From an uncultured Acidobacteriota bacterium (GTDB taxonomy: Bacteria > Acidobacteriota > Thermoanaerobaculia > Multivoradales > JAHEKO01), in contig CAVQNG010000001.1 of assembly GCA_963713825.1 (NCBI GenBank), forward strand, positions 32,001-96,000: a stretch of DNA of 64,000 bases. Reading direction: 5' to 3'. Positions within the stretch are counted from its first letter, which is position 1; each line of letters starts with the position of its first letter. Under the pieces are notes generated by a model that searched no databases, was not told the DNA's origin, and saw nothing but the letters and a program-made list of their open reading frames with translations. The position numbers were made by a program, and so were the translations under genes. Below are positions 1 to 64,000 of this stretch, in pieces.

Positions 1-138
1 CATGATGGCTCGTGTCCGGTCATAGTCGTATCCGGCAATGTTGAGGGAGAGAGTCTCTTCCTGTTGACCCGAATTGCATCCGGCAATCAGGAATAGAGCA
101 GCGGCAATCGTGACACCGGTTTGAATCCGTACGCTCAT
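1..138 (-). CDS. Partial (5' end) lipoprotein, 4,5-dihydroxyphthalate decarboxylase-like / ABC substrate-binding family
   Basis: Manual translation from ATG at 138: MSVRIQTGVTIAAALFLIAGC-NSGQQEETLSLNIAGYDYDRTRAIM. Lipobox IAGC and the DYDRTRA motif; runs off the window edge. Confidence 0.6.
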   Translation of the reverse strand, partial: MSVRIQTGVTIAAALFLIAGCNSGQQEETLSLNIAGYDYDRTRAIM

Positions 139-209
139 TTGTTGATCCTGTTCTGGTCTTCAGTTCTCACTACTCCAGCCCTGAAGAGCTCTCGAGTGAG
201 CATGCCTGA

Positions 210-1889
210 TTACTCGGCAGCCTTTCGAGCCGCGTAAAAATACTCCAGCAAAGCCTCAGTCTCCGGCCGGAGATTGGCGATGCCTTCATAGGGTTTGCCG
301 TGTGTCTCCTCACGATCCGGGAACCTCTTCTTCAGTGCCTCGTGACGCTGACGCATGTCGTCGAAGTACGCGACCGACCACATGCCCGTCGCCAACAAAG
401 GCTTTGTTTCCTTGAGGTCTCGATACAGATCGAATACCGGTAGCGCGAAGCCGGGCGATCCCGGCGCTGGCCAGTGTGCCTTGAACTGCTCCTTGATTGT
501 GGCCTGCAGATGAGCACCCTCGTAAGCGAACAAGTAGTCGCGACGGCCATATCCATCACCATTCAAAAGCAGCGATGTCTGATTCAATCCGTCGACGACA
601 CGGTCCCGGGGAATGTACTGATCCGCCTGTGCAATGACCGCAAGCGTCGTGTACCAGTCAGTGGCATGGACGATGTCTCCGACAAAGGTATCGGCTGGTA
701 TGACATCCGGCCAGCGGACATAGGCGTTCACCCTGATCCCCCCTTCCAAAGTGTCTCCCTTGAAGCCACGGAAGACCATTTGGGAATAGCCGGATTCAGG
801 CATGGCCTGGAACATGGGGCCGTTGTCGCTCATGACAACGACCACAGTGTTGTCTTCAACGCCGGTTTTTTGCAGCGCCGCAAACAGATCACCAAGGTGA
901 TCATCGAGGTCTTTCATGCTCTCGACCCATGTGCCACCGTTGGCGGTTACGAATGTTCTGTTTCTGCGGGTAAAATTCACCGGAATCTGTGGCCAATAAT
1001 TGAGAAAGAAGGGCTCATCCTCGGCCGCCAGCTGATTCAGCTTCTCAATCACCTGCGTTTTATAACGCTCGTTCAGAGCGTCATAGTAGGCATAATCCAG
1101 TGGTTTTCCAGCTTCTGCACCCCATTCGTGCGCTTCCTCGCCGGCAACGGCATCAACACCCAACACCCAACCTGAAGGCCGGAAGTTCTTGTCCAAGCGA
1201 TAGTTGGGTATTGTTTCGCGCACCGCAACATTGTCTGCAAGGCGATCATCTTCCGACTCGGGGGTCATGAAGTTGAAGGTCGCCTGGTTGTGAAGGGGGA
1301 AGCTGGCAGTATCAAAACCCTGGTTGTGGGGCATAGCCTGCTCAATATCGCCCTGGTGCCACTTGCCGATGTGTGCGGTGTTGTAGCCAGCCTTTTTCAG
1401 AATCTCGGCAAGGGTGACTTCATCCTTATTAAGCCCCGTTCCTTCCGGCGGCACGATTTTCGGCTCCAGCATGTGACTGCGCACGGGCAGACGTCCGGTC
1501 AAGAGGGCGGTGCGGGTGGGCGTGCAGGTGGGTTCTGAGTACATGCGGGAGAACGTTAGGCTTTCCCGGGCGAAAGAATTGATGTTCGGGGTCGTATAGC
1601 CGCGGACATGGTTCAGCACGGGGTCACCCATCTCGCCGAATCCCACGTCGTCGATCAGCACAAAGAGAATACTGGGGCGCTTTCCGCCGTTGGCATCGCG
1701 CACTTCTTCAAGCTTTTCTGCAATCGCCTCGTCTTCCTGCGCCCATCTGTCACCGTGCTGCGCCAACAGCATGTAGTGTTCCGCATCGTGCTGGATGGGT
1801 TCTTGTGCCTGAACTCTATTTGCTGGGGTCAACAGAAGGAGCCCCAAGACTGCTCCTGTAACCAAAGATCCGGATCTTTGCTTCAACAT
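210..1889 (-). CDS. Secreted Cys-type arylsulfatase
   Basis: LIDDVG, CTPTR (CxPxR)-ALLTGR, GKWH and SDNG motifs. Start placed at MLKQRSG (ATG 1889) with AAGGAGA RBS and a signal peptide. Confidence 0.92.
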   Translation of the reverse strand: MLKQRSGSLVTGAVLGLLLLTPANRVQAQEPIQHDAEHYMLLAQHGDRWAQEDEAIAEKLEEVRDANGGKRPSILFVLIDDVGFGEMGDPVLNHVRGYTTPNINSFARESLTFSRMYSEPTCTPTRTALLTGRLPVRSHMLEPKIVPPEGTGLNKDEVTLAEILKKAGYNTAHIGKWHQGDIEQAMPHNQGFDTASFPLHNQATFNFMTPESEDDRLADNVAVRETIPNYRLDKNFRPSGWVLGVDAVAGEEAHEWGAEAGKPLDYAYYDALNERYKTQVIEKLNQLAAEDEPFFLNYWPQIPVNFTRRNRTFVTANGGTWVESMKDLDDHLGDLFAALQKTGVEDNTVVVVMSDNGPMFQAMPESGYSQMVFRGFKGDTLEGGIRVNAYVRWPDVIPADTFVGDIVHATDWYTTLAVIAQADQYIPRDRVVDGLNQTSLLLNGDGYGRRDYLFAYEGAHLQATIKEQFKAHWPAPGSPGFALPVFDLYRDLKETKPLLATGMWSVAYFDDMRQRHEALKKRFPDREETHGKPYEGIANLRPETEALLEYFYAARKAAE

Positions 1890-2093
1890 AGCTATTCTCC
1901 TTTCGGAATCTGACTGTCGTTTCTTCATATCGAATCTTTGGGAGTTACCCTCACCTCTGGGTTCTCTCATATGATCGAACTTCCGACCTCGTCGAGGGTG
2001 ATTCAACTCGTGTTATACCGTTTTCTAAGGCAGGGCGACATCAAAAAGTTGCACGGGTCGATTCTTGGATGGAGCCGACGGTGAATCTTAGCC

Positions 2094-3098
2094 GTGGTAG
2101 AGAAGTACAAGGTGGAAATGAGCCCCGGAACATCAAACCGTAACGCGACGATTCACGCCGCGCACCAGGACTGCGACAGCCTGGAAGACTTCGCAGACGC
2201 CACCAGTGGATGGGAGCTCGATTGGCAGCAACTGGATCGGGGGCCGTTCAAGGCGAGAGTACTGCAGGTCGAGACGCCGTCAACCTTGGTGAGTCAGTTC
2301 CGGGTCAACCGAAAGTTTCACCAGCGGGGCGTGAGCCCTCCCGGGATGCGGACATTCGGAATTGTCGGTGTTCATTCATCCCCGGTGGAGTGGAAGGGCC
2401 GCGAGTGGTCGAAGAATCAGATCGAGGTCTTTCCCACATCTGATCTCTACGAATCCTTGTCACACCCAGGATTCCGAGGCGACGGGTTGTCGATCCCGGA
2501 GGACCGAATCCGGTCGACGGCCAAGACGCTTGGTCTTCCAGATCCTCTCGAGCGCTTGCCCGCAGGGTCTTGTTTCGTCGAGTCGGATCCTAGTCGGATG
2601 GAAGCACTTCGACGAAGCCTGGACCAGTTGTATTCAGCAGTTTCGACCCAGGGCGATGTCACGCTCGATGAGGCGGCATGCTCCGAGATAGAGTTCGAGA
2701 TCCACTCTGCGCTCGTATCTGTTCTCGGGTCGGGTCTCAATACCGATGTTCACTCCCCACCTGCGACCGTTCGATCCAGAGCATTGCGGCTGGCTCTGGA
2801 TTACATCGAAGCCAGGGCCGACGCTGCGCCGAACATTAAAGACATTTGCCTCGCTTCGGGCGTGAGCTATCGGACCCTCAATTACGCCTTTCTCGAGCAT
2901 TTTGGGGTCGCGCCCAAGCAGTACCTCCAAGCGGCGCGTCTTGACGGCGTGCGCAAGGATCTCCGAAAGCTCAGACCGCATTTCGCCATCATCGACGCGG
3001 CCAACCGCTGGGGCTTCTGGCACATGGGCCAGTTTGCGGCGGATTACCGTCGCCATTTTGGCGAGTTGCCGTCGGAAACGCGCGATCGTGTGAAGTAG
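2094..3098 (+). CDS. AraC-family transcriptional regulator (EutR-like)
   Basis: C-terminal double HTH (IKDICLASGVSYRTL...AANRWGFWHMGQFAADYRRHFGELPSET); N-terminal W-QL-xG-F motif; divergent from the sulfatase. Confidence 0.9.
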   Translation: MVEKYKVEMSPGTSNRNATIHAAHQDCDSLEDFADATSGWELDWQQLDRGPFKARVLQVETPSTLVSQFRVNRKFHQRGVSPPGMRTFGIVGVHSSPVEWKGREWSKNQIEVFPTSDLYESLSHPGFRGDGLSIPEDRIRSTAKTLGLPDPLERLPAGSCFVESDPSRMEALRRSLDQLYSAVSTQGDVTLDEAACSEIEFEIHSALVSVLGSGLNTDVHSPPATVRSRALRLALDYIEARADAAPNIKDICLASGVSYRTLNYAFLEHFGVAPKQYLQAARLDGVRKDLRKLRPHFAIIDAANRWGFWHMGQFAADYRRHFGELPSETRDRVK

Positions 3099-3307
3099 AT
3101 CATACGCTCCGAGATGTTTGCTTGATGTTTGCACGAGCCCTAAGTCGAGCCGAGGATTTGCGAGCTTGGAGTCGGCTGGTCCGGGGCGTCGGCTTCGGGC
3201 TGACGCGATTAGAGATCCGCCGCGACAGCATCATCCCTCGAGCGCGACCCGTTGATCGGGAAGGAGCCGTCCGCTCCTCAGCGAGTTGCGGGAAATGGGT
3301 TCCAGGA

Positions 3308-4165
3308 CTATCTGTGCGGTCGGGCCTGAACGTGGGGTGGGGAGGGGTAAAGCTGGAGGCTGGTGTCAGTCTGGGCAATGCGGACAGCCGGGTAGATGCG
3401 AAGGACATCTGTGAGGTGAGTCAGGGCCTTGCGCCGGAAGTCTCGCCGGCGGGAATAGTCGGCTCCGAACTGGGCCTCGAGACTCTCCCAGGGAATCGAC
3501 GTCGGCTTTCTTAGATAGCTCATCCGGTAGGTAAGCCACACGTAGAGGTCGATTGCCAGGGGTGAGCCGCGCAAGCGGCGGATCGCTCGCAGATCCACGG
3601 GGACCGCGGAACGGGTGATCTCCCGGAAGAAGTGACGGTCGAGAACCACCCTGGGATCCCAAGTCGATCGACGCAGGAGAAGGCTTGAGGCGAGTGCTTG
3701 CAAGGACGGATTGGATGTGGATACGAAGCGTTGACTTCGGGCCCCGGTGCAAGTGTCCTCATATGATCGCCAACTCCATCGTGTCGATAGGAGCCGGCGG
3801 AGCTGATCCTCCAGTCGACGTGCGGTGCCACGCGGTCCGCTGATCGTCGACAGACCCAGCTTTCGTGCTAAGTCATTGGGCGTAGCGCCGGGATGAATCT
3901 CGGGGTTCTTGGTTCGAACCGCTTCAGTGGTCAGGTAGACGAGAAGCAGCCGCGGATAAGAGCCGTAGGGTAGGCCGACACGCCGAGGTGCCCGCAGTCG
4001 GAGCGTGTGGCGACCGTTCACCCGCTTGAACCGGTGGCTCTGTGGCCGGCGATGGGGGAGGGTGGTGAGGACCAGGAGGCGCGGCATGAAGCCGAGTGCA
4101 CCCGCGGTCAGGGCGTCCTCGGACTCCAGAGACGAGAGATTCTCCGCTGGGCTCACGAGAGCCAT
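3308..4165 (-). CDS. repA: Plasmid-type replication initiator RepA (RepA_C / IncW-like), copy 1
   Basis: GFMPR..LP.R.P, R.NG, GLPYGSYPRL..TTEAVRT, PVDLRA..L..SPLAIDLYVWLTYR, PWESLEAQFGADY motifs. ATG 4165 is conserved across the three copies. Confidence 0.85.
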   Translation of the reverse strand: MALVSPAENLSSLESEDALTAGALGFMPRLLVLTTLPHRRPQSHRFKRVNGRHTLRLRAPRRVGLPYGSYPRLLLVYLTTEAVRTKNPEIHPGATPNDLARKLGLSTISGPRGTARRLEDQLRRLLSTRWSWRSYEDTCTGARSQRFVSTSNPSLQALASSLLLRRSTWDPRVVLDRHFFREITRSAVPVDLRAIRRLRGSPLAIDLYVWLTYRMSYLRKPTSIPWESLEAQFGADYSRRRDFRRKALTHLTDVLRIYPAVRIAQTDTSLQLYPSPPHVQARPHR

Positions 4166-4510
4166 CAACGACAGCACCTGACAACAGAGAGGTAACAATT
4201 TTGGTAACAATGAAGGACAACAGATGCCCGTAATCGACAGCAGACGGCAATTACGCCTGTCGGCGTAAGTCGCGTGTTTTGTTGCGGTTGCGTGCTGTCA
4301 TCTGTTGTGGAGTGTGAGTTTTCAAAGGACTTAAAATCCCCCAGCCGAAAGGCTATCCGGGTTCAAATCCCGGCTCCGGCACCAAGTTAACTTACACAAA
4401 TAGATGGACTTACGGAGCTTCGGGATATCTTCGTCCGGGCGCTCTTTGGGGCAGTGGTAACAATTTTGGTAACACTGAACCACAACAGATGGCCGCAGTC
4501 GACAGCAGGG
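4160..4510. repeat. att-like junction 1 (repeat / tRNA-Leu 3' half / repeat)
   Basis: GGTAACAATTTTGGTAACA at 4191-4209 and 4456-4474; TTACGCC-TGTC-GGCGTAA palindrome at 4251-4268; homologous to 33290-33635 and 44795-44965. Confidence 0.85.
4327..4384 (+). tRNA. tRNA-Leu(UAA) 3' fragment (att core, not an intact tRNA)
   Basis: GGA-CTTAAAA-TCC anticodon loop, long variable arm AGCC-GAAA-GGCT, T-arm CCGGG-TTCAAAT-CCCGG, CTCCGGC-A-CCA end. No D-arm or 5' acceptor strand (GCCGGAG) upstream. Confidence 0.85.
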
Positions 4511-4636
4511 TGCATCGCATCTGCATTCAGGGCCTGGGGACCGGTTGTGGTCGAGCAGCACAGCGTTCGGTGATCAGCGGGGCGGACCGGGGCGTCGTTG
4601 AGAAGCACTCGCGCGGTCAGGTAGGCTTGCTGCATC

Positions 4637-7414
4637 GTGGAGCACGACACGACCCTCCTGCGCACCAAACTGCACCGGCCGACAGTGGCCGGCGACCTGG
4701 TGGATCGCCTGCGGCTGGACGAGCTGATGGACTCTGCTTTGGAAGTGCCACTGACCCTGGTCTCGGCGCCGGCAGGGTACGGCAAGAGCATGCTCGTCAG
4801 TCACTGGTCCGAGTCGCAGGAGATGGCTCACACCTGGGTATCTCTCGACGAGGCGGACAGCGACCTGTCGGTTTTTCTGAGCTACCTGCTGGCCGCGGTG
4901 AGGAAGATCCTTCCTGAAGCCTGCCCAGAAACGGAAGCCCTGCTCCGCGCCCCCAATCTGCCACCGCTGAATGTGCTGGCCAGCATTCTCACCAACGAAC
5001 TGGACGCGATTGAAAACCCGTTTGTTCTGACTCTGGACGACTATCACGGCATCGAGCCGGCCTCCGAGGTGCACGACCTGCTCAGGCTTGTCCTGGAGCA
5101 TCCTCCGCAGCCCCTCCACCTGGTGCTGGTGACCCGGCGAGACCCGCCCCTGCCGATCGCGTCGATGCGCGCTTTGCGTCAGGTGAACGAAGTGCGGCTT
5201 CAGGATCTTCGGTTCAACGACCGGGAGACTTCGGACTTCCTTGTCGCCACCGCCGGCCTCGAGATCAGTGACGATTCCCTGGCCAACCTGCAGCGGCAGA
5301 TCGAAGGTTGGGCTGTGGGCTTGAGCCTGGTCTCACAGTACCTACGCCATCACGAGGATCCCGAGGAGTTCTTGAAGAGCTTGAGCGGCGGCATTCAACT
5401 CACCCAGCAGTACCTCGTGCAAGAGGTCATCGCGGGACGCTCGCCCTTGATGCAGGAGTGGTTGTTGAGGACGTCGATCCTCGACCGGTTCTGCCCTGCC
5501 CTGTGCGATGCGGTGTGCGCTGGTGAAGGGGAGTCTGGAAGCGATGATCTCGATGGCGATCAGTTCATTGAAGCGCTGCTGCGGGTCAACCTCTTCGCTA
5601 TCTCCCTGGACAGTCGGGGGAAGTGGTTTCGGTATCACCATCTCTTTCGGGAGTCGCTCGAGAAAGAGCTGCAGCGCCGCCTGGAACCGGGCGAGATCTC
5701 CGCACTCCACCTGCGAGCCAGCGAGTGGCTGGAGTCCCGTGGGCTGATCACCGAGTCGATCGAGCATGCCCTGAGAGGCGAAGACGTCGAGAGCGCAGCC
5801 GACCTGATCGAACGGCATCGGCATCGGGAAGTGAATGCAGATCGCTGGTATGTCGTCGGCAAGTGGATGGCGAGGCTACCGCCAGAGATCAAGCAAGAGA
5901 GGCCCGGACTCCTTTTGGCGCAGGCATGGATTGCCTTTTGGCGATTCGAGCTTCCGAGACTCCCCCCGCTCCTCGACCAAGCGGCTCGGGTCCTAGGCGA
6001 CGTTTCGGTGGAGCCGGAACTTGCGGGAGAGCTGGATTTCCACCGCGGCAACCTGGCGTATTGGGACGGTGACTGCGAAGGTGCCGTGAAACCTCTGGAG
6101 CAGGCGCTGGAGAAGACCAGGGGAATCGGCGGCATCGTCGCGGGCAACGTCGAGATCATGCTCGGCCTGGCCCGCTGCATGAGTGGCCGACGCGAAGTGG
6201 CAATCGAGGCTCTCAACGACCGGATTCGGACGGTTGATGCCCAAGACGTGATGCTCCTCTCTCACCTGATCGCCACTCTCGTCTATATCCATATCGCGTC
6301 TGGCGATCTGGCCTCGGCCCGTCTCGCTGCGGATCAACTGCGGTCGATCTCGAAGAGAGCACCGATGCACAACACCGCCGCCTGGGGTCACTACTTCGTG
6401 GCGTGTACGTGCTTGCACTCACTCGAGCTGGGCCGGGCAGCCCAGGGCTTCGCCGACTCGGTTCAGCGCCCATATGTCTTCGAGCCACGAGCGGCTGTCG
6501 ATGCTTTCACGGGTCTTGCGCTCGCGCAACAGCTGGCCGGAGAGGACGGGCAAACTGAGAAGACCATGGCGCGCCTTTTCAGTTTCGTTCAGGCAATGAA
6601 CTCTCCTGACTACTTGATCATGGCCCATGCCTGTCGTGCCCGACTGTCCGTTCTGCAGGGCGATGTGAGGTCCGCTATCGAGTTGACAGGCTCCCTCGGC
6701 GAGGATTCCGCTCTGCCAGACCTGTTCACCTGGCTCGAGATCCCTGCGATCACCCATGCGAGGGTCCTGATCGCGGCGGGGTCCAAGCAGGGCCTGACCC
6801 GGGCAAACGAGTTGCTCCAGACCATCCGCGAACGAAGTGAGACCTGGCGGCTCAGGTGCCAGACGATCGAAGTAACGGTACTTCTGTCCTTGGCCCTGGA
6901 AAAGCGAGGACTTGCCACAGAGGCCGTCGAAGCTCTCCAAGAGGCGGTAGAGCTGGCGCGGCCAGGGGGCTGGGTGCGGCCCTTCGTCGAGGCTGGCCCC
7001 ACGATGGCCGAGATGCTCGAGCGTCTGGACGAGCAGGAGGAATCTGCTGGATTCGTCCAGCGAGTGTTGACGGCCTTCGCTGCAACCGGCGCTCCTGCGC
7101 CGCCGCCGGCCCCGCTCGAGGAGCCGAGTGCTACTGCAACTGCTGCTGCGGCCCCTGCCCCGACCCCGAAGGCTCTCGACGATTTGACCGATCGCGAGCT
7201 CGACGTGCTCGAGCTGCTGGCGCAGCGCCTGCAAAACAAGGAGATCGCCGCTCAGCTCTGCATCTCCACCCATACGGTGAACTATCACCTCAAGCACATC
7301 TACGACAAACTCGGTGTCCAGAGCCGCCGCCAGGCTGTCGAGCAAGCCGTGGAGCGTGGGATCCTCGATCGATCTCGGCTCTGGGGCAAACCGTCCGCGC
7401 CGCGCCGCCAGTGA
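4637..7414 (+). CDS. MalT-like large ATP-binding LuxR (LAL) transcriptional regulator
   Basis: LLRTKLHRP start, P-loop [31 protein letters not shown]-terminal LuxR HTH ([11 protein letters not shown]...[19 protein letters not shown]). Confidence 0.93.
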
Positions 7415-7448
7415 GACGGTACCTGCCGTAGGCGCTGGGCGGAGTCAA

Positions 7449-7516
7449 CCCCCTTATTTCCCCCCCATTTCCCCCACACTCCTGGGGATGCGGGCCTACC
7501 GCGGAGTGCTTAGGCT
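7449..7516 (+). promoter_or_regulatory. Conserved C-rich activator box/promoter, copy 1
   Basis: CCCTTATTTCCCCCCCATTTCCCCC...GGGGATGCG-N18-TAGGCT. Confidence 0.7.
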
Positions 7517-7526
7517 AGGGGTGGCC

Positions 7527-8594
7527 GTGAAGACGACTGCCAGATCGAGGTATCTTGCGACGCTGATGATGGCCTCGAGCTTCATCGGTTGTGTCGCGCA
7601 CACCAGCTCACCACCCGCCTCCATGCCACCAGAGTCTCTCGAGCTCCGCGAGCCGTCTGCTACTCAGCTCTTCTCCTACGAGCGCCGAGAGATTCCGTTC
7701 AAGAATCGGATGCTGGACAAAGAAGAGACGTCGCTCTATCGCGTGCGCTACGTCCGCTTTCCCTCGATCGGTGACAACGGTCAACCGGGCAATCTCGTAA
7801 GGGGCAAGTACTACGAAAGCAAGTTGCAGGGTCGGAAGCCCATGGTCGTGGTGCTGCCTATCTGGGGTCGGCATGTCTATCCACCCGAAAAGATCACCGC
7901 TCATTTGCGGCGACGCAGCCGCGGCCACGTCAATGTCTTTCAGATGGAGGGTCCGAATCACCTTCTCGATTGGCAGGGCCTGGCCTCCGCCCCAGATGAG
8001 GCGTCCTATCTGGATCTCTGGAAGCAGGGCGCGCAACGTGAGTGGGTGGCGATCACCGATATTCGCCGCATCCTCGATTGGGCGAAAACCAGGCCGGACT
8101 TGGACTCCGAACGCATCGGTCTGGTGGGCTTCAGTCATGGAGCCATGGTGGCCGGGGCCGTGGCGGCGCAGGAGCCCCGATTAGCTGCGACCGTTCTGGT
8201 CATGGGTGGTGCGCTGGCCCACCAGGTGCTGGCGCAGTGCCCGCTGACCCGTAGCGCCCCGGCCAGATCGAAGGCCGTGACCGAGTTTGGATGGAGCCCG
8301 GACGAGCTCGAGCAGCGGCTCCAGCCGATCTTCGCGCCCCTGGATCCGGCAAGCTATCCGGGAAGGGTCGATCCGCAACGGGTGCTGATCGTCGAGGCGG
8401 CGCAGGATCAGTGCATGACCGAGACCGCCCGTGAGGCACTCTGGGAGTCGATGGGTCAACCGGAGCGGATACTCATTCCGACTCGGCACAAGCGGGCCTT
8501 TCTGGGAATGACACCGCTGGGATTCAACTGGCTCCGTCACCGGATTGGCGACTTCCTGCTGCGAACCTTGGAGCTGCCAGGGGAGATCCCCTAG
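7527..8594 (+). CDS. Alpha/beta hydrolase, probable lipoprotein
   Basis: GFSHG nucleophile elbow after D.ERIGLV; FIGC lipobox-like. GTG start chosen downstream of the promoter motif. Confidence 0.75.
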   Translation: MKTTARSRYLATLMMASSFIGCVAHTSSPPASMPPESLELREPSATQLFSYERREIPFKNRMLDKEETSLYRVRYVRFPSIGDNGQPGNLVRGKYYESKLQGRKPMVVVLPIWGRHVYPPEKITAHLRRRSRGHVNVFQMEGPNHLLDWQGLASAPDEASYLDLWKQGAQREWVAITDIRRILDWAKTRPDLDSERIGLVGFSHGAMVAGAVAAQEPRLAATVLVMGGALAHQVLAQCPLTRSAPARSKAVTEFGWSPDELEQRLQPIFAPLDPASYPGRVDPQRVLIVEAAQDQCMTETAREALWESMGQPERILIPTRHKRAFLGMTPLGFNWLRHRIGDFLLRTLELPGEIP

Positions 8595-8605
8595 GATTCT
8601 GCGAC

Positions 8606-8672
8606 TCCCTTAATTCCCCCTCGATTCCCCCTTATTCCGAGGGATTCGGGGCCTGCCGGGGACACACAGAAT
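8606..8672 (+). promoter_or_regulatory. Conserved C-rich activator box/promoter, copy 2
   Basis: CCCTTAATTCCCCCTCGATTCCCCCTTATTCCGAGGGATTCG-N18-CAGAAT. Confidence 0.75.
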
Positions 8673-8698
8673 GTAGCTGTGGCCCACGGAGGTGTGAG

Positions 8699-9670
8699 AT
8701 GAAGTTCGAAAGGTCGCTTTTCGCCAGCGTAATCGGCTGCTGCCTGGCTATCGCCTTGCTAGCCAGCCCGACCGAGGCCCAGTTCCTGGGTCACAACTTC
8801 ACCGGTGACATGGGTCTGATGTCCGGCACCCAAGGGCCACCCGGTTGGAATGTGGCGGCAGTGTATCTGCGCTACGACGGCGAGACCCTGCGTGGCCCTG
8901 ACGGGGAGTCGATCGCGATCGACCCTGACGAGCAGGGCTCGTTGGATGCCAACGCCTATGCGGTCGCCATCACCTGGGTTGCCGAGAAGAAGATCCTGGG
9001 CGGCAACTACAGCTTCGGGATCTTTCCCGCCTTCACCGACAACAGGTTCGAAGTGCCGATTCTCAGTCTGGATGAGAAGGTCGATACGGGCTTTACAGAT
9101 ATCTACATCCAGCCCATCAACCTCGGTTGGCACAAGGAGCGCGCCGACTACATCGCGGGTGTGGGGATCTATGCCCCCACGGGCAGCTACGACGTCAGCG
9201 CCGACGACAATCTCGGATTGGGAATGTGGAGCTTCGAGCTCTTCGGTGGGACCACGGTCTATCTCGACAAGGCCAAGAGCTGGCACTTCGCCACCTCGGC
9301 CTTCTACGAGATGCACTCCGAGAAGAAGGACACCGACATCAGAGTCGGCGACATCCTCACCCTCGAGGGCGGCCTGGGCAAGTCCTGGATGCAAGGTGCG
9401 CTGACCTTCGGGATCGCGTACTTCGCCCAGTGGAAGGTCACCGAGGACCGGGCCGGAGAGCTGCAGCCCATTCTCGACGAGCTCCAGCTCGGCAGACACC
9501 GGGGCTACGGTTTCGGACCGGAGCTGACCGTGCCGATCGCCACAAGCAAGAAGCTGATCGGCTTTATCAACGCTCGCTTCCTGTGGGAAACGGGCATCCG
9601 CAGCCAGCTGGAGGGAACTGTCTTCACCCTGGCCGCCTCGTTCCCGATACCGAGCATCGCGCTGCAATGA
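8699..9670 (+). CDS. SphA / MetA-pathway-of-phenol-degradation family outer-membrane channel
   Basis: Signal peptide; ..D.Y.QP..LGWH, APTGSYD...N.G motifs; amphipathic beta strands. Confidence 0.8.
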   Translation: MKFERSLFASVIGCCLAIALLASPTEAQFLGHNFTGDMGLMSGTQGPPGWNVAAVYLRYDGETLRGPDGESIAIDPDEQGSLDANAYAVAITWVAEKKILGGNYSFGIFPAFTDNRFEVPILSLDEKVDTGFTDIYIQPINLGWHKERADYIAGVGIYAPTGSYDVSADDNLGLGMWSFELFGGTTVYLDKAKSWHFATSAFYEMHSEKKDTDIRVGDILTLEGGLGKSWMQGALTFGIAYFAQWKVTEDRAGELQPILDELQLGRHRGYGFGPELTVPIATSKKLIGFINARFLWETGIRSQLEGTVFTLAASFPIPSIALQ

Positions 9671-9709
9671 GACCCCAGTTGGGTCTGAACATCAAGAAAG
9701 GACTATGAA

Positions 9710-10057
9710 ATGGGACTTTTTGGAGACGACAAGAGGCAGGACGAACAGATTGCGGCCCTGGAAGAGCATATCCGCATCCTGACCGAGACGGTTCAGGCCA
9801 ATCAGGTGGATCTCATTGAGGGCCGGATCGTTCTGCTGGCGCTGCAGGCGCAAATTAATGAGAAGGTGTCGGCAGCAGATGTCGACCCGACGATTGTTCA
9901 GCTCAACGAGGAGCTGACGACCGCACGGGATCAGCTCGAAGAGGCCACGGCCGCCGCCTCGGAGAGCTGGGCGACCCTGCAGCAGGGGGTCCGTGACGCG
10001 TTCGAGACGCTGCGTACCAGCGTTCGTCAGGCGGCGGAGAGGGTCAAGCAGAGCTGA
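9710..10057 (+). CDS. Hypothetical coiled-coil protein
   Basis: 115-aa ORF with AAGGA RBS and heptad-rich sequence. Confidence 0.65.
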   Translation: MGLFGDDKRQDEQIAALEEHIRILTETVQANQVDLIEGRIVLLALQAQINEKVSAADVDPTIVQLNEELTTARDQLEEATAAASESWATLQQGVRDAFETLRTSVRQAAERVKQS

Positions 10058-10114
10058 CGCAGGCAGCACTCCTGACTCGACGTACAACCCAGAGGGTGTC
10101 GTAAGGAGGCCCCA

Positions 10115-10474
10115 ATGCCAGATCTGGAAGACCAAGCACTCGAGGTAGATTCGTCACAGGACCGTGCCGAGACAGAACCCTCGGGTATTGCTTTGCCGAG
10201 CTTGCAGTCCATAAGCTGGTCGCTCATCGCTGGCGGTGCCCTGGGTGCCCTCGCCAACCTGCTGACCGGCCGGCGCAGACTGATGGACTGGATTGTGCCC
10301 GTGAGTCTCCTCGGCCTCGGAGCCGGCGTGCTGCTCCAACAGCGTCAGACCCGATTGGAAGCTACTCAGCAGACCATCATCGCCGAGCTCGACGCCTTGG
10401 ACCCGATCGCCCGAGCTCAGGTGTTGCAAGCGGTCGCCAAGGAGCAGCTCGGCTGGGATTCCGACGACGACTAG
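10115..10474 (+). CDS. Hypothetical small membrane protein
   Basis: AGGAGG RBS; two hydrophobic segments. Confidence 0.65.
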   Translation: MPDLEDQALEVDSSQDRAETEPSGIALPSLQSISWSLIAGGALGALANLLTGRRRLMDWIVPVSLLGLGAGVLLQQRQTRLEATQQTIIAELDALDPIARAQVLQAVAKEQLGWDSDDD

Positions 10475-10508
10475 GGCGTGTCCTGGTCGGCGAGCTCGAC
10501 GCCAAGTC

Positions 10509-11459
10509 GTGCACCGAGTAGTCATCGACCTGGCTCTCTTCCGCATGGACGGAGATTCGATTGTGCGGCTTTCTTGGCAGGTTCTGAAACCATCTGTAGC
10601 CAGATTCAATGCCGCGGATGCGCCAACTCACTCGGCCGCATTGTCGTACTCGATGATCTTCTCTCTCCCGCCCATGCTGTTCATCATCCTCTGGGCCGCT
10701 AGCTTTTTCTCCGACGAGAGGCTCGTGCGAGAGGCAGTCTTTTCCGAGTTTGGAGGGCTGGTCGGTGAGGAGGGAGCAAGCCAGGTGATGGCAACGTTGG
10801 AAAGGATCGAGTTTCGTCGGCCTGGTTGGTGGGCTACCGCTGTCGCTGCGATTACCATGCTGTTGACCGCCTCCACGGTAATGGTCTCCGGGCAGAAGGC
10901 GCTCAACCGCATCTTCAGAGTTGAGTCTGATCAGCCAGCGAATCTGGGCCTCTGGCGATTCGTTCGTGACAGGGTGGTGTCCTTCGCGATGTTGGTGACG
11001 CTCGCCTTCATCCTGTCGGTCTCGTTGATACTCGGGACACTCGTCAACCATTTGGGGACATGGCTGGGGAACTGTATCGGGCCGCTGTCGGGCTGGGTGA
11101 CGGCCCTTGACTCGGCCCTGCTGGATCTCGGTGCCATGACGCTGCTGTTCGCAATGCTGTTCCGCTATCTGCCCGACATTCAGCTGCCCTGGAAAGAGAC
11201 CTGGTTGGGAGCCCTGCTGACGGCGGCCCTTTTCGCGGTCGGCAAGTCCCTGATCGGTCTGCTTATCGGCCGCAGCGAGATTGCCAGCCTGTACGACGCC
11301 GCAGGCAGCGTTCTTGTGCTCATGCTGTGGGTGTACTACGCTGCGGCCATCTTCCTCTTCGGAGCCAGCATCACCGCGGTCCGCGCCGAGATGTCGGAGA
11401 CGGCGGCAGGAGCCGTCAAAGCAGAATTCAGTGCCGGAATCAGGGCAGGAGGAGAGTAG
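10509..11459 (+). CDS. YihY/virulence factor BrkB family membrane protein
   Basis: AALSYSMIFSL.P, ALNRI, Y..AGS....LWVYY.A.I.L.GA motifs. Start may be ATG 10545. Confidence 0.88.
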   Translation: MHRVVIDLALFRMDGDSIVRLSWQVLKPSVARFNAADAPTHSAALSYSMIFSLPPMLFIILWAASFFSDERLVREAVFSEFGGLVGEEGASQVMATLERIEFRRPGWWATAVAAITMLLTASTVMVSGQKALNRIFRVESDQPANLGLWRFVRDRVVSFAMLVTLAFILSVSLILGTLVNHLGTWLGNCIGPLSGWVTALDSALLDLGAMTLLFAMLFRYLPDIQLPWKETWLGALLTAALFAVGKSLIGLLIGRSEIASLYDAAGSVLVLMLWVYYAAAIFLFGASITAVRAEMSETAAGAVKAEFSAGIRAGGE

Positions 11460-11488
11460 CCCAGCATGACGACCAGGAGGAAACGGCC

Positions 11489-11674
11489 ATGACACACGTT
11501 CGTATCATTCTCAACGGTAAAGGGGCCGCCAACCCTCAGGTTCGCGCGGCCATTGAGCGGATTCGAGAACAGGGGCAGACGCTCGAGGTGCGGGCCACCT
11601 GGGAAGGCGGCGACGCCGCCCGGTATGCGCAGAAGGCGCTGCACGATGGTGTGGGAGGTTCAAAGGCACAATGA
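11489..11674 (+). pseudogene. yegS: Truncated YegS lipid kinase (N-terminal ~55 aa only)
   Basis: RIILNGK...REQGQTLEVRATWEGGDAARY matches the YegS N-terminus; stops before the GGGDGT motif. Confidence 0.75.
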
Positions 11675-12264
11675 AGACGACGGCGACCTCGCGACCGTCC
11701 TTGGGTAGCCTGCTCAAACGATACAGGTGGCTGTATCTGCTGGGCTGGCTGTTTCTGGCCTTGATCGCGCTGCTCGCGCAGTGGCTGGGCCCGGCGCTAT
11801 TCGAGCAGCTGCGTTGGCTCGTGGATCAAGTGGCGCCGTCTGCGTCCCTGGGGTGGAAGATCGCGCTGGCTGTTGTCGCTTTGATGGTCGCTCCCATGGC
11901 GGCTGGCATCGTCGCCCAGTTCCTGCTGGGTTACCTCAAAGGGCGAAGCAGCTCGAATGCGCTCCTGCAGATGCAGGAGAAGCTGTTCGCCGAGATCGAA
12001 CCGGGCGACGAGCGCGGCTATCAGGTGGCCTTGCTCGCCTGGCCCAACCCTCAGGTTCGAACCCTGGCGCTGGTGACCGCCACGTTCGAAGAGTCGGCCA
12101 CTGGCCGTCAACTCGCCGCCGTCTATCTCCCCGGCACACCGGACCCGACCAAGGGCTCGATCAAGGTCGTCGCGCTGGACGACCTTACTCTCATCGGTTG
12201 GACCCTGGACGACGTCACCTCGTTCCACCTCACCTTCGGCTCGGTCAGCCCCGGAAGCTGCTGA
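11671..12264 (+). CDS. DUF502-like membrane protein, copy 1
   Basis: Two TM helices plus AVYLPGTPDPTKGS motif; paralogue of 20123-20710. Confidence 0.7.
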   Translation: MKTTATSRPSLGSLLKRYRWLYLLGWLFLALIALLAQWLGPALFEQLRWLVDQVAPSASLGWKIALAVVALMVAPMAAGIVAQFLLGYLKGRSSSNALLQMQEKLFAEIEPGDERGYQVALLAWPNPQVRTLALVTATFEESATGRQLAAVYLPGTPDPTKGSIKVVALDDLTLIGWTLDDVTSFHLTFGSVSPGSC

Positions 12265-12273
12265 GGCTCCCTC

Positions 12274-14727
12274 ATGAACGTCCAACGACTCGCGACAAAC
12301 TGCACCATCGGCGGCTGTCTGGCTGTCGCGCTATTGGCGGCGATAGCGGGGACGCCGGTCGCGGCCCAGAGCGAGCCCGAAATCGCGACGCTGCCACCCG
12401 ATTCGGCTGCCGGGCCGAGCCCGATCCCGGATGTCGACATCAGTGCCCGGTCCGCCTTGGCACGGGAGCTGGAACGGGGCGCCGAGTCGAAGATCACGCC
12501 GGATGAGCGCCTGACCCAGATCGAGCAGGCCTTGCCAGTCGAGCAGCAGCGCATCGCCGCGCTGGTAGGGCAGACCGACGAGCTCCTCGAGACCGCCGGG
12601 AGCACGTCGCTGATCCGGGAGACCGAAAAGGCCTCGGTGCGGTCCCGAGACCGTCTCGACCGCTGGATGCGGGACCTCTCGGCGCGCACGAATGCCCGGG
12701 CATCGACGCTCGAGGAGCTGCAGGAGGAACGGTCGGTCTGGGAGCTGACGCGGGACCTCGAGCGCGAGGACCCGCTGCCCGAAGCGCTGGAGAACGAGAT
12801 CACGGAGGTCATCGATCTCCTTCGGGCCGGCGAAACCCGCGCCCGCACGGCAAGAGATTCGGTGCTCGCGCTGCAAGCCAGTATCGCGCGGCAGCAGAGC
12901 GTGCTCGAGGAGATCCTAACGCGTCAGCGAGAAGAGGTCTCGCGGCGCACAACGGCGATCTTCGAGGTCGACAGCCCTCCGTTGTGGAAGGTGCTGCGCG
13001 CCCCTGCCGAGCGGGGAGGGGTTGTCGATCAGGTCCGGATTCTCGTGCAGCGGCAGTGGCAGGACCTGCGCGGCTACGTCGCCGAGGAGGGAGCCCGCCT
13101 GTCTGCCTGGTTGTTTCTCTGGGTTGCCCTGGCGGCCTTGCTGATCTCTTTGCGCCACCGGTCGAAGGCGTGGGTGCAGAAGGATCCGTCGCTGGATCGA
13201 GCGGTCTCCTTGCTCGATCGGCCGATTGCCGCAGCGGCGGTGCTGATTCTGGCCCTGACCAACATCGTCGACATCCAGGCACCCACGGCTTGGTTGGACG
13301 TGCTCAACCTGGTACTGGTGTTGGCCCTGCTGTTCTTGCTCCTCGGGGTGTTGGACAAGTCCCTGCACCGCATGCTGTATCTCCTGATCCCGCTCTACTT
13401 CTTCTTCCAACTGGTCAATCTGGCGCCGGTCGCATCCCTCGTCCACCGCCTGGCCATCCTGGCCTTGGGCCTCGTCGGGGTCGTGTACTGCGTCTGGTTC
13501 TTGCGGGTCTTGCGCGCAGACCCCGATCGGTTACCACCGGCCTGGCAGCGAGCTCTGGAGCGCGGGATGCGCCTGGCGATCTTGCTCTACGCCGCGGGAA
13601 TGATCGCCAACGTTCTCGGTAGCGTTCGCCTGGGAGCCTTGGCCGTCGTGGGAACCACCGATGCGGTCTTCACCGGGATTATCCTCTGGGTCGTCAGCGC
13701 GCTCTTGCGATCCATTGTCCGCGTCACCCTCGTCACCAAGAGCGCACATCGTCTCGGCATCGCCCCTGAGCACACGGATGCGGTGCGCGACCAGCTGTTT
13801 CGCCTGATCAGCCTGGTCGCCGTGATCGTCTTCGGTGTCTTTGCTCTCAGAGGCTTCACGCTCTACGAGCCGGTGGCAGACAGGGTCAGGAGCATCCTGG
13901 GCGCCGAGCTCTCCATCGGTGAGTTCTCGCTCAGCTTGGGGGCTGTCCTGACCTTCGTCCTCATCATCTGGCTGTCGGCCAAGCTTGCGGCGCTGGTGGA
14001 ATTCGTGCTCGGCAAGCTCCTCCTGCCACGGACGCGGTTGTCGCAGGGAGCAGCGCATGCTGTCTCTCGGGTCAGCCGCTACACCGTGATCTTCTTCGGC
14101 TTGCTGGTGGCCATCAAGGCCCTCGGCTTCGATATCAGTCAGGCGGCGATCGTGGCGGGCGGTCTCGGGGTCGGCATCGGCTTCGGCCTCCAAAACGTGG
14201 TCAGCAACTTCGTCTCCGGCCTGATCCTGCTCTTCGAGCGGCCGATCCGGGTGGGCGACATCATCGAGGTGGGGACGACGAGCGGCCAAGTGATAGAGAT
14301 CGGCATGCGGGCCACTGTGGTCAGTACCTGGAGGGGCTCGGAGCTGATCGTCCCCAACTCCAAGCTCATCGCTTCGGATGTCGACAACTGGACCTTGCAT
14401 CACGATCGGCGACGGCTCGAGATCCCGGTCGGGGTCGCGTACGGCACCGATCCGGAGGTCGTGGCGAAGCTGCTCGTAGATATAGCAGCGCGTCACCCCA
14501 GGATCGACGCCTTCCCCGAGCCGCAATGTCTTTTCCTGGGATTCGGCGAGAGCTCGCTGGATTTCCAGCTACGCGCCTGGGCAGAGGCAGGCGAATACTT
14601 CGGGATCGAGAGCGAGCTGCGGTTCACCATTACCCGAGCTCTGGACGAAGCCGGCATCACGATCCCCTTCCCGCAACGCGACCTGCACCTCCATCCCGCG
14701 GGCGGGCAGCTGCCGGCCGATTCCTGA
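12274..14727 (+). CDS. Large MscS-family mechanosensitive channel (MscK/MscM-like)
   Basis: Periplasmic coiled coil, many TMs, GIGFGLQNVVSNFVSGLILLFERPIRVGD, IVPNS, IPFPQRDLHL. Confidence 0.92.
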   Translation: MNVQRLATNCTIGGCLAVALLAAIAGTPVAAQSEPEIATLPPDSAAGPSPIPDVDISARSALARELERGAESKITPDERLTQIEQALPVEQQRIAALVGQTDELLETAGSTSLIRETEKASVRSRDRLDRWMRDLSARTNARASTLEELQEERSVWELTRDLEREDPLPEALENEITEVIDLLRAGETRARTARDSVLALQASIARQQSVLEEILTRQREEVSRRTTAIFEVDSPPLWKVLRAPAERGGVVDQVRILVQRQWQDLRGYVAEEGARLSAWLFLWVALAALLISLRHRSKAWVQKDPSLDRAVSLLDRPIAAAAVLILALTNIVDIQAPTAWLDVLNLVLVLALLFLLLGVLDKSLHRMLYLLIPLYFFFQLVNLAPVASLVHRLAILALGLVGVVYCVWFLRVLRADPDRLPPAWQRALERGMRLAILLYAAGMIANVLGSVRLGALAVVGTTDAVFTGIILWVVSALLRSIVRVTLVTKSAHRLGIAPEHTDAVRDQLFRLISLVAVIVFGVFALRGFTLYEPVADRVRSILGAELSIGEFSLSLGAVLTFVLIIWLSAKLAALVEFVLGKLLLPRTRLSQGAAHAVSRVSRYTVIFFGLLVAIKALGFDISQAAIVAGGLGVGIGFGLQNVVSNFVSGLILLFERPIRVGDIIEVGTTSGQVIEIGMRATVVSTWRGSELIVPNSKLIASDVDNWTLHHDRRRLEIPVGVAYGTDPEVVAKLLVDIAARHPRIDAFPEPQCLFLGFGESSLDFQLRAWAEAGEYFGIESELRFTITRALDEAGITIPFPQRDLHLHPAGGQLPADS

Positions 14728-14744
14728 CCCGACCCGGATCCGAA

Positions 14745-14812
14745 CCCCCTCATTTCCCCCTCGATTCCCACTTGTTTCAAGGGATTCGTAGTGATCTGCG
14801 GTGCATCAGCAT
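14745..14812 (+). promoter_or_regulatory. Conserved C-rich activator box/promoter, copy 3
   Basis: CCCCTCATTTCCCCCTCGATTCCCACTTGTTTCAAGGGATTCG-N18-CAGCAT. Confidence 0.75.
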
Positions 14813-14877
14813 AAATAGCACTGCGAATCTCATCTGGCGGAGTCAAGCGCCCAGACAGGACCGTAAGGAGGACGATC

Positions 14878-16479
14878 ATGGATGAGTATCGAAGCAAGAC
14901 GTGGCGGCAGGTCACCTGGATTGCGGGTGTATGGGTGCTGGTGGCCGCGAGTCTGATCGCCGTCGGCTGTGCACCTCAGGGGTCGCCTGAAGGTGAAACC
15001 ACTGCAGCGGCAGCGGCCGAGCCGGCGCCACCGACCCAGATGAAGATGACCACGGCAATTCCGGAATCGATCACCACTCCGGACAGGGTGGAAACCTCCA
15101 TCGGGACCTTCGAGTTCTTCGATGGCGTGCCCACCAAGAAGAGCACGGAAATGGCCTATGACTTTTTGGACAAGGTCAATGCCTACAAGGCACTTCTCAG
15201 CACCATTCCCACCGTTTCCATCAACGAGCTGCGCCGGGGCCAGGCGGCGGTCGGTGCGAAGACCAGCAACCAGATCTGCATCTACGACACGCTGATGGAT
15301 TCGAAGTCGCTCGTCCTGACCGGGAACACCTCCACCATGTATGCGCTGGGCTTCCTCGACCTGGAGAAGGACGGCCCCACGGTGATCGAGCTGCCGCCCG
15401 GCATGCTCGGCGTGCTCAACGACATGGGCTTCCTGCACATGACGGACCTCGGTGCGGCCGGCCCCGACAAGGGCAAGGGCGGCAAATACCTGGTGCTGCC
15501 TCCCGGCTACGAGGGTGACGTGCCCAAAGGCTATTTCGTCGTGCAGTCCAAGACCTACAACGTCTGGAACTTCATGCGCGGCTACCTGGACAAAGGCGTG
15601 AAAGCGGCGTCCGACAATATCCGCAACAACCTCAAGGTCTATCCACTGAGCCGCGCCGCGGATCAGCCGACCATGGAGTTCATCAATGTCTCCGGCAAAG
15701 AGATGAACACCGTTCTCCCGACGGATTACACCTTCTTTGAGCGCATCAACGAGGTGGTCCAGAAAGAGCCGGAAGGCTTTCTCGACCTCGAGGTCCTCGG
15801 CCTGTTGCGGTCCATCGGCATCGTCAAGGGTCAGCCCTTCAATCCGGATGCCCGCATGAAGGCAATCCTGACCGATGCGGCAGCCATCGCAGAGGCCACG
15901 GCGCGGACCATCACTTACTACCCGCGCGTGGCCGGTCAATACGCCTGGGGCGACATGGAAGGGGCCTGGGTCGTACCGTTTGCCGATAATGATTCCACCT
16001 GGATCGAAAACAGCGCCCGGAAGATCGAGAACCAGATCTACTACCACTACAACTGCATCGTGGTGACGCCGGCGATGGCCGCGGCTCCGGATCCTGGCAA
16101 GGGCTCCGAGTACGTATTTGCCTCGCTGGACACGGAGAAGAAGATCCTGGAGGGCTCCAAGAGCTACAAGATGACCCTGCCCGCGAATGTCCCCGTTGCG
16201 GACTTCTGGGCAATCACCCTCTACGACACGCAGACGCGCTCGCAGCTGCAGACCGACCAGCAGTTTCCGACGCTGGACACCTACACCGAAGGGTTGCAGA
16301 AGAACGAGGACGGCTCGTACACCATCTATTTCGGGCCCGAGGCACCCGCGGGCCAGGAAAGCAACTGGCTTCAGACCATTCCCGGCAAGAGCTGGTTCAT
16401 TGCCCTGCGTATCTATGGACCCGAACAGCCCTGGATCGAAGGCGCATGGCGGCCGAGCGACGTCGAGCTGGTCGCATAA
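14878..16479 (+). CDS. DUF1254/DUF1214 lipoprotein, paralogue 1
   Basis: LT.NT.T.Y..GFLDL..GP.VIE.P, GPDKGKGGKYL.LPP, DFWAITLYD, N.DGS..IYFGP, NW..T.PG; lipobox AVGC. Confidence 0.9.
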   Translation: MDEYRSKTWRQVTWIAGVWVLVAASLIAVGCAPQGSPEGETTAAAAAEPAPPTQMKMTTAIPESITTPDRVETSIGTFEFFDGVPTKKSTEMAYDFLDKVNAYKALLSTIPTVSINELRRGQAAVGAKTSNQICIYDTLMDSKSLVLTGNTSTMYALGFLDLEKDGPTVIELPPGMLGVLNDMGFLHMTDLGAAGPDKGKGGKYLVLPPGYEGDVPKGYFVVQSKTYNVWNFMRGYLDKGVKAASDNIRNNLKVYPLSRAADQPTMEFINVSGKEMNTVLPTDYTFFERINEVVQKEPEGFLDLEVLGLLRSIGIVKGQPFNPDARMKAILTDAAAIAEATARTITYYPRVAGQYAWGDMEGAWVVPFADNDSTWIENSARKIENQIYYHYNCIVVTPAMAAAPDPGKGSEYVFASLDTEKKILEGSKSYKMTLPANVPVADFWAITLYDTQTRSQLQTDQQFPTLDTYTEGLQKNEDGSYTIYFGPEAPAGQESNWLQTIPGKSWFIALRIYGPEQPWIEGAWRPSDVELVA

Positions 16480-16493
16480 GAACCCAGGACGTT

Positions 16494-16522
16494 TAGAGGG
16501 CGGGGTTTATCCCCGCCCTCTA
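16494..16522. repeat. REP-like GC-rich palindrome
   Basis: TAGAGGGCGGGG-TTTAT-CCCCGCCCTCTA; reads GTAG-foot on the minus strand. Confidence 0.55.
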
Positions 16523-16652
16523 CAACGACCCGAGAATGAGAGATGAAATACAACGAAGTCACTGAGAACCGCCCTGGCCGTATTGACGGCCTTCTGCTTG
16601 ATCGGCGCCGCATCGCCGAGCCCGAGAGCTGATCTGAAAGGAACCGTTGTCG

Positions 16653-17491
16653 ATGAAAATCACATCACCCATCAAGGTTGTCTTGGCCGGGCTGGTAGCG
16701 GCCGGGCTGGCGCTTCCGGTCCAGGCGCAGGAGGACAACACCGGCACCAACCCGGTCAACTTCACCTACGACTTCCGGCTGTATGCCGAGATGGCGAGCC
16801 TGCCGATCGACGACAGCTCGCTGATCACCAACACCGTCGAGCTCCGCTGGCCCTTCGGCCGCGACGTCGCCAACCTCAAGGGGGTGGGAGCCGGCAGCTT
16901 GTACCACGACCTGGGCAGTCGGTTCGGGACGCGCGTCCGGGCACGCTACTCGAACCTCAGCGTCGACGTGCCGGGTTCGAATACGTACACGCGTCTCGGG
17001 GATCGGCGATATGGATGCGCGGCTTCTGTACCTGCCGTACATCGGCAAGAAGACGATCCTCGCGGTCGGTCTCGAGGGCTTCTTCGCCACCGCTACCAAC
17101 GACGCCCTCGGGTCCGGCAGGACCTCGCTCGGACCGACCGTGATCGGGGTCTTTCCCGGTCTGGTTGGCCGCGGGAAGCCTTTTCGCGCCCGCCTACCAG
17201 TACGTGTTCGACGTCGGCGGCTCGAGCGATCGCGCCGACATCAGCCGCAGCCAGCTCGACCTCTACTTCGTGTGGACGCTTGCCGGCGGCAAGAACTGGC
17301 TGATCGTCGATCCGCAGGTCATCTTCGACCACGAGAACGACAGGACACCGGCGCTGACAGAGATCGAGTGGGGCTTCATGATCGCGCCCAAGGTCGGCAT
17401 CAGTGGCTGGCTGCGCCCAGGGGCCGGGATCGGCGCAGACCGGCTCTACGACTGGAACCTCGAGGCGGGCATCAAGTTCGTCTGGCGGTGA
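16653..17491 (+). pseudogene. Exported beta-barrel-like protein interrupted by two +1 frameshifts (~17000, ~17175)
   Basis: Signal peptide and DNTGTNP in frame 16647, continues in 17011 (DARLLYLPY...ALGSG) then 17165 (FAPAYQY...AGIKFVWR). Confidence 0.65.
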
Positions 17492-17716
17492 GGAAGCGAA
17501 GGGTCAACGAATCAAGAGTTGGAGGTAGAGATGAAGCAGTCGCTCGAGGAGCACCCGCACCCACCCGGGGTTTCCTTGACGGAAACCGGGCCATAGAGGC
17601 GACGATGACCCTTGATTCGCAATCGGTGCGCAGGCTGAATGTTCCGCCGGCCTTGTCCGACCCGGAATACTCGGCCTACTCGTTGAGAAAAGATTGAAAG
17701 GAGAAGGAGAGATACT

Positions 17717-19194
17717 ATGAAAAACAAAATTACCAACCGAACCCTGCTGGCAGGACTGCTGGCAATCGCGCTGATATCTTCCGCTGGTGCGGCCGATAAG
17801 CCCAATGTAGTAATTATGCTGTCAGACAACATGGGATACGGTGACTTAGGCAGCTACGGCAGCGGCGGTGAGCTTCGGGGCATGCCGACGCCACGCATCG
17901 ACCAGCTGGCAAGCGAAGGGCTCATGCTCACTCAGTTTTTCGTGGAGCCGGGCTGTACACCGACCCGCGCGGCTTTGCTGACAGGCAGATATTCTCAACG
18001 TGCAGGATTGGGAAGCATTATTATTGCCGGTACACCCAGCACACTTCAGGATAGTGAGGTGACGCTTGCCGAACTGTTCAAATCAAAAGACTACGCCACT
18101 GCCATTGTGGGTAAATGGCATCTGGGTGAAGAAAAGCAAAGCCTGCCCATTCACCAGGGCTTTGATGAATACCATGTTGGGATTTTACAAACCACCGACG
18201 GTACATTGTATCCGGATGGTATGCGTAGAAGCGGTATACCGGAGGCAGAAATTGCCAAATCGCAATGCCTCTATCTGGGAATCAGAACCCGGAAAGGATG
18301 TGTTGAAAAAGGTCCGTCCCTACGATCTTGAATACAGGCGGCATATCGAAGGTGACATAGCGCAAGCCTCCGTGAAGTACATCAAAGAACAGGCAAAAGA
18401 AAAGAAACCATTCTTTCTTTATGTGGGATGGTCACATGTGCATTATCCGGCCTTGCCTCATCCCGACTTTGAAGGGAAATCGAGTGCCGGGCTTTTTGGT
18501 GATGCTGTGATGGAACTTGACTACCGTACAGGACAGGTGCTTGACGCCATAAAGGAGGCCGGCATTGAAGACAACACCATCGTTATATGGCTTTCCGACA
18601 ATGGGCCGGCTACAACCCAGGGGTCCAACAACGATTTCCTGGGCAGTTCACCCGGACCGTTCCGTGGAGAGGTTGGTGATGCACTTGAGGGGTCACTGCG
18701 CGTTCCGGGAATGATCAAATGGCCAGAAAAGATCAAACCGGCGAAGAGCAACGAGATGGTAGCTATCCACGACTTTTACCCTACATTGGCCAATATTATC
18801 GGGGCTAAAGTACCAACTGACCGTGCCATTGATGGCGTCGATCAGGGTGATTTCTTCCTAGGCAAAAACAAGCAGTCAGCGCGCGAAAGCCTGATCACGT
18901 TCATGGAAGGCGAGGTTGCTGCAGTGCGCTGGAAGCAGTGGCGGATTTATCCAAAGCAATTCATTTCATCTGCTGGCAACCCGTCCCTCATGGGCGTGGG
19001 CGGCTATCGTGCCGAGGGGATGGGTTATCCTTCTATTTATAATATTGCCCGTGATCCACGGGAACAATGGAACCAGAGTTGCAGTCTCTGCCTTTGTGCT
19101 CGGACCGTATATGAAGATTGTGGGCGAATACCAGAAGTCACTGGAAAAATATCCCAATCCACCAGCCTTCAGCATGACAAAATTTGCGAAGTAA
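17717..19194 (+). pseudogene. Arylsulfatase split by two +1 frameshifts (~18265, ~19075)
   Basis: CTPTRAALLTGR and GKWHLG in ORF 17717; PFFLY, SDNG, EGSLRVP in ORF 18066; C-terminus in ORF 18916-19194. More A/T-rich than its flanks. Confidence 0.85.
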
Positions 19195-19323
19195 CGAGGG
19201 CAAGAAAGCATTGCATGCTGCGCCGGGGATTATCCTTGGCGCAGCATACATGACTAAAAAAGAAAATTGGAGTCTTAATAATGTCAAACATCCTCAAGGC
19301 GATGGGGCAGGAACGGGCTCATA

Positions 19324-20074
19324 CGATCCCGATGAACGCGGCTCCCTGGACGCCAATGCGTACGCGATTGCCATCACGTGGGTGGCCGAGAAGACCCTCC
19401 TGGGCGGCAACTACGGCTTCGGGATCTTCCCCGCCTTCACCGACAACAAGTTCGAGGTCCCCATTCTCACCCTCCAGGAAAAGGTCGATACCGGCCTCAC
19501 CGATGTGTACATCCAGCCCATCACCCTTGGTTGGCACAAGAAGCGCGCCGACTACATCGCCGGCCTCGGAATCTACGCCCCCACTGGCAGGTACGCCCCG
19601 GACGCCGACGACAACCTCGGCATGGGGATGTGGAGCTTCGAGCTCTTTGGAGGCACCACGCTCTACTTCGACGACGCCAAGAGTTGGCACTTCGCCACCA
19701 CCGCCTTCTACGAGACCCACACTGACAAGGAGGACACGGACCTCAGGGTTGGAGACATCCTGACCCTCGAAGGCGGCCTCGGCAAATCCTGGATGCAGGG
19801 CGCGTTGACCGCGGGCATCGCCTACTTCGCGCAGTGGAAGGTCACCGACGACCAGGCGGGCGAGCTCCAGCCGATTTTCGATGAGCTTCAACTCGGCAGG
19901 CATCGCGGCTACGGCATCGGACCGGAGGTCACCATCCCCATCGCCACCAAGAAGAAGTTGATCGGCTTCATCAACGCTCGATTTCTCTGGGAGAATGGGA
20001 TCCGCAGCCAACTGGAGGGGACCGTCTTCACTCTCGCCGCATCGTTCCCGATCCCCAGTATCGCGCTACAGTAG
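19324..20074 (+). pseudogene. 5'-truncated SphA-family channel, close paralogue of 8699-9670
   Basis: From DPDERGSLDANAY to FPIPSIALQ it closely matches the first copy; lacks the signal peptide and ~70 N-terminal aa. Confidence 0.75.
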
Positions 20075-20122
20075 AGGAAAGCGGTCTCTCACCCCAATGA
20101 CCAAGACGGACCGGAGTGCCTA

Positions 20123-20710
20123 ATGGGAAAGAAGCTTCAACGTCGCTCACCAGAGGAAAGGCGCAAGCGAATCCAGTGGCTCTACCTGCTCGGCTGGATC
20201 TTTCTGGCTGTAATTGGACTCATAGTCAATTGGGTGGGCGTACAGCTATTCGAGCAACTGGACTGGCTCGTGCAGTGGCTGGTGCCGTCTGGGTCCTTGG
20301 CGTGGAAGATCGCAGTGGGTGTGATCCTCCTCATCGCAGTGCCTCTGGCGGCCGGCACGTTCGCGCAGTTCCTCATGGAGTTCTTCCATGGGCGGCGCAA
20401 CGTGGACGCGCTGATGCAGATGCAGCAGAAGCTCTTCGCGGAGTTGGAGCCCGGCGATCAGGGGTATCGGGTGGCACTGGTCGACACTCCCAATGCGAGT
20501 GTGAGGTCTCTGGCGGTCGTCACCGGTACCTTTGAGGAATCCGAGACGGGCCGCGAACTGGCCGCCATCTTTCTTCCCAACACCCCAGATCCGACAAAAG
20601 GCTCGATGCGAGTCGTGCCAGTGGAGGATCTTTCCTTCACCGGCTGGACGGTGGACGACCTCACCACCTTCCATCTCACCTTCGGATCGGTCAGTCCAAG
20701 AACCTGCTGA
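20123..20710 (+). CDS. DUF502-like membrane protein, copy 2
   Basis: WLYLLGW, AIFLPNTPDPTKGS and FHLTFGSVSP shared with 11671-12264. Confidence 0.7.
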   Translation: MGKKLQRRSPEERRKRIQWLYLLGWIFLAVIGLIVNWVGVQLFEQLDWLVQWLVPSGSLAWKIAVGVILLIAVPLAAGTFAQFLMEFFHGRRNVDALMQMQQKLFAELEPGDQGYRVALVDTPNASVRSLAVVTGTFEESETGRELAAIFLPNTPDPTKGSMRVVPVEDLSFTGWTVDDLTTFHLTFGSVSPRTC

Positions 20711-20805
20711 GATCTGCGCTCGGCACTCTGCGTGGCCTTGCTCTGCAGTCAGGAGAGTCGTAGAATGACTCATTGTGAGTCACTAATGACTCGAGCGATG
20801 AACGG

Positions 20806-21078
20806 ATGCCGACCATGAAACAGCTGACAATTCGAGGATTCGACGAGCCGCTCGAAAGACGCTTACGAGAGATGGCTCGGGAGCAGGGAATCTCGCTCAA
20901 TCGGGCCGCGCTGGCGCTCATGCGCCGAGGTGCCGGTGTGTCCGAGAGCCGTGATGCGATCGACACGGTGGGCTCCGGCTTGGACAGCTTTATAGGCGTC
21001 TGGTCCGACGAGGACGAGGCGGAGCTCCTAGAGGCCCTCGAGCCGCTCGAGCAGATCGACCCCGAGCTCTGGTCGTGA
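20806..21078 (+). CDS. vapB: VapB/FitA-like ribbon-helix-helix antitoxin
   Basis: MKQLTIRG...L..A...G.SLN; overlaps the PIN toxin by 4 bp. Confidence 0.8.
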   Translation: MPTMKQLTIRGFDEPLERRLREMAREQGISLNRAALALMRRGAGVSESRDAIDTVGSGLDSFIGVWSDEDEAELLEALEPLEQIDPELWS

Positions 21079-21527
21079 GGATTGCTCTCGACACGAACGC
21101 CTACTCGGCCCTGATGAGGGGCCACCGGGATGTCGCGGTATTGATTCGCCGCTCGGAGGTAGTTCTGGTCCCTGCCGTCGTGGTCGGTGAGCTCATCTAC
21201 GGGTTTCGGCTCGGCTCTCGCTTCGAGGAGAACGCTGCCAGGCTCGAGGCATTTCTCTCAGCTCCTTCCGTGGACCTGCTGCCAGTTACCTTCAGCACCG
21301 CGGATCGGTTCGGCCGCATAGCGGCAGCTCTTCGGCAAAAGGGCACCCCGATACCGACGAACGACATTTGGATCGCGGCCCAGGCTATGGAGGTGGGCGC
21401 GGATCTCCTGTCCTCGGACTCTCACTTCGGCGCGGTCGATGGCCTGGCGTGGCTGGCCTTCTCGTCTACGGAAGAGGACAGTGTGCGCGAGCGGGTCTGG
21501 AAGTATCACGCCGGCCAGGCTCCCTGA
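21075..21527 (+). CDS. vapC: VapC PIN-domain toxin
   Basis: LDTNAYS, GEL, IPTNDIWIAA, SSDSHF. Confidence 0.9.
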   Translation: MRIALDTNAYSALMRGHRDVAVLIRRSEVVLVPAVVVGELIYGFRLGSRFEENAARLEAFLSAPSVDLLPVTFSTADRFGRIAAALRQKGTPIPTNDIWIAAQAMEVGADLLSSDSHFGAVDGLAWLAFSSTEEDSVRERVWKYHAGQAP

Positions 21528-21529
21528 GC

Positions 21530-21597
21530 CCCACTCATATCCCCCCTGATTCCCCCCCATTTCGAGGGATGCGGAGGCCGTTGCCCGGCCTCAGAAT
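21530..21597 (+). promoter_or_regulatory. Conserved C-rich activator box/promoter, copy 4
   Basis: CCACTCATATCCCCCCTGATTCCCCCCCATTTCGAGGGATGCG-N18-CAGAAT. Confidence 0.75.
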
Positions 21598-21622
21598 GAC
21601 GGTGCACAAGGAGGAAGTGACG

Positions 21623-21886
21623 ATGTCGAAGTCGCCAGTAGAGAGAGACATCGAGTTCGGTGGCCCCGCCACCTATCGCATCGTCGTTCAAGGCGAGCTG
21701 ACCCAGGACTGGAGCGGGAGGCTCGGTGGCCTGCGGATCGTGAACTGCAGCAGGGAAGGCCGGGCCGCCCGTACGCAGCTCGAAGGGCGAATCCGCGACC
21801 AGGCGGAGCTCAGCGGCGTGCTCGGCACCCTCCATGGCCTTCACCTGCCGATCCTCGAGGTTCTGGAGATCGAGGGCGAAGAATGA
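21623..21886 (+). CDS. Small conserved hypothetical (YRIVVQG...DQAELSG family), copy 1
   Basis: 87 aa, AGGAGG RBS, paralogue of 31020-31283. Confidence 0.8.
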   Translation: MSKSPVERDIEFGGPATYRIVVQGELTQDWSGRLGGLRIVNCSREGRAARTQLEGRIRDQAELSGVLGTLHGLHLPILEVLEIEGEE

Positions 21887-21927
21887 ACTGGCTTCGAAGT
21901 TCGCCTCGGCCTCAAAGGAGGAAAGTG

Positions 21928-23535
21928 ATGAGACGAAATGCAAAACAAGAACGACTGACCCTCGCTTGGGCTGCCGGCCTTCTGGCGGTGACCGCCCTCG
22001 CATGGACCACAGTCGGATGCGCGCCGCAGGGTGGGTCGCAAGGTGATACCTCCGAGGCTCAGACAGCGGTCGCTCCACCGACGATGAAGATGACCACCGA
22101 CATTCCGGCATCGATCACTGCACCGGATTCGGTGGAGACTTCGATCGGCACTCTCGAGTACTTCGACGGCGTGCCGAAGAAGGAGACGGTCAAGACCGTG
22201 TACGACTATCTCGACCGCTCGCGGGCGGTCAACGTCTATCTCAACTCGATTCCCGCCCTGTCCATGAACGCCCTGCGCGAAGGACAGGCCGCCATGGGCG
22301 CAGATTCAAGCAACAAGATCGTCATCTATGACAACCTGATGGACTCCAAGACCATCCTGCTGACCGGCAATACATCAACGATGTACGCTCTTGGGTTCCT
22401 TGACCTCCTCAAGGACGGTCCGACTGTCATAGACCTGCCGCCTGGCATGCTGGGCATTCTGGACGATATGGCTTTCAAGTACATGGTTGACCTCGGCGTC
22501 GCGGGCCCTGACAAGGGCAAAGGCGGCAAGTACCTCGTCCTGCCTCCTGGTTACAAAGGTGATGTTCCAAAAGGATACTTTGTCGTTCCTTCCAAAACCA
22601 GCGGTGTATGGGTCTTCATGCGCGGGTATCTCGATAAGAGCCTGCCGATCGAGAAGGCGATCCCGGGCGCTTCAAAGAACATCCGGGACACGCTGAAGGT
22701 TTACCCGTTGTCGACCGTGCAAAACCCGCCGGTGACGGAGTTCATCAACGTGTCCGGCAAGGACATGCACATGATCCTCCCCAATGACTACAGCGCATTT
22801 GAGAAACTGCATGCTCTGATCCAGACCGAGCCGGATGACTATCTCGGGCCGGAAGCCAAAGGCATGATGGCCGCTATAGGTATTGAAAAAGGTAAGCCCT
22901 TTGATCCAGATGCACGGATGAAGAAGATCTTGACCGATGCGGCTGACATTGCCAATGCCGCTGCCCGCGCGATCAGCTACTTCCCGCGTGACCCCGGCAA
23001 CCTGACCTTCAAGGATAGCAATGCCTGGGTTACCGCCTACGCCGACAAAGACACCACCTTCACCCGCAACGGCGCCTATCGTCTCGACCCGCGCGTCCTT
23101 TTCCACTTCGGCTACATCTGCGTTTCTCCGGCCATGGCCATGACCGTTCCTGGAAAAGGCTCCGACTACTCCATGGGAATGCTCGATTCCAAAGGCAACG
23201 TCCTGGATGGTTCCAAAACCTACAAACTGCACATCCCACCGAATCCGCCAGCCAAGGACTTCTGGGCCATCACCATGTATGACACTCAGACCCGTTCCCA
23301 ACTGCAGACCGATCAGCAGTTCCCAACCCTTGGAAGTCAGGATAAAGGCATTAAGACCAATCCCGACGGATCGATGGATATTTACTTTTCCCCGAAAGCC
23401 CCCAAAGGCATGGAAGGCAACTGGCTCCAGACCATTCCAGGAAAAGGCTGGTTCATTGCCCTGCGTATCTATGGGCCCGAACAGCCCTGGATCGACCAGA
23501 CCTGGCGTCCGGGTGAAATCGAGCTGGTTCAATAG
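21928..23535 (+). CDS. DUF1254/DUF1214 lipoprotein, paralogue 2
   Basis: Same motifs as paralogue 1; lipobox TVGC; GGAGG RBS. Confidence 0.9.
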   Translation: MRRNAKQERLTLAWAAGLLAVTALAWTTVGCAPQGGSQGDTSEAQTAVAPPTMKMTTDIPASITAPDSVETSIGTLEYFDGVPKKETVKTVYDYLDRSRAVNVYLNSIPALSMNALREGQAAMGADSSNKIVIYDNLMDSKTILLTGNTSTMYALGFLDLLKDGPTVIDLPPGMLGILDDMAFKYMVDLGVAGPDKGKGGKYLVLPPGYKGDVPKGYFVVPSKTSGVWVFMRGYLDKSLPIEKAIPGASKNIRDTLKVYPLSTVQNPPVTEFINVSGKDMHMILPNDYSAFEKLHALIQTEPDDYLGPEAKGMMAAIGIEKGKPFDPDARMKKILTDAADIANAAARAISYFPRDPGNLTFKDSNAWVTAYADKDTTFTRNGAYRLDPRVLFHFGYICVSPAMAMTVPGKGSDYSMGMLDSKGNVLDGSKTYKLHIPPNPPAKDFWAITMYDTQTRSQLQTDQQFPTLGSQDKGIKTNPDGSMDIYFSPKAPKGMEGNWLQTIPGKGWFIALRIYGPEQPWIDQTWRPGEIELVQ

Positions 23536-23606
23536 CGCCTTGTAGTCGATGATTGGCGGCTGGTTTCTCCGCCACCATGACAGAAATAGGGAAGAAGGAG
23601 GAAGCG

Positions 23607-25172
23607 ATGAGAACCGTACCGCTATTCGCATTGGCTTTGGCCAGTCTGCTGTCCACCGGCCTGGTGGCCGTCTCCTGGGCTGCACCGCCTGATTTGAAGA
23701 TGATCACGCAAAAGCCTGAAATGAAAATGACGACCCCGATTCCGGAGAACATCACCACGCCGGATAAGGTCAAGACGCCGATTGGCACCCTGGAGTTCTT
23801 CGACGGCATTCCGATCGGTGACACCAAGGATGCGGTTTACGACTACATGGATCGGGCCCGCGCGGTACAAGTCTACGTGGCTACGATACCGGCGGTCTCC
23901 ACCTACAGCCTGCGCCAGGGCAGCCTGGACATGGGGGCGACCGCCAGCAACCAGATAGTGATCTGGGAGCAGCTGGGAGACTCGAAGTCACTGGTGTTGA
24001 CCTACAACAACACCTCGCTCTACACCTGGGGTTTTCTCGACCTGGAAAGAGACGGCCCGACCGTGGTTGAGGTCCCGCCCGATGTGCTGGGCGTATTTGA
24101 TGATGGTTACATGCGCTACCTGAGCGACTTCGGTGCGGCCGGTCCGGACAAGGGCAAAGGCGGCATGTATCTTGTCCTGCCTCCGGGTTACAAGGGCGAC
24201 GTGCCAGAGGGCTACTTCGTCGTCAAGTCCACCAGTTATGTGGTGTGGAACTTCATGCGCGGCTATGTCAGGGGCAGTGTTCAGGACCCCGCCAACGTCA
24301 AGAAGTCCGCCGACAATATCGTGGATAACCTCAAGGTCTACCCGTTGGGAAAAAAAGATAATCCGCCGAAGACCGAATTCATCAATATGACCGGGAAGTA
24401 TTACAACACGGTCCCGCCGAACGACTTCAGCTATTTTGAGCGACTCAACGAGATCGTCCAGAAAGAGCCGATCAGTTTCATCGAGCCTGAAACGCGCGGC
24501 CTGATTGCGGCCATTGGCATCGTCAAGGGTAAGCCCTTCAAGCCGGATGCGCGGATGAAAGAACTGCTGACCGAAGCTGTTGCCATCGGTAATGCCTACG
24601 CGCGCGCCAATACCGTGTTCCCGCGTGATCCCGGACAGCGTATCTACGGTCCGGACAGCGAGTGGGTCATGGCCTTTCCGGACAGGAATGCTTTCTTCCT
24701 GGCCGACGGCGCCCGCCGCTACGACGCACGCTTGTGGATGCACTACAACGCCGTTGTCGTCACGCCCGCCATGGCCGGCATCAAACCAGGCCTTGGTTCA
24801 GATTACGGCATTGTCGGCATGGACTCGAAGCAACGGCCCCTGGATGGTGCGAAGACCTACAAGCTGCATCTGCCGCCCGACATACCTGTCAAGGATAACT
24901 GGTCGGTGACCATCTACGACACGCAGACCCGTTCCATGTTGCAGACCGACCAGCCGTCCGCCGGTATCAACAGCCTGGGTGCGGGGATCAACAAGAACTC
25001 CGACGGCTCCATCGACATCTACTTTGCCCCGAAAGCGCTGAAGGGCAAGGAGAGTAACTGGATCCAGACGATCCCCGGCAAAAGCTGGTTCATCCTCCTG
25101 CGCATGTACGGGCCGCTTGAGCCCTGGCTCAACAAAACCTGGCGTCCGAGTGAGTTGGAAGTGGTGGAGTAG
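23607..25172 (+). CDS. DUF1254/DUF1214 protein, paralogue 3
   Basis: Signal peptide, GPDKGKGG, WSVTIYD, LRMYGP. Confidence 0.9.
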   Translation: MRTVPLFALALASLLSTGLVAVSWAAPPDLKMITQKPEMKMTTPIPENITTPDKVKTPIGTLEFFDGIPIGDTKDAVYDYMDRARAVQVYVATIPAVSTYSLRQGSLDMGATASNQIVIWEQLGDSKSLVLTYNNTSLYTWGFLDLERDGPTVVEVPPDVLGVFDDGYMRYLSDFGAAGPDKGKGGMYLVLPPGYKGDVPEGYFVVKSTSYVVWNFMRGYVRGSVQDPANVKKSADNIVDNLKVYPLGKKDNPPKTEFINMTGKYYNTVPPNDFSYFERLNEIVQKEPISFIEPETRGLIAAIGIVKGKPFKPDARMKELLTEAVAIGNAYARANTVFPRDPGQRIYGPDSEWVMAFPDRNAFFLADGARRYDARLWMHYNAVVVTPAMAGIKPGLGSDYGIVGMDSKQRPLDGAKTYKLHLPPDIPVKDNWSVTIYDTQTRSMLQTDQPSAGINSLGAGINKNSDGSIDIYFAPKALKGKESNWIQTIPGKSWFILLRMYGPLEPWLNKTWRPSELEVVE

Positions 25173-25242
25173 TTCGCCGGAAGAAAGCAAAGGGCGGGAC
25201 GAATCAAATCTCGTCCCGCCAAAGATAATTGGAGAAACAGAT

Positions 25243-26793
25243 ATGAAATCCAAATCACTTGTTGCCCTGGCCCTTGCCGGACTGATGATGGCTGGTATTA
25301 CCAGCACAGCATGGGCGCAAACCGGAGAGAAGAGCATTTTTGACCTTGCCGCTGCCGAAGTGAAATTCAAGCCCGGAGGCTTCAAGCCTGCTCCGGCCAA
25401 GATTGACACGCGGTACGGCGCCCTGGAATTCCCCGGTGGCTATCCAACCGAAGAGACCAGGCAGAAGGTCTACGATGAGCTCGACCTGCAGCGCGCCACT
25501 CAGCTGTACCTCGATATGTATCCCGCCCTGTCCATGCGCGGAATGATGCTTGGAACGGCACGCGATTACGGAGCAAAGAACAGCTCGGATATTTCGGTTA
25601 CGGCCGACCGGCTGGATTCCAGCGCGTTGTTCCTGACTGGCAATACAGAAAGCATCTACGCCATGATCGTGTTTGATCTCAAAGTAGATGGCCCTACGGT
25701 TTTTGAAGCGCCCGCCGGATTGATGGGACCTGTGGATGACGCGAACTTCCTGTTTGCTTTCGATATTGGCCCCACCGGCAAGGACAAAGGCAAGGGTGGA
25801 AAATACCTGCTTCTTCCTCCTGGTTACGAAGGGGATGTGCCGGACGGCTACTTTGTATTCAAGTCGCCGACCAATCGTCTCTTTTCGTTTGTTCGCGCCA
25901 ACGCGGCGGTGGTCGGAACCGGCGAGAAAGCGATGGAATTCTTCCGCAAGAACGCCAGGGTTTATCCATTGATGACCGGCCCCCGTGAAGGCAAGTTCAC
26001 CAATGTGTCAGGAATGCCCATCAATACATTGGTTCCGGAAGATGCCACCGCTTTCGAGTGGATGCATGACATCGTCAACTATGAGCCGGCCGAAGCCTTC
26101 GGCAAAGAAAAACTGGGGCGTCTCGCATCGATCGGCATTGTTCAAGGCAAGCCGTTCAACCCCGACGCCCGCATGAAGAAGATCCTGGACCAGGCCGCTA
26201 AAGAAGGCGTGGCGATGTCCCGCGTGATCGCATTCGACAGCCGCCAAGCCGCGGCGAAGGTCTATCCGAATCGCAGTTGGGAGAGTCCCTACATCGGCGA
26301 TAGCTCGAGCTTCGACCCTGACGGCTACTTCAATCTGGAGGCGCGGACGACGTTCCACTTCACCGCCGACGGCATCACGCCCGCCATGGCGGCCCAGATG
26401 CCGGACGGATTGGGTTCCCGCTACCAGACCACCTACAAGGATAAGGACAACAAGTACTTTGACGGCAACAAGACCTACAAGCTGCACATGCCGCCGAATG
26501 TACCGGTCAAGCTGTTCTGGGCGGTGACCGTATACGACCCCTGGACCCGCTGCGAGATCCAGAGCCAGCCCTACCCGAGCATCAGCAGCCAGCAGAATCC
26601 GCTGCCGAAGACCAATACCGATGGCTCCATCGATATCTATTTCTCCACGAAACAGCCGCAAGGCGTTGCGGCAGAGAACTGGGTCAAGACCCTGCCGGAC
26701 CAGGGGTTCTTCGTCTACATGCGCTACTACGGCCCACTCAAGGCCTTCAATGACAAGACGTGGGTGCCCAATGATGTCGAGCTGGTGAAATAG
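25243..26793 (+). CDS. DUF1254/DUF1214 protein, paralogue 4
   Basis: Signal peptide, GKDKGKGGKYLLLPP, FWAVTVYD, MRYYGP. Confidence 0.9.
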   Translation: MKSKSLVALALAGLMMAGITSTAWAQTGEKSIFDLAAAEVKFKPGGFKPAPAKIDTRYGALEFPGGYPTEETRQKVYDELDLQRATQLYLDMYPALSMRGMMLGTARDYGAKNSSDISVTADRLDSSALFLTGNTESIYAMIVFDLKVDGPTVFEAPAGLMGPVDDANFLFAFDIGPTGKDKGKGGKYLLLPPGYEGDVPDGYFVFKSPTNRLFSFVRANAAVVGTGEKAMEFFRKNARVYPLMTGPREGKFTNVSGMPINTLVPEDATAFEWMHDIVNYEPAEAFGKEKLGRLASIGIVQGKPFNPDARMKKILDQAAKEGVAMSRVIAFDSRQAAAKVYPNRSWESPYIGDSSSFDPDGYFNLEARTTFHFTADGITPAMAAQMPDGLGSRYQTTYKDKDNKYFDGNKTYKLHMPPNVPVKLFWAVTVYDPWTRCEIQSQPYPSISSQQNPLPKTNTDGSIDIYFSTKQPQGVAAENWVKTLPDQGFFVYMRYYGPLKAFNDKTWVPNDVELVK

Positions 26794-26835
26794 ACGCAGG
26801 ATGAACTGTTCCGGACTGAATCAAGGAGATTCGAG

Positions 26836-28338
26836 ATGAATGAGAAACGGCTGCCTTTTCTGACGGCGATCCTGGTGATCCTGGCCGCTACCACGGCCTG
26901 GGCAGAGTCACCGACGATGAAGTACACCACCAAGATCCCGGCCAACGTCATTACCCCCGATCGCGCGGAAACCCGCCTGGGGACGCTGGAATTCACGGAC
27001 GGCTTTCCCACCGCGGAGACTTCGGAAAAAGTCTGGGACCACATGGACTTCTCCCGCGCCGTCGAGGTCATGATCATGACCACCCCGGCGGCCTCGCTGC
27101 AGGGCTTCCGCAAGGGCATCCAGAAGTGGGGGCCGGATAACGAGACCATGATCTATTGGGACGGTCGCTTGGATTCCAAGGGCCTGCTCCTGACCGGAAA
27201 CACCACGGTGGTCTACACCTTCATGTGGATCGATCTCAAGGACGGTCCCATGGTCATGGAGACCCCGCCCAACGTGTTGGGCATCATCGACGATGCGTGG
27301 TTCCGGTACGTCTGCGATTTCGGCAATGCGGGCGACGACAAGGGCAAGGGCGGGAAGTTCCTGCTGGTGCCACCCGACTATGAAGGCGCCATCCCCGACG
27401 GCTATTTCGTCAAGAAGTCCAGGACCTATGGCCATTGGCTGGCCATGCGCGGCTTCATGACGAACTTCGACCCGGATCCGGTGGTCAAGAATATGAAGGA
27501 CCACTTCCGCCTCTACCCGCTGGGCAGTGCGCCCAAGGAGGTCAATTGGGTCAATACGGCCATGCAAGATTTCAATACGCTACATGCCCAGGACGCTACC
27601 TTCTATGACGAGGTCAATCTTACGGTTCAGGAAGAGCCGGCATCGTCCCATGATGCGGAGGTTCTCGGACTGATGGCTTCCATCGGTATCCAGAAGGGCA
27701 AGCCCTTTGCACCGGACGCTCGGATGAAGAAGATCCTGGCCGAAGCGGCCGCCGTGGGCACCGCCGCCCAGCGGTCCATCCTCTTCCGCAACCGCGACGA
27801 GAACGTCGTCATCTGGCCCGGCAGCAAGAGCTGGGAGATCGGCTTCGCCGGCGGCAGCTATGAGTTCAACAACGACGGAGTCAGCCTGATCGATTCCCGG
27901 GTCCGCTTCCACTTCTATGCGACCGGGATCACGCCGGCCATGGTCAAACCACCGGTAGGCGCGGGATCGCAGTATGTAATTGGCCTGCGCGACTCCGAGG
28001 GCAAGGCGCTGGATGGCAGTAAGACCTATAAGATCCACATCCCGCCCAATGTTCCGGCCAAGCGGTTTTGGGATATCACTGTCTACGATAACCAGACCCG
28101 CTCCCTCTTGCAGACGGACAATCCCTACCCAGGAGTCACCAGTATCGATCCGGCCACTGTCGGGAATGCAGACGGTTCCTACGACGTCTACATAGGCCCG
28201 AAGAAGCCCGATGGAAAAGTGAACTGGATCCAGACCGATCCCAGCAAGGGCTGGAACATGCTGTGGCGGATCTACGGTCCGACCCAGGTCTGGTACGACA
28301 AGGGCTGGCGGCCGAGTGAGATCGAGCTGGTGAAGTAG
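26836..28338 (+). CDS. DUF1254/DUF1214 protein, paralogue 5
   Basis: Signal peptide, GDDKGKGGKFL, FWDITVYD, WRIYGP. Confidence 0.9.
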   Translation: MNEKRLPFLTAILVILAATTAWAESPTMKYTTKIPANVITPDRAETRLGTLEFTDGFPTAETSEKVWDHMDFSRAVEVMIMTTPAASLQGFRKGIQKWGPDNETMIYWDGRLDSKGLLLTGNTTVVYTFMWIDLKDGPMVMETPPNVLGIIDDAWFRYVCDFGNAGDDKGKGGKFLLVPPDYEGAIPDGYFVKKSRTYGHWLAMRGFMTNFDPDPVVKNMKDHFRLYPLGSAPKEVNWVNTAMQDFNTLHAQDATFYDEVNLTVQEEPASSHDAEVLGLMASIGIQKGKPFAPDARMKKILAEAAAVGTAAQRSILFRNRDENVVIWPGSKSWEIGFAGGSYEFNNDGVSLIDSRVRFHFYATGITPAMVKPPVGAGSQYVIGLRDSEGKALDGSKTYKIHIPPNVPAKRFWDITVYDNQTRSLLQTDNPYPGVTSIDPATVGNADGSYDVYIGPKKPDGKVNWIQTDPSKGWNMLWRIYGPTQVWYDKGWRPSEIELVK

Positions 28339-28442
28339 TTGAATCGACAAGCCTCGAGGGGGACGGGCGACGACCCGTCCCACTTCCTCGATCCAACAAG
28401 CCAAGTGGCCTCGAAAAGTCGACGCAGAAAGAGGGACACGCC

Positions 28443-29402
28443 GTGAAGAAGAAATCTCTCCCCATCCTCGCCCTGGCTTGGGTGGCTGTGGGGCTGCCTG
28501 CGGCATCGGCCGATGAAGGCGGGGCTAGCTTCTGGCTGCCTGGGCAATACGGCAGTCTGGTGGCGACCCCGGCCGACCCCGGCTGGTCGTTGCCGTTGAT
28601 CTACTACCACGCCTCCGCGGACGCCGAAGGCGGCAAGGAGTTCTCTCTCGGCAGCACGATCACTCTGGGGGTGGATCTCGGCGAGGACCTGTTGATCGTG
28701 GTGCCGACCTACACCTTTCACAATTCTGTCTTCGGCGGTCAGGCGGCGATCAGCATGGCAGCTTTCTACGGGGGAGTGGATGTCGCCGCCGCCGCCACGC
28801 TGACGGGTCCGGGCGGGGAGATTCTGTCCGGAAGCGTCAGCGATTCCGCCACCGAGCTCGGGGATCTCTTCCCTTCCGCTTCCTTGCGTTGGAATCACGG
28901 GGTGCACAACGGCATGACCTACGTGATGCTCGGCGTGCCGGTGGGAGCCTACGACGTCGATCGCCTCGCGAATCTAGGCACCAATCACTGGGCAGTGGAC
29001 GCCGGCGGGGGCTACACCTACTTCAACACCAAGACCGGCTTGGAGTTCTCGGCGGCGGGTGGCCTCACCTACAATTTCGAGAATCCCGCCACTCACTACA
29101 AGAACGGCATCGATGCGCACCTCGGTTGGGGCGCTTCGAGATTCACGTCTGAGCAGGTGCAGGTCGGTCTGGTGGGCTATTTCTACTACCAGATTACCGG
29201 TGACAGCGGCGCCGGTGCCGTCCTGGGCGACTTCAAGTCCCGCGTCAACGGCGTCGGGCCGCAGTTTAGCTACCTCTTCAACCTGGGCAAGAAGCAGGTC
29301 TACCTGAACGTCAAGGGCTATTGGGAGTTCGGTGGTAGGTACCGGCCCGAAGGCTGGAATACCTGGCTTACCCTGTCTGTGCCGATCGGTGGATCATCGT
29401 GA
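28443..29402 (+). CDS. SphA / MetA-pathway family outer-membrane channel
   Basis: ADEGGASFWLPGQYGSL, PVGAYD...AN.GTNHWAVD.GGGYTY, YKNGID.H motifs. Confidence 0.85.
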   Translation: MKKKSLPILALAWVAVGLPAASADEGGASFWLPGQYGSLVATPADPGWSLPLIYYHASADAEGGKEFSLGSTITLGVDLGEDLLIVVPTYTFHNSVFGGQAAISMAAFYGGVDVAAAATLTGPGGEILSGSVSDSATELGDLFPSASLRWNHGVHNGMTYVMLGVPVGAYDVDRLANLGTNHWAVDAGGGYTYFNTKTGLEFSAAGGLTYNFENPATHYKNGIDAHLGWGASRFTSEQVQVGLVGYFYYQITGDSGAGAVLGDFKSRVNGVGPQFSYLFNLGKKQVYLNVKGYWEFGGRYRPEGWNTWLTLSVPIGGSS

Positions 29403-29430
29403 CAGCAGGAGCCCTCGCAAGGAGATCGAA

Positions 29431-30909
29431 ATGAAAGCGACAGCGTGGACCACCTTCGTTCTGGCCGGAGTGCTGACCATCGGCCCGACAACCCCCCTTT
29501 CCGCCGCCGACATACCCACCGAACCGCTTGGCGGCAAGCCGCCGGCGGACACGAAGGCGTCGTTTTCCGATTTCGATACCTTCAAGGATCAGGTGCTATA
29601 TCAGCGCGCCTTCGAGGCCGTTCTGTGGTCCGTACCGATGGTCAACAAGCTGGGCCTGCGTCGCGGCACCTTTGCGATCGGTGGCGGCGACAACGTGGTT
29701 CTCGCCTGGTCGGCGGGCGTGAAGCCCTATTTCGAGGCGCTGACCCCGAACAATGTCTCGCCCTACGTCAACTGCACGATGGACCTCAGCCAAGGGCCGG
29801 TCGTGGTCGAGGTGCCCCCGGCGAATGACAAGGCTGGCCTGTTCGGGCAGATCGCGGATCACTGGTATCAGACCTTCGTCGACATCGGTCCGATCGGCAT
29901 CGACAAGGGCAAAGGCGCCAAGCTGGTCCTCACCCCTCCGGGCTGGACGGGCGACATCCCCAAGGGCTTTACCGAAGTCAAGAGCCCCAGCTTCCGCATC
30001 GATTTCGCGTTTCGCAACGTACCGTCTCCAACGGGAACGCAGAAGGATCTCGACGCGCTCGCCAGCAAGGTCGCCGTCTACAACCTGTCGGAGCTTCCCA
30101 ACCCGGCGCCGACGAAGTTCATCGACCCGTTGAATGAACGCTGGCCAACGCTGGCGCGGTATGACGAGCGCTGGTTCGAGGACCTGCACGACATCATCAG
30201 CATCGAGAACGCCATGCCGCGGGACAAGACGATGATGGGCCTGCTCAAGACCATCGGGATCGAGAAGGGCAAGCCCTACGCCCCAGACGACGAGACCAAG
30301 GCGATCTACCGCAAGGCGGTGGTGGACGCCTATCACTACATGCAGGCGACCTTCGAGCGGGAACTACCAGGAGAAGGGTGGTGGGACGACCGCAAGTGGC
30401 GCAACATTTTCTTCCACGACGAGAACATGGGCTTCACTTGGGAGACGGACACCCTGGTGGATTACGACATGCGGGCGGTGCGCCCATGGTTCTCGGCCAT
30501 CTATTTTCCGGCGAAGGTCGCAGAGAAACCGGCGACGATGTATATCGCCACGATGCATGACGAGAACGGCAACCTCATGGAAGCGGGCAAAACCTACTCG
30601 CTGACTGTGCCCAAGGATGTGCCCGTCAAGCAGTTCTGGTCGCTGACGATCTACGACCGCGAGACCTTTACCTTCATCTACTCGCCTCAGGAGCTTCCGG
30701 GCCTTTCCTCGCGCGATACCGACAAGATGAAAAAGAACGATGACGGCAGCGTGACGCTCTACTTCGGCCCCAAGGCACCCGACGGGCTGGAGGCGAACTG
30801 GATCCCGACCTCCGGCAAGGCACCCTATGCCATGTTCCGTTTCTACGGCCCCGAGGAGGCTTTCTACAACAAGACCTTCAAGCTGGAGGATGTGGAGCTG
30901 GTCGAGTAG
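29431..30909 (+). CDS. DUF1254/DUF1214 protein, paralogue 6 (divergent)
   Basis: LTPNNVSPY, GP.VVEVPP, G.DKGKG, FWSLTIYD, FRFYGP. Confidence 0.88.
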   Translation: MKATAWTTFVLAGVLTIGPTTPLSAADIPTEPLGGKPPADTKASFSDFDTFKDQVLYQRAFEAVLWSVPMVNKLGLRRGTFAIGGGDNVVLAWSAGVKPYFEALTPNNVSPYVNCTMDLSQGPVVVEVPPANDKAGLFGQIADHWYQTFVDIGPIGIDKGKGAKLVLTPPGWTGDIPKGFTEVKSPSFRIDFAFRNVPSPTGTQKDLDALASKVAVYNLSELPNPAPTKFIDPLNERWPTLARYDERWFEDLHDIISIENAMPRDKTMMGLLKTIGIEKGKPYAPDDETKAIYRKAVVDAYHYMQATFERELPGEGWWDDRKWRNIFFHDENMGFTWETDTLVDYDMRAVRPWFSAIYFPAKVAEKPATMYIATMHDENGNLMEAGKTYSLTVPKDVPVKQFWSLTIYDRETFTFIYSPQELPGLSSRDTDKMKKNDDGSVTLYFGPKAPDGLEANWIPTSGKAPYAMFRFYGPEEAFYNKTFKLEDVELVE

Positions 30910-30916
30910 GCGAAAT

Positions 30917-30984
30917 CCCACTCATTTCCCCCTCGATTCCTTCCTATTGTGAGGGATTCGCCGGTCGGCCGGGGGTTGGAGAAT
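30917..30984 (+). promoter_or_regulatory. Conserved C-rich activator box/promoter, copy 5
   Basis: CCCACTCATTTCCCCCTCGATTCCTTCCTATTGTGAGGGATTCG-N18-GAGAAT. Confidence 0.75.
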
Positions 30985-31019
30985 GGGAAGGCAAAGGATA
31001 AGGCTAAGGGGGTTGAAAC

Positions 31020-31283
31020 ATGCCTGAACAGTCAGAAACCCAAGATATCGAGTTTAGTGGGCCAGCCACCTATCGCATCGTTGTCCAGGGGGTTGTGAAC
31101 CAGGACTGGGCCGACCGTCTTGCCGGGCTGAAGATCAGCACGGTGAGCCGAGGTGACCACTCCGCCCATTCGACCCTGGAGGGGCCGATCCGCGATCAGG
31201 CCGAGCTCAGCGGTGTGCTCGAGACCCTCTACGGCTTGCACCTGCCGATCCTGACGGTGGAGAAAGTGGAAGACACGAACTGA
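31020..31283 (+). CDS. Small conserved hypothetical (YRIVVQG...DQAELSG family), copy 2
   Basis: 87 aa; DIEF.GPATYRIVVQG...LEG.IRDQAELSGVL.TL.GLHLPIL. Confidence 0.82.
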   Translation: MPEQSETQDIEFSGPATYRIVVQGVVNQDWADRLAGLKISTVSRGDHSAHSTLEGPIRDQAELSGVLETLYGLHLPILTVEKVEDTN

Positions 31284-31375
31284 TCGATGCAGCCATTCGA
31301 TCGCAGATCGAGGGCCTCGGCTTTCCTGACCATGAATTCTGGCCATTGCTTCTCGATTGCAGGTAAGACCCTGTC

Positions 31376-32419
31376 ATGACGCGAAGCCACGCCATCCGCT
31401 GGTTACGGTTTGCCGGCGTCTGTATCGCCCTGGCTACCGTCGCTGCAACACCAGCGGTAGCGAATAAGACTGACCAGATCCACATCGCAGGGATTGTGAT
31501 CGTGGGTGAGGTCAAGAGCCTCGAACGGGGCCGACTGCGGATCAGCACCGACTTCATGGGCACGGTCGAGGCGGACTGGGCGCAGGTCACGCGACTCGAC
31601 AGCAAGAAATGGTTCGAGGTCGAAGTCCGGGACGGTCATCGCTATTTTGGCAACATCGTGGACAGTGGCGAAGACAGTGTCCTCGCCGTTGAAGGCGACG
31701 ACACCACGGTGCGCCTGCCGTTCTCTGAGCTGGTGCTGATCAATCAGTCGAAGGAGGGCTTCTGGGGAAAGATCGACCTCAGTCTCGCCCTGGGCTACAG
31801 CTTCGTGCAAGCGACCGATACCACTCAAGGGTCCATCACCGGTGATGTCAGCCGCCGGACCCGACGCTTCTACAGCCAGTTTCATCTGCTGTCGATCCTC
31901 AGCGAGACGGGTGATGACCGCTTCACGCGCAACGATGTCTCGTGGACCATCACCCGGGCCCTGAAGGGCCGCTGGACCTATGATGCCGCAGCCGAATTCC
32001 AGAGCAATGAGAGCCTCGGGCTCGATCAGCGATACCTTTTGCGTGCGAGCTCCCTCTATCGAACCCTGCGCACCGACATCAGAGAGCTCGCGTTGGGTGC
32101 AGGCCTCGCGGCGGTCCGTGAACAGTACAGAGGCGGCGAGCCAGGTGACAACAGTTTGGAAGGCACATTGACGCTGCGCTACTTTGCCTTCCATTTCGAC
32201 GATCCCGAGCTCGAGGTGAAGGCATTCCTCACCGCCTACCCCAGCCTGACGTTTTCGGGAAGGTGGCGCACCGAGTTCCAGGCGGAAGTCAGTCGAGAGC
32301 TGGGTTGGGATCTTTTCTGGTCCCTGAATCTCTACTGGTCCACCGACAACAAACCTGTCAGTCCGGGAGCTCAATCCAGCGACTTGTCGATCACGGCATC
32401 TTTGGGTTGGAAGCCGTAG
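31376..32419 (+). CDS. DUF481 (YdiY-like) outer-membrane beta-barrel
   Basis: Signal peptide, N-terminal beta domain, alternating beta strands, C-terminal LGW. Confidence 0.7.
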   Translation: MTRSHAIRWLRFAGVCIALATVAATPAVANKTDQIHIAGIVIVGEVKSLERGRLRISTDFMGTVEADWAQVTRLDSKKWFEVEVRDGHRYFGNIVDSGEDSVLAVEGDDTTVRLPFSELVLINQSKEGFWGKIDLSLALGYSFVQATDTTQGSITGDVSRRTRRFYSQFHLLSILSETGDDRFTRNDVSWTITRALKGRWTYDAAAEFQSNESLGLDQRYLLRASSLYRTLRTDIRELALGAGLAAVREQYRGGEPGDNSLEGTLTLRYFAFHFDDPELEVKAFLTAYPSLTFSGRWRTEFQAEVSRELGWDLFWSLNLYWSTDNKPVSPGAQSSDLSITASLGWKP

Positions 32420-33294
32420 GGGGGCGGGCCTGCTGGGACCTGTCCCGAGATGGACGGTAGGTGAGTCGGGGAACGCAAAAGGACGAGACCCTGGTCCCGC
32501 GAACTCACACGAGCGACATCGTAGATACCCAGGACGAGACGGAGTGAGAGCAGGAATTTCCGCCGGAAGTCGGAGAGCCGCCCATAGTCGGCGCCGAACT
32601 GATTCTGAAGAGCTTTCCAGGGGATCAGGCTCGGTCGGCGAAGGTAGCTCATGCGGTGGGTGAGCCAGATGTAGATGTCGATGGCAAGCGGCGAGTGCTT
32701 CAACTGGTGCACTGCACGCAGATCGATCGGCACGGAAGAGCGAGTGATTCCCTGGAAGATGGCGCGGCTGAGGACAACCTTCGGTCTCCAGGTCGCCGGT
32801 TTCCGCGGCAGAACTCTTCTGAGGAACTGTAGACCAGTATCACCGGTAATGATCAGACCGTGGCCGCTTTCGTGGGAGCTCGAGTCTTTCGAGAATCGCC
32901 AGTTCAGTCGAGTGGTGAAGAGTCGCTCGAGCTGGTCTTGCAGCCGATAGACGGCGCCTCGCTTGCCGCTGATGGGAGTAAGGCCTAGCCTGCGAGCGAA
33001 GTCATTGGGGGATCGGCCGAGTTCGATCTCGCGGCTCTTCGAGCGAACTGCGGCGGTGGTCAAGTAGATGAGGATGAGGCGGGGATAGGAGCCGTAGGGT
33101 AGGCCAATGCGTCGAGGTGAGGACATTCGAAGAGAATGCTGACCGTTGACCCGCTCGAAGCGGTGACTCGTAGGCCGGCGGTGGGGAAGGGTGGTGAGCA
33201 CAAGGAGGCGCGGCATGAAGCCGAGGGCACCAGCCGACAGGGCGTCTACCGACTCGACAGGGAAGAGGTCCTTCGAGTGGCTCATGGCAGCCAT
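32371..33294 (-). CDS. repA: Plasmid-type replication initiator RepA (RepA_C), copy 2
   Basis: GLPYGSYPRL, ELGRSPNDF, PIDLRA...SPLAIDIYIWLTHR, PWKALQNQFGADY; clearly homologous to but diverged from copy 1. Confidence 0.85.
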   Translation of the reverse strand: MAAMSHSKDLFPVESVDALSAGALGFMPRLLVLTTLPHRRPTSHRFERVNGQHSLRMSSPRRIGLPYGSYPRLILIYLTTAAVRSKSREIELGRSPNDFARRLGLTPISGKRGAVYRLQDQLERLFTTRLNWRFSKDSSSHESGHGLIITGDTGLQFLRRVLPRKPATWRPKVVLSRAIFQGITRSSVPIDLRAVHQLKHSPLAIDIYIWLTHRMSYLRRPSLIPWKALQNQFGADYGRLSDFRRKFLLSLRLVLGIYDVARVSSRDQGLVLLRSPTHLPSISGQVPAGPPPYGFQPKDAVIDKSLD

Positions 33295-33635
33295 CAACGA
33301 CAGCACCCCACAACACAGAGGTAACAATTTTGGTAACAATGAACGGCAACTGAAGGCCACAAATGACAGCAGACGGCATTTACGCCTGTCGGCGTAAGTC
33401 GCTTGTTTTGTTGTGGTTGCGTGCTGTTGTCTGTTGTGGAGTGTGAGTTTTCAAAGGACTTAAAATCCCCCGCCTTAGGGCTTCCGGGTTCGAGTCCCGG
33501 CTCCGGCACCAGCTTAACCTCAAGTAAATGTTGGACCTAAAGCGTTTCAGATGAGGTCAACCCGAGCGCCGTCTAGGGCAGTGGTAACAATTTTGGTAAC
33601 ACTGAGGTCCATAAGAGGACCGCAGTTGACAGCAG
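33290..33635. repeat. att-like junction 2
   Basis: GGTAACAATTTTGGTAACA at 33320-33338 and 33583-33601 flanking the tRNA fragment; same palindrome as junction 1. Confidence 0.85.
33456..33511 (+). tRNA. tRNA-Leu(UAA) 3' fragment (att core)
   Basis: GGACTTAAAATCCCC-CGCCTTAGGGCTT-CCGGGTTCGAGTCCCGG-CTCCGGCACCA; 5' half absent. Confidence 0.85.
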
Positions 33636-33657
33636 ACTGCAACGACTCCGCTAGTCT

Positions 33658-33927
33658 CTAGAGAGGTTCGCGATAGACGTCGCTGCGGTGCCCGACCTTG
33701 ACTACATAGACAGTCAGCCGATCGTCTTCGATGGAATAGACGATTCGGTAGGGCCCCTGTCGAATCCGGTAGCGATCGCGCCCGGATAGCTTCTGGCAGC
33801 CGGGTGGCCGTGGATCCTCAGCCAACTGCCGGATCTTCCGTACGATCCGCTGCCGATCCTTCTTGCGAGAGATCGCCTCGATCTCCTTGGCAGCGGATCG
33901 CTTGATCAGGATCTCAAATCTTGCCAC
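33658..33927 (-). CDS. relE: RelE/ParE-family toxin
   Basis: DPRPPGCQKLSG..YRIRQG.YRIVY.I.D....V.VVKVGHR.DVYR. Confidence 0.9.
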   Translation of the reverse strand: MARFEILIKRSAAKEIEAISRKKDRQRIVRKIRQLAEDPRPPGCQKLSGRDRYRIRQGPYRIVYSIEDDRLTVYVVKVGHRSDVYREPL

Positions 33928-34147
33928 GCCGTTTGAGGTCCTTGACTACCGATTCAAACGGCAGATCGGGCTCGGTTGCCCTCTCTTCGAAGGCTGCTAG
34001 ATCTTCGGCGTCTTCTGCCAACGACAGCTTGACAGCTTCGTTGACTAGCTGGGACAGGCTCCGGTCCGTCTCGACTGCCTTCAGGCGAAGTGCGCGGTGA
34101 AGTCCGGGATCAAAGTAGACGGTGGCGCGCTTTTGGCTGCTGGGCAT
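33914..34147 (-). CDS. CopG/RHH antitoxin
   Basis: KRATVYFD..LHRALRLKA...SLS.LVNEAV...AEDAEDLAAF; upstream CGTTAAAA tandem repeat at ~34164-34181 is a possible operator. Confidence 0.85.
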   Translation of the reverse strand: MPSSQKRATVYFDPGLHRALRLKAVETDRSLSQLVNEAVKLSLAEDAEDLAAFEERATEPDLPFESVVKDLKRRGKI

Positions 34148-34382
34148 AATGCAGTCATTATAGCGTTAAAACGTTAAAACGTCTACAGGTTGAGTAGGGG
34201 CCATTGCTGCTCACGCGTCCTGTCCGAGAATAGGATCGTGTTGCATCTATTGCTCAGAGAATGGGTTACGCGCGGGTAGAAGGCGTCAGTGTGAGCCGAT
34301 TCGCACTTCGTAGGGTGCCAATGGTCTGCTCACAGTCCATGCGGCATCGCGATCGCGACGGTCGCGGTAGTATCGAACTGGC

Positions 34383-34727
34383 TCAGTTGGCTTGGGTCAG
34401 GATGGTCTCGACAACTTCCAAAAGACCTGGCAAGTCCTGTCGGATCAAGTGCCACACGATCTCGTGATCAATCGTGTCGTATCCATGTGCCAGAATGTTC
34501 CGAAAGGCCACGATTCGGGGTGTGTCGCCAATTCGGCCTGCTGTCTCTGAATCGGTGCGACGCAGCCTGTTGAGCGCCTCGCCGATGATCTCGAAGTTCC
34601 GCTCGATGGCTTGGCGCAGGAGACGATTCTCGAGGTAATGGGCAAGGTCGCTGTCACGGGTCTCATCGAGAACGAACGCCGCCGCGTCTCGGATGTCCTC
34701 CAGGTACTTGGGTGAATCAGGCTGCAT
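34383..34727 (-). CDS. HEPN-domain (DUF86) toxin, HepT-like
   Basis: AIERNFEIIGEA and RNILAHGY (Rx4H) motifs. Confidence 0.9.
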   Translation of the reverse strand: MQPDSPKYLEDIRDAAAFVLDETRDSDLAHYLENRLLRQAIERNFEIIGEALNRLRRTDSETAGRIGDTPRIVAFRNILAHGYDTIDHEIVWHLIRQDLPGLLEVVETILTQAN

Positions 34728-35022
34728 ATAGCACTTGCCGGGTCTTCTCGACGGAGTTGACGAAGTAAGGATTTCGAAGACTGCGGCGGGTCAAAAGGTC
34801 CACCCTGCGGCCGAAGAGCCTCTCGAGTGCCTCGAGTAGTCCGAAGTACTGGTCGGCTAGGCTCATCGAATCGACGGTCCGAAACTCCACGAGAAAGTCC
34901 AGATCGCTATCTTCGCGGAGATGTCCGGTCGCTGCAGAGCCGAAGACTTCGAGGCTCTCAACGTGGTATTGAGAGCACAGGTCGTCAAGAGCCTCGCGTT
35001 GCGCTTCAATCGTCTTGATCAT
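34717..35022 (-). CDS. Minimal nucleotidyltransferase antitoxin, MntA-like
   Basis: VFGSAATG....SDLDFLV...GRRVDL...LRNPYF. Confidence 0.9.
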   Translation of the reverse strand: MIKTIEAQREALDDLCSQYHVESLEVFGSAATGHLREDSDLDFLVEFRTVDSMSLADQYFGLLEALERLFGRRVDLLTRRSLRNPYFVNSVEKTRQVLYAA

Positions 35023-35228
35023 TCTCAGAAACCTCAGTCCATGAATTCTAACCCCGGGGCGATGTTACCCGAAGGCCTGGGTCGTCGAGACGGGGCGCTG
35101 ACCTTCGAGAGCTTGCGCCTGGGTGGGTCTTTTCGGGTTCGAATATGTGGCGGAGAGGGGTAGAGGCGTAGGCCGGAATCAGTGCGGCCGACACGACGGA
35201 TCTCATCGTCACGGCGCCCCTGCGCAGT

Positions 35229-36674
35229 TCAGAAGAGGTACTTGACCATCGTCTGGATGCGGGTGGCGTCTCCATCGTCGCCGTCCGCGTTCTCGCGCGT
35301 ACCCCACATCAGCTCGATGCCGGTGCTGAGCTTCTCGCGGGGCGTCCAGATCAGGTTCAGATGGCCCACGCCGCCGCTCTGGATGGCGTCCGGTTCCCGC
35401 TCGCCGATGTTCTCGAGGTCCGTCCACGCGAAGGCGAGGTTCGACGCCAGGGTGTCGGACCACGCGTGACCGAGCCCGAGGGCGGCGCTGTAGCCCTGTC
35501 GGGTGACGAGCCGGCCGTCGGGAGTCAGGTTCGCGTTCGCGTCACTGCCGGTGAGCGCCATGATGGTATCCGGCGTGCCGTCGCCGTAGGCCAGGTTCCA
35601 GGTGAAGAAGTTGGCGCTGCTGCCGAGGTTCTGGCGGCCGCCGAAGATCAGAGCCCACCCCACCGCGGTCGCGTCAGGTCCGACTCCTTCGCCGTCCCAG
35701 TGGAGCTGCTGTGCGAGGGCGGCCAGCGTTCTCACGCTGTTGGGCCGCTCGTGGGTGAGGCGCCCGGCGAGCACTGGCAGCTGTGGGCTCGCGCTCCCTC
35801 CGAGGTTATACGGGTTGTAGATGCCGGAGGTCTGCAGCTGCTCCAGCCCGACGGCCCAGCTCCAGCTCGAGTTCACGTCCTGCTGCCAGCGGACCTGCGG
35901 GGTGCGCGTCCCGAACAGCGCGTCGCCGGCACCGAAGTCGATTGTGAAGGGCAGCGACGCCAGCTCGGCAATCGTGGTCCAGGTCTGACCGACGAGCAGG
36001 TTGCCGTAGACGATGTAGGCGTGCCGCAGCCGTGGGGAGAGCGAGCTCTCGTCGAAGAAGTCCACCTCGAGGAAGAACTGTCCTGGCGGCCCGTCCGGCC
36101 CAGACTTGCGGACGTCGAGGTTCACCCGCGTCTCGCGCACGAACATGTTGAAGTAGCCGGAGCGCTCGGCCTCCGGCGAGCCTTCGACAGGGATCTGGGC
36201 GATCAGGAACTGGTACTTGTCCCCCGTGCCGTCGAAATCGTAGAGCGCGTCCAGCTTGAAATAGCCACCGATCTTCATCCGGGAATCGGTGCCAAACAGC
36301 GGCCACGATCCCGGGAAGGCGTCGTCCTCCAAATCCGACGCGGTCATGACCTCGTGCGAGTCCTTGGTCTGATTCGGGTCCGTCTCGAGCCGTTCCGGCG
36401 CGACGTCGTCCGATCCGGCGGCCGCTGTCTCACTGTCGGCCGTTGGTGCGGCCTCGGGCGCGGCTCCCTCCTCCGCGGCTCCCTCCTCCGCGAGCGCGGT
36501 GTCAAGCCGCCGTTCCAGCTCGTCGAGCCGCTCGATCTGCTCTTCGAGGCGCGCCCTCTCCTCGGCGAGCTCGCGGCGAAGCTGTTCCGGGTCCTCGGCG
36601 TCTTGCGCGCCGGCGATCGACACGCCGAGACAGAGCGCCGCCAGAAGAAGAGTTGAGTAAAGTCGCCAGCGCAT
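35229..36674 (-). CDS. DcaP-family trimeric outer-membrane porin
   Basis: N-terminal coiled coil, KIGGYFKLDA.YD, PRLRHAY...LLVGQTW, R.PQVRW, RIQ..VKYLF. Confidence 0.85.
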   Translation of the reverse strand: MRWRLYSTLLLAALCLGVSIAGAQDAEDPEQLRRELAEERARLEEQIERLDELERRLDTALAEEGAAEEGAAPEAAPTADSETAAAGSDDVAPERLETDPNQTKDSHEVMTASDLEDDAFPGSWPLFGTDSRMKIGGYFKLDALYDFDGTGDKYQFLIAQIPVEGSPEAERSGYFNMFVRETRVNLDVRKSGPDGPPGQFFLEVDFFDESSLSPRLRHAYIVYGNLLVGQTWTTIAELASLPFTIDFGAGDALFGTRTPQVRWQQDVNSSWSWAVGLEQLQTSGIYNPYNLGGSASPQLPVLAGRLTHERPNSVRTLAALAQQLHWDGEGVGPDATAVGWALIFGGRQNLGSSANFFTWNLAYGDGTPDTIMALTGSDANANLTPDGRLVTRQGYSAALGLGHAWSDTLASNLAFAWTDLENIGEREPDAIQSGGVGHLNLIWTPREKLSTGIELMWGTRENADGDDGDATRIQTMVKYLF

Positions 36675-36772
36675 CTTAGGCCTCCTGACTTCGAACCCTG
36701 GAGCTCCAGCCCCGCCGTTCGATCACAAACGACCCCGCCCCGCGGCCGTGCGGGTGGGGGCGGGGCCCGCGA

Positions 36773-38173
36773 TTACCGCAGGGTGTTTTTGTAAATCTTT
36801 CCGTCCTTCATTATCATCGCGAAGTTGTTCTCCGCATCGGCGACGAGGTCGAGATTTTCCAGGGGATTACCGTCGACCAGGATGAGGTCCGCGTAGGCAC
36901 CTTCCTCGATCACGCCGAGGGGCCCTTCGGTGTATGGGTTGCGCGGACCGCACAGCGCCAGCAGTGCGGCGTTGGTCGAGGTCGCCATCTTGAGCACTTC
37001 GTGCGGTGTGAACCAGCGTTCGAGCTTGGCCAGCATTTTTCCCTGCTTCTCTGCCGCCACGGGATCAAAGAGCATGTCGGTGCCGAACGCGATCTTGACG
37101 CCGATCTCTTTGGCCGCCCTGTAGATTCGGTCGGTGCCGGCGGTTACGGCCTCAAACTTCTCGGTGCTGTACGGGTTGTCAAACTGCAGCGCATCCTCGT
37201 CATTCAGGAGCGGCTGGATACTCAGCCAGACGTCGTTGTCCTTCATCATCTGCAACGTCTCATCGCTCATGAGGAAGCCGTGCTCGATCGACTTGATCCC
37301 TGCCCTGATCGCGGTCTGCGTCGCCTTGTCGGTGAAGATGTGGGCGGCAACGTAGGTGTTCCACGTCTCGGCGACATCGACGACCGCCTTCATTTCATCA
37401 AAGGTGTACTCCTGAACGTCGAGTGGGTCGAAGGCGGACGAAACGCCGCCTCCGCCGGCGATCTTGAGCTGGGTTGCGCCCATGCGCAGGTTCTCTCGGG
37501 CCCGCTTGATCACCTCCGGCACGCCGTCGGCGACCATGATAAGGCCGTTGCGCTCCCAGTAGCTCAGCGGATCGGTGCTGTTGGCCGGGACGTCGTTCTT
37601 TCCGCGAAAATCGAAGTGGCCCGAAGTCTGGCTGATTGGCGGGCCCGATGGGAACATCCGCGGACCAGGATGCTCGCCGGAATCCGTGAATTTCTTGATT
37701 GCAAACGGGTTGCCGCCGATATCGCGGACGGTCGTGAAGCCTCGCATCAGCGTCCTCTCGGCGCCGAGGAAGCCGATGATCGCGACCTCGGACATGTCGC
37801 CCGTAAACATGATGCTCTGCGGCGCGTAGGCATAGTAGGTGTGCCAGTGGGCGTCGATCAGGCCGGGAATCAGCGTCCGACCGCCGCCGTCGATCACTGT
37901 CACGTTGTCGGTCTGGATGAGAGCGAGAGGTGCGTCCGACACGGTCTCGATGAGGTTGTCCTTTACCAGGACATGCATGTTTTTGTGGAGTTTTTCGGAC
38001 GTGCCGTCAAAGATGTTGACGTTGCTGATGAGCACGAGCGTCGGCGCTGGCTGGCTCGCTTCCTGAGCCAGGCTTGCACCGCAGAGAATGCTCGTCAGCA
38101 ATCCGATCACGGCAACCCGTGAAGTTCTTCTGCTCCGTTGCCTATTCATGGTCCGAATCTTCTGGTCTTTCAT
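36773..38173 (-). CDS. Metal-dependent amidohydrolase (prolidase/imidazolonepropionase-like)
   Basis: PGLIDAHWH, GFTTVRD.GG, SQTSGH.D, SIEHG, AFGTD, GAYADLILVDGNPL. Confidence 0.9.
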   Translation of the reverse strand: MKDQKIRTMNRQRSRRTSRVAVIGLLTSILCGASLAQEASQPAPTLVLISNVNIFDGTSEKLHKNMHVLVKDNLIETVSDAPLALIQTDNVTVIDGGGRTLIPGLIDAHWHTYYAYAPQSIMFTGDMSEVAIIGFLGAERTLMRGFTTVRDIGGNPFAIKKFTDSGEHPGPRMFPSGPPISQTSGHFDFRGKNDVPANSTDPLSYWERNGLIMVADGVPEVIKRARENLRMGATQLKIAGGGGVSSAFDPLDVQEYTFDEMKAVVDVAETWNTYVAAHIFTDKATQTAIRAGIKSIEHGFLMSDETLQMMKDNDVWLSIQPLLNDEDALQFDNPYSTEKFEAVTAGTDRIYRAAKEIGVKIAFGTDMLFDPVAAEKQGKMLAKLERWFTPHEVLKMATSTNAALLALCGPRNPYTEGPLGVIEEGAYADLILVDGNPLENLDLVADAENNFAMIMKDGKIYKNTLR

Positions 38174-38318
38174 CGATTCCCTCTATTCAGTTTTTCTGAT
38201 CGGGATGCGGGTCCCGGCGTTATTCATGATCAACGTGGGATGGACCCAACGAATAACAGTTGCCGCAGGTAGGGCCCGCCCGACAGATCGTCGGAAGCGA
38301 CGGCCTCAGACTTGGAGA

Positions 38319-39965
38319 TCAATCTAGGTGAAAGTCCTCCATGCCCGGCACACCGCCGCCGAAGTCGATCGGCGCGGCATAGAACTCCTGCGTCCATCCC
38401 TCGATCGTGATCGGCTCGAAGTGGCTCCCTTCGGGCGGGTAGCGGACCGGTTGGCCCGGGGTGACACCCTCGAGCACCTGCGAGTCGTTGACGACAATGG
38501 TGCCGTTGACCACCACGTACGGGATGCCGACAGAGGGAAGCGTTCCCTTTTCATAAGTCGCCTTGTCGGTCACGGTTTCCGGGTCGAAGATGGTGATGTC
38601 CGCCACCATCCCCTGCTGGAGACGGCCCCGTTCCTGCATCGCCTTCAGTCCCATCCTGCCGAGGGGCAGGGCCGAGTTGTAGCTGGACATTGCAACGATC
38701 TGCATCAGAGGGATGTTGTTCTCGCGCGCCAGGCGAAAGGCCTTCGCAAAGCTGCCGGCCGCTCGCGGATGTGTATTGGGGAGATCCTCGTACGGGGTGT
38801 CCCAACGCAGGTCGTCGTCGGGGATCATGGGCATGCCGTCGGTGATCAACGTGACGCCCGGCAGCTGGAGCCAATCGGTGATGGCCGACTCGGGCATCTT
38901 GAAGACCAGCACCGCCCGGGTCGGTTCCTTCGCGACCATCTGCTCGCGCGTCTCCTGCGTATACCACTCGCCGGTCGCCACATCCTGGATGGTCTCTTCG
39001 TACTTGTACCCCAGGGTGTCGACCCACATCTCCGGTTCCAGGAAGACCGCGTTCAGGGCCGTGGAGCCGGCGGCATAGGGGTAGATCTCTCCCCAGACGT
39101 TCATGCCGCGGTCCCGCATCCGGACCAGCAGCTCGTGCACCAGGTTATAGCCGGGGTTGTTGAAATGGCAGGCCAGCGCCGGCGAGCCCAGGGCCGCCGC
39201 GTTGGCGAGCAGCTCCTGGATGCCGTTGGCCTCGGTGGTGTCGGTTCCGGGTGTGTAGCGGAAGTGTGCGCCGGTCTGCCGCCCGTAGCGCCCGGCCAGC
39301 ACCTGCAGCTCGAAGAACTCGCGGGCGGACACACCGTCGCGCATATAGCCGAGGGTGGAACCGATGCCGAGTCCGCCCGCCTGCAACCCTTCATCCAGGA
39401 GCTGGAGGATTCTGTTGCCTTCCTCGAGGTTGGGTTGTTTACAGCACCAGCCGTTCCCTACAGCACGGCTGTTGGCGGCCGAACGTGTGTCCTGGCCATC
39501 GGTGAATCCGTCGAGCACCTCTGCACGGGCAAACTCATGAGCCACGGCCTGACCGTAGTTCACCTGGTTTTTCCCTTCCCGTTCCTTGTACCACTGGTCG
39601 AGATAGGGACCATGGGTGCCGATCTCCAGATCCAGGACCGTGGTCCGGCCATCGCGCAGGGCGAGCTTGTTGGACCAGGGCCGGTCGTAGTGCCAGTGGG
39701 TGTCGACGAAGCCCGGGGCAACCACGTGGCCCGTGGCGTCGATGGTCTCCTTGCCTTTGATCTTGTCCTTTGTGATGACGGCGATCCGGCCGCCGTTGAT
39801 GCCGACATTGGCGACCGCGTCGTACATGCTCTCCGGGTCCATGACCCGGCCGTTGAGGATGACGAGGTCGTAGTCCTGGGCCACGGCGACCTGCGCAACG
39901 GCAAGGAGCCCGCAGATGAGCGCTGCCGCGCCGATGATCTTCGAGAACTTCAATGTCCGTTTCAT
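38319..39965 (-). CDS. Secreted N-acyl-D-amino-acid deacylase-like amidohydrolase
   Basis: YDLVILNGRVMDPE, APGFVDTHWH, YPY.AGST, HPR.AG.F, GRLQ.GM.ADI.IFDP. Confidence 0.85.
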   Translation of the reverse strand: MKRTLKFSKIIGAAALICGLLAVAQVAVAQDYDLVILNGRVMDPESMYDAVANVGINGGRIAVITKDKIKGKETIDATGHVVAPGFVDTHWHYDRPWSNKLALRDGRTTVLDLEIGTHGPYLDQWYKEREGKNQVNYGQAVAHEFARAEVLDGFTDGQDTRSAANSRAVGNGWCCKQPNLEEGNRILQLLDEGLQAGGLGIGSTLGYMRDGVSAREFFELQVLAGRYGRQTGAHFRYTPGTDTTEANGIQELLANAAALGSPALACHFNNPGYNLVHELLVRMRDRGMNVWGEIYPYAAGSTALNAVFLEPEMWVDTLGYKYEETIQDVATGEWYTQETREQMVAKEPTRAVLVFKMPESAITDWLQLPGVTLITDGMPMIPDDDLRWDTPYEDLPNTHPRAAGSFAKAFRLARENNIPLMQIVAMSSYNSALPLGRMGLKAMQERGRLQQGMVADITIFDPETVTDKATYEKGTLPSVGIPYVVVNGTIVVNDSQVLEGVTPGQPVRYPPEGSHFEPITIEGWTQEFYAAPIDFGGGVPGMEDFHLD

Positions 39966-40079
39966 GTTCAATCTCCTTTGGTTCGGGTTTTCAAGCTCTG
40001 ACACACCTCACCACGCTCGAACACGTTGTCGTCATTGCGAGTCGCCGGCTCGCATCGTTGTCTTCTCCCAGCAGCCCGC

Positions 40080-41639
40080 TCAGTCCGTCGTCGTGCGCCG
40101 GATCGGCCGGCCCGGGTCGGCGTCGAGAATCAGCTCTCCCCGTTCGACGACCAGCTCGCCGTTCACCAGCAGTGCCTGCACGCCGATCGCCGGCTGGTTG
40201 GGCTCCTGGTAGGTCCCTACGTCGCTGATGGTTTCGGGGTCGAAGACCACGATGTCGGCATCCATGCCGGCCTGCATGCGGCCTTTCTTTTTCATCTGGG
40301 GAACGAACCCTTCCAGCGTCTGGGCCGGCATCAGAGTCATCTTGCGCAGGGCCTCCTGCATGCTCATCAACCTGCGTTCCCTGACGTAGGACCGCAGGAT
40401 CTTGGCGAAGGTTCCGTTCGACCGCGGGTGTGAGAACGCCTCTTCCGGCAGGGGCCATGCGTCTCCCTCGTAGTTCTCGATCTCGTTGTGATCGTCCACG
40501 AACATCCAGAACATCTCGTCGGACTCGATGAGGATGTCCGGGTGCAGCACAGACGCGTCGAGCAACGCGAGGTCGTCAGGGTTTTCTTCGTCGAGAAAGT
40601 GCCAGACGATGAACGTGCCGGGCTTGTTCTTCTGGTAGTCAGCCAGCTGCTCTTCGGTCATGCGGCTGGTGCCGAGCTGGAAGTTCTCGGCGGTGGACCC
40701 CATGCGCTCACGCCAGCCGTCGCCGCTGAACATCGCGGCGCCGACCACCGTGCTCGCGGCACCCCAGGGATAGGCGCCGACGGAAATGTTGATGCCGCGC
40801 TCCATGGCGTTGTCGATCAGGGGCAGGATGGTGTGGATGCTCTTGAGTGACGTGCTGTTGATGTGGCACAGGTGCATGTGGGCGCCCGTGATCGCGGCGT
40901 TTCCGATCAGTTCCTGCACGGCTTCGAACGAGCTCTCGGGCTCTGCATTGCTGGCATAACGCACGTGGGTGAAGGTGGCGACGCCTCGTTCGGCGGCCAG
41001 TTCGGCCAGCGCGAAGTACTCCTTGTGGCCGTAGCCCGGGGCGTAGCCCGCATTGATGCCGATGCCCAGGGCACCCTGATCGAGACCCTGCTCGACCAGG
41101 TCCAGGATCATCTGCTGCTGCTCCGGCGTCGCGATCTCCATCTTCCAGTCGCTGCGGCTCTGGGCGTCCTGGAAGTAGGCGGCCGTCGCCTCGGGCTGAG
41201 TCTCCGTGAAGGTGGCGATACGAGCGTACGTCCAGGCAGACGCAGCGCCATAGTTGATGGGGAGCTTCTTCTTCGCCTGGCCGTCGTACCAGGCCGAGAT
41301 CGGCAGCACGCCCGACTCCAGTTCGAGCATCGTCGTGACGCCCTGCATGGCCTGCATCCGATAGTCGCCGATGTTCTGGCCGTGGGCATGGATGTCGATG
41401 AACCCGGGCGCGACAACGTGGCCTGTGGCGTCTATTGTTTCCCTGCCACTGATCGAGTCCGTGGTGATCGAGGCGATCGTGGCATCCTTGACGCCGACGT
41501 TTGCGATGGCGTCGTACCCGGTCTCCGGGTCCATGACCCGGCCGTTCAGGATGACCAGGTCGTAGTCGGCCGCAACAACCCCTACGGCCGGCGCCAGGGC
41601 CAACGCAACCCAACTCAGCAGCATCACTGTCCGTTTCAT
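40080..41639 (-). CDS. Secreted N-acyl-D-amino-acid (D-glutamate) deacylase-like amidohydrolase
   Basis: APGFIDIHAH, GVTT.LELE.G, HPRSNGTF, KGR...G.DADIVVFDP. Confidence 0.85.
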   Translation of the reverse strand: MKRTVMLLSWVALALAPAVGVVAADYDLVILNGRVMDPETGYDAIANVGVKDATIASITTDSISGRETIDATGHVVAPGFIDIHAHGQNIGDYRMQAMQGVTTMLELESGVLPISAWYDGQAKKKLPINYGAASAWTYARIATFTETQPEATAAYFQDAQSRSDWKMEIATPEQQQMILDLVEQGLDQGALGIGINAGYAPGYGHKEYFALAELAAERGVATFTHVRYASNAEPESSFEAVQELIGNAAITGAHMHLCHINSTSLKSIHTILPLIDNAMERGINISVGAYPWGAASTVVGAAMFSGDGWRERMGSTAENFQLGTSRMTEEQLADYQKNKPGTFIVWHFLDEENPDDLALLDASVLHPDILIESDEMFWMFVDDHNEIENYEGDAWPLPEEAFSHPRSNGTFAKILRSYVRERRLMSMQEALRKMTLMPAQTLEGFVPQMKKKGRMQAGMDADIVVFDPETISDVGTYQEPNQPAIGVQALLVNGELVVERGELILDADPGRPIRRTTTD

Positions 41640-41670
41640 TCTGTTTTCCCTTTCACGTTCCCTTCGTTCT

Positions 41671-43137
41671 TCATTCGCCTGCCAGATACTTGGCGGCGCG
41701 GCGCAGGAAACCGGGCAGCTTGTCCTCTCCGTAGGGCGGGATATAGCCGTTGGTCGAGTAGTAGACGCCGACGAAGTCGCGAGCCGGATCGATGTAGATC
41801 CCCTGGCCGACGTTGCCGTGCTTCCACAGCGCGCCGTCAGCGAACACCGCGTCGAACTGGATCGAGTTCATCAGCGGCGCCTCGCCGAAGTCTTCCTTCA
41901 GGCCTTCGAACTTGGCCCCGGCCTGGAACGCCTCGACGTTGCCCCCGGTCTGCAGTCTTTTCAACACTGTGCCCGAGACGATCGGCTCCACCGCCGTCTT
42001 ATTCCAACTCGGGGTGAAGATCATGCCGAAGCGGGCGAAGTCTTCGAGGGTGGTCGAGATCAGCCCGTGCGCCACCGCCGTGCCGTCGGGCATCAGGTGC
42101 CAAAGGAAGTCCTGGCGGGCGCCGACCTTGCTCCAGACCCGCTCCTGAAACAGCTTGGCGAAGGTCAGGTTATCGAGCTTCTCGGCGGCGAGGACGAAGA
42201 CCTGGGTGACCGCCGAGGAGTATCGGAACACTTCGCCCGGTCCTTCGCCCTCGAGCTGCTCGGCTTCTCTCAGGATATCGAGCCAGTTCTCCATCTCGCC
42301 GGTGTTGGGGTTCGGCGCGCCGAACTCGGCCGAGAAGAACCGCACGATGATCGATGACGGGTCGATGATCGAGTCGAGCGTCTCTTCGAGGGCAAGACCG
42401 GTCGCCATGTTCGCGGCGTCGATCATCGGGATGCCGTCCCAGTTCGTGCCGGCGAGCTCGGGGACGTAGTCGACGACGGGTTTCGAGAGGTCGATCTTGC
42501 CGTCCTCCTCGAGCATGGCGAGGATCAGGCCGACGGTCGCCTTGCCGGGCGACATCCAGATGTGGCGGTCCATCGGGTCCATCCCCGGGTAGGTCTCGTA
42601 GACGACCTTGCCCTTGTGGATCATCAGCACGCCCTGCACTCGGTGGTTGGGGTGGACGACATAGTCCGCGAGGCTCAGCTCCCCTTCCTTGGTCGTGAAT
42701 CGAACCGCCTCCCCGATGGAGCCGTCGATCTTCCGTTCGAGCGGCATGAATCTCGGGTTGGGTGACGAATAGGCGGTGGGGAGGAACTCGCCGAGGTTGA
42801 CGATGTAGTAGAGCGCGTGGTCGCCGCCGAGCTGGAAGTGGAAGTTGTCGAAGTGCGTCCGCGCCTCGTTGGCGAACTCGAACGAGAACGGCTCCTTCGC
42901 CACGTCGACGGGGAGCGTCGTTCTTGCTCCCGGCACCTCCAGGTACTCGGCCAGGGGATTGTCGCCGGAAGAAGCGGTTTCTCCCTCCACTGCGGCACGG
43001 TTGTCCATCGCGCCGTTCTCGGCCATGGTGGCTGAGGTGCCGTCAACCGTCCGATCGTCTCCGGCATTGCAGCCCCACGCCCCCAGCACCACAAGCATCG
43101 AAACCACAAAGCCTGATCTCAGTTTTCTACCGTTCAT
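41671..43137 (-). CDS. Serine hydrolase, class C beta-lactamase / NylB-like lipoprotein
   Basis: SxxK (SPGK), FRYSS, HGNVGQ, DFARFG; lipobox AWGC. Confidence 0.85.
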   Translation of the reverse strand: MNGRKLRSGFVVSMLVVLGAWGCNAGDDRTVDGTSATMAENGAMDNRAAVEGETASSGDNPLAEYLEVPGARTTLPVDVAKEPFSFEFANEARTHFDNFHFQLGGDHALYYIVNLGEFLPTAYSSPNPRFMPLERKIDGSIGEAVRFTTKEGELSLADYVVHPNHRVQGVLMIHKGKVVYETYPGMDPMDRHIWMSPGKATVGLILAMLEEDGKIDLSKPVVDYVPELAGTNWDGIPMIDAANMATGLALEETLDSIIDPSSIIVRFFSAEFGAPNPNTGEMENWLDILREAEQLEGEGPGEVFRYSSAVTQVFVLAAEKLDNLTFAKLFQERVWSKVGARQDFLWHLMPDGTAVAHGLISTTLEDFARFGMIFTPSWNKTAVEPIVSGTVLKRLQTGGNVEAFQAGAKFEGLKEDFGEAPLMNSIQFDAVFADGALWKHGNVGQGIYIDPARDFVGVYYSTNGYIPPYGEDKLPGFLRRAAKYLAGE

Positions 43138-43221
43138 TTCGTTACTCTCTCTCGAATCACCTTCGCATGCGCCTTCTCAGGCCGCGCCGCGTTTCATGGC
43201 GGGCCGCTTCCAGTGCCACCA

Positions 43222-43268
43222 AATATGCCACACGGTCGGGTGGAGAGTCTTGATGAAAAGTTGATGAA
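43222..43268 (-). promoter_or_regulatory. 11-bp-spaced direct repeat plus -10 box upstream of the hydrolase operon
   Basis: Minus strand: TTCATCAA-ctt-TTCATCAA-N22-CATATT. Confidence 0.5.
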
Positions 43269-43293
43269 CCGAAAGAGCCGCGTCGCTGCGCCG

Positions 43294-44586
43294 CTATTCG
43301 TACAGGACCAGGACGCGCGGGTCGTCCGCGAGGGCGTCCAGGCGGGGGTCGAAGCGTGCACCGGGAAACCACGGACAGTGTTCTTCACGTGCATCGTGCA
43401 GAAGGTCGACGACCCGCTCCGCGTCTCCCAGCGCGGTGTACGTCATAGCAACGTGCGGTTTGGGTGTCCTGGGCAGCGTTGCAGACGCTGCCGAGTCGGC
43501 GATCGACCTTGCCTCATCGGCCTCGCCGGCCTTGGCCAGGGCGTAGGAGAGCGCCGTCATGAAAGCGGGGTTTTTGGCGGTGATCCGAGCCGTCTGGCCG
43601 CCCGCCGCGATCGCCTCGTCGTAGAGGCCGAGCCACGCTGCCATGATGGCGACGTAGGCGTGCCCCAGATCGACATGCGGCTGGTCCTGGCGAACCGCAC
43701 GCTCGATCTCCAGAGCTTCCTGCCAGCTGCCGGCACAGAACAGGCTCCACGCGAGAGCGTGCTTGTTCAAGATGGAGTGTGGATCCAGCTCTACAGCGGT
43801 CCGTGTCGCCTCCACCGCTTCGTCGAGACGGCCAGCACCACGAAGGACCCAGGCACGATAGCTATGGCCGCGCGCGTAGTCTCTATCGAGCGCGAGCGCC
43901 TCGTCCAAAGCCGCAAGGCCCGCTTCTGTGTCGCGCCGCATGACGCCCTCTAGCCAGCCGAAGGCTGCGCGAGCGGAGACCAGATTCGGATCGATCGCCA
44001 GAGCCCGCTCACAGGCCTGAAGGGCCAGGCGCTCGCCGTCTGCAGGGCGCAGGTAGCCTCGAACGGTCTGATAGATGCGACAATCCGCGATCGCTGCGAG
44101 GGCCACGGCGTAGTCCGGGTCGACGCGCACAGCTTCTTCGAGCAACTCCACCGCGCGCGCGAGTGCCTCCGGTTGCTGGCGATTCGCGTCTCGCATCCCC
44201 TCGAGATAGTGGGAGTAGGCGAGAGGAGATGTCCTGGTTGTCTTTTCTGCCGTGGGGCGGCTCTCTGCGGGATCAATCCGCCTTACCGGTACCGCGAGGC
44301 GGTACCCCTGTTTCGGCACGGTTTGGATGTAGGCCTTCGGATCCGTATCGAGAATCCGCCGCAAGGAATACACACATCGAGCGATGGAAGCATACGAGAC
44401 AGTCTGGCCGGGCCAGACTTGGTCGTCAATCTGACCGGACTTCGCGATCTCGCCGTCGAGTTGGACCAGAGCTCGCAAGAATGCGAGCTCTTTCGGCGGG
44501 CACGGCACGTACTCGCCACCGCGGTACAGACCATCGTCCGGTTTCAGCTGATAGTCCCCGAACTCGTACAGGACTCGTGTTGCCAT
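43294..44586 (-). CDS. OmpR/CadC-type winged-helix plus TPR transcriptional regulator
   Basis: YEFGDY.L....L...GE.V.C.PKE...L....VW......SI..C.Y.LR..L...YI.TVP..GYR, followed by TPRs. Confidence 0.85.
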   Translation of the reverse strand: MATRVLYEFGDYQLKPDDGLYRGGEYVPCPPKELAFLRALVQLDGEIAKSGQIDDQVWPGQTVSYASIARCVYSLRRILDTDPKAYIQTVPKQGYRLAVPVRRIDPAESRPTAEKTTRTSPLAYSHYLEGMRDANRQQPEALARAVELLEEAVRVDPDYAVALAAIADCRIYQTVRGYLRPADGERLALQACERALAIDPNLVSARAAFGWLEGVMRRDTEAGLAALDEALALDRDYARGHSYRAWVLRGAGRLDEAVEATRTAVELDPHSILNKHALAWSLFCAGSWQEALEIERAVRQDQPHVDLGHAYVAIMAAWLGLYDEAIAAGGQTARITAKNPAFMTALSYALAKAGEADEARSIADSAASATLPRTPKPHVAMTYTALGDAERVVDLLHDAREEHCPWFPGARFDPRLDALADDPRVLVLYE

Positions 44587-44676
44587 TCGACGTTCCGCTC
44601 GGTTGAGTACCCAAGTCGTCTTGAGTTCTGACATTTTAGCTTTAGGGCGGCTCTGTACAACACCCCGGCAGCCTTC

Positions 44677-44799
44677 AGGTCGGCGATAGGGGAGGGTGGT
44701 GAGAACCAGGATCCGCGGCATGAAGCCGAGGGCACCGGCCGTAAGAGCGTCAGTGGACTCGAGGGAGAAACCGTCTCTCGCTGCCCTTATGGCTGCCAT
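44677..44799 (-). pseudogene. repA: repA remnant (first ~41 codons), copy 3
   Basis: MAAIRAARDGFSLESTDALTAGALGFMPRILVLTTLPYRRP matches the N-termini of copies 1 and 2; homology then ends. Confidence 0.85.
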
Positions 44800-44965
44800 C
44801 GACGACAGCACCTGACAACAGAGAGGTAACAATTTTGGTAACAATGAAGTACAACTGAAGGCCGTAATCGACAGCAGGCGGCATTTACGCCTGTCGAGTT
44901 AAGTCGCCTTTTTTGTTGTGTTTGCGTACTGTCATCTGCCGTGGAGTGTGCGTTTTTGAAGGACT
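44795..44965. repeat. att-like junction 3 (left half only)
   Basis: GGTAACAATTTTGGTAACA at 44825-44843; similarity to junctions 1 and 2 ends after AAGGACT (44959-44965). Confidence 0.8.
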
Positions 44966-45121
44966 CCGTTGTCGGCCTCGGCCCAGAAACGCCTGATTGC
45001 AGTCCGGCAAGTTGCGGACCCGGTAGCGAAGAGTGAATTCGAACTTCGGGATGAGGCGATGCTAGCCGCGGCTCATTCCCAGATTTCTGCAACAACGCCA
45101 CGGGAATGGACACGATTGCGG

Positions 45122-45149
45122 TTGACACTAGGCGCCTAGCGCCTAGGCT
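45122..45149 (+). promoter_or_regulatory. Sigma70 promoter with CTAGGCGCCTAG operator for the TA operon
   Basis: TTGACA-N16-TAGGCT with palindromic CTAGGCGCCTAG in the spacer. Confidence 0.55.
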
Positions 45150-45174
45150 ACTAGTAGATTGAAAGGAGCACGCG

Positions 45175-45414
45175 ATGGGGACGGCAACCGTGAGAATTCC
45201 GGCGGAAAAGAGAGACACCCTGAGGATCATCGCGGGGATCGAAAAGACTGAGATGAAGAAGATCCTCTCCGAACTCATCGACGAGTACATCGAGCGGCAC
45301 CAGGAGACGCTGGACCTTCTTTCCCGACCCGAGTGGGTCGACATCATCGCTCGCGGCAAGGAAGAGGTGGACAAGGGCGTCAAGGGCAAGAGGCTCGATG
45401 AGCTGGCGGATTGA
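45175..45414 (+). CDS. Putative antitoxin
   Basis: 79 aa, RHH-like start (TATVRIP), ETL.LLS.P; overlaps relE. Confidence 0.75.
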   Translation: MGTATVRIPAEKRDTLRIIAGIEKTEMKKILSELIDEYIERHQETLDLLSRPEWVDIIARGKEEVDKGVKGKRLDELAD

Positions 45415-45664
45415 GGTCAAGCCGTCGGCTGAGAAGCAGTACCTCGAGATCGACAGGACGACTCGCCGACGAATCAAGGAAACCCTGCATGATCTCGAGA
45501 GCGCCGAGCAGCCGCTTCTTCACCCGCGCGTGAGGCCCCTGACGGGAAAGCTCAAAGGCGATTACGGGGTAAGAGTTGGAAGCTGGAGGGTTCTCCTGGC
45601 ACCTGATCGAGAGTCGAAGGTGCTCCATTTCTACGCCAATCTCCCCCGTGGCGATGCGTATTGA
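45398..45664 (+). CDS. relE: RelE/ParE-family toxin (possibly degenerate)
   Basis: W.IE....AEK....D....RI...L...LTG.L.G.Y.VRVG.WRV...PRGDAY. Confidence 0.8.
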   Translation: MSWRIEVKPSAEKQYLEIDRTTRRRIKETLHDLESAEQPLLHPRVRPLTGKLKGDYGVRVGSWRVLLAPDRESKVLHFYANLPRGDAY

Positions 45665-45860
45665 CCTTCTGACGCCGTCAGAAACCTACATGATCTGGCG
45701 CTTGGTGCCACTGAGGTTGCAGCAGCGTTGGGAGTGACTCGTAAGACGCTGTCAGTTGTCTTGAACGCGCGAGCGGGAATCAGCCCAGCCATGGCCCACC
45801 GTTTATCCAAGGCGCTCGACTCGACACCCGAGTCCCGGCTCCGGCACCACCTTTGGGACC
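45665..45860 (+). pseudogene. HigA-type HTH antitoxin remnant
   Basis: TEVAAALGVTRKTLS.VLN.RAGISP.MA.RLSKAL.STPES; the N-terminal HPG motif and start are missing. Confidence 0.7.
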
Positions 45861-46315
45861 CGAGAATGATTTGGCTGGATCCTGGTGATGCTGTGAGCCG
45901 CCTGTTCGAGCGGGTGTTCACTGCTGGAAGGATCCTGCCGTCGGGGATCTCTACCTGATGATCGAGGCTTTGACGTCGATGGGGGTGTCGGAGTGGCCCG
46001 ATATCTGGGGGCTGGTCAGACCGAAAGCCGGGAGTTCCGCGTACTCAGCCATGTAGACGGGGTCAGCTAGAATCACCACTCCGACGTCATAGTCAATTTT
46101 GTCTGGGGTCAGGCGAGGACCCGTAGCTTTGTGTCCCTGGCTTTGGCCAGGTCTACCCTTGTCGAGGTACCAGAAACGCTACTCCTGACGAGGGCCGATG
46201 TTTAGAGGCCAGGTGACGGAAACGACGCCGTGTAAACAGAAACAGGGGAGCCAGCTTCTGTCAGCAGGGTGCTGCAGGCTGCCGAGCGGGGATGGAGACC
46301 TTCGCGGGTCTCCTG

Positions 46316-46678
46316 TCAGTGACGAACCGTTCCAGCCGCCGGAGTTCCTGATTCCAGGAATCTCCAGGCTGCCGGCTCGAGGTGATCGATCTCGATGCCC
46401 GCTGTGAAAACGGGTAGTGTCGTGCCAGGTGTAATGCGTTGTGTCTTCGTGAGGGTGCACCATGCGACACGCCCGGTCACCCTCTTGACTCTCACGCCTC
46501 GCCTCACCAGGAGAGAAATGAACTGGCCCACCTTCAGGGGACTCGAGGATCTGATTCCCAATCCCAATCGACTGAAATCCACTACATCTCCCAGGACCGG
46601 CCTGAGGAGGCGCAGGCTGGGGGTCGGCCGGCGCGAGCGGCGGCGAGCTTCCTGTTTCGTGGGTGGAGAGTGACTCAT
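46316..46678 (-). CDS. PilZ-domain protein
   Basis: RRRSRR (RxxxR) and DFSRLG (DxSxxG) motifs; G.V.WC...AGIE. Confidence 0.65.
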   Translation of the reverse strand: MSHSPPTKQEARRRSRRPTPSLRLLRPVLGDVVDFSRLGLGIRSSSPLKVGQFISLLVRRGVRVKRVTGRVAWCTLTKTQRITPGTTLPVFTAGIEIDHLEPAAWRFLESGTPAAGTVRH

Positions 46679-46864
46679 CTCTCGATCCTGATTCTCGTCA
46701 GGCAGATCCTCTTCGGAGTGTTCCGATTCTACGCCCGGAAAGAGACCGGTGCACTACCCGAATGGGTGGATATAGCCGGTTGTCTATTGGCCAAAGAAGA
46801 CTGTAGAGAACTCTTCACCGCGCCGTCGTTTCGGAACGACGGTGGGAAAGACGTGCTATGGGGA

Positions 46865-46888
46865 AGGCTGGCTACTGCACGGTGCTGG
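46865..46888. repeat. 24-bp direct repeat, copy 1
   Basis: AGGCTGGCTACTGCACGGTGCTGG, identical to 49225-49248. Confidence 0.75.
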
Positions 46889-46969
46889 ACTAGGCAGTGG
46901 TGTTGCCGGACTCGAACCGGTTTTCCAGATGCTCGTTACAGTTCCCCAAGGCGGCTACGGCAACCGGGT

Positions 46970-49120
46970 TCAGTCCATCGAGTCGAGCAGCGTGAGATAG
47001 CGCGGGTGCTCTCGGAGCGGCTCGAGGTCTCCATCATTGACAATCCAGTCCTTGGATGCGAAGCCCACGGCCACGGCCCGCTCGAGGTAGTCGATCGCTT
47101 CGTCCAGGCGCTCCGCATTCGAATACGTGCAGGCAACATTGTAGAGAACGGCCGCATCGTTTGGGTCGATCTCAACGGCCCTCGCGGCCCATTCGAGGCC
47201 CTGTTCAGTCTCTCCGATGCCGATCAATGCGCCAGAACCGAGGTAGAGAGCTCGAGCATCGTCCGGATTCAGGTCCAGGTGTTTCTCGATGACCTCGAGA
47301 CTGCGATGGTGACAGTCCTTCGCCTTCTCTGATTCTCCCAAGCCGTGGTAAACGGAGCTCAGTAGACAGATCGATTGGAAGTCTTCTGGCCGAACCTCGC
47401 TTGCGTGCTCGAAGTGCTGGGCAGCCTCCAGAAGCTTGCTTTGCTGCCAGCATGAGCGGGCATAGAAGTAGTGCGCCTCGAACAGCTTGGGGTCGAGGCG
47501 AATTGCGGTTTCGAAAGCTTCCTGCGCTTCCTCGAATCTCTCCAGTAGCGACAGGGCCAGGCCACGGGAGGCATGGGCCTCAGGGCTCTCGGCAGCCAGC
47601 TCCAGCGCCTTGCGACTCGCCTCATCAGCACGCTTGAGATTCGACTCACTGTTGTCGAAATAGAGATAGAGATGGGATAACGAGTCCGCGATAGCTGCGT
47701 AGGGCGCAGCGAAGTTCGGATCGATCTCAATGGCTCGGTCGAACATCTGCAAACCGCGCTCGAAGGTCTTTCTGGTCCCACCGTAGAAGAGCCTCCTGCC
47801 ACGCAAGTAGTACTCGTAGGCCCGGACGTCGACCGCAGCCTGGTGCTGGATCGCCTTCTTCTCTTTGGGGCTGAGGGTTACTTGGAGGGCCTCGACGATG
47901 CTCTCCGAGATCTCGTCCTGGACTTCGAAGACGTCCTCCAGCTCGCGGTCATAGCGCTCCGACCAGAGCAGGGCACTGTCCCGGACATTGACCAACTCGG
48001 CGCTGATCCGAACCCGATTGCCGGCCTTGCGAACGCTTCCCGCGAGCACGGTCTCGACGTCGAGGCGCTCGCCGATCTGCCCGGGATCGGTGGTCTTGTC
48101 GCCGATCTGGAAGGCAGCCATGCGCGAGGCTACCCGTAGATCCCGCACCTTCGAAAGAGCGTTGATGATGTCCTCGGCAATTCCCTCGCAGAAGTAGTCC
48201 TGATCCTTCTGCGGGCTCATGTCCTTGAAGGGCAGAACCGCGACGGAGCGCTGCTGATCCGCCTTCACCTGCTTCAACTCAGCCGGCAGATCCTCCAGAT
48301 CGTTGCGCAGATCCTTGGCCGTCTGATAGCGGCGCTCCGGGTCCTTCTGCAGGCAACGCTGGATCACCCTGTCCAACTGGCGCGGCACATCGGATCGGGA
48401 GTTGGTGATGGGGTCTGGCCGATCGCGCAGAATCGCCGAGATCAAAGACGCCGAGCTCTCGCCCTTGAAAGGTCGCTCACCGGTCACCATCTCGTGCAGG
48501 ACGATGCCCGCCGAGAAGATGTCGCAGCGGTGATCGACCGGCCGACCTTCGAGCTGCTCGGGAGCCATATAGGGGATCGTCCCTAGCACCAGGCCTTCCC
48601 GGGTGAGGGCCTCGGTGGGCATCAGGCTCTGATCGGTGGGTTCATCGGCGACCAGGAGTTTGGCCAAGCCGAAATCCAGCACCTTGACCTGGCCCTCGGG
48701 AGTGACCATCACATTGGCAGGCTTGAGATCCCGGTGGGTGACACCCTTGTCGTGGGCGGCAGCCAGTGCCTGGACCAGCGGCACCGCAATCTCGAGGAAT
48801 CGGTCGAGATGCAAGCCGCCGGAAGGGAGCAGTTCAGCCAGGGTCTTGCCCTGAACCAGTTCCATGGTCAGGAAATGGAGACCCTCGGCCTGCTCGACCG
48901 AGTAGATGGTGACGATGCCAGGGTCATTGAGCGCAGCGACGAGCTCGGCCTCTCTCTGGAACCGACGAAGCCAATCTGGATTCTCGGCCATTTCGGCGGG
49001 TAGGACTTTGAGCGCCACCTGTCGTTTGAGCGACGTATCCTCCGCCAGGTAGACCTCTCCCATTCCACCCGCTCCGAGCTTGTCGAGAATCCTGTAGTGC
49101 GAGAGAGTCTCGCCGATCAT
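46970..49120 (-). CDS. Hanks-type Ser/Thr kinase with TolB-like/adenylate-cyclase-associated domain and TPRs
   Basis: LGAGGMGEVY, VALK, HRDLKPAN, DFG, APE; SVAVLPF.D.S....DYF..G; C-terminal TPRs. Confidence 0.95.
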   Translation of the reverse strand: MIGETLSHYRILDKLGAGGMGEVYLAEDTSLKRQVALKVLPAEMAENPDWLRRFQREAELVAALNDPGIVTIYSVEQAEGLHFLTMELVQGKTLAELLPSGGLHLDRFLEIAVPLVQALAAAHDKGVTHRDLKPANVMVTPEGQVKVLDFGLAKLLVADEPTDQSLMPTEALTREGLVLGTIPYMAPEQLEGRPVDHRCDIFSAGIVLHEMVTGERPFKGESSASLISAILRDRPDPITNSRSDVPRQLDRVIQRCLQKDPERRYQTAKDLRNDLEDLPAELKQVKADQQRSVAVLPFKDMSPQKDQDYFCEGIAEDIINALSKVRDLRVASRMAAFQIGDKTTDPGQIGERLDVETVLAGSVRKAGNRVRISAELVNVRDSALLWSERYDRELEDVFEVQDEISESIVEALQVTLSPKEKKAIQHQAAVDVRAYEYYLRGRRLFYGGTRKTFERGLQMFDRAIEIDPNFAAPYAAIADSLSHLYLYFDNSESNLKRADEASRKALELAAESPEAHASRGLALSLLERFEEAQEAFETAIRLDPKLFEAHYFYARSCWQQSKLLEAAQHFEHASEVRPEDFQSICLLSSVYHGLGESEKAKDCHHRSLEVIEKHLDLNPDDARALYLGSGALIGIGETEQGLEWAARAVEIDPNDAAVLYNVACTYSNAERLDEAIDYLERAVAVGFASKDWIVNDGDLEPLREHPRYLTLLDSMD

Positions 49121-49224
49121 AGAAGGCACCCCTATTCTGGATTTTCTCTATCCTATCCCAGACTTTCTGGGCAGCCTCGGCACCTTCCCGAGGGCAGGAC
49201 TGCAGGAATGGCCGGGGAATGAAG

Positions 49225-49248
49225 AGGCTGGCTACTGCACGGTGCTGG
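49225..49248. repeat. 24-bp direct repeat, copy 2
   Basis: Identical to 46865-46888. Confidence 0.75.
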
Positions 49249-49268
49249 TCCTGATTGAACAGCGGCGA

Positions 49269-49553
49269 TCAGGATTCCAATTCTCGCTTCATGTCCTCGA
49301 TCTCGGCGCGCGACCATTTTCTGAGCAGGATGACCCGGGTGTCGGCGCGGTATTGAGGGGGAACAATCTGTAGAGCTTCCTCGCGACTGTCCAGATCGGC
49401 AATCAGCCAACCGGTGTGAACACCATCCTCGCAGCCCCAGTCAGTGTTGGTAATCAGGTGAGAGCCAAGTTGCATGATGGCTTCCAGAGCTCGAACGCAA
49501 CCCTCGTGTTCATTACTGTGGTGGCACTCGATGAGAAATCGCGGCACTTCCAC
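49269..49553 (-). CDS. Small hypothetical protein with Cys/His motif
   Basis: RFLIE..H....C...WGC.DG.H..W...EA..IVP..R; GGAGG RBS. Confidence 0.7.
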   Translation of the reverse strand: MEVPRFLIECHHSNEHEGCVRALEAIMQLGSHLITNTDWGCEDGVHTGWLIADLDSREEALQIVPPQYRADTRVILLRKWSRAEIEDMKRELES

Positions 49554-49871
49554 ACCTCCTACTCGAAGAAATCCTGGCGGAATTGTACCTGGTCATGGCG
49601 ATCCACTCCGAGGACGAGTGGGAACAGACGGAAATGATTCGACTCGAGCCCACCCCTCGGGGTGGTGTGTGCTGGGGTCGCTGCAGCTAGGGTTTGGGAG
49701 ATCAGGCGACTACCACTTTCCTCCTGAGGGAGGTCGCATGGCGCTCTTCAGGAAGATCGATCTGAGTCCGTACTGACAGCTGAAATCAGGCAGGCACTCG
49801 CCCTGCAAGTCCACTGAATACTCTTGTGCAATTGAGCTTTATTGAATCGACCTCGATGAAAGGATTCGCCC

Positions 49872-52337
49872 ATGCCGGCAGCTCAGGTTCCAGATAGCGC
49901 GCGCGTCGTCATCATCGGTGGCGGCATCATCGGTTGTTCCATCGCCTACCACCTTGGCCATCTTGGTTGGAGCGACGTGGTCCTGGTCGAACGTGATCAG
50001 CTCACCTCGGGCACGACCTGGCACGCGGCGGGCCTGATGACCACCTTTGGCTCGACCTCGGAGACCTCGGTCGAGATGCGCATGTACACGCGCGATCTCT
50101 ACGGGCGCCTCGAGGCGGAGACCGAGCAATCCACCGGATTCGAGGCCTTGGGTTTCATCGAGCTGGCCGCGGACAGGGACCGAGTGGAAGAGTATCGCCG
50201 GGTGGCGGCCTTCAATCGGATGTGCGGCAACGACGTCGAGGAGATCGGTCCCGACGAGATCAAGAAGCTCTTCCCCCTGGCCAGGTTGGACGATATCGAG
50301 GCCGGCTTCTACTTGAGGAAAGACGGGCGGGTCAATCCCGTCGACGCCACCATGGCCCTGGCCAAGGGTGCGGAGCAGTTGGGCGTGCAGATCCTCGAGG
50401 GCGTTTCGGTCACGGGCGTCAACACCCAGAACGGCCGGGCCACAGGTGTGACCACCTCTCAGGGCGATATCAAGGCGGAGTTCGTGGTCAATTGTGCAGG
50501 CATGTGGGCCAGGCAACTCGGTGCCCTCAACGGCGTGAGCATCCCGAACCAGTCGACCGAGCACTACTACCTTATGACCGAGCCGATCGAGGGCATGACG
50601 CGAGAGCTTCCCATCATCGAAGACCCCTCCTGTCACGGTTACTACAGGGAAGAAGGCGGTGGCCTGATGATCGGTCTGTTCGAGCCGGTCTGCGCTCCCT
50701 GGAAGGTGAACGGCGTCCCCGATGATTTCTCCTTCGGCAAGATTCCGCCCGACTGGGATCGCATGATGCCCTTCCTCGAAAGAGCCATGACCCGCGTTCC
50801 CGTCTCGCAGGGGGCTGGCATCAAGGAGTTGTTCTGCGGTCCAGAGAGCTTTACGCCCGACATGGGGGTGGCCTTCGGAGAAGCGCCGGAAGTGCAGAAC
50901 TATTTTGTCGCCGCGGGGCTCAACTCCATCGGCATCATCACCGCCGGCGGGCTTGGCAAGATCATGGCCCAGTGGATCACTACCGGCGATCCGGGCGCGG
51001 ACATCACCGGCATGAACGTGGATCGCTTTCATCCCTATCAGTGCAATCCCGAATACCGCAAGACCCGCGTGGTCGAGACGCTGGGATTGGTCTACCGGCG
51101 GCATTACCCGACCCGCATTCCCCAGACCGCACGTGATTGCAAGCGCTCGCCTTTTTACGATCGTATGAAGGATCAGCGCGCCTATTTCACCGACGTGAGC
51201 GGCTGGGAAAGCCCGGCCTGGTATGCGCCGGAAGGTCAGGAGCCCAAGGTCGACAAGCTCTCCTGGGGGCGTCAGAACTGGTTCCCCTACTGGGAAGCGG
51301 AACACAAGGCGTGTCGTGAGGGTGTCATCGTCATGGACATGTCCTTCATGGGGAAGTTCCTGGTGCAGGGACGCGACGCCGGTAAGGTGCTCGACACCAT
51401 TTCGGCCAACAGCGTCAACGGCCCCGCTGAGACCATCACCTACACCCAATTCCTCAACGAGTGGGGCAAGCTGGAAGCCGACGTCACCGTGACCAAGCAG
51501 ACCGAGGAGCGCTTCATCGTGGTGGTTACCGACACCATGCACCGCCATGTCGAGACCTGGATCAGGCGCCACATCCCAGGTGATGCCAACTGCTTTGTCA
51601 CCGACATCACGGGCGGCATCGCCCAGCTCAATGTGCAAGGTCCCAAGTCGCGCCAGCTTCTGCAGTCCATCACCTCGGCCGATCTGTCCAACGAGGCCTT
51701 TCCCTTCCGCACTTCCCGCGAGATCGATATCGGGTTTGCGCGCCTGCAATGCAACCGCATCACCTACGTAGGCGAGCTCGGCTACGAGCTCTGTATTCCC
51801 TCGGAGCAGGCCGTGCAGGTTTACGACCACGTGGTCGAGGCAGGCAAGAGCTTTGGCCTGCGCCATGCCGGACTCAGAGCCCTGGGTAGCCTTCGCATGG
51901 AGAAGGCGTATCGCGACTACGGTCACGACATCGACAACACCGACGACGCCTATGAGACCGGTCTTGGGATGTTTGTGGATCTGGGCAAGCCGGACTTTCT
52001 CGGCAAGGCCTATTGCGTCGAAAAGAAGGCCCAAGGCCCGGCCTACAACCGACGCTTGGTGCAGGTGCTGGTCAAGGACCCCGAGCCGTTGCTCTACCAC
52101 GCGGAGGTCATTCACCGGAACAACAAGGCGGTCGGCTATGTCCGCGCGGCAAGCTACGGCTTCACCCTCGGTGGCGCTGTGGGTCTGGCCATGATCGAAG
52201 CCGACGAGCCCATCGACAAGACCTACCTGGAAGAGGGCGAGTGGGAGATCGATATCGCCGGCAAGCGCTACCCCCTGCAGGTGAGCCTGGCCAGCCGCGC
52301 GATGTATGACCCAAAGATGGAGAAGGTCCGAGCCTAG
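49872..52337 (+). CDS. GcvT-family FAD oxidoreductase (dimethylglycine/sarcosine dehydrogenase-like)
   Basis: IIGGGIIG, TSGTTWHAAG, GPESFTPD, GWE.P.W, TYVGELGYE, SLRMEK.YR. Confidence 0.93.
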   Translation: MPAAQVPDSARVVIIGGGIIGCSIAYHLGHLGWSDVVLVERDQLTSGTTWHAAGLMTTFGSTSETSVEMRMYTRDLYGRLEAETEQSTGFEALGFIELAADRDRVEEYRRVAAFNRMCGNDVEEIGPDEIKKLFPLARLDDIEAGFYLRKDGRVNPVDATMALAKGAEQLGVQILEGVSVTGVNTQNGRATGVTTSQGDIKAEFVVNCAGMWARQLGALNGVSIPNQSTEHYYLMTEPIEGMTRELPIIEDPSCHGYYREEGGGLMIGLFEPVCAPWKVNGVPDDFSFGKIPPDWDRMMPFLERAMTRVPVSQGAGIKELFCGPESFTPDMGVAFGEAPEVQNYFVAAGLNSIGIITAGGLGKIMAQWITTGDPGADITGMNVDRFHPYQCNPEYRKTRVVETLGLVYRRHYPTRIPQTARDCKRSPFYDRMKDQRAYFTDVSGWESPAWYAPEGQEPKVDKLSWGRQNWFPYWEAEHKACREGVIVMDMSFMGKFLVQGRDAGKVLDTISANSVNGPAETITYTQFLNEWGKLEADVTVTKQTEERFIVVVTDTMHRHVETWIRRHIPGDANCFVTDITGGIAQLNVQGPKSRQLLQSITSADLSNEAFPFRTSREIDIGFARLQCNRITYVGELGYELCIPSEQAVQVYDHVVEAGKSFGLRHAGLRALGSLRMEKAYRDYGHDIDNTDDAYETGLGMFVDLGKPDFLGKAYCVEKKAQGPAYNRRLVQVLVKDPEPLLYHAEVIHRNNKAVGYVRAASYGFTLGGAVGLAMIEADEPIDKTYLEEGEWEIDIAGKRYPLQVSLASRAMYDPKMEKVRA

Positions 52338-52571
52338 AGCGCATCGACCAGAAGCGCCGCCGTCCACCTCCCAGGAGCTCCCGACCCGACCAAAGGCGCT
52401 ATGCGGGTCGTCCTCTTCCCTTCGTGTGCGATTCGCGGCTCCGGCCCCGAGTCGGAACGCAAGTCAGATCTGGTATGTCCGCACGAGAGGACGTTCTGGC
52501 AGCAGCACGCTGCGTTCAGGTCCCTGCAACGGGGAGACACGAAGGCACGGTTCTTGCTGCTGCTATGAGTT

Positions 52572-53483
52572 ATGAAAACTCACGGATTCGCATTCGTTGC
52601 ACTAGTGAGTCTTGCGCTCGTCACCACCACCGGTACCGCTGCCACCTTCGAGGGTCGAGCTTGGGGCGACATCCACGTGCAGACCATGGACGGCGCTACC
52701 TACGAATTTCAATCGACCGGCGAGTTCATAGCGAGTCGCTCGACGGCTCGAGATCTCGAGGTGCAGTTGCGTCTCGAGTCGAGGGGGTTTTCGCCGCATG
52801 TGTCGGTTGCCACGGCCGTGGCCGTGCTCGTCGATACGACCCGGGCGTCGGTGATGTTGGGTCGAGAGCCCCTGCTCTATGTTGACGGCCAGCCAGCGGC
52901 TTTGCCCGATGGTTTCGTCGAGCTACCGGATGGCGGTCGGATCGAGCGCTCGAAGCGAGGGTATGAGGTCTTCTGGGCCGATGGATCGACCTTGTCCATC
53001 GATGTGCGCAAACGATTCCTGAATGCCTATTTGAGGCCTGCCGAACCTCGCCGGGGCGCGCTCTCTGGCCTGTTCGGCAACTTCAATGGCAACGCTGTGG
53101 ACGATGTCGATGCCACGATGGCAGCCCTCGGCTCGGGCTCACATTCCCAAGTGAACTCTGCCCTCGCCGAGCTGGCGCGAGCTCTCCTCGCCGACGATGA
53201 CGACCCCGCGCTCCTGGCTCAGGAGGAGTCGATCTTCGAGTACGAGCCGGGACAAAACACGTATTCCTTCCGACGGCCCAAGCCCACACGAGAAGCCACG
53301 CCGGAAGCCCTGACCGCCAGCTGGCGGAAGAGAGCGGAGGAGGTGTGCGTGGAGGCTGGCGTGACGGAGGCTGAACTGTTGAAGGCCTGCATCGTCGACG
53401 TTGGCTACACGCACGACGAGAGCTTTGCCGAGACCGCCGCGGCGGTTCAGGCGCGAGACCTGACCAACTGGGACTCGGACTAG
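52572..53483 (+). CDS. Secreted von Willebrand factor type D domain protein
   Basis: WGDIH..T.DG..Y.FQ..GEF, GLFGNFNG...DD, C-terminal C..AG......C..D. Confidence 0.75.
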   Translation: MKTHGFAFVALVSLALVTTTGTAATFEGRAWGDIHVQTMDGATYEFQSTGEFIASRSTARDLEVQLRLESRGFSPHVSVATAVAVLVDTTRASVMLGREPLLYVDGQPAALPDGFVELPDGGRIERSKRGYEVFWADGSTLSIDVRKRFLNAYLRPAEPRRGALSGLFGNFNGNAVDDVDATMAALGSGSHSQVNSALAELARALLADDDDPALLAQEESIFEYEPGQNTYSFRRPKPTREATPEALTASWRKRAEEVCVEAGVTEAELLKACIVDVGYTHDESFAETAAAVQARDLTNWDSD

Positions 53484-53613
53484 GCACGCGGAGCCGACGC
53501 GGGTTTCTAGTTCTCGCCACTATCCGTCGGCGACTGTCTGATCTGCGATCAATTCTCTTCCTCTAGTACTATCGAGACGTGCCCCGCGACTTTGCTGGTT
53601 GCGCTCGAGAGCG

Positions 53614-54693
53614 ATGCAAATGGTGCCTGACAAGTTTCCTCTGGCTGTAGTGACTGCCACCTTGCTGTTGCTGGCAACGACGCCGGCTTCTGGTGTCGCA
53701 TCGAACAGTGGTGAACATGCAGCGAAGGCGAGTGCTGCGCTTGCGGACCTGGCGGATCAGGGCTTTGTCGGATCTGTGCTTGTTGCACGGGGCGGCGAGG
53801 TCCTGTTTTCCGGCGATTTCGGATTTGATCCGCAGCCTCGTGCTGTCCCCTCGTACTGGATCGCATCCATTACGAAGCAGTTTGTAGCGGCAGGGATCTT
53901 GATCCTCGAGCAGCGCGGACAGCTGAACCTCGATGATCCAATCTCTGAGCACCTATTGGACGTGCCCGCCGACAAATCGGGGATCACCGTTTTTCATCTC
54001 CTGACTCACACATCTGGGCTGGAACAGGTGTATGCGGCCGACGGTGTGACAGACGAAGTTGCCGCAAGGAACGCGCTGCTTGGAGCCCCGTTTGTATCGG
54101 AACCCGGCGGGCAGTTCTCGTATGCGAACGACAACTACAATCTGCTCGCACTAGTCCTGGAGCGCTACACCGATCAGTCGTACGAGGATTTTCTGCGCCA
54201 TGAGATCCTCGAGCCGACGGGCATGCGACATTCAGCCTTCTGGGGAGAGCCAATCGAACAAGGGACCATCGTGCCGCCAGTTGCAGCGCCGTTTCAGGGC
54301 GGCACACCAGAGCCGAACTGGGGATTCAGAGGTGCCACCGGCATGCGCGCCTCGGTGGGGGACTTGTTTGCCTGGGTCCAATCGCTCGCCGGGGACGGAC
54401 CGCTTGCCAAGAACAGCGTAGACCTGTTGATGGGCAATCATGTGCAGACCGCTGGTGGAACGGAGATCGGCTTCAATTGGTTTGGCGGTCAAACAGAAAG
54501 TGGCGTGCGTATGCTCTTCTCCAGAGGGCAGGAGAGTTTTGGCGGCAATGCCGTCATCTACGTGTATCCCGAACAGAATCTCACGATCATCACGGCTACC
54601 AATGCCGGCCCTGCAGAGACCGGAGAGGGGCCCGTCCAAGGTTGGTCCCGGTTATCGCACAAGGCGCTTGCTGCAATCTACCTCGACCCGTAA
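53614..54693 (+). CDS. Serine hydrolase (beta-lactamase family)
   Basis: IASITKQF, LLTHTSGL, PG..FSYAN. Confidence 0.88.
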   Translation: MQMVPDKFPLAVVTATLLLLATTPASGVASNSGEHAAKASAALADLADQGFVGSVLVARGGEVLFSGDFGFDPQPRAVPSYWIASITKQFVAAGILILEQRGQLNLDDPISEHLLDVPADKSGITVFHLLTHTSGLEQVYAADGVTDEVAARNALLGAPFVSEPGGQFSYANDNYNLLALVLERYTDQSYEDFLRHEILEPTGMRHSAFWGEPIEQGTIVPPVAAPFQGGTPEPNWGFRGATGMRASVGDLFAWVQSLAGDGPLAKNSVDLLMGNHVQTAGGTEIGFNWFGGQTESGVRMLFSRGQESFGGNAVIYVYPEQNLTIITATNAGPAETGEGPVQGWSRLSHKALAAIYLDP

Positions 54694-54948
54694 GGGTTGC
54701 CGCCAGCGGAAGATGGGACCGGCTGGCGTCCCCCCGGCCACCGCGATCTGTACGTAGCCTCCTGGCTCGGGATAGGACGTAACAAAGACATCGTCGCGCC
54801 CGGTCTCGTCGGAGACACAGGTGAGCCAGCGACCATCTGGCGACAGGGCTCGGTCGCTCGAATCCCTGGCAGACCGAAGCAGCGGAACTGGACAACGATG
54901 CCAGTCTCCTCCGTGGTGATCTGTAGCGACCTCCGGTACAATTCAGGT

Positions 54949-55185
54949 GTGACGTCAGCTTCAGAAAGACGTGTAGAGCGGGCGAAGGCTCGTTCGAGTT
55001 GGCCCATTCGCCGATATGCTCTCGGTGCTGAACCCGGAGAGAACATTCGGGGCTGGACCACCCCAACCGAGCGCTTGGCAATGATGTGGGAACTCTCTCG
55101 TCAGGCGTGGGTCTTGTCTGGACTCCCGTTGCCTGACTATCCCCGCAATCGCGCCCCTGGCCGAGTCGTTCGCCCTCGCCAATGA
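54949..55185 (+). CDS. Small hypothetical, partner of the downstream nucleotidyltransferase
   Basis: TP.ERL..MWELS..AW motif; ATGA overlap with the next gene. Confidence 0.55.
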   Translation: MTSASERRVERAKARSSWPIRRYALGAEPGENIRGWTTPTERLAMMWELSRQAWVLSGLPLPDYPRNRAPGRVVRPRQ

Positions 55186-55661
55186 ACGTTGAATCTGGTT
55201 TCAACGACGACTTCCTCGACATCTTGCGGGCTCTGGTCGAGTCCGGAGCGGAGTTTCTGGTCGTAGGCGCCTACGCCTTGGCTTTGCATGGCGTACCCAG
55301 GTCGACGGGCGATCTCGATGTCTGGGTGCACCCGACCCCAGAAAACGCTCAGCGAGTGCTCGAAGCTCTCGAGGCCTTCGGTGCCCCGATCCAGGCGCAT
55401 GGGGTGACACTGGCCGATTTCGAGACCCCCGAGAGTGTGTACCAGATAGGCCTCCCGCCCCGCCGAATCGATTTGATGACCGGCCTGTCTGGGGTCGAAT
55501 TCAAAGAGGCCTGGAACTCGCGGATCGAAGTCGAGATCGATGGGCTGCAAGTTCCGTTTCTCGGCCTCGATGCCCTACGTCGGAACAAGCAGGCGACTGG
55601 CAGGGGCAAGGATCTCCTCGACTTGCGGCTTCTGAGCGAATCGCAGACCGAGGATGAGTGA
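55182..55661 (+). CDS. Nucleotidyltransferase-fold protein (DUF6036-like)
   Basis: VVGAYALA.HG.PR.TGDLD, RIDL.T...G, NK.A.GR.KD..D. Confidence 0.8.
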   Translation: MNVESGFNDDFLDILRALVESGAEFLVVGAYALALHGVPRSTGDLDVWVHPTPENAQRVLEALEAFGAPIQAHGVTLADFETPESVYQIGLPPRRIDLMTGLSGVEFKEAWNSRIEVEIDGLQVPFLGLDALRRNKQATGRGKDLLDLRLLSESQTEDE

Positions 55662-55719
55662 CGGAGCACGCAGGCGGCCGACTGGATACGGCGTCGGTAA
55701 GTGGAACGAGCCCCGTGAA

Positions 55720-56580
55720 TCAGGGCCGCAAACTGACCAAAGCCAGGAAGCGTCCGTCGGAACTGACCGCGCATCGGCCACTTTTGTCGAGCCCAGGTGC
55801 CTCCAGTAGGGCCAGGTCCCTCCAGTCCTCGTCAACTCCGGGCTGGAATTGGAGCAGCTTTGTGCCGCTGGCGGTGATCATGAATCCGTCCGGATGCCAG
55901 CAATAGTCCTCGTTGTCGGGGGAGATCGACACCAGCGGGGTCACGGTCTTGCTGTCGGGGTCGAGGCGCTTGATCACCCAGTTCCAGTCGCTCTGCTTGT
56001 GCACGAAGCTGAAGTGTTCGCTACCTGGGATGGCGTGAATGCTGCGACCCGCCTGGTCGATCACATACAAAGACTCGCCGGCGCCGGGGCCGACATCGAC
56101 ACCAGTAGGCTCGAAGAACAGCGAATAGGCATACCGCCCCCAGAACAAGACACCTTTGTCATTGCGAGCGTAGTAGCCAACCGGAACATAGCTGGTCAGT
56201 AGACGTTCGGCTTGGCCGCCTTGGTACGCCCGATGCCACACGTGTTGGTAAGGGTTGCCCTCTTGCAGCACGTAGCTGAAACGGTCATCGCCATAGGGCT
56301 GCGGAGAGAACTCGTTCTCGGCGGGTGTATTGGTGAGATTGCTTACCTGACCGTCGGCAATTCGGAATCGGAAGAGGTCGGTCTGCTCGCCGGCGCGATC
56401 GGAGGAGAACATCAGGGCCTGGCTGTCCAGGGTGAACGCCGGCTGATTGTCATAGCCCTCGCGGTCGGTCACCTGTTGGACCAGGGCGAAGTCCCGACTG
56501 ATGTCGAACAGGTAGATGTCGAAGCCCTGGGCGAACAGGGGAGCGGGCACGAGTAGGAAGGAGATCAACAAAAGTCTCAT
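55720..56580 (-). CDS. Secreted TolB-like (PD40) beta-propeller protein
   Basis: GYDNQPAF, FSSDR, ENEFSP, VGYY, R.AVS.DG..LA.V. Confidence 0.75.
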   Translation of the reverse strand: MRLLLISFLLVPAPLFAQGFDIYLFDISRDFALVQQVTDREGYDNQPAFTLDSQALMFSSDRAGEQTDLFRFRIADGQVSNLTNTPAENEFSPQPYGDDRFSYVLQEGNPYQHVWHRAYQGGQAERLLTSYVPVGYYARNDKGVLFWGRYAYSLFFEPTGVDVGPGAGESLYVIDQAGRSIHAIPGSEHFSFVHKQSDWNWVIKRLDPDSKTVTPLVSISPDNEDYCWHPDGFMITASGTKLLQFQPGVDEDWRDLALLEAPGLDKSGRCAVSSDGRFLALVSLRP

Positions 56581-56791
56581 GAGTGCGTCCTTTGAGGATG
56601 AATGGAACGAGGATAGCAAAGAGCATCGTGCGCAGCAGTTGGAATCCACTGGGCGGGATCTTCCAACCTCTCGTGATTTCTGCGTGGTACGATCGCGCCA
56701 ACATTTCCAGCAACTGGCTGTATGAGCTGTGCGGTGGTGGGACTTGCCACACGCGCTACGAAGAAGAAACGACGCTAGGGGAGGGACCGCG

Positions 56792-57307
56792 ATGAAGCCC
56801 GAAGGAACAACACAGCAGATTCGTCACCTGACAGGCCTCACTATCGCTCTGGTTCTGTTCCTCCTCGCAAACGCGAGTACGGGTCAAGAGATCGGCGTTA
56901 TGCAGTTCCCCGAGGGCGAGGTTCAGCACGTAGTGCGTGCCGAAAGCACACCCTGGAAACCGTGTCCACCGACGCTGCCGGCCGGTTGTGAGATGGCCGT
57001 GCTCGAGGGCGATCCGCAGGGCGAGGACCTCTTTACGGTGCGGTTTCGCGCCAGCGGCACTTTCGTGATGCCGCCGCACTGGCACCCCAGGGATGAACGT
57101 GTGACGATTATCAGTGGTACTGCGGCGGTTGCTTTTGGAGCCGACAGCGAGCGCAAAGACGCAACGGAGTTCGGTCCGGGGGACTACTACGTAAACGCAC
57201 GCCACGCGGTGCACATCGTCTGGATCGAGGGTCCCACCGTCCTTCAGATCACCGGCATTGGACCCTGGAAAGCAGTACCGGCCACCGAAGCAGCTCCGCC
57301 GGGCTGA
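56792..57307 (+). CDS. Cupin-domain protein (DUF4437-like)
   Basis: AVLEGDP...FTVR...PPHWHP.DE.VT.ISG...GPW. Confidence 0.8.
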   Translation: MKPEGTTQQIRHLTGLTIALVLFLLANASTGQEIGVMQFPEGEVQHVVRAESTPWKPCPPTLPAGCEMAVLEGDPQGEDLFTVRFRASGTFVMPPHWHPRDERVTIISGTAAVAFGADSERKDATEFGPGDYYVNARHAVHIVWIEGPTVLQITGIGPWKAVPATEAAPPG

Positions 57308-57337
57308 TCACGCCGCGCGATCGTTGCCGGGAGGCGC

Positions 57338-57442
57338 CTAAGCAGGAGTTTCATCGTCGCGGGCCAGGCGCTCTTCCAGGGCGACGAGTCGGCGCTCGAG
57401 CTCAGCTTGGACCTCTTTCGGGATCTCGGGATTCACGCTCAT
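57338..57442 (-). CDS. Possible 34-aa small protein
   Basis: MSVNPEIPKEVQAELERRLVALEERLARDDETPA; AGAGG upstream; GC-typical codons. Confidence 0.35.
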   Translation of the reverse strand: MSVNPEIPKEVQAELERRLVALEERLARDDETPA

Positions 57443-57611
57443 TGACGGCCTCTTGAAGTTGTGAGGACTGACCCTACTGTGAATCTCCGATCTCTACCAA
57501 TCGGTGCGCCTCCAACCGCAGGCAAAAGCGGACATTGACTCCTTCGAAATAGGCACTCCATCACTGCTGTTGGGCTGTGCCACCTGGGTGATTCGCTATA
57601 CTCCCGCCACC

Positions 57612-58286
57612 ATGGTGGAGCCGCGAGGAAATGAGATGCTACCGGTTTTCCCCCTGACAGGGACGCTGCTTCTGCCAGGCACGTACCTGCCTCTCAACAT
57701 CTTTGAGGAGCGGTACCTCAACTTGGTCGAGGACGCGCTGCAAGGTGAGCGCAGAATCGGCATGATCCAGCCCTGGATCCCTGGGCTCGACAACTGGGGG
57801 GTTCCGCCTCTCGACCTGCGCGATCCAGAGCTTTATCCAGTCGGCTGCTGCGGCCTTATCAATCAGCACGAGCTGCAGCCTGACGGCCGATATCTCATCG
57901 TTCTGGAGGGGGAGGTGCGATTCCGAATTCGCCGCGAGCTGGAGCAGACACGGGGCTATCGCAGGGTCAGCGCAGACTTCGCTGAATTCGAGATCGACCG
58001 ACTCTCCGAGGAGCCGAACATCGACAAGCAGGAGATCCTGTCGATCTTCGATCGCTTCGCTCGACAGAGAGATCTGGACTTCGACTCGGACCTGCTCGCT
58101 GCCCTGTCCGGGCGCAGGCTGGTCAATGCGCTGAGCACCGCCCTTCCCTTGACTGCCGTCGAGAAGCAGGCCCTGCTCGAGGCCCGGTCTCTCGAAGATC
58201 GGGCCTCGTTGCTGATGACCCTGATGGGGATGGATCTCGAGCCAGGGAGTCAACCCCCGTCGTTTTCACCGCCGGCAATTCACTAG
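57612..58286 (+). CDS. LON peptidase substrate-binding domain protein
   Basis: LPVFPL....LLPG..LPLNIFE.RY, IGMIQP, DGRY.I.L.G..RF, EKQALLE. Confidence 0.9.
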   Translation: MVEPRGNEMLPVFPLTGTLLLPGTYLPLNIFEERYLNLVEDALQGERRIGMIQPWIPGLDNWGVPPLDLRDPELYPVGCCGLINQHELQPDGRYLIVLEGEVRFRIRRELEQTRGYRRVSADFAEFEIDRLSEEPNIDKQEILSIFDRFARQRDLDFDSDLLAALSGRRLVNALSTALPLTAVEKQALLEARSLEDRASLLMTLMGMDLEPGSQPPSFSPPAIH

Positions 58287-58545
58287 CCTGAACATCCTGC
58301 CAAGGCGGGCCAATTTCGAGCGCAGAGCTCGATAGGATGAGCGGCTCCTCGAGTTCGAGACGAGAAAGGACCGTGAGCCGAAGGAGTGTCAAGTCTGTAA
58401 GCCGAGGTATCCTGTCACCTTCGGTCGACCTCGTGACCCAGGAGATCGCTCATGTCAACTCCGGCACCCGTTGTGTTTTGTATCTTTGGTGGTACCGGTG
58501 ATTTGTCCCGGAGAAAGCTCCTGCCGGCGCTCTGCCACCGCCAGC

Positions 58546-60045
58546 CTACGGCGCCGTGCTGGACCAGGCCGAGGTGTCGCCGGACTCGAAGCCGTCGGCG
58601 AGAATCGGGATACGAAGGCTGAACGCATCGATGTGCTCGGGGTCGTTGGTGACTTCGATTCCTGCCGCCAGAATGGCGTTGGCCGAGTTGTCGAGGTATT
58701 CCCGAAAGTCGCTATTGGGATCCTCTGGATCAGCCTTGGGCCAAGAGGTGTATCCGTTGTCCCGGAAGGCCGGAATCAGGGTGTTTTCCGTCGCCCAAAG
58801 GTCGGCCGCAACGGGATCGATGCTGACGATCAGCTCGTCCCTACGGCTGGCTTCGCTGTAGTTCGTCGAAGGACCTCCGTTCGGATGGGCGTTGATCCAG
58901 ATGGCGTCGAGAATATTGAGGTCCGCGAGCTCGACTTCGCCGAGGTGAGCCCCGAGGAGGCCATATCTGATCGCGGCGTGGGAGTTCGTCCCGAGCTCGC
59001 GGGTCACTACACCCATGTAGTCCTTGACGTTGGCCGTCACGCCGTAGATGGAGTGGGACTTGAGCACCGGCAAATTGAGGAACTTGAGATGCTCGCGATC
59101 GTAGCCTTGAGTGACCGGGTCCCAGATCCCGTCTCGCAAGCTGATATAGGTGCCGAACGAGGTCTGGAACTTCGGATAGGAGACGGCCCCGTTGAGCTGA
59201 GCGTCCCAGGGATAGAGCACATATCCGTCTTCGAGATCGCTCGCCGAGAACTCATTGACCTGCGTATTACGGATCGAGGTCCAATCGAATAGAGAGACGT
59301 TATGGCCCAGATCCTGAAAATGGGACACAACGACACTCGGAGAAAGGGCCTGATCCTGAGCGTTGTTGTCGGCCCGATCGAAGTCCTCCACCGATGCGAA
59401 CTGAGCGTTCTCGCAAACGACGATCTCGCCTGTAAAGCCGGACGGGTGATCGACAATGCTTCGAATCACTCCTTGCAGCAGGTCGGTATTGGTTCCACCG
59501 CGTTCGGCCCATTGATAGTTGATCTTGATCACGATCACATCGTTGTCGGCGAGGACTCCGTCTGGGCCGGAGATCCGGGTGGTGGTCGGCGCTTTGTAGA
59601 ACTTGAGTCCCTGTCTACCCATGAGGTCGAGCATCGACTCGAAACAGGGAAATCGATCCCCGATCGGATCCTGCGGACAGCCGCTGACATGAAAGATCTC
59701 GGCTCGGTAGTCGGCCGGAGCCTGCAAAGAGGGTAGCCGTGGGCCTCTGGAGGCCTCCACTCGCGACAGATAGCCCCACGCACCGAATGTGGCGATGAGG
59801 CCGAACGCTGCAGCGGCAATCCCGACGATCGACTGCAGGCTTGCCAGCTTTCTTCGCAGCGCCAGGATCGCCGCGACCAACGGAGCTCCGAAAGCAAGCG
59901 TTGCTGTGGACACCGCAGCCTGTTGACAAGGGTAGGCCAGGCGGCTGGGACGCGACCCACTGCGCAGCAGGAGCCAACACAACGCGAAGACCCCCGCCAC
60001 GTACGCGTTCGCAACAAACCACCGATGGAGGAAGGATCGTCTCAT
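58546..60045 (-). CDS. DUF362-domain protein with C-terminal DGFESG motif
   Basis: SG..PSRL.YPCQ, VIKINYQW..RGGTNTD, NLPVLKSH..YGVTA.VK.YMG, S.DPVA.D.W. Confidence 0.75.
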   Translation of the reverse strand: MRRSFLHRWFVANAYVAGVFALCWLLLRSGSRPSRLAYPCQQAAVSTATLAFGAPLVAAILALRRKLASLQSIVGIAAAAFGLIATFGAWGYLSRVEASRGPRLPSLQAPADYRAEIFHVSGCPQDPIGDRFPCFESMLDLMGRQGLKFYKAPTTTRISGPDGVLADNDVIVIKINYQWAERGGTNTDLLQGVIRSIVDHPSGFTGEIVVCENAQFASVEDFDRADNNAQDQALSPSVVVSHFQDLGHNVSLFDWTSIRNTQVNEFSASDLEDGYVLYPWDAQLNGAVSYPKFQTSFGTYISLRDGIWDPVTQGYDREHLKFLNLPVLKSHSIYGVTANVKDYMGVVTRELGTNSHAAIRYGLLGAHLGEVELADLNILDAIWINAHPNGGPSTNYSEASRRDELIVSIDPVAADLWATENTLIPAFRDNGYTSWPKADPEDPNSDFREYLDNSANAILAAGIEVTNDPEHIDAFSLRIPILADGFESGDTSAWSSTAP

Positions 60046-60202
60046 CGGCTCCTCCAGAAGCCAGCCGGCACCGGAGGGACTTGCCCACTCGGTGTTGATC
60101 AACCCAAGGGTAGGCTAGGTGCAACTCGAACACACCACCCGACGGGGTGGCCACGGTGCGGTGTGTCGAGGGCGAGCCTCGGCTCCTATTGGAGGGTGAG
60201 GA

Positions 60203-61150
60203 CTAGAATCTGCCACTCAGGCTGATTGCCAGGAGAGGCGCGCTGTCGTGGTCGACGGTTCGCCGCTGTTGGGCGTCCTCATTCTCGATTCTGAGCTCGC
60301 CATCGAGGATCAGACCGGTGTAGACGACGAGACTGAGCTTCGGGCTGAAGGTGTGCATGAGCCTGGCGAAGGTGACAATACCCCGTTGCTCGCCGATGCC
60401 GTTCGGCTCGAGATCTCGCTCGTCGAGTCGAAAACGGATGTTGCGGTAGGCGCCTCCAGCACCGAGCTCCCACTTGGGACCGATCTCGTAGGCCAGTTCG
60501 AGACCTGCGGGGCCCGTCGGTCCGACGGTCAGGGGATTCGTCAGACGCCACCGCTCTGTCAGCCGCCAATCGATGCTGATGAACGGGAACCCTCGCGTTT
60601 GTCCGATGCGATCGAAGACGCCGGCACCGAAGCCGAGCTTGCGATCGGGCTGAAACGCGTAGGTGGCGGCAAGCACCACGCCCCAAGTCACCGTGTCGCT
60701 GAAGGCGGCCCCCGATGCTCCGTACGATCCGATCGAGGGGCTGACGAGCATCGTCCACTTCTCGTTGGCTCTCCGGATGACGGGCAACGAGAGGTTGAGT
60801 CCGTGGACTCTGTCCCATGGGCTGGCCGATTCGAGGACGACATCGTCCGAGAACTCGTAGTCGTGGAGGTCATAGCTGACGCTCAGCCCCAGGATCGTCT
60901 TGCGGCTGATCGGTTGGGCGACGCTGGCTCGAACTAGCAGCGTTGAGACCGAGTAACTGCCTTGGGTGTCCAGGTCGGCATCGAACTGCTCCACAAGGGA
61001 GCCCGATAGGGACCAGAAGGGCCCGGGTGGCTTGCCCTCAGCTCCGGGGGTGGGCTGAGCCCCAACGGGGCTGGTCCAGATGACCAGCAGCAGGGGCAGT
61101 ATCCCGAGATGGATGATCCTCGCGGGCGACGTGATCTGGAGACTCGACAT
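60203..61150 (-). CDS. Outer-membrane beta-barrel (DUF6268-like)
   Basis: Signal peptide, amphipathic strands, terminal Phe (SGRF). Confidence 0.7.
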   Translation of the reverse strand: MSSLQITSPARIIHLGILPLLLVIWTSPVGAQPTPGAEGKPPGPFWSLSGSLVEQFDADLDTQGSYSVSTLLVRASVAQPISRKTILGLSVSYDLHDYEFSDDVVLESASPWDRVHGLNLSLPVIRRANEKWTMLVSPSIGSYGASGAAFSDTVTWGVVLAATYAFQPDRKLGFGAGVFDRIGQTRGFPFISIDWRLTERWRLTNPLTVGPTGPAGLELAYEIGPKWELGAGGAYRNIRFRLDERDLEPNGIGEQRGIVTFARLMHTFSPKLSLVVYTGLILDGELRIENEDAQQRRTVDHDSAPLLAISLSGRF

Positions 61151-61392
61151 GCGCGGTATTAGAAGGCAAAGCGACGGCGATAGCAAATAGCTCGCCGATT
61201 TCTCATTCTCATCGATGGCTCAGGTTCAGGGGTCATAGGGGCATGCAGACGAACTGGCTGACAGCAGGGGCAGCGGGATCGGTTCACATGCAACGTGGTT
61301 TACGCTTCCTAACCTGGAGGCCTTCCGATCGGCAGGGTCGCTAGGGGGCCAAGAGTACCGGGTCGAACTGTTGGCTGGGGGAAAAATGAACC

Positions 61393-61418
61393 GCTCGGGG
61401 CACCGAAGTGCCCCGAGC
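61393..61418 (-). terminator. Intrinsic terminator of the fasciclin gene
   Basis: GCTCGGGGCAC-CGAA-GTGCCCCGAGC hairpin followed by a T-rich tract on the minus strand. Confidence 0.7.
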
Positions 61419-61432
61419 AGGGGGAGGGAGGT

Positions 61433-61927
61433 CTACTCGGGGAGTAGAACAGTGTCGATCACGTGGATGACGCCATTGCTCGCCGTGATGTCCGCGGCGG
61501 TGACATTGGAACCATTGACTTTGACAGAGCCGTCCGCAACCACGAAGGCGACGTTCGAGCCTTGCACGGTCGCTGCGGAAGTGCCGTCGGTTACATCGAT
61601 CGCCATCACCTTACCGGGAACCACATGGTAGGTGAGAATTGCCTGGAGCTTGGCTAGGTTCTCGGGCTTCAGAAGGGACTCGACCGTCCCTGCGGGGAGT
61701 GCGGCAAAAGCCTCGTCCGTCGGAGCGAAAACCGTGAAGGGTCCTTCGCCTTTGAGAGTGTCAACGAGTCCGGCGGCCTGGACAGCTGCGACCAGAGTGT
61801 TGAAGTCACCTGCCGCGATAGCGGTGTCGACGATGTCCTGGTTCTTCTCGTGGTGCATTGCAAAAATCGGCATGACGGCCACGAGGGCGAGGAGCGTGAA
61901 GCAAGATACGAGTTTGGTAGAAGTCAT
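61433..61927 (-). CDS. Fasciclin (FAS1) domain protein
   Basis: [40 protein letters not shown]. Confidence 0.95.
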
Positions 61928-61980
61928 TTCAGCTTCCTTTCAGGTTTAACAGTTGAACTTTTAAAACATTCATAACGTGC

Positions 61981-62008
61981 ATTATAGCCGGGAAGCGAAA
62001 TTTGTCAA
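61981..62008 (-). promoter_or_regulatory. Consensus sigma70 promoter
   Basis: Minus strand: TTGACA-N16-TATAAT upstream of the fasciclin gene. Confidence 0.75.
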
Positions 62009-62155
62009 GTCTTTATATCTGGGAGTTTTTTGATCTAAGAAACATTCAAAGCGTTCGCATTTAGGAGACGCTCGCTGTCGCTGGAACAAACCCTTCGGCT
62101 GGCTTCGCGAATGGTGGTGAGGCCACCTGGGCGAAGGTCCCTTACCAAAATGCAG

Positions 62156-63397
62156 TCAGACCGTCTTGAGGTAGTCGCGGATCATGATGGCCGCCGCCGC
62201 TCCCTCGCCTGCGGCAGAGGCGACTTGCTTGGTGCTTTCCGCTCGCACGTCCCCGGCTGCGAATATGCCCGGCACGCTGGTCTCGAGGATTCGGGGCTCG
62301 GCGCGGTCGAAACCGGGAAGCGGATCGCTCCCATGCACCAGCGTGTGGCCGGTAATGATGAAGCCTTGGGGGTCGCGTCGAACCTCGGTGTCTTCAAGGA
62401 AGCCGGTGTTCGGATCGAGACCGATGAACACGAAGGCGCCAGGCAGCTCGAGCTCTTGGGTCTCGCCGCTCTCGACGTTGCGGATCTTGATCGTGTGCAA
62501 CTTGGATTGCGCGCCTGCAAAGCCTTCGACAACCGTATTGAAACGAACGTCGATCTTGGGATTGCTCAACACGCTCTCCTGAATGATCTGGCTTGCACTC
62601 AGTGCTTCTCCCCTGACGAGAAGAGTCACCCGATCGGCGAAGCGCGTCAGGAAGAGGCTCTCCTCGGCTGCGCTGTTGCCACCGCCGATGACGGCAACGG
62701 GGCGCCCCTTGTAGAAGGGGCCGTCGCAGGTGGCGCAGAAGTGGACTCCGGCACCGATGTACTCGTCCTCTCCTGGGATCTCGAGGCGTCGATAGTGACT
62801 TCCCATGGCGAGCAAAAGGGCTTGGGCACTGTAGATGCTACCGTCGGCTGTCTCGATGCAATGGTAGTTCTCATGGCTGTGAATACTCTCGACCTGCTGG
62901 GCTTGGAGCAGCTCGACTCCGAAGCGCTCAGCCTGGGCCCGCAGGCGCTGAGAGAGCTCGCTGCCGGCCACGCCTTCCGGGAATCCAGGCACGTTGTCGA
63001 GGTGCATCGTGGCCGCTGCCTGTCCGCCGATAGCGGCTCGTTCCACGACGAGGGTGTCGATGCCTTCCCTTGCCGTATAGAGGGCTGCCGTTAGCCCTGC
63101 TGGTCCGCCTCCGACGATGATCAGGTCGTAGTGGTGACGCTCGGCGATGGTCTTGAGGTCCAGCTTGGCGGCCAAATCGGCGTTGGATGGAACGGAGAGC
63201 ACCGAGCCATCGCCGAATGTAATGGTCGGGATGCGACGTTTGCCGGAGTTGGCTTCGATTACGAAATGCTCGCCAGCCTCGTCCTCTTCAATGTCAACCC
63301 AGCGGTAGGGAATCTGATGCTCGCCCAGAAACTGCTTGCTGCGGTGACAATCCGGACACCAAAAGGCGCCATAGACGGTAATCTGAGAATCGCTCAT
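62156..63397 (-). CDS. trxB: Glutaredoxin-like domain fused to thioredoxin reductase
   Basis: N-terminal WCPDC; GGGPAG, CATCDG, GGGNSA.EE, FAAGDVR...KQ..SA.GEG. Confidence 0.9.
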   Translation of the reverse strand: MSDSQITVYGAFWCPDCHRSKQFLGEHQIPYRWVDIEEDEAGEHFVIEANSGKRRIPTITFGDGSVLSVPSNADLAAKLDLKTIAERHHYDLIIVGGGPAGLTAALYTAREGIDTLVVERAAIGGQAAATMHLDNVPGFPEGVAGSELSQRLRAQAERFGVELLQAQQVESIHSHENYHCIETADGSIYSAQALLLAMGSHYRRLEIPGEDEYIGAGVHFCATCDGPFYKGRPVAVIGGGNSAAEESLFLTRFADRVTLLVRGEALSASQIIQESVLSNPKIDVRFNTVVEGFAGAQSKLHTIKIRNVESGETQELELPGAFVFIGLDPNTGFLEDTEVRRDPQGFIITGHTLVHGSDPLPGFDRAEPRILETSVPGIFAAGDVRAESTKQVASAAGEGAAAAIMIRDYLKTV

Positions 63398-63413
63398 CGA
63401 ACCCTCCAACTCG

Positions 63414-63593
63414 TTATCGAACAGCGGCGAGGATCAGTCTCGTTGCGGCCGCGACGGCCGCCGCTGCCGCAAGGGATACGACCCAGGACATTGGACGGCC
63501 AGTCAGAAAGACGAGGACCAACGCGACGAGAGGCGAGGTAAGGAGAGGAACCAGGGACTTCTCGGCTAGCGCCGTCCAACCGATCTGGGTCAT
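63414..63593 (-). CDS. Small hydrophobic hypothetical
   Basis: Two hydrophobic stretches, in the same direction as trxB. Confidence 0.4.
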   Translation of the reverse strand: MTQIGWTALAEKSLVPLLTSPLVALVLVFLTGRPMSWVVSLAAAAAVAAATRLILAAVR

Positions 63594-63739
63594 CCCGATC
63601 TCTTCGAGTCCGGCCAAGCTGCCGGATTGGCAAGTGAGTGAGGCAGAGAGCTGATCCCTTACACCGATTTCGGCGTTAGCCAGTCTCAGGGGTCGAAGCT
63701 ACGCCGGGGGCCGGCGAAAAACTCAGAAGAGTCTGGTAG

Positions 63740-64000
63740 TCAGGCACTCGTCGCGAACCAGACAGCGGGTTCGCCTGCCACACCTGCCTGTTCCATGACT
63801 TCGCGCAGGCGGGCGGAACCCATGAACGCCTGTGCGGCCTCGAGCGTTTCGAAGTCGTGCCAGGCCGTAACATTGTTGGGGTCGTCGACCGATTGGAAGA
63901 CTGCATGGCCCTTGACGCCCATCCCAGCGCGTTCAGCGTCGAAATCGTCATAGGCCTGCTTCCACGTTGCGAAGTCGGTGACGGAGTGGCGAACAAACAT
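63740..64000 (-). CDS. Small dimeric alpha/beta-barrel ('cyclase'-annotated) protein, 5' possibly truncated
   Basis: VRH.V.DF..WK..YD...R...G...F..S..L...M..AGV...P. Confidence 0.7.
   Translation of the reverse strand: MFVRHSVTDFATWKQAYDDFDAERAGMGVKGHAVFQSVDDPNNVTAWHDFETLEAAQAFMGSARLREVMEQAGVAGEPAVWFATSA

What the first reader, a model, noticed from the sequence alone, without database searches (positions are those of the whole stretch)
3308..44965. Tandem array of RepA-tipped, integrase-less cargo modules joined by tRNA-Leu att junctions
Seen: the same architecture occurs three times - [cargo plus regulator], repA(-), then a conserved junction - at about 4.2, 33.3 and 44.8 kb, delimiting modules of 29,129 and 11,505 bp. 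Junctions 1 and 2 contain a tRNA-Leu(UAA) 3' half with the same repeat on both sides. No integrase, transposase, relaxase or phage gene is present in either complete module. Established: tyrosine-integrase islands carry the tRNA 3' end in attP, tandem integration leaves attP-like junctions, and RepA_C is a plasmid replication initiator. Inference: a family of non-autonomous integrative replicons whose conserved backbone is only repA plus att (~1.3 kb). They would stack at tRNA-Leu like large integron cassettes, be excised by an integrase in trans, and possibly replicate as circles that amplify their catabolic cargo. I do not recognise this combination as a described element.
Basis: partly seen in the sequence, partly recalled or inferred. 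Interest (0 to 1): 0.92.

Follow-up and report, generated by a model that had tools for sequence, protein, structure and literature searches.

The report
Stacked integrase-less RepA islands at tRNA-Leu
A sediment acidobacterium carries at least five gene islands stacked one after another behind a leucine tRNA gene; each ends in a plasmid-type replication gene and a conserved docking site but has no enzyme of its own to cut itself in or out, which is an unusual variant of known island stacking rather than a new kind of element.

Summary
The junction recurs at the stated spacing (29,129 and 11,505 bp). Two more copies lie left of the window on the same contig, one on another contig, and the intact tRNA-Leu(UAA) (starting GCCGGAG, as predicted) sits on contig C34. 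Two window repA genes are true RepA_C; the model folds like iteron-binding initiators (RctB, RepE, TrfA). The third "repA" is a 41-codon remnant, and its junction stops at the anticodon loop.

No recombinase, relaxase or coupling-protein family hit lies on this contig. The same repA–arm–tRNA half–arm backbone recurs in related MAGs and about 60 metagenome contigs with varied cargo. Only 1 of 16 external right arms with enough sequence is followed by an integrase. A complete relative (G016) has integrase at one end and repA at the other.

RepA is under purifying selection (median dN/dS 0.23). The 162-nt non-coding left arm is 87% conserved.

Best reading: non-autonomous members of a tRNA-targeting integrative replicon family, stacked by accretion and dependent on an integrase in trans that this assembly lacks. 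Excision and replication are inferred, not shown. Closest known: CIMEs, SGI1, tycheposons. It is a new variant of a known kind.

The parts
210..3098 (.). Cargo of the 5.6-kb module that starts left of the window at C1:30742: a sulfatase (210-2006, -) and an AraC-type regulator (2094-3098, +).
   Evidence: Pfam Sulfatase 130.6 bits; HTH_18 72.2 bits.
3311..4165 (-). repA copy 1, 285 aa from the ATG at 4165: a RepA_C replication initiator.
   Evidence: PF04796 at 86.2 bits. AlphaFold model has pLDDT 81.4 and pTM 0.81. Best PDB fold matches are RctB domains 2-3, RepE54 and TrfA.
4166..4326 (+). Left (P) arm of junction 1: repA 5' leader, the 19-mer GGTAACAATTTTGGTAACA at 4191-4209, the hairpin TTACGCCTGTCGGCGTAA, and CGACAGCAG boxes. 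Candidate repA operator/oriV and attP arm.
   Evidence: Sequence. Mean pairwise identity over 162 nt in 20 unique junctions is 87%.
4327..4384 (+). tRNA-Leu(UAA) 3' half (tRNA positions 30-87, anticodon stem to CCA): the att core of junction 1.
   Evidence: blastn to the intact tRNA at C34:150874-150960 gives 84% over 58 nt. ARAGORN calls no whole tRNA in the window.
4385..4524 (+). Right (P') arm of junction 1, with the 19-mer at 4456-4474. This is the left end of the 29.1-kb module.
   Evidence: (family D7).
4637..32419 (.). Cargo of the 29.1-kb module: a MalT/LuxR regulator, an alpha/beta hydrolase, three MetA-like outer-membrane proteins, BrkB, two DUF502, MscS, six DUF1254-DUF1214 paralogues, a sulfatase fragment, an RHH antitoxin plus PIN toxin, and DUF481.
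   Evidence: Pfam scans; paralogue repeats.
32374..33294 (-). repA copy 2, a RepA_C initiator 56% identical to copy 1.
   Evidence: PF04796 at 90.8 bits; alignment A2.
33295..33651 (+). Junction 2: left arm (19-mer at 33320-33338), tRNA-Leu 3' half (about 33454-33511), right arm (19-mer at 33583-33601).
33658..35022 (-). Two toxin-antitoxin pairs at the left end of the 11.5-kb module: ParE with an RHH antitoxin, and HepT with an MNT nucleotidyltransferase.
   Evidence: Pfam.
35229..44630 (-). Cargo of the 11.5-kb module: a DcaP-like porin, three amidohydrolases, a beta-lactamase-fold hydrolase, and a Trans_reg_C plus TPR regulator.
   Evidence: Pfam.
44677..44799 (-). repA remnant: the first 41 codons only, fused in frame to the regulator ORF.
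   Evidence: Translation; alignment.
44800..44965 (+). Half junction 3: left arm only (19-mer at 44825-44843). Similarity ends after GGACT of the anticodon stem; there is no tRNA half and no right arm.
45175..45664 (+). A 79-aa ORF plus a ParE-like toxin immediately right of junction 3. This may be the left end of a further, degraded module.
   Evidence: Pfam ParE_toxin 23.7 bits. Belonging to the array is inferred.

Best explanation
The region is part of a tandem accretion array at the single tRNA-Leu(UAA) gene of a Thermoanaerobaculia (Acidobacteriota) genome. It is built from at least five, probably six or seven, members of one family of tRNA-targeting integrative, plasmid-like elements.

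In its circular form each member would have an attP site made of three parts: a left arm, the tRNA-Leu 3' half from the anticodon loop to CCA, and a right arm. Both arms carry GGTAACA-N5-GGTAACA. The repA gene, an iteron-type RepA_C initiator, reads away from the left arm. In autonomous members a tyrosine integrase reads away from the right arm.

The members stacked here have no integrase. The right arm runs straight into a toxin-antitoxin pair or a regulator, then cargo, a regulator, and repA. They are therefore non-autonomous (CIME- or satellite-like). They would need a cognate integrase in trans to recombine in the anticodon loop. Once excised, RepA would replicate the circle from an origin in or next to the conserved left arm.

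Shown: the anatomy, the recurrence with other cargo, the absence of a recombinase, the existence of integrase-bearing relatives, selection on RepA and on the left arm, and presence/absence of modules within the genus.

Inferred: integrase action in trans, the crossover site, present-day mobility, replication, and which protein binds the 19-mer.
For: 1. Array anatomy. Five junctions lie on C1, two of them left of the window. The intact tRNA plus a right arm is on C34. C1 begins 6 nt after a right-arm motif, matching C34:151058-151147 at 90%.

2. The tRNA halves differ from each other by compensatory changes in the variable-arm and T stems (read directly). Their identity to the intact gene is 95% and 98% in the two junctions nearer the C34 tRNA under the inferred contig order and 84% and 81% in the two farther ones. 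This is what element-borne tRNA ends displaced by successive integrations would look like.

3. No PF00589, PF00239, PF07508, PF03432 or PF02534 hit lies on C1.

4. Integrase-bearing relatives exist. G016 (a near-complete assembly in 2 contigs, same family) has a 48.7-kb island with the order tRNA-Leu, arm motif, integrase, cargo, repA, arm motif, 58-nt tRNA half. Its own dimer motif, ATCCGCACTATATCCGCAC, is on both arms. In metagenome contig L207 the GGTAACA right arm is followed 34 nt later by a 354-aa tyrosine integrase.

5. Integrase-less is the rule. Only 1 of 16 external right arms with at least 1.5 kb downstream has an integrase within 3 kb. Their cargo is diverse: 3 pairs share 500 nt or more.

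6. In relatives repA sits 150-250 nt from 3' pieces of tRNA-Leu, Phe, Lys, Glu or Arg. Small modules next to tRNA-Lys also lack an integrase.

7. Median RepA dN/dS is 0.23 over 588 pairs. 35 external left arms have an intact ORF of at least 265 aa.

8. The left-arm non-coding 162 nt is 87% identical on average, against 55% and 47% for the right-side spacers.

9. RepA's fold matches RctB, RepE and TrfA. A RepA_C Rep is required for replication of excised SGI1 (passages read in PMC7433901).

10. The 29-kb module is 89-97% identical in one same-genus genome (G004). It gave only weak hits (65-85% identity, at most about 900 nt) in the other four, and the 11.5-kb module's cargo gave only one 182-nt, 79% hit in the five. 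Genes right of junction 3 have 78-91% matches in four of the five (G002-G005); G001 gave only weak hits.
Against: 1. No cognate integrase is in this 96%-complete assembly. The best match to the L207 integrase is 51% identical and lies next to tRNA-Lys(CUU). The C35 integrase belongs to a clade whose closest members sit at tRNA-Glu(UUC) (others at tRNA-Gly or tRNA-Arg).

2. Of the six repA copies of this lineage in the genome, at most three are intact. C1:5569-6048 is broken, C1:29764-30522 has an internal deletion, junction 3 is a remnant, and the C3 copy has an altered N-terminus.

3. The distal end of the array lacks the tRNA half.

4. The contig C3 junction has both arms but no intact tRNA or second junction nearby. 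The simple model does not explain this.

5. The order C34 then C1 is inferred, not assembled.

6. The MAGs used for presence/absence are 70-100% complete.
Confidence: 0.6

Rival explanations
1. The modules are inert relics. Integrase-bearing elements integrated one after another, each then lost its integrase by deletion, and nothing in the array moves any more. These would be classic decayed CIMEs, with repA and the arm surviving by chance, by recent origin, or for a host-side role.
For: Several repA copies in this array are broken. The distal junction is truncated. No cognate integrase is in the genome. The IME review describes tandems as the usual result of decay followed by accretion (passages read in PMC5704250).
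Against: There are no integrase remnants: the right arm runs into cargo within 57-163 nt. Fifteen of 16 external right arms are also integrase-less, with diverse cargo. RepA dN/dS is 0.23 and 35 external copies are intact. The non-coding left arm is held at 87% identity while repA synonymous sites are near saturation, with dS about 1. The 29-kb module is shared at 89-97% with only one same-genus genome.
Confidence: 0.25
2. The 19-mer pairs are RepA iterons or operators, not integrase arm sites. Under this reading RepA itself takes part in, or directs, integration and excision. Alternatively the modules are plasmids captured by some other route.
For: The 19-mer has iteron length. The left copy lies 26 nt upstream of the repA ATG. 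RepA has the two-winged-helix initiator fold. The motif changes with the element lineage: G016, the C11 tRNA-Lys element and the left arm of L207 each have their own. The motif is kept in modules that have RepA but no integrase.
Against: RepA's fold shows no recombinase or nuclease domain, and its PDB matches are DNA-binding initiators only. Pairs of direct repeats about 125 nt either side of a tRNA core are the usual layout of integrase arm sites (recalled knowledge). The right-arm copy lies just upstream of the integrase gene wherever an integrase is present. The same 19-mer follows a tRNA-Val in contigs L105 and L150 with no RepA found on those contigs.
Confidence: 0.08
3. Assembly or binning artefact: the repeats are collapsed or chimeric joins of separate elements.
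For: The genome is a 38-contig assembly, and contigs break at junctions: C1 starts inside one, and relatives' contigs end at the tRNA.
Against: The junction copies are only 75-85% identical to each other, too diverged to be collapsed. Each is flanked by unique cargo within one 414-kb contig. The same two-junction arrangement is seen in independent metagenome contigs L138, L156, L166, L205 and L218. Contig pieces with 0 differences from runs of several studies cover the junction flanks.
Confidence: 0.03

Closest known systems
CIMEs (cis-mobilizable elements) and tandem accretion of ICEs/IMEs at tRNA genes, known from Streptococcus ICESt1/ICESt3 work. Taken from the review PMC5704250 (passages read); the primary papers were not read.
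   Same: [quoted passage not shown]
   Different: Here at least five to six modules are stacked and every one keeps a replication initiator gene and a strongly conserved arm. The integrase-less form is the common form across metagenomes (15 of 16). No adjacent ICE or IME that could move them in cis was found.
Salmonella genomic island 1 (SGI1), PMC7433901 (passages read).
   Same: It is an integrative, non-conjugative island whose Rep protein has a RepA_C (PF04796) domain. That protein replicates the excised circle from an iteron origin. SGI1 also carries a toxin-antitoxin system.
   Different: SGI1 has its own int and xis, integrates at trmE rather than a tRNA, has its oriV immediately downstream of rep, and is mobilized by IncA/C plasmids. 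The modules here have no int or xis, no conserved region downstream of repA, and no known helper.
Tycheposons of Prochlorococcus, bioRxiv 10.1101/2020.12.28.424599 (passages read).
   Same: [quoted passage not shown] Successive integrations push older elements inward and leave degenerate remnants. The G016 relative has exactly this layout.
   Different: The host phylum and the integrase lineage differ. The replication module here is a RepA_C initiator rather than a primase or helicase. The window's modules lack the integrase that defines a tycheposon.
Actinomycete integrative elements (AICEs such as pSAM2), PMC3218068 (passages read).
   Same: They are site-specifically integrating elements that also encode a replication initiator for the excised form.
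   Different: AICEs carry int, xis and an FtsK-like Tra protein, and use rolling-circle initiators (RepSA/RepAM). None of these is present here.
Integron gene cassettes (recalled knowledge, no call).
   Same: Promoter-poor, recombinase-less units are stacked at one site and depend on one recombinase in trans.
   Different: There is no attC, no IntI and no Pc promoter. The modules are 5-29 kb with their own regulators, and the site is a tRNA gene. This is an analogy only.

Membership tests
RepA_C plasmid replication initiators (Pfam PF04796) | Profile match above the curated cut-off | tested here: met
   86.2 and 90.8 bits against a cut-off of 26 for the two window genes. There are 9 matches in the genome, 8 of them over the cut-off.
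RepA_C plasmid replication initiators (Pfam PF04796) | Two-winged-helix iteron-binding initiator fold | tested here: met
   The model has pLDDT 81.4 and pTM 0.81. The top Foldseek PDB hits are RctB domains 2-3 (E 2.3e-4, TM 0.48/0.50), RepE54 (target TM 0.50-0.56) and TrfA. A sequence-only PDB search found nothing.
RepA_C plasmid replication initiators (Pfam PF04796) | Supports autonomous replication from a cognate origin | not testable with these tools
   Only by analogy. SGI1 Rep is required for replication. Homologues lie on small complete plasmids of 5-7 kb, L090, L092 and L096.
tRNA-targeting tyrosine-integrase islands (attP holding a tRNA 3' end) | Direct repeats of the tRNA 3' part at the island ends, with the intact tRNA at one end | tested here: met
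   58-nt halves at four C1 junctions and on C3; the intact gene is on C34. The link between C34 and C1 is inferred.
tRNA-targeting tyrosine-integrase islands (attP holding a tRNA 3' end) | A tyrosine integrase encoded by the element | tested here: not met
   No PF00589 match on C1. The feature is met in relatives G016 and L207.
CIME (cis-mobilizable element) | Keeps attL and attR but lacks integration and transfer genes | tested here: met
   Junction cores lie on both sides of the 24.3-, 5.6- and 29.1-kb modules. No recombinase, relaxase or T4CP hit lies on C1. The 11.5-kb module lacks its distal core.
CIME (cis-mobilizable element) | Derived by decay of an ICE or IME and moved in cis by an adjacent functional element | tested here: inconclusive
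   No integrase remnant and no adjacent ICE or IME was found on C1 or C34. Integrase-bearing relatives exist, but the direction of descent was not tested.
SGI1-type replicative IME | int and xis beside rep, with iteron oriV downstream of rep | tested here: not met
   No int. The sequence downstream of repA is not conserved between copies; similarity starts inside repA.
Tycheposon | Site-specific integrase at one end, replication module next to it or at the other end, cargo between, tRNA target with partial-tRNA flanks | tested here: not met
   The window modules have no integrase. The other features are met. The G016 relative meets the layout. Membership of the tycheposon-specific recombinase lineage was not tested.
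Integron cassette array | attC sites, IntI integrase, attI/Pc platform | tested here: not met
   The junctions are tRNA halves with arms, not attC. The only tyrosine recombinases in the genome are two Xer-like genes, two island integrases and one fragment. IntI-specific features were not examined.

The most novel reading that the evidence does not exclude
The integrase-less RepA-att module is not a decay product. It would be the stable, dominant life form of this family: a non-autonomous integrative plasmid ('satellite replicon'). Such modules would stack like giant cassettes behind a tRNA gene, be excised and inserted by a rare helper integrase, and use the same 19-mer on both att arms as a shared RepA/integrase control site. 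Recombination and replication of the circle would then be coupled.
Probability: 0.3. Interest if true: 0.8.

Novelty: new variant of a known kind. Interest (0 to 1): 0.6.

Why it matters
Thermoanaerobaculia are common in sediments. Near-identical sequence to the first 9 kb of the window is held by runs of 9 studies of marine, salt-marsh and freshwater sediments, yet their mobile elements are little described. My two literature searches on this listed no title that suggested this family; I read passages of two papers and opened none.

If the modules are active, they would be a route by which catabolic, transport and toxin-antitoxin genes are shuffled between species as 5-30-kb units without each unit paying for its own recombinase. 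That would be a natural example of division of labour between a helper integrase and many RepA-bearing cargo units.

The small conserved backbone (about 0.9 kb of repA plus 0.35 kb of att region) is also a handy marker for finding such islands in metagenomes. It could serve as a starting point for replicon or integration tools for Acidobacteriota.

If the modules are inert, the array is still an unusually clean record of serial accretion at one tRNA gene.

Tried and rejected
1. Public reads. I laid Logan contigs of 4 runs from 4 studies on C1:27001-47000, which holds two junctions. The pieces were short (mostly under 1.4 kb). The few joints between the two repA genes had short sides (26-39 nt), lay at non-equivalent positions, and were seen at 90% likeness. 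I treat them as cross-mapping of related modules, so they are evidence neither for nor against excision.

2. Looking for the helper integrase in the genome. The C35 integrase (448 aa, with an Arm-DNA-binding domain) looked promising because C35 also carries a repA paralogue and a similar dimer motif. Its homologues, however, sit next to tRNA-Glu(UUC), tRNA-Gly or tRNA-Arg, and the genome's tRNA-Glu(UUC) lies at the very start of contig C11. I rejected it as the tRNA-Leu enzyme. Its presence across 45 family genomes (20 with a match) does not track the 19-mer (6 with a match).

3. The 19-mer as a universal marker. Two integrases next to it there (L153, L164) belong to other elements inserted in a neighbouring tRNA.

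4. Synteny across genera, to find the empty site. The genes flanking tRNA-Leu in G016 do not flank it here.

5. The C25 island arms were inspected for a shared dimer motif. The result was inconclusive.

6. Rfam found no known RNA family in the window. A sequence search of RepA against PDB found nothing.

7. My count of intact repA flagged 55 motif sites. I checked the 20 'broken' ones by hand, and 10 of them are right-arm motifs wrongly taken as left arms. The usable figure is about 35 intact of 45, and it is crude.

8. In some searches the two 19-mers were required to be exact for a junction to be included. Their 100% identity there is by selection and is not evidence. The unbiased count is.

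9. A RepA tree against tRNA target was planned but not made. The link between RepA relatedness and tRNA target rests only on the identity values and the adjacency list.

Supplementary files of papers were not consulted. The tycheposon and SGI1 supplements might hold elements closer to this one.

Full report
**What is in the window**

A 289-nt family has three copies at window 4043-4331, 33172-33460 and 44677-44965, spaced 29,129 and 11,505 nt apart. An alignment of 1.5 kb around each copy shows two things. Copies 1 and 2 share a whole gene plus about 350 nt of non-coding sequence. Copy 3 shares only about 290 nt.

The shared gene is a RepA_C initiator. ORFs 3308-4210(-) and 32371-33360(-) score 86.2 and 90.8 bits against a Pfam cut-off of 26. 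The third copy is a 41-codon 5' remnant of repA fused in frame to a Trans_reg_C/TPR regulator.

ARAGORN finds no whole tRNA in the window. Junctions 1 and 2 nevertheless hold a 58-nt piece that matches positions 30-87 of tRNA-Leu(UAA), running from the anticodon stem to CCA.

On each side of that piece, about 125 nt from the anticodon loop and in the same orientation, lies the 19-mer GGTAACAATTTTGGTAACA. Junction 3 has only the left copy. Its similarity to the other junctions stops exactly after GGACT of the anticodon stem, at window 44965.

**The rest of the array**

The window is G000:C1:32001-96000 in a 38-contig, 5.42-Mb assembly. With up to three mismatches allowed, the 19-mer occurs 12 times in the genome, 11 exact and 1 with one mismatch, and every occurrence is in a junction of this type:
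- pairs at C1:6249/6524, 30548/30813, 36191/36456 (junction 1) and 65320/65583 (junction 2);
- the left copy only at C1:76825 (junction 3);
- a pair on the minus strand of C3 near 669.5 kb;
- the right copy only at C34:151034.

The C34 copy lies 73 nt after the only intact tRNA-Leu(UAA) gene, C34:150874-150960.

C1 begins 6 nt after the position of a right-arm motif: its first 90 nt match C34:151058-151147 at 90%. So the contig broke inside yet another junction.

The likely order, which is inferred and not assembled, is:
- the tRNA-Leu gene on C34;
- a module of at least 5 kb on C34;
- a gap;
- C1 modules of 6.4, 24.3, 5.6, 29.1 and 11.5 kb;
- half junction 3.

The tRNA halves are not copies of one another. 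Their variable-arm and T-stem pairs differ by compensatory changes (read). Identity to the intact gene is 95% and 98% in the two junctions left of the window, and 84% and 81% in junctions 1 and 2. Serial integration predicts this pattern: each incoming element supplies a new 3' end for the tRNA and pushes the old one outward.

**No recombinase in the modules**

Whole-genome family searches gave these results.
- Tyrosine recombinases: five matches, namely two Xer-like genes, C25:523198, a fragment on C3, and C35:202-1548. None is on C1.
- Serine recombinases: one gene, at the start of C3.
- Relaxase and coupling protein: one each, both on C6, beside another intact RepA_C gene.

Pfam scans of the window's ORFs gave no mobility gene.
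- The 29.1-kb module has a MalT/LuxR regulator, an alpha/beta hydrolase, three MetA-like outer-membrane proteins, BrkB, two DUF502, MscS, six DUF1254-DUF1214 paralogues, a sulfatase fragment, an RHH antitoxin plus PIN toxin, DUF481 and repA.
- The 11.5-kb module has ParE/RHH, HepT/MNT, a DcaP-like porin, three amidohydrolases, a beta-lactamase-fold hydrolase, a regulator and the repA remnant.

Left of the window, two modules begin with AbiEii/AbiEi pairs. The 24.3-kb module also holds an rve-type transposase, the only mobility gene found on this stretch of C1.

The common plan is: right arm, then usually a toxin-antitoxin pair, cargo, a regulator, repA, left arm.

**Relatives**

A scan of one genome per species with a RepA alignment returned 79 loci.
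- The closest are MAGs titled Thermoanaerobaculia or Acidobacteriota, several of them with many copies.
- More distant hits include complete small plasmids of 5-7 kb.
- In these loci repA lies 150-250 nt from a 3' piece of a tRNA on the opposite strand. The tRNA is Leu(UAA), Phe(GAA), Lys(UUU), Arg(ACG) or, on weaker 15-nt matches repeated in eight loci, Glu(UUC).
- Two short modules next to tRNA-Lys(UUU), one in a relative (L028) and one on this genome's C11, hold repA plus a single cargo gene or two and no integrase.

G016 is a near-complete assembly (2 contigs) of the same family. It shows the full form: a 48.7-kb island between the intact tRNA-Leu(UAA) and a 58-nt half. A 380-aa tyrosine integrase follows directly after the tRNA and repA lies directly before the half. 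G016 has its own dimer motif, ATCCGCACTATATCCGCAC, on both arms.

About half are high-GC contigs with the same backbone. Counting these together with the genome-derived loci gives 32 right arms and 46 left arms.
- Sixteen right arms have at least 1.5 kb downstream.
- Only one of those, L207, is followed by an integrase: 354 aa, starting 34 nt after the motif. It is 46% identical to the G016 enzyme and 51% to this genome's C25 enzyme.
- The downstream cargo is diverse. Only three pairs of the 16 share 500 nt or more.
- Several contigs carry two junctions 3.6 to 9.5 kb apart, so arrays occur elsewhere too.

The other half of the 120 are unrelated low-GC contigs or coding repeats.

**Signs of function**

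RepA is under purifying selection. The median dN/dS is 0.23 over 588 pairs with dS between 0.05 and 2. About 35 of 45 external left arms have an intact ORF of at least 265 aa. This is a hand-corrected, crude count.

The AlphaFold model of RepA (65-sequence alignment, pLDDT 81.4, pTM 0.81) matches RctB domains 2-3, RepE54 and TrfA, and nothing resembling a recombinase.

In 20 unique junctions, the 162 non-coding nucleotides from the repA ATG to the anticodon loop average 87% pairwise identity (minimum 80%). The spacer after the tRNA half averages 55%, and the 90 nt after the right motif average 47%. Synonymous sites of the adjacent repA are near saturation, with dS about 1.

That left arm contains the 19-mer 26 nt upstream of the repA start, a perfect hairpin TTACGCCTGTCGGCGTAA, and CGACAGCAG boxes. 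It is the best candidate for the operator or origin and the P arm of attP.

**Variation within the genus**

- The first 19.5 kb of the 29.1-kb module is present at 89-97% identity in G004. It gave only weak hits (65-85% identity, at most about 900 nt) in G001, G002, G003 and G005.
- The 11.5-kb module's cargo is essentially missing from all five: only its toxin-antitoxin genes and one 182-nt, 79% hit match.
- Genes right of junction 3 have 78-91% matches in four of the five (G002-G005); G001 gave only weak hits.
- The gene beside the tRNA matches at 74-81% in four of the five.

These genomes are 70-100% complete, so absence is suggestive only.

**Interpretation**

The simplest account is a family of integrative, plasmid-like elements whose attP lies between repA and, in autonomous members, a tyrosine integrase. 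The members in this array lack the integrase.

By definition they are CIME-like. In layout the full-length relatives match tycheposons. In carrying a RepA_C replicon they match SGI1, where that protein replicates the excised island.

What is unusual is the consistency. Every module keeps repA and a tightly conserved arm, the integrase-less form is the common one, and there are no integrase remnants. I therefore favour non-autonomous but still functional elements that depend on an integrase in trans (0.6) over inert relics (0.25).

Arguments against activity:
- No cognate integrase is in this 96%-complete assembly.
- The C35 integrase belongs to a clade whose closest members sit at tRNA-Glu(UUC).
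- Half of the local repA copies are damaged.
- The distal junction is truncated.
- Public contigs gave no usable excision joint.

Which protein binds the 19-mer, the integrase arm domain or RepA, is open. Position and symmetry fit arm sites. Length and closeness to the repA start fit an iteron or operator.

The junction on C3, which has both arms but no tRNA or partner junction nearby, is unexplained.

**Verdict**

The element is a new variant of known kinds, not a new category. Interest is 0.6.

Noticed in passing
window 7458-7492, 8614-8648, 14754-14788, 21539-21573, 30926-30960 (+ strand): A 35-45-nt element (TTCCCCCTCGATTCCC...AGGGATTCG) occurs five times, only inside the 29.1-kb module. 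Each copy lies just after one gene and before the next operon. None is expected by chance (0 in 100 shuffles). It could be an operator for the module's MalT/LuxR regulator or a terminator-like repeat.
   Followed up: partly
window 14878-16479 and 21883-30909: Six paralogous DUF1254-DUF1214 genes, five of them nearly in tandem and interleaved with MetA-like outer-membrane protein genes. This is a large local gene-family expansion inside one module.
   Followed up: partly
window 21646-21855 and 31043-31252: A duplicated block of about 210 nt (73-80% identical) that covers a small ORF with no Pfam hit. Each copy lies just after one of the 45-nt elements.
   Followed up: no
G000 C3:453908-501606; C14:85987-113328; C11:3358-15192; C3:1145266-1156502: The genome has other arrays of tRNA pieces. 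Seven pieces of tRNA-Ser(UGA) lie within 48 kb of the gene, three of tRNA-Arg(UCG) near theirs, and two of tRNA-Lys(UUU), one of them directly beside a RepA_C gene. There are also tRNA-Glu(CUC) pieces beside an integrase fragment.
   Followed up: partly
G000 C35:202-1548 and G003:C173:2-1222: The 448-aa integrase of contig C35 is 100% identical over 407 aa to one in another genome of the same genus. The tRNA-Leu flank of that genome is only 74% identical to this one. This points to a very recent transfer or to a shared or mis-binned contig.
   Followed up: partly
G000 C6:11965-18703: A 22.7-kb contig carries the best RepA_C match in the genome, a MobA-type relaxase and a VirD4-type coupling protein. 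It is probably a conjugative or mobilizable plasmid or ICE piece, and a possible transfer helper. To the right of repA it also holds a 44% paralogue of the gene that precedes tRNA-Leu on C34.
   Followed up: no
G000 C3:669401-670717 (locus L005:9459-10718): A complete junction (both arms, the tRNA half, and repA 87% identical to window copy 1) lies inside a 1.9-Mb contig. No intact tRNA-Leu and no second junction is nearby. Its neighbours are sulfatases, DUF4136 and DUF389.
   Followed up: partly
L207:94-116 and 377-395: In this metagenome junction the left arm carries a different dimer motif (ATTTGGTGCA twice) from the right arm (GGTAACA twice). So arms from two element lineages can share one tRNA-Leu core.
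   Followed up: no
L103, L113, L118, L123, L126, L127, L141, L153, L157, L164, L181: The same exact 19-mer occurs in low-GC (0.36-0.46) metagenome contigs, between two host tRNA genes and just after a terminator-like hairpin. No RepA is present. In L153 and L164, two different integrases are inserted in the neighbouring tRNA.
   Followed up: partly
L105:9825 and L150:8361: In two high-GC contigs the exact 19-mer lies about 66 nt after a different tRNA (anticodon UAC by eye, tRNA-Val), as in a right arm. In L105 a GmrSD-like gene follows. No RepA or integrase was found on these contigs.
   Followed up: partly
left ends of modules: C1:460-2308, C1:6620-8142, window 33658-35022, window 45175-45664: Four of the module left ends begin with toxin-antitoxin genes (AbiE twice, ParE/RHH with HepT/MNT, and a ParE-like pair). 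These sit in the position where the integrase lies in autonomous relatives.
   Followed up: partly

Follow-up and report, generated by a model that had tools for sequence, protein, structure and literature searches.

An attP-like junction between putative RepA_C-bearing units stacked at tRNA-Leu(TAA) in an uncultured Acidobacteriota bacterium

Within the window, as I call the whole 64,000-nucleotide stretch of DNA analysed here, positions 4160 to 4510 read as a genuine attachment junction (J1) between cargo-carrying elements stacked in tandem at tRNA-Leu(TAA). J1 is a hybrid attR/attL with the look of an attP, in which the right end of one unit (A) meets the left end of the next (B). The preliminary description took it for a complete attP. 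The attP-like layout stands, but the attribution to a single element does not, J1 being the joint of two integrated units. All the motifs named in that description were found in their places when the sequence was re-checked (Table 1).

I propose that these are integrase-less, Rep-bearing cassettes, found mainly in Thermoanaerobaculia and stacked by a shared tyrosine integrase that acts in trans. I hold this to be fairly probable. The sections that follow consider the layout of the junctions, the tRNA fragments within them, the occurrence of the same arms elsewhere, and the apparent lack of a recombinase.

Layout of the junction and of the array

The long repeat in J1 is the only motif significant by itself, as the shuffles below show. 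It is the 19-mer GGTAACA-N5-GGTAACA, present in the window in five exact copies (at 4191, 4456, 33320, 33583 and 44825) where chance would give 0.02 at up to 3 mismatches. Five copies were reached in 0/100 shuffles, and no further copy is found in the window at 3 mismatches or fewer. An exact 19-mer repeat within the 351-bp region of J1 arose in 0/2000 shuffles, an inverted 6-N6-5 mirror in 43/2000 (219/2000 if the gap is free to vary from 3 to 10) and a perfect 7-bp palindrome in 64/500, while 5/7 dyad pairing is reached by chance at 3.9% of positions.

The case for the short motifs is their conservation. GACAGCAG, TTACGCC, TAAGTC and TTTGT are unchanged in 6/6 left arms (loci numbered with an L come from the GTDB scan described below), and the right half of the palindrome is kept in 4/6. 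The exact mirror ACAAA-N6-GACTTA occurs in 2/6 right arms, and the left half of the dyad discussed below is kept in 3/5. In the window the palindrome recurs at 33380 and TAAGTC-N6-TTTGT at 33395 and 44900; ACAAA-N6-GACTTA is confined to its J1 position. The high identity of the left arms could stem from selection, but also from gene conversion or an exchange of modules.

Then there is the spacing. Paired direct repeats of arm type flank the core at -139 and +71/72 bp, the distance from CCA to the right 19-mer being 71, 71, 71, 72 and 71 bp in five junctions (63 bp in L042). The 53-bp direct repeats to which the 19-mers belong match at 47/53 positions in J1 and 40/53 in J2. It had been noted earlier that the 19-mer is constant while the spacers diverge, and so it proves: five copies are exact, and the 36-nt spacer averages 51% identity despite the fixed 19-mer distances. 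No sigma-70 promoter was found at 4100-4650.

The accessory motifs had also been called IHF-like. The IHF consensus is WATCAANNNNTTR, and the motifs in both J1 and J2 lie more than 2 mismatches from it, which leaves the label a positional one. At the equivalent positions the mismatches number 0 in L040 (which belongs to another arm family), 1 in L042 and 2 in L017 and L019, against a background in the window of 0.9 sites per 400 bp at 2 mismatches. The motifs are best described, on present sequence, simply as conserved sites at plausible positions.

Table 1. Features of junction J1, the RepA_C genes and the tandem array (positions in the window)
Feature	Position	Strand	Remarks
RepA_C initiator, 285 aa, right end of unit A	3308..4165	-	Pfam PF04796, E 4e-24; full length against plasmid RepAs
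Left arm-type pair GGTAACA-N5-GGTAACA, putative integrase site	4191..4209	+	Starts 139 bp before anticodon loop; offset shared by J2 and L019; J3 aligns without gaps
Tail of left 53-bp direct repeat, ending in GACAGCAG; candidate directionality-factor or accessory sites	4210..4243	+	GACAGCAG conserved
Palindrome TTACGCC-N4-GGCGTAA; candidate RepA operator or accessory site	4251..4268	.	Right half overlaps TAAGTC-N6-TTTGT
TAAGTC-N6-TTTGT, conserved site resembling that of a bending protein	4266..4282	+	Begins 64 bp before loop; poor fit to IHF consensus
CAACAG / GACAGCA short repeats, inverted copies	4283..4310	-	Inverted repeats I1, I2
tRNA-Leu(TAA) 3' half with CCA, apparently brought by unit B	4328..4384	+	Stem pairing with L042 5' half; variable arm folds
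Anticodon loop CTTAAAA, putative 7-bp crossover core	4330..4336	+	Identity with L042 intact tRNA begins GA-CTTAAAA
Right accessory site ACAAA-N6-GACTTA	4396..4412	+	Exact mirror in J1 and L041 only; close IHF-type matches here in L042 (1 mismatch), L017 and L019 (2)
Right arm-type pair, putative integrase site	4456..4474	+	71 bp after CCA
Tail of right 53-bp direct repeat	4475..4508	+	Repeat comparison
Unit B, 29,129 bp	4330..33458	+	Both ends intact; no recombinase found
Second RepA_C, 307 aa	32371..33294	-	Pfam PF04796; 56% identical to first
Junction J2	33320..33635	+	Anatomy as in J1; another tRNA 3' half at 33457-33511
Unit C, 11,505 bp	33459..44963	+	Right core broken; no recombinase found
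Third RepA_C, 45-codon 5' stub	44665..44799	-	tblastn, 69% identity
Junction J3	44825..44965	+	Left arm only; palindrome degenerate; breaks 2 nt into anticodon loop
tRNA-Leu 3' half, last 21 nt, fused to truncated HTH_3 (HigA-like) ORF; oldest junction remnant	45829..45849	+	

Two units in the window, of 29.1 and 11.5 kb, are bounded at both ends. Unit B carries a MalT-like LuxR regulator, six DUF1254/DUF1214 genes, three MetA-pathway genes, sulfatase pieces, MscS, a FitA/PIN toxin-antitoxin and RepA_C. Unit C carries a ParE/RHH pair, a HepT/nucleotidyltransferase pair, a DcaP porin, amidohydrolases, a beta-lactamase-fold protein, a wHTH-TPR regulator and the rep stub. A block of 289 bp appears three times, at 4043, 33172 and 44677, made up of the 5' end of RepA_C (minus strand) and then the left 19-mer, and the first two blocks are followed by a tRNA 3' half and then the right 19-mer. 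Decay rises rightward, from the intact J1 and J2, through J3, broken and with its rep stub, to the 21-nt tail. This gradient fits the entry of new units at an intact tRNA to the left of the window, which is where I infer that they enter. The head of the array and the intact tRNA, both outside the window, could be the place of an integrase.

The tRNA fragments and the crossover site

The preliminary description saw the core as an imperfect dyad, GTTTTCA-AAGGAC-TTAAAAT, at the start of the tRNA fragment. The dyad is there (4318-4337, 5/7 pairs), but its role as a core does not survive comparison. It pairs 5/7 in J1, J2 and L017 but only 3/7 in L019 and 1/7 in both L041 and L040, and in the intact tRNA it pairs 2/7, where symmetry centred on the loop reaches 6/7. 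Identity with the intact tRNA-Leu(TAA), on the other hand, starts at the same base, GA|CTTAAAA|TC, in J1, J2, L017, L019 and L041, with one change in L040. Because the identity block begins there in every junction and the pairing of the dyad fails in the relatives, the crossover core is more plausibly the 7-nt anticodon loop. Against a loop core is the loop-centred symmetry in the junctions themselves, just 2-4/7.

The fragments that follow the loop look like what a tRNA island would bring with it. The 3' halves of J1, J2, L017, L019 and L041 make 7/7 acceptor and 5/5 anticodon-stem pairs with the 5' half in L042, which holds an intact tRNA-Leu(TAA) and then, 63 bp on, the 19-mer. The halves differ from junction to junction in the variable arm, and each variable arm still folds. 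L040 was left out of the acceptor count, its slice being one base out of place. Fragments borne on the attP of tRNA islands are described as restoring the target gene, and the anticodon loop as one standard site of crossover (PMC4383910, in the portion consulted). As expected from this, the 3' halves here appear to be target-restoring fragments carried on attP. Within the window ARAGORN detected no complete tRNA, and the fragments went unreported by Rfam.

Could the tRNA fragment be a mere passenger, with the 53-bp direct repeats serving as the sites of recombination? In two loci, L013 and L028, the core is absent and one 19-mer is all that stands between the left flank of the rep side and the downstream flank of the right side; L028 is 93% and 95% identical to the two sides of J1. 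A deletion between direct repeats spaced 265 bp apart, or a collapse in assembly, explains these loci. The tRNA halves, moreover, are functionally constrained, and other arm families (L040, L041) reach the same loop at the same base. I regard recombination at the 53-bp repeats as extremely improbable.

The arms in other genomes and their link to RepA_C

One GTDB scan for exact 19-mer matches gave 42 loci. Eight of these are related to the window by similarity of arm and Rep (L002, L013, L017, L019, L028, L040, L041 and L042); their source is five MAGs, of which one bears the label Polyangiaceae and the others Thermoanaerobaculia or Acidobacteriota. Most of them lie on short contigs or stop at the arm (L002, L028, L042), and units B and C of the window are the only two seen from end to end. 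Since the GTDB loci were selected by exact match, their invariance in the 19-mer is circular, a limit from which the copies in the window and the extended Reps described below are exempt. Among the 34 loci outside the family, 15 from cyanobacteria were set aside as one recurring position (with a DUF3641 neighbour in each of the four that were checked), leaving 19.

In these unrelated loci the 19-mer keeps the company expected of an arm site. A tRNA T-arm lies within 250 bp in 7/19, against 33/7153 control positions, and a Phage_integrase ORF lies 65-203 bp away in L014, L025, L037 and L039 (the nearby ORFs of 14/19 loci being covered). Together, a tRNA end or a tyrosine integrase adjoins the 19-mer in 9/19, so the association with integrases and tRNAs does extend to other genomes. 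Four of the nine are related betaproteobacteria, with four different tRNA-Ser genes; among the scanned ORFs of those four loci no integrase was found. The earlier claim that the 19-mers are arm sites is thus upheld as regards behaviour, in the fixed spacing and the 9/19 loci, while the protein that would bind them is a matter of inference.

The arm is also tied to Rep. Among the 120 Rep relatives in the matches listed, eight have over-long predicted N-termini, and 6/8 of these read through the 19-mer. On that account the linkage of rep and arm appears to be general across the Rep family. Two spurious ORFs are instructive: P0127 reads through a whole junction, and P0126 reads an intact tRNA 5' half, the right arm and cargo of the type seen in L017. 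The latter places an L017-type right end where the newest unit of an array would stand. Right arms lead into a recurring set of cargo (a ParE pair, a MalT-like regulator, the L017 type), and do likewise in seven spurious ORFs of other genomes. The junction itself gave no informative match to plasmid and phage records.

What sort of protein is Rep? Across 94% of its length it shares about 42% identity with plasmid RepAs; plasmid records yielded 1092 matches, all below 60%, and phage records one. No solved structure matched it by sequence. Its structural model (pLDDT 80.5) matches the folds of RctB, pi and RepE, two-winged-helix initiators (against RctB, Z 11.7, rmsd 5.4, 231 residues aligned; against pi, Z 11.5, rmsd 3.8, 206 aligned). 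The relatives in the matches listed range from 58 to 100% identity, the first being the query itself, and four are listed with one and the same longest contig, of 127,266 bp. In a tree made by a quick method from 72/121 sequences, the Reps linked to the 19-mer are spread across the family, and the two in the window are not sisters. The rep genes are often broken (J3, L013, L040, L041) or lost (L017, L028). Where Rep is intact it has a dN/dS of 0.23-0.33, a value of purifying selection, and this coexists with the absence of a recognisable origin. A selected Rep of this kind raises the question of how excision and replication are coupled.

One must ask, then, whether the arms belong to Rep rather than to an integrase. 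The tRNA core would remain a real att site, and the 19-mers, 53-bp repeats and palindrome would be RepA iterons or an operator, the arms forming the origin or the rep control region of an excised circle. The geometry invites such a reading. The start codon of the first rep lies 26 bp from the left 19-mer with the palindrome about 90 bp upstream, an arrangement in line with the family-wide linkage. Rep has the predicted fold of an initiator, and dimers of RepE bind an operator (entry 2z9o). Nor is there an evident alternative site: no iteron array was found in the window, by a method that found arrays in 3/5 plasmid controls, and downstream of either rep hardly any non-coding sequence is left, if any.

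The iterons of related plasmids, however, look quite different. Immediately downstream of rep, 3/5 plasmid loci carry three iterons of 23-33 bp, spaced at 22/33 bp, and nothing like the 19-mer or the palindrome occurs in any of the five. The origin of SGI1 is likewise described as lying downstream, with DnaA boxes (PMC7433901, PMC7826253, in the parts consulted); the junctions here contain no DnaA box at 1 mismatch or fewer and no 40-bp stretch below 33% GC. The 19-mer, two 7-mers at a 12-bp period, was accordingly rejected as a canonical RepA_C iteron. It also occurs near integrases in taxa with no RepA_C seen nearby. Finally, the two Reps of the window, 56% identical to each other, have one and the same 19-mer beside them. 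More broadly, the Reps are 55-73% identical (dS 0.7-1.6) and the 141-bp left arms 78-90%. Because the Reps diverge while the left arms stay alike, the comparison favours one shared binding protein over diverging Reps as the probable cause of arm conservation. For the 19-mer, I find a role as a RepA site distinctly improbable. That the palindrome alone is a RepA operator is less likely than not, but it is a reasonable candidate.

The missing recombinase and a model for stacking

No integrase to go with these arms was found in the window or in the eight related loci. Pfam revealed no recombinase in the 65 ORFs of the window, in 150/154 short gap segments or in 123 remaining segments, nor in 105/109 ORFs of the eight related loci; the ORFs scanned include all 249 six-frame segments of at least 170 aa from the window and those loci. 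No relaxase family turned up among them. Neither units B and C nor the eight loci yielded an integrase of their own, and no integrase remnant was seen beside any arm. A search by tblastn and a five-sequence HMM, built from the integrases adjacent to the 19-mer in other taxa, recovered only its own members and one fragment, though this search is a weak one. Longer, fused forms of Rep gave three distant matches, one with a sub-threshold piece of an integrase, which is weak evidence. Profile searches with the translated right arm gave one match and then ten (seven spurious ORFs derived from the arm and three chance repeats), with no integrase among them. With RepA_C and cargo in the units and no recombinase found there, the elements probably borrow their recombination enzyme from elsewhere, a shared integrase working in trans.

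The model runs as follows. Each unit would circulate as a circle whose attP consists of the rep-side left arm, the anticodon-loop core, the replacement tRNA 3' half and the right arm. On both arms the GGTAACA pairs would be bound by a lambda-type tyrosine integrase. The conserved motifs in between would be taken by host proteins that bend DNA and by a directionality factor, with strand exchange at the 7-nt loop. The newcomer would insert at the intact tRNA and push the older units outward, with the consequence that every internal joint has the full layout of an attP. The integrase might come from a helper phage or island, or its gene might sit at another chromosomal site or within the head of the array. 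The units may still be mobile: recombination between J1 and J2 would free unit B, with an attP made of the left arm of J2 and the right arm of J1.

An alternative is that each unit once had an integrase and lost it after insertion, so that the junctions are fossils or move only with a neighbour. Tandem structures are described as usually arising by decay of this kind, the decayed islands being called CIMEs (PMC5704250, in the part consulted), and 15 Dehalococcoides ssrA islands are reported to be without an integration module (PMC3146451, likewise). The broken and lost rep genes noted above fit such decay. Other observations speak against it. No remnant of an integrase lies by any arm, and the left arm abuts rep wherever rep survives. 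Right arms run straight into one of the few recurring cargo modules. In P0126 an L017-type right end directly follows an intact tRNA 5' half, which is where the newest unit would lie. Conservation of the arms and rep genes also persists among copies that have diverged. I consider separate decay of each unit quite unlikely.

The model of stacking in trans can be pressed further. The cassettes (att arms, RepA_C and cargo, lineage-wide) may have been integrase-free from birth and shuffled, much as in an integron, at one tRNA by one shared integrase. Because Rep has no separate origin in such a cassette, the two arms, brought together by excision, would also serve as the replication origin or as a switch for rep; or else RepA would be the directionality factor. 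Either way a unit would replicate only after leaving the array. This stronger version is unlikely, though not negligible.

How does all this compare with what is known? The layout is of a well-known type. The attP of cluster J mycobacteriophages is described as a tRNA-Leu core flanked on each side by paired short direct repeats (PMC3706429), and with it and with site A of Islander, lambda-type attPs at a tRNA anticodon loop, J1 shares the restoring 3' fragment, the crossover at the loop and the flanking repeat pairs, as far as the layouts described in the portions consulted go (PMC4383910, PMC3706429). It differs in being an internal joint of an array with no integrase gene adjoining. Tandem accretion, chimeric internal att sites and integrase-less CIMEs have likewise been described (PMC5704250, PMC3146451). 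The CIMEs and the tandem ssrA islands of Dehalococcoides share with the present units the tandem order and the chimeric internal att sites, some having no integration genes yet keeping attL/attR (same sources, in part). Judged by sequence, the units here would count structurally as CIMEs, with attL/attR kept (unit B at both ends, the right core of unit C being broken) and no integration or transfer genes found. The CIMEs, however, are described in those portions as individually decayed, whereas here the lack of an integrase recurs throughout the family, a conserved rep is fixed against the arm, and no remnants are seen.

By the same comparison the units would not count as autonomous islands, nor as IMEs of the SGI1 type. 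SGI1-type IMEs have in common with them a chromosomal location, RepA_C, toxin-antitoxin cargo and a capacity for tandem arrangement. SGI1 has its own int and xis, a target in trmE, and an oriV with iterons and DnaA boxes downstream of rep, according to the parts consulted of PMC7433901 and PMC7826253, and none of these was found here; of the features of the type, the units have the RepA_C gene (PF04796) and lack such an oriV. Tycheposons also target tRNA genes, carry cargo, keep a replication module at one end and have newer units push older ones into the island (bioRxiv 10.1101/2020.12.28.424599, in the part consulted). They are defined there by an integrase of their own, and their replication genes are primases, helicases and polymerases, against RepA_C here. 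What appears less familiar, then, is not the junction but elements that carry RepA_C where an integrase is expected. In the open-access literature, outside of which most subscription papers lie, no family was found that pairs att arms directly with RepA_C and is integrase-less throughout.

Islander is described as discarding candidates without an integrase (PMC4383910, in the same portion), and island finders with that requirement would miss such units. If one integrase in trans serves them all, the array would amount to a cassette platform anchored at a tRNA, and its natural attP/attB pair to an integration tool for a poorly tractable class of Acidobacteriota. The units seem to be common in the lineage, with 10-30 kb of cargo each.

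Merged junctions and possible deletions

At two of the loci picked from GTDB by exact match to the 19-mer arm site (GGTAACA-N5-GGTAACA), a single merged copy stands in place of the left and right direct repeats, and there is no core (L013:2889-2907 and L028:10001-10019). This is either a real deletion or a collapse in assembly. Within the window itself, the truncated HTH_3 ORF that follows unit C joins the tail of the tRNA at a short sequence common to both. Because that sequence is shared, the joint suggests a deletion by microhomology. There is also a weak match to the c-di-GMP-I-GGC riboswitch at 46058-46166 on the minus strand (31.6 bits vs a gathering score of 59), near a segment encoding a PilZ domain (46319-46753).

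Other left arms at tRNA-Leu

Two further families of left arm, with different tandem repeats, abut the same loop of tRNA-Leu (L040:5560-5750 and L041:9700-9880), and remnants of the replication initiator RepA_C lie near both. L040 has a site that matches the IHF consensus perfectly. L041 shares 87% identity with J1, the window's first att junction (4160..4510), over its tRNA half and right arm, although its contig is labelled Polyangiaceae and the MAG belongs to another phylum. The likeness would reflect either transfer across phyla or mis-binning. Among the relatives of Rep, one protein, P0123, is a distant RepA_C (37%) with a sub-threshold fragment of a tyrosine recombinase, perhaps a chimeric ORF.

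Cargo of units B and C

Features of the cargo units and the adjoining piece
Feature	Window position	Strand	Place
45-nt repeat family D17	7448, 8604, 14744, 21529, 30916	+	intergenic copies
Six DUF1254/DUF1214 paralogues, three MetA-pathway genes, sulfatase	14878-30909		unit B
ParE/RHH and HepT/nucleotidyltransferase modules	33576-35054		left end of unit C
865-bp piece: ParE-type pair, truncated HTH_3 ORF	44964-45849

The sulfatase of unit B is split into two pieces (17717-19253). The D17 repeats are confined to that unit. Their purine strand resembles a MalT box, so the MalT-like regulator encoded at 4637-7414 may act on them. The two modules with which unit C begins on the left are also present, differently arranged, in L040:9189-10614 (ParE/RHH at 92%, HepT/nucleotidyltransferase at 81%), and L013 carries the ParE module too.

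The 19-mer outside the family

The exact 19-mer is found at 15 cyanobacterial loci (e.g. L001, L003, L016 and L032) with no tRNA nearby, downstream of a DUF3641 radical-SAM gene in the four of the 15 that were checked. In four betaproteobacterial MAGs (L007, L021, L024 and L034) it lies about 42 bp beyond the 3' end of tRNA-Ser (four different genes), and the scan of neighbouring ORFs showed no integrase. These are possibly another family of integrase-poor islands. At L007, MetA-pathway and sulfatase genes, cargo types found in unit B, adjoin the 19-mer.
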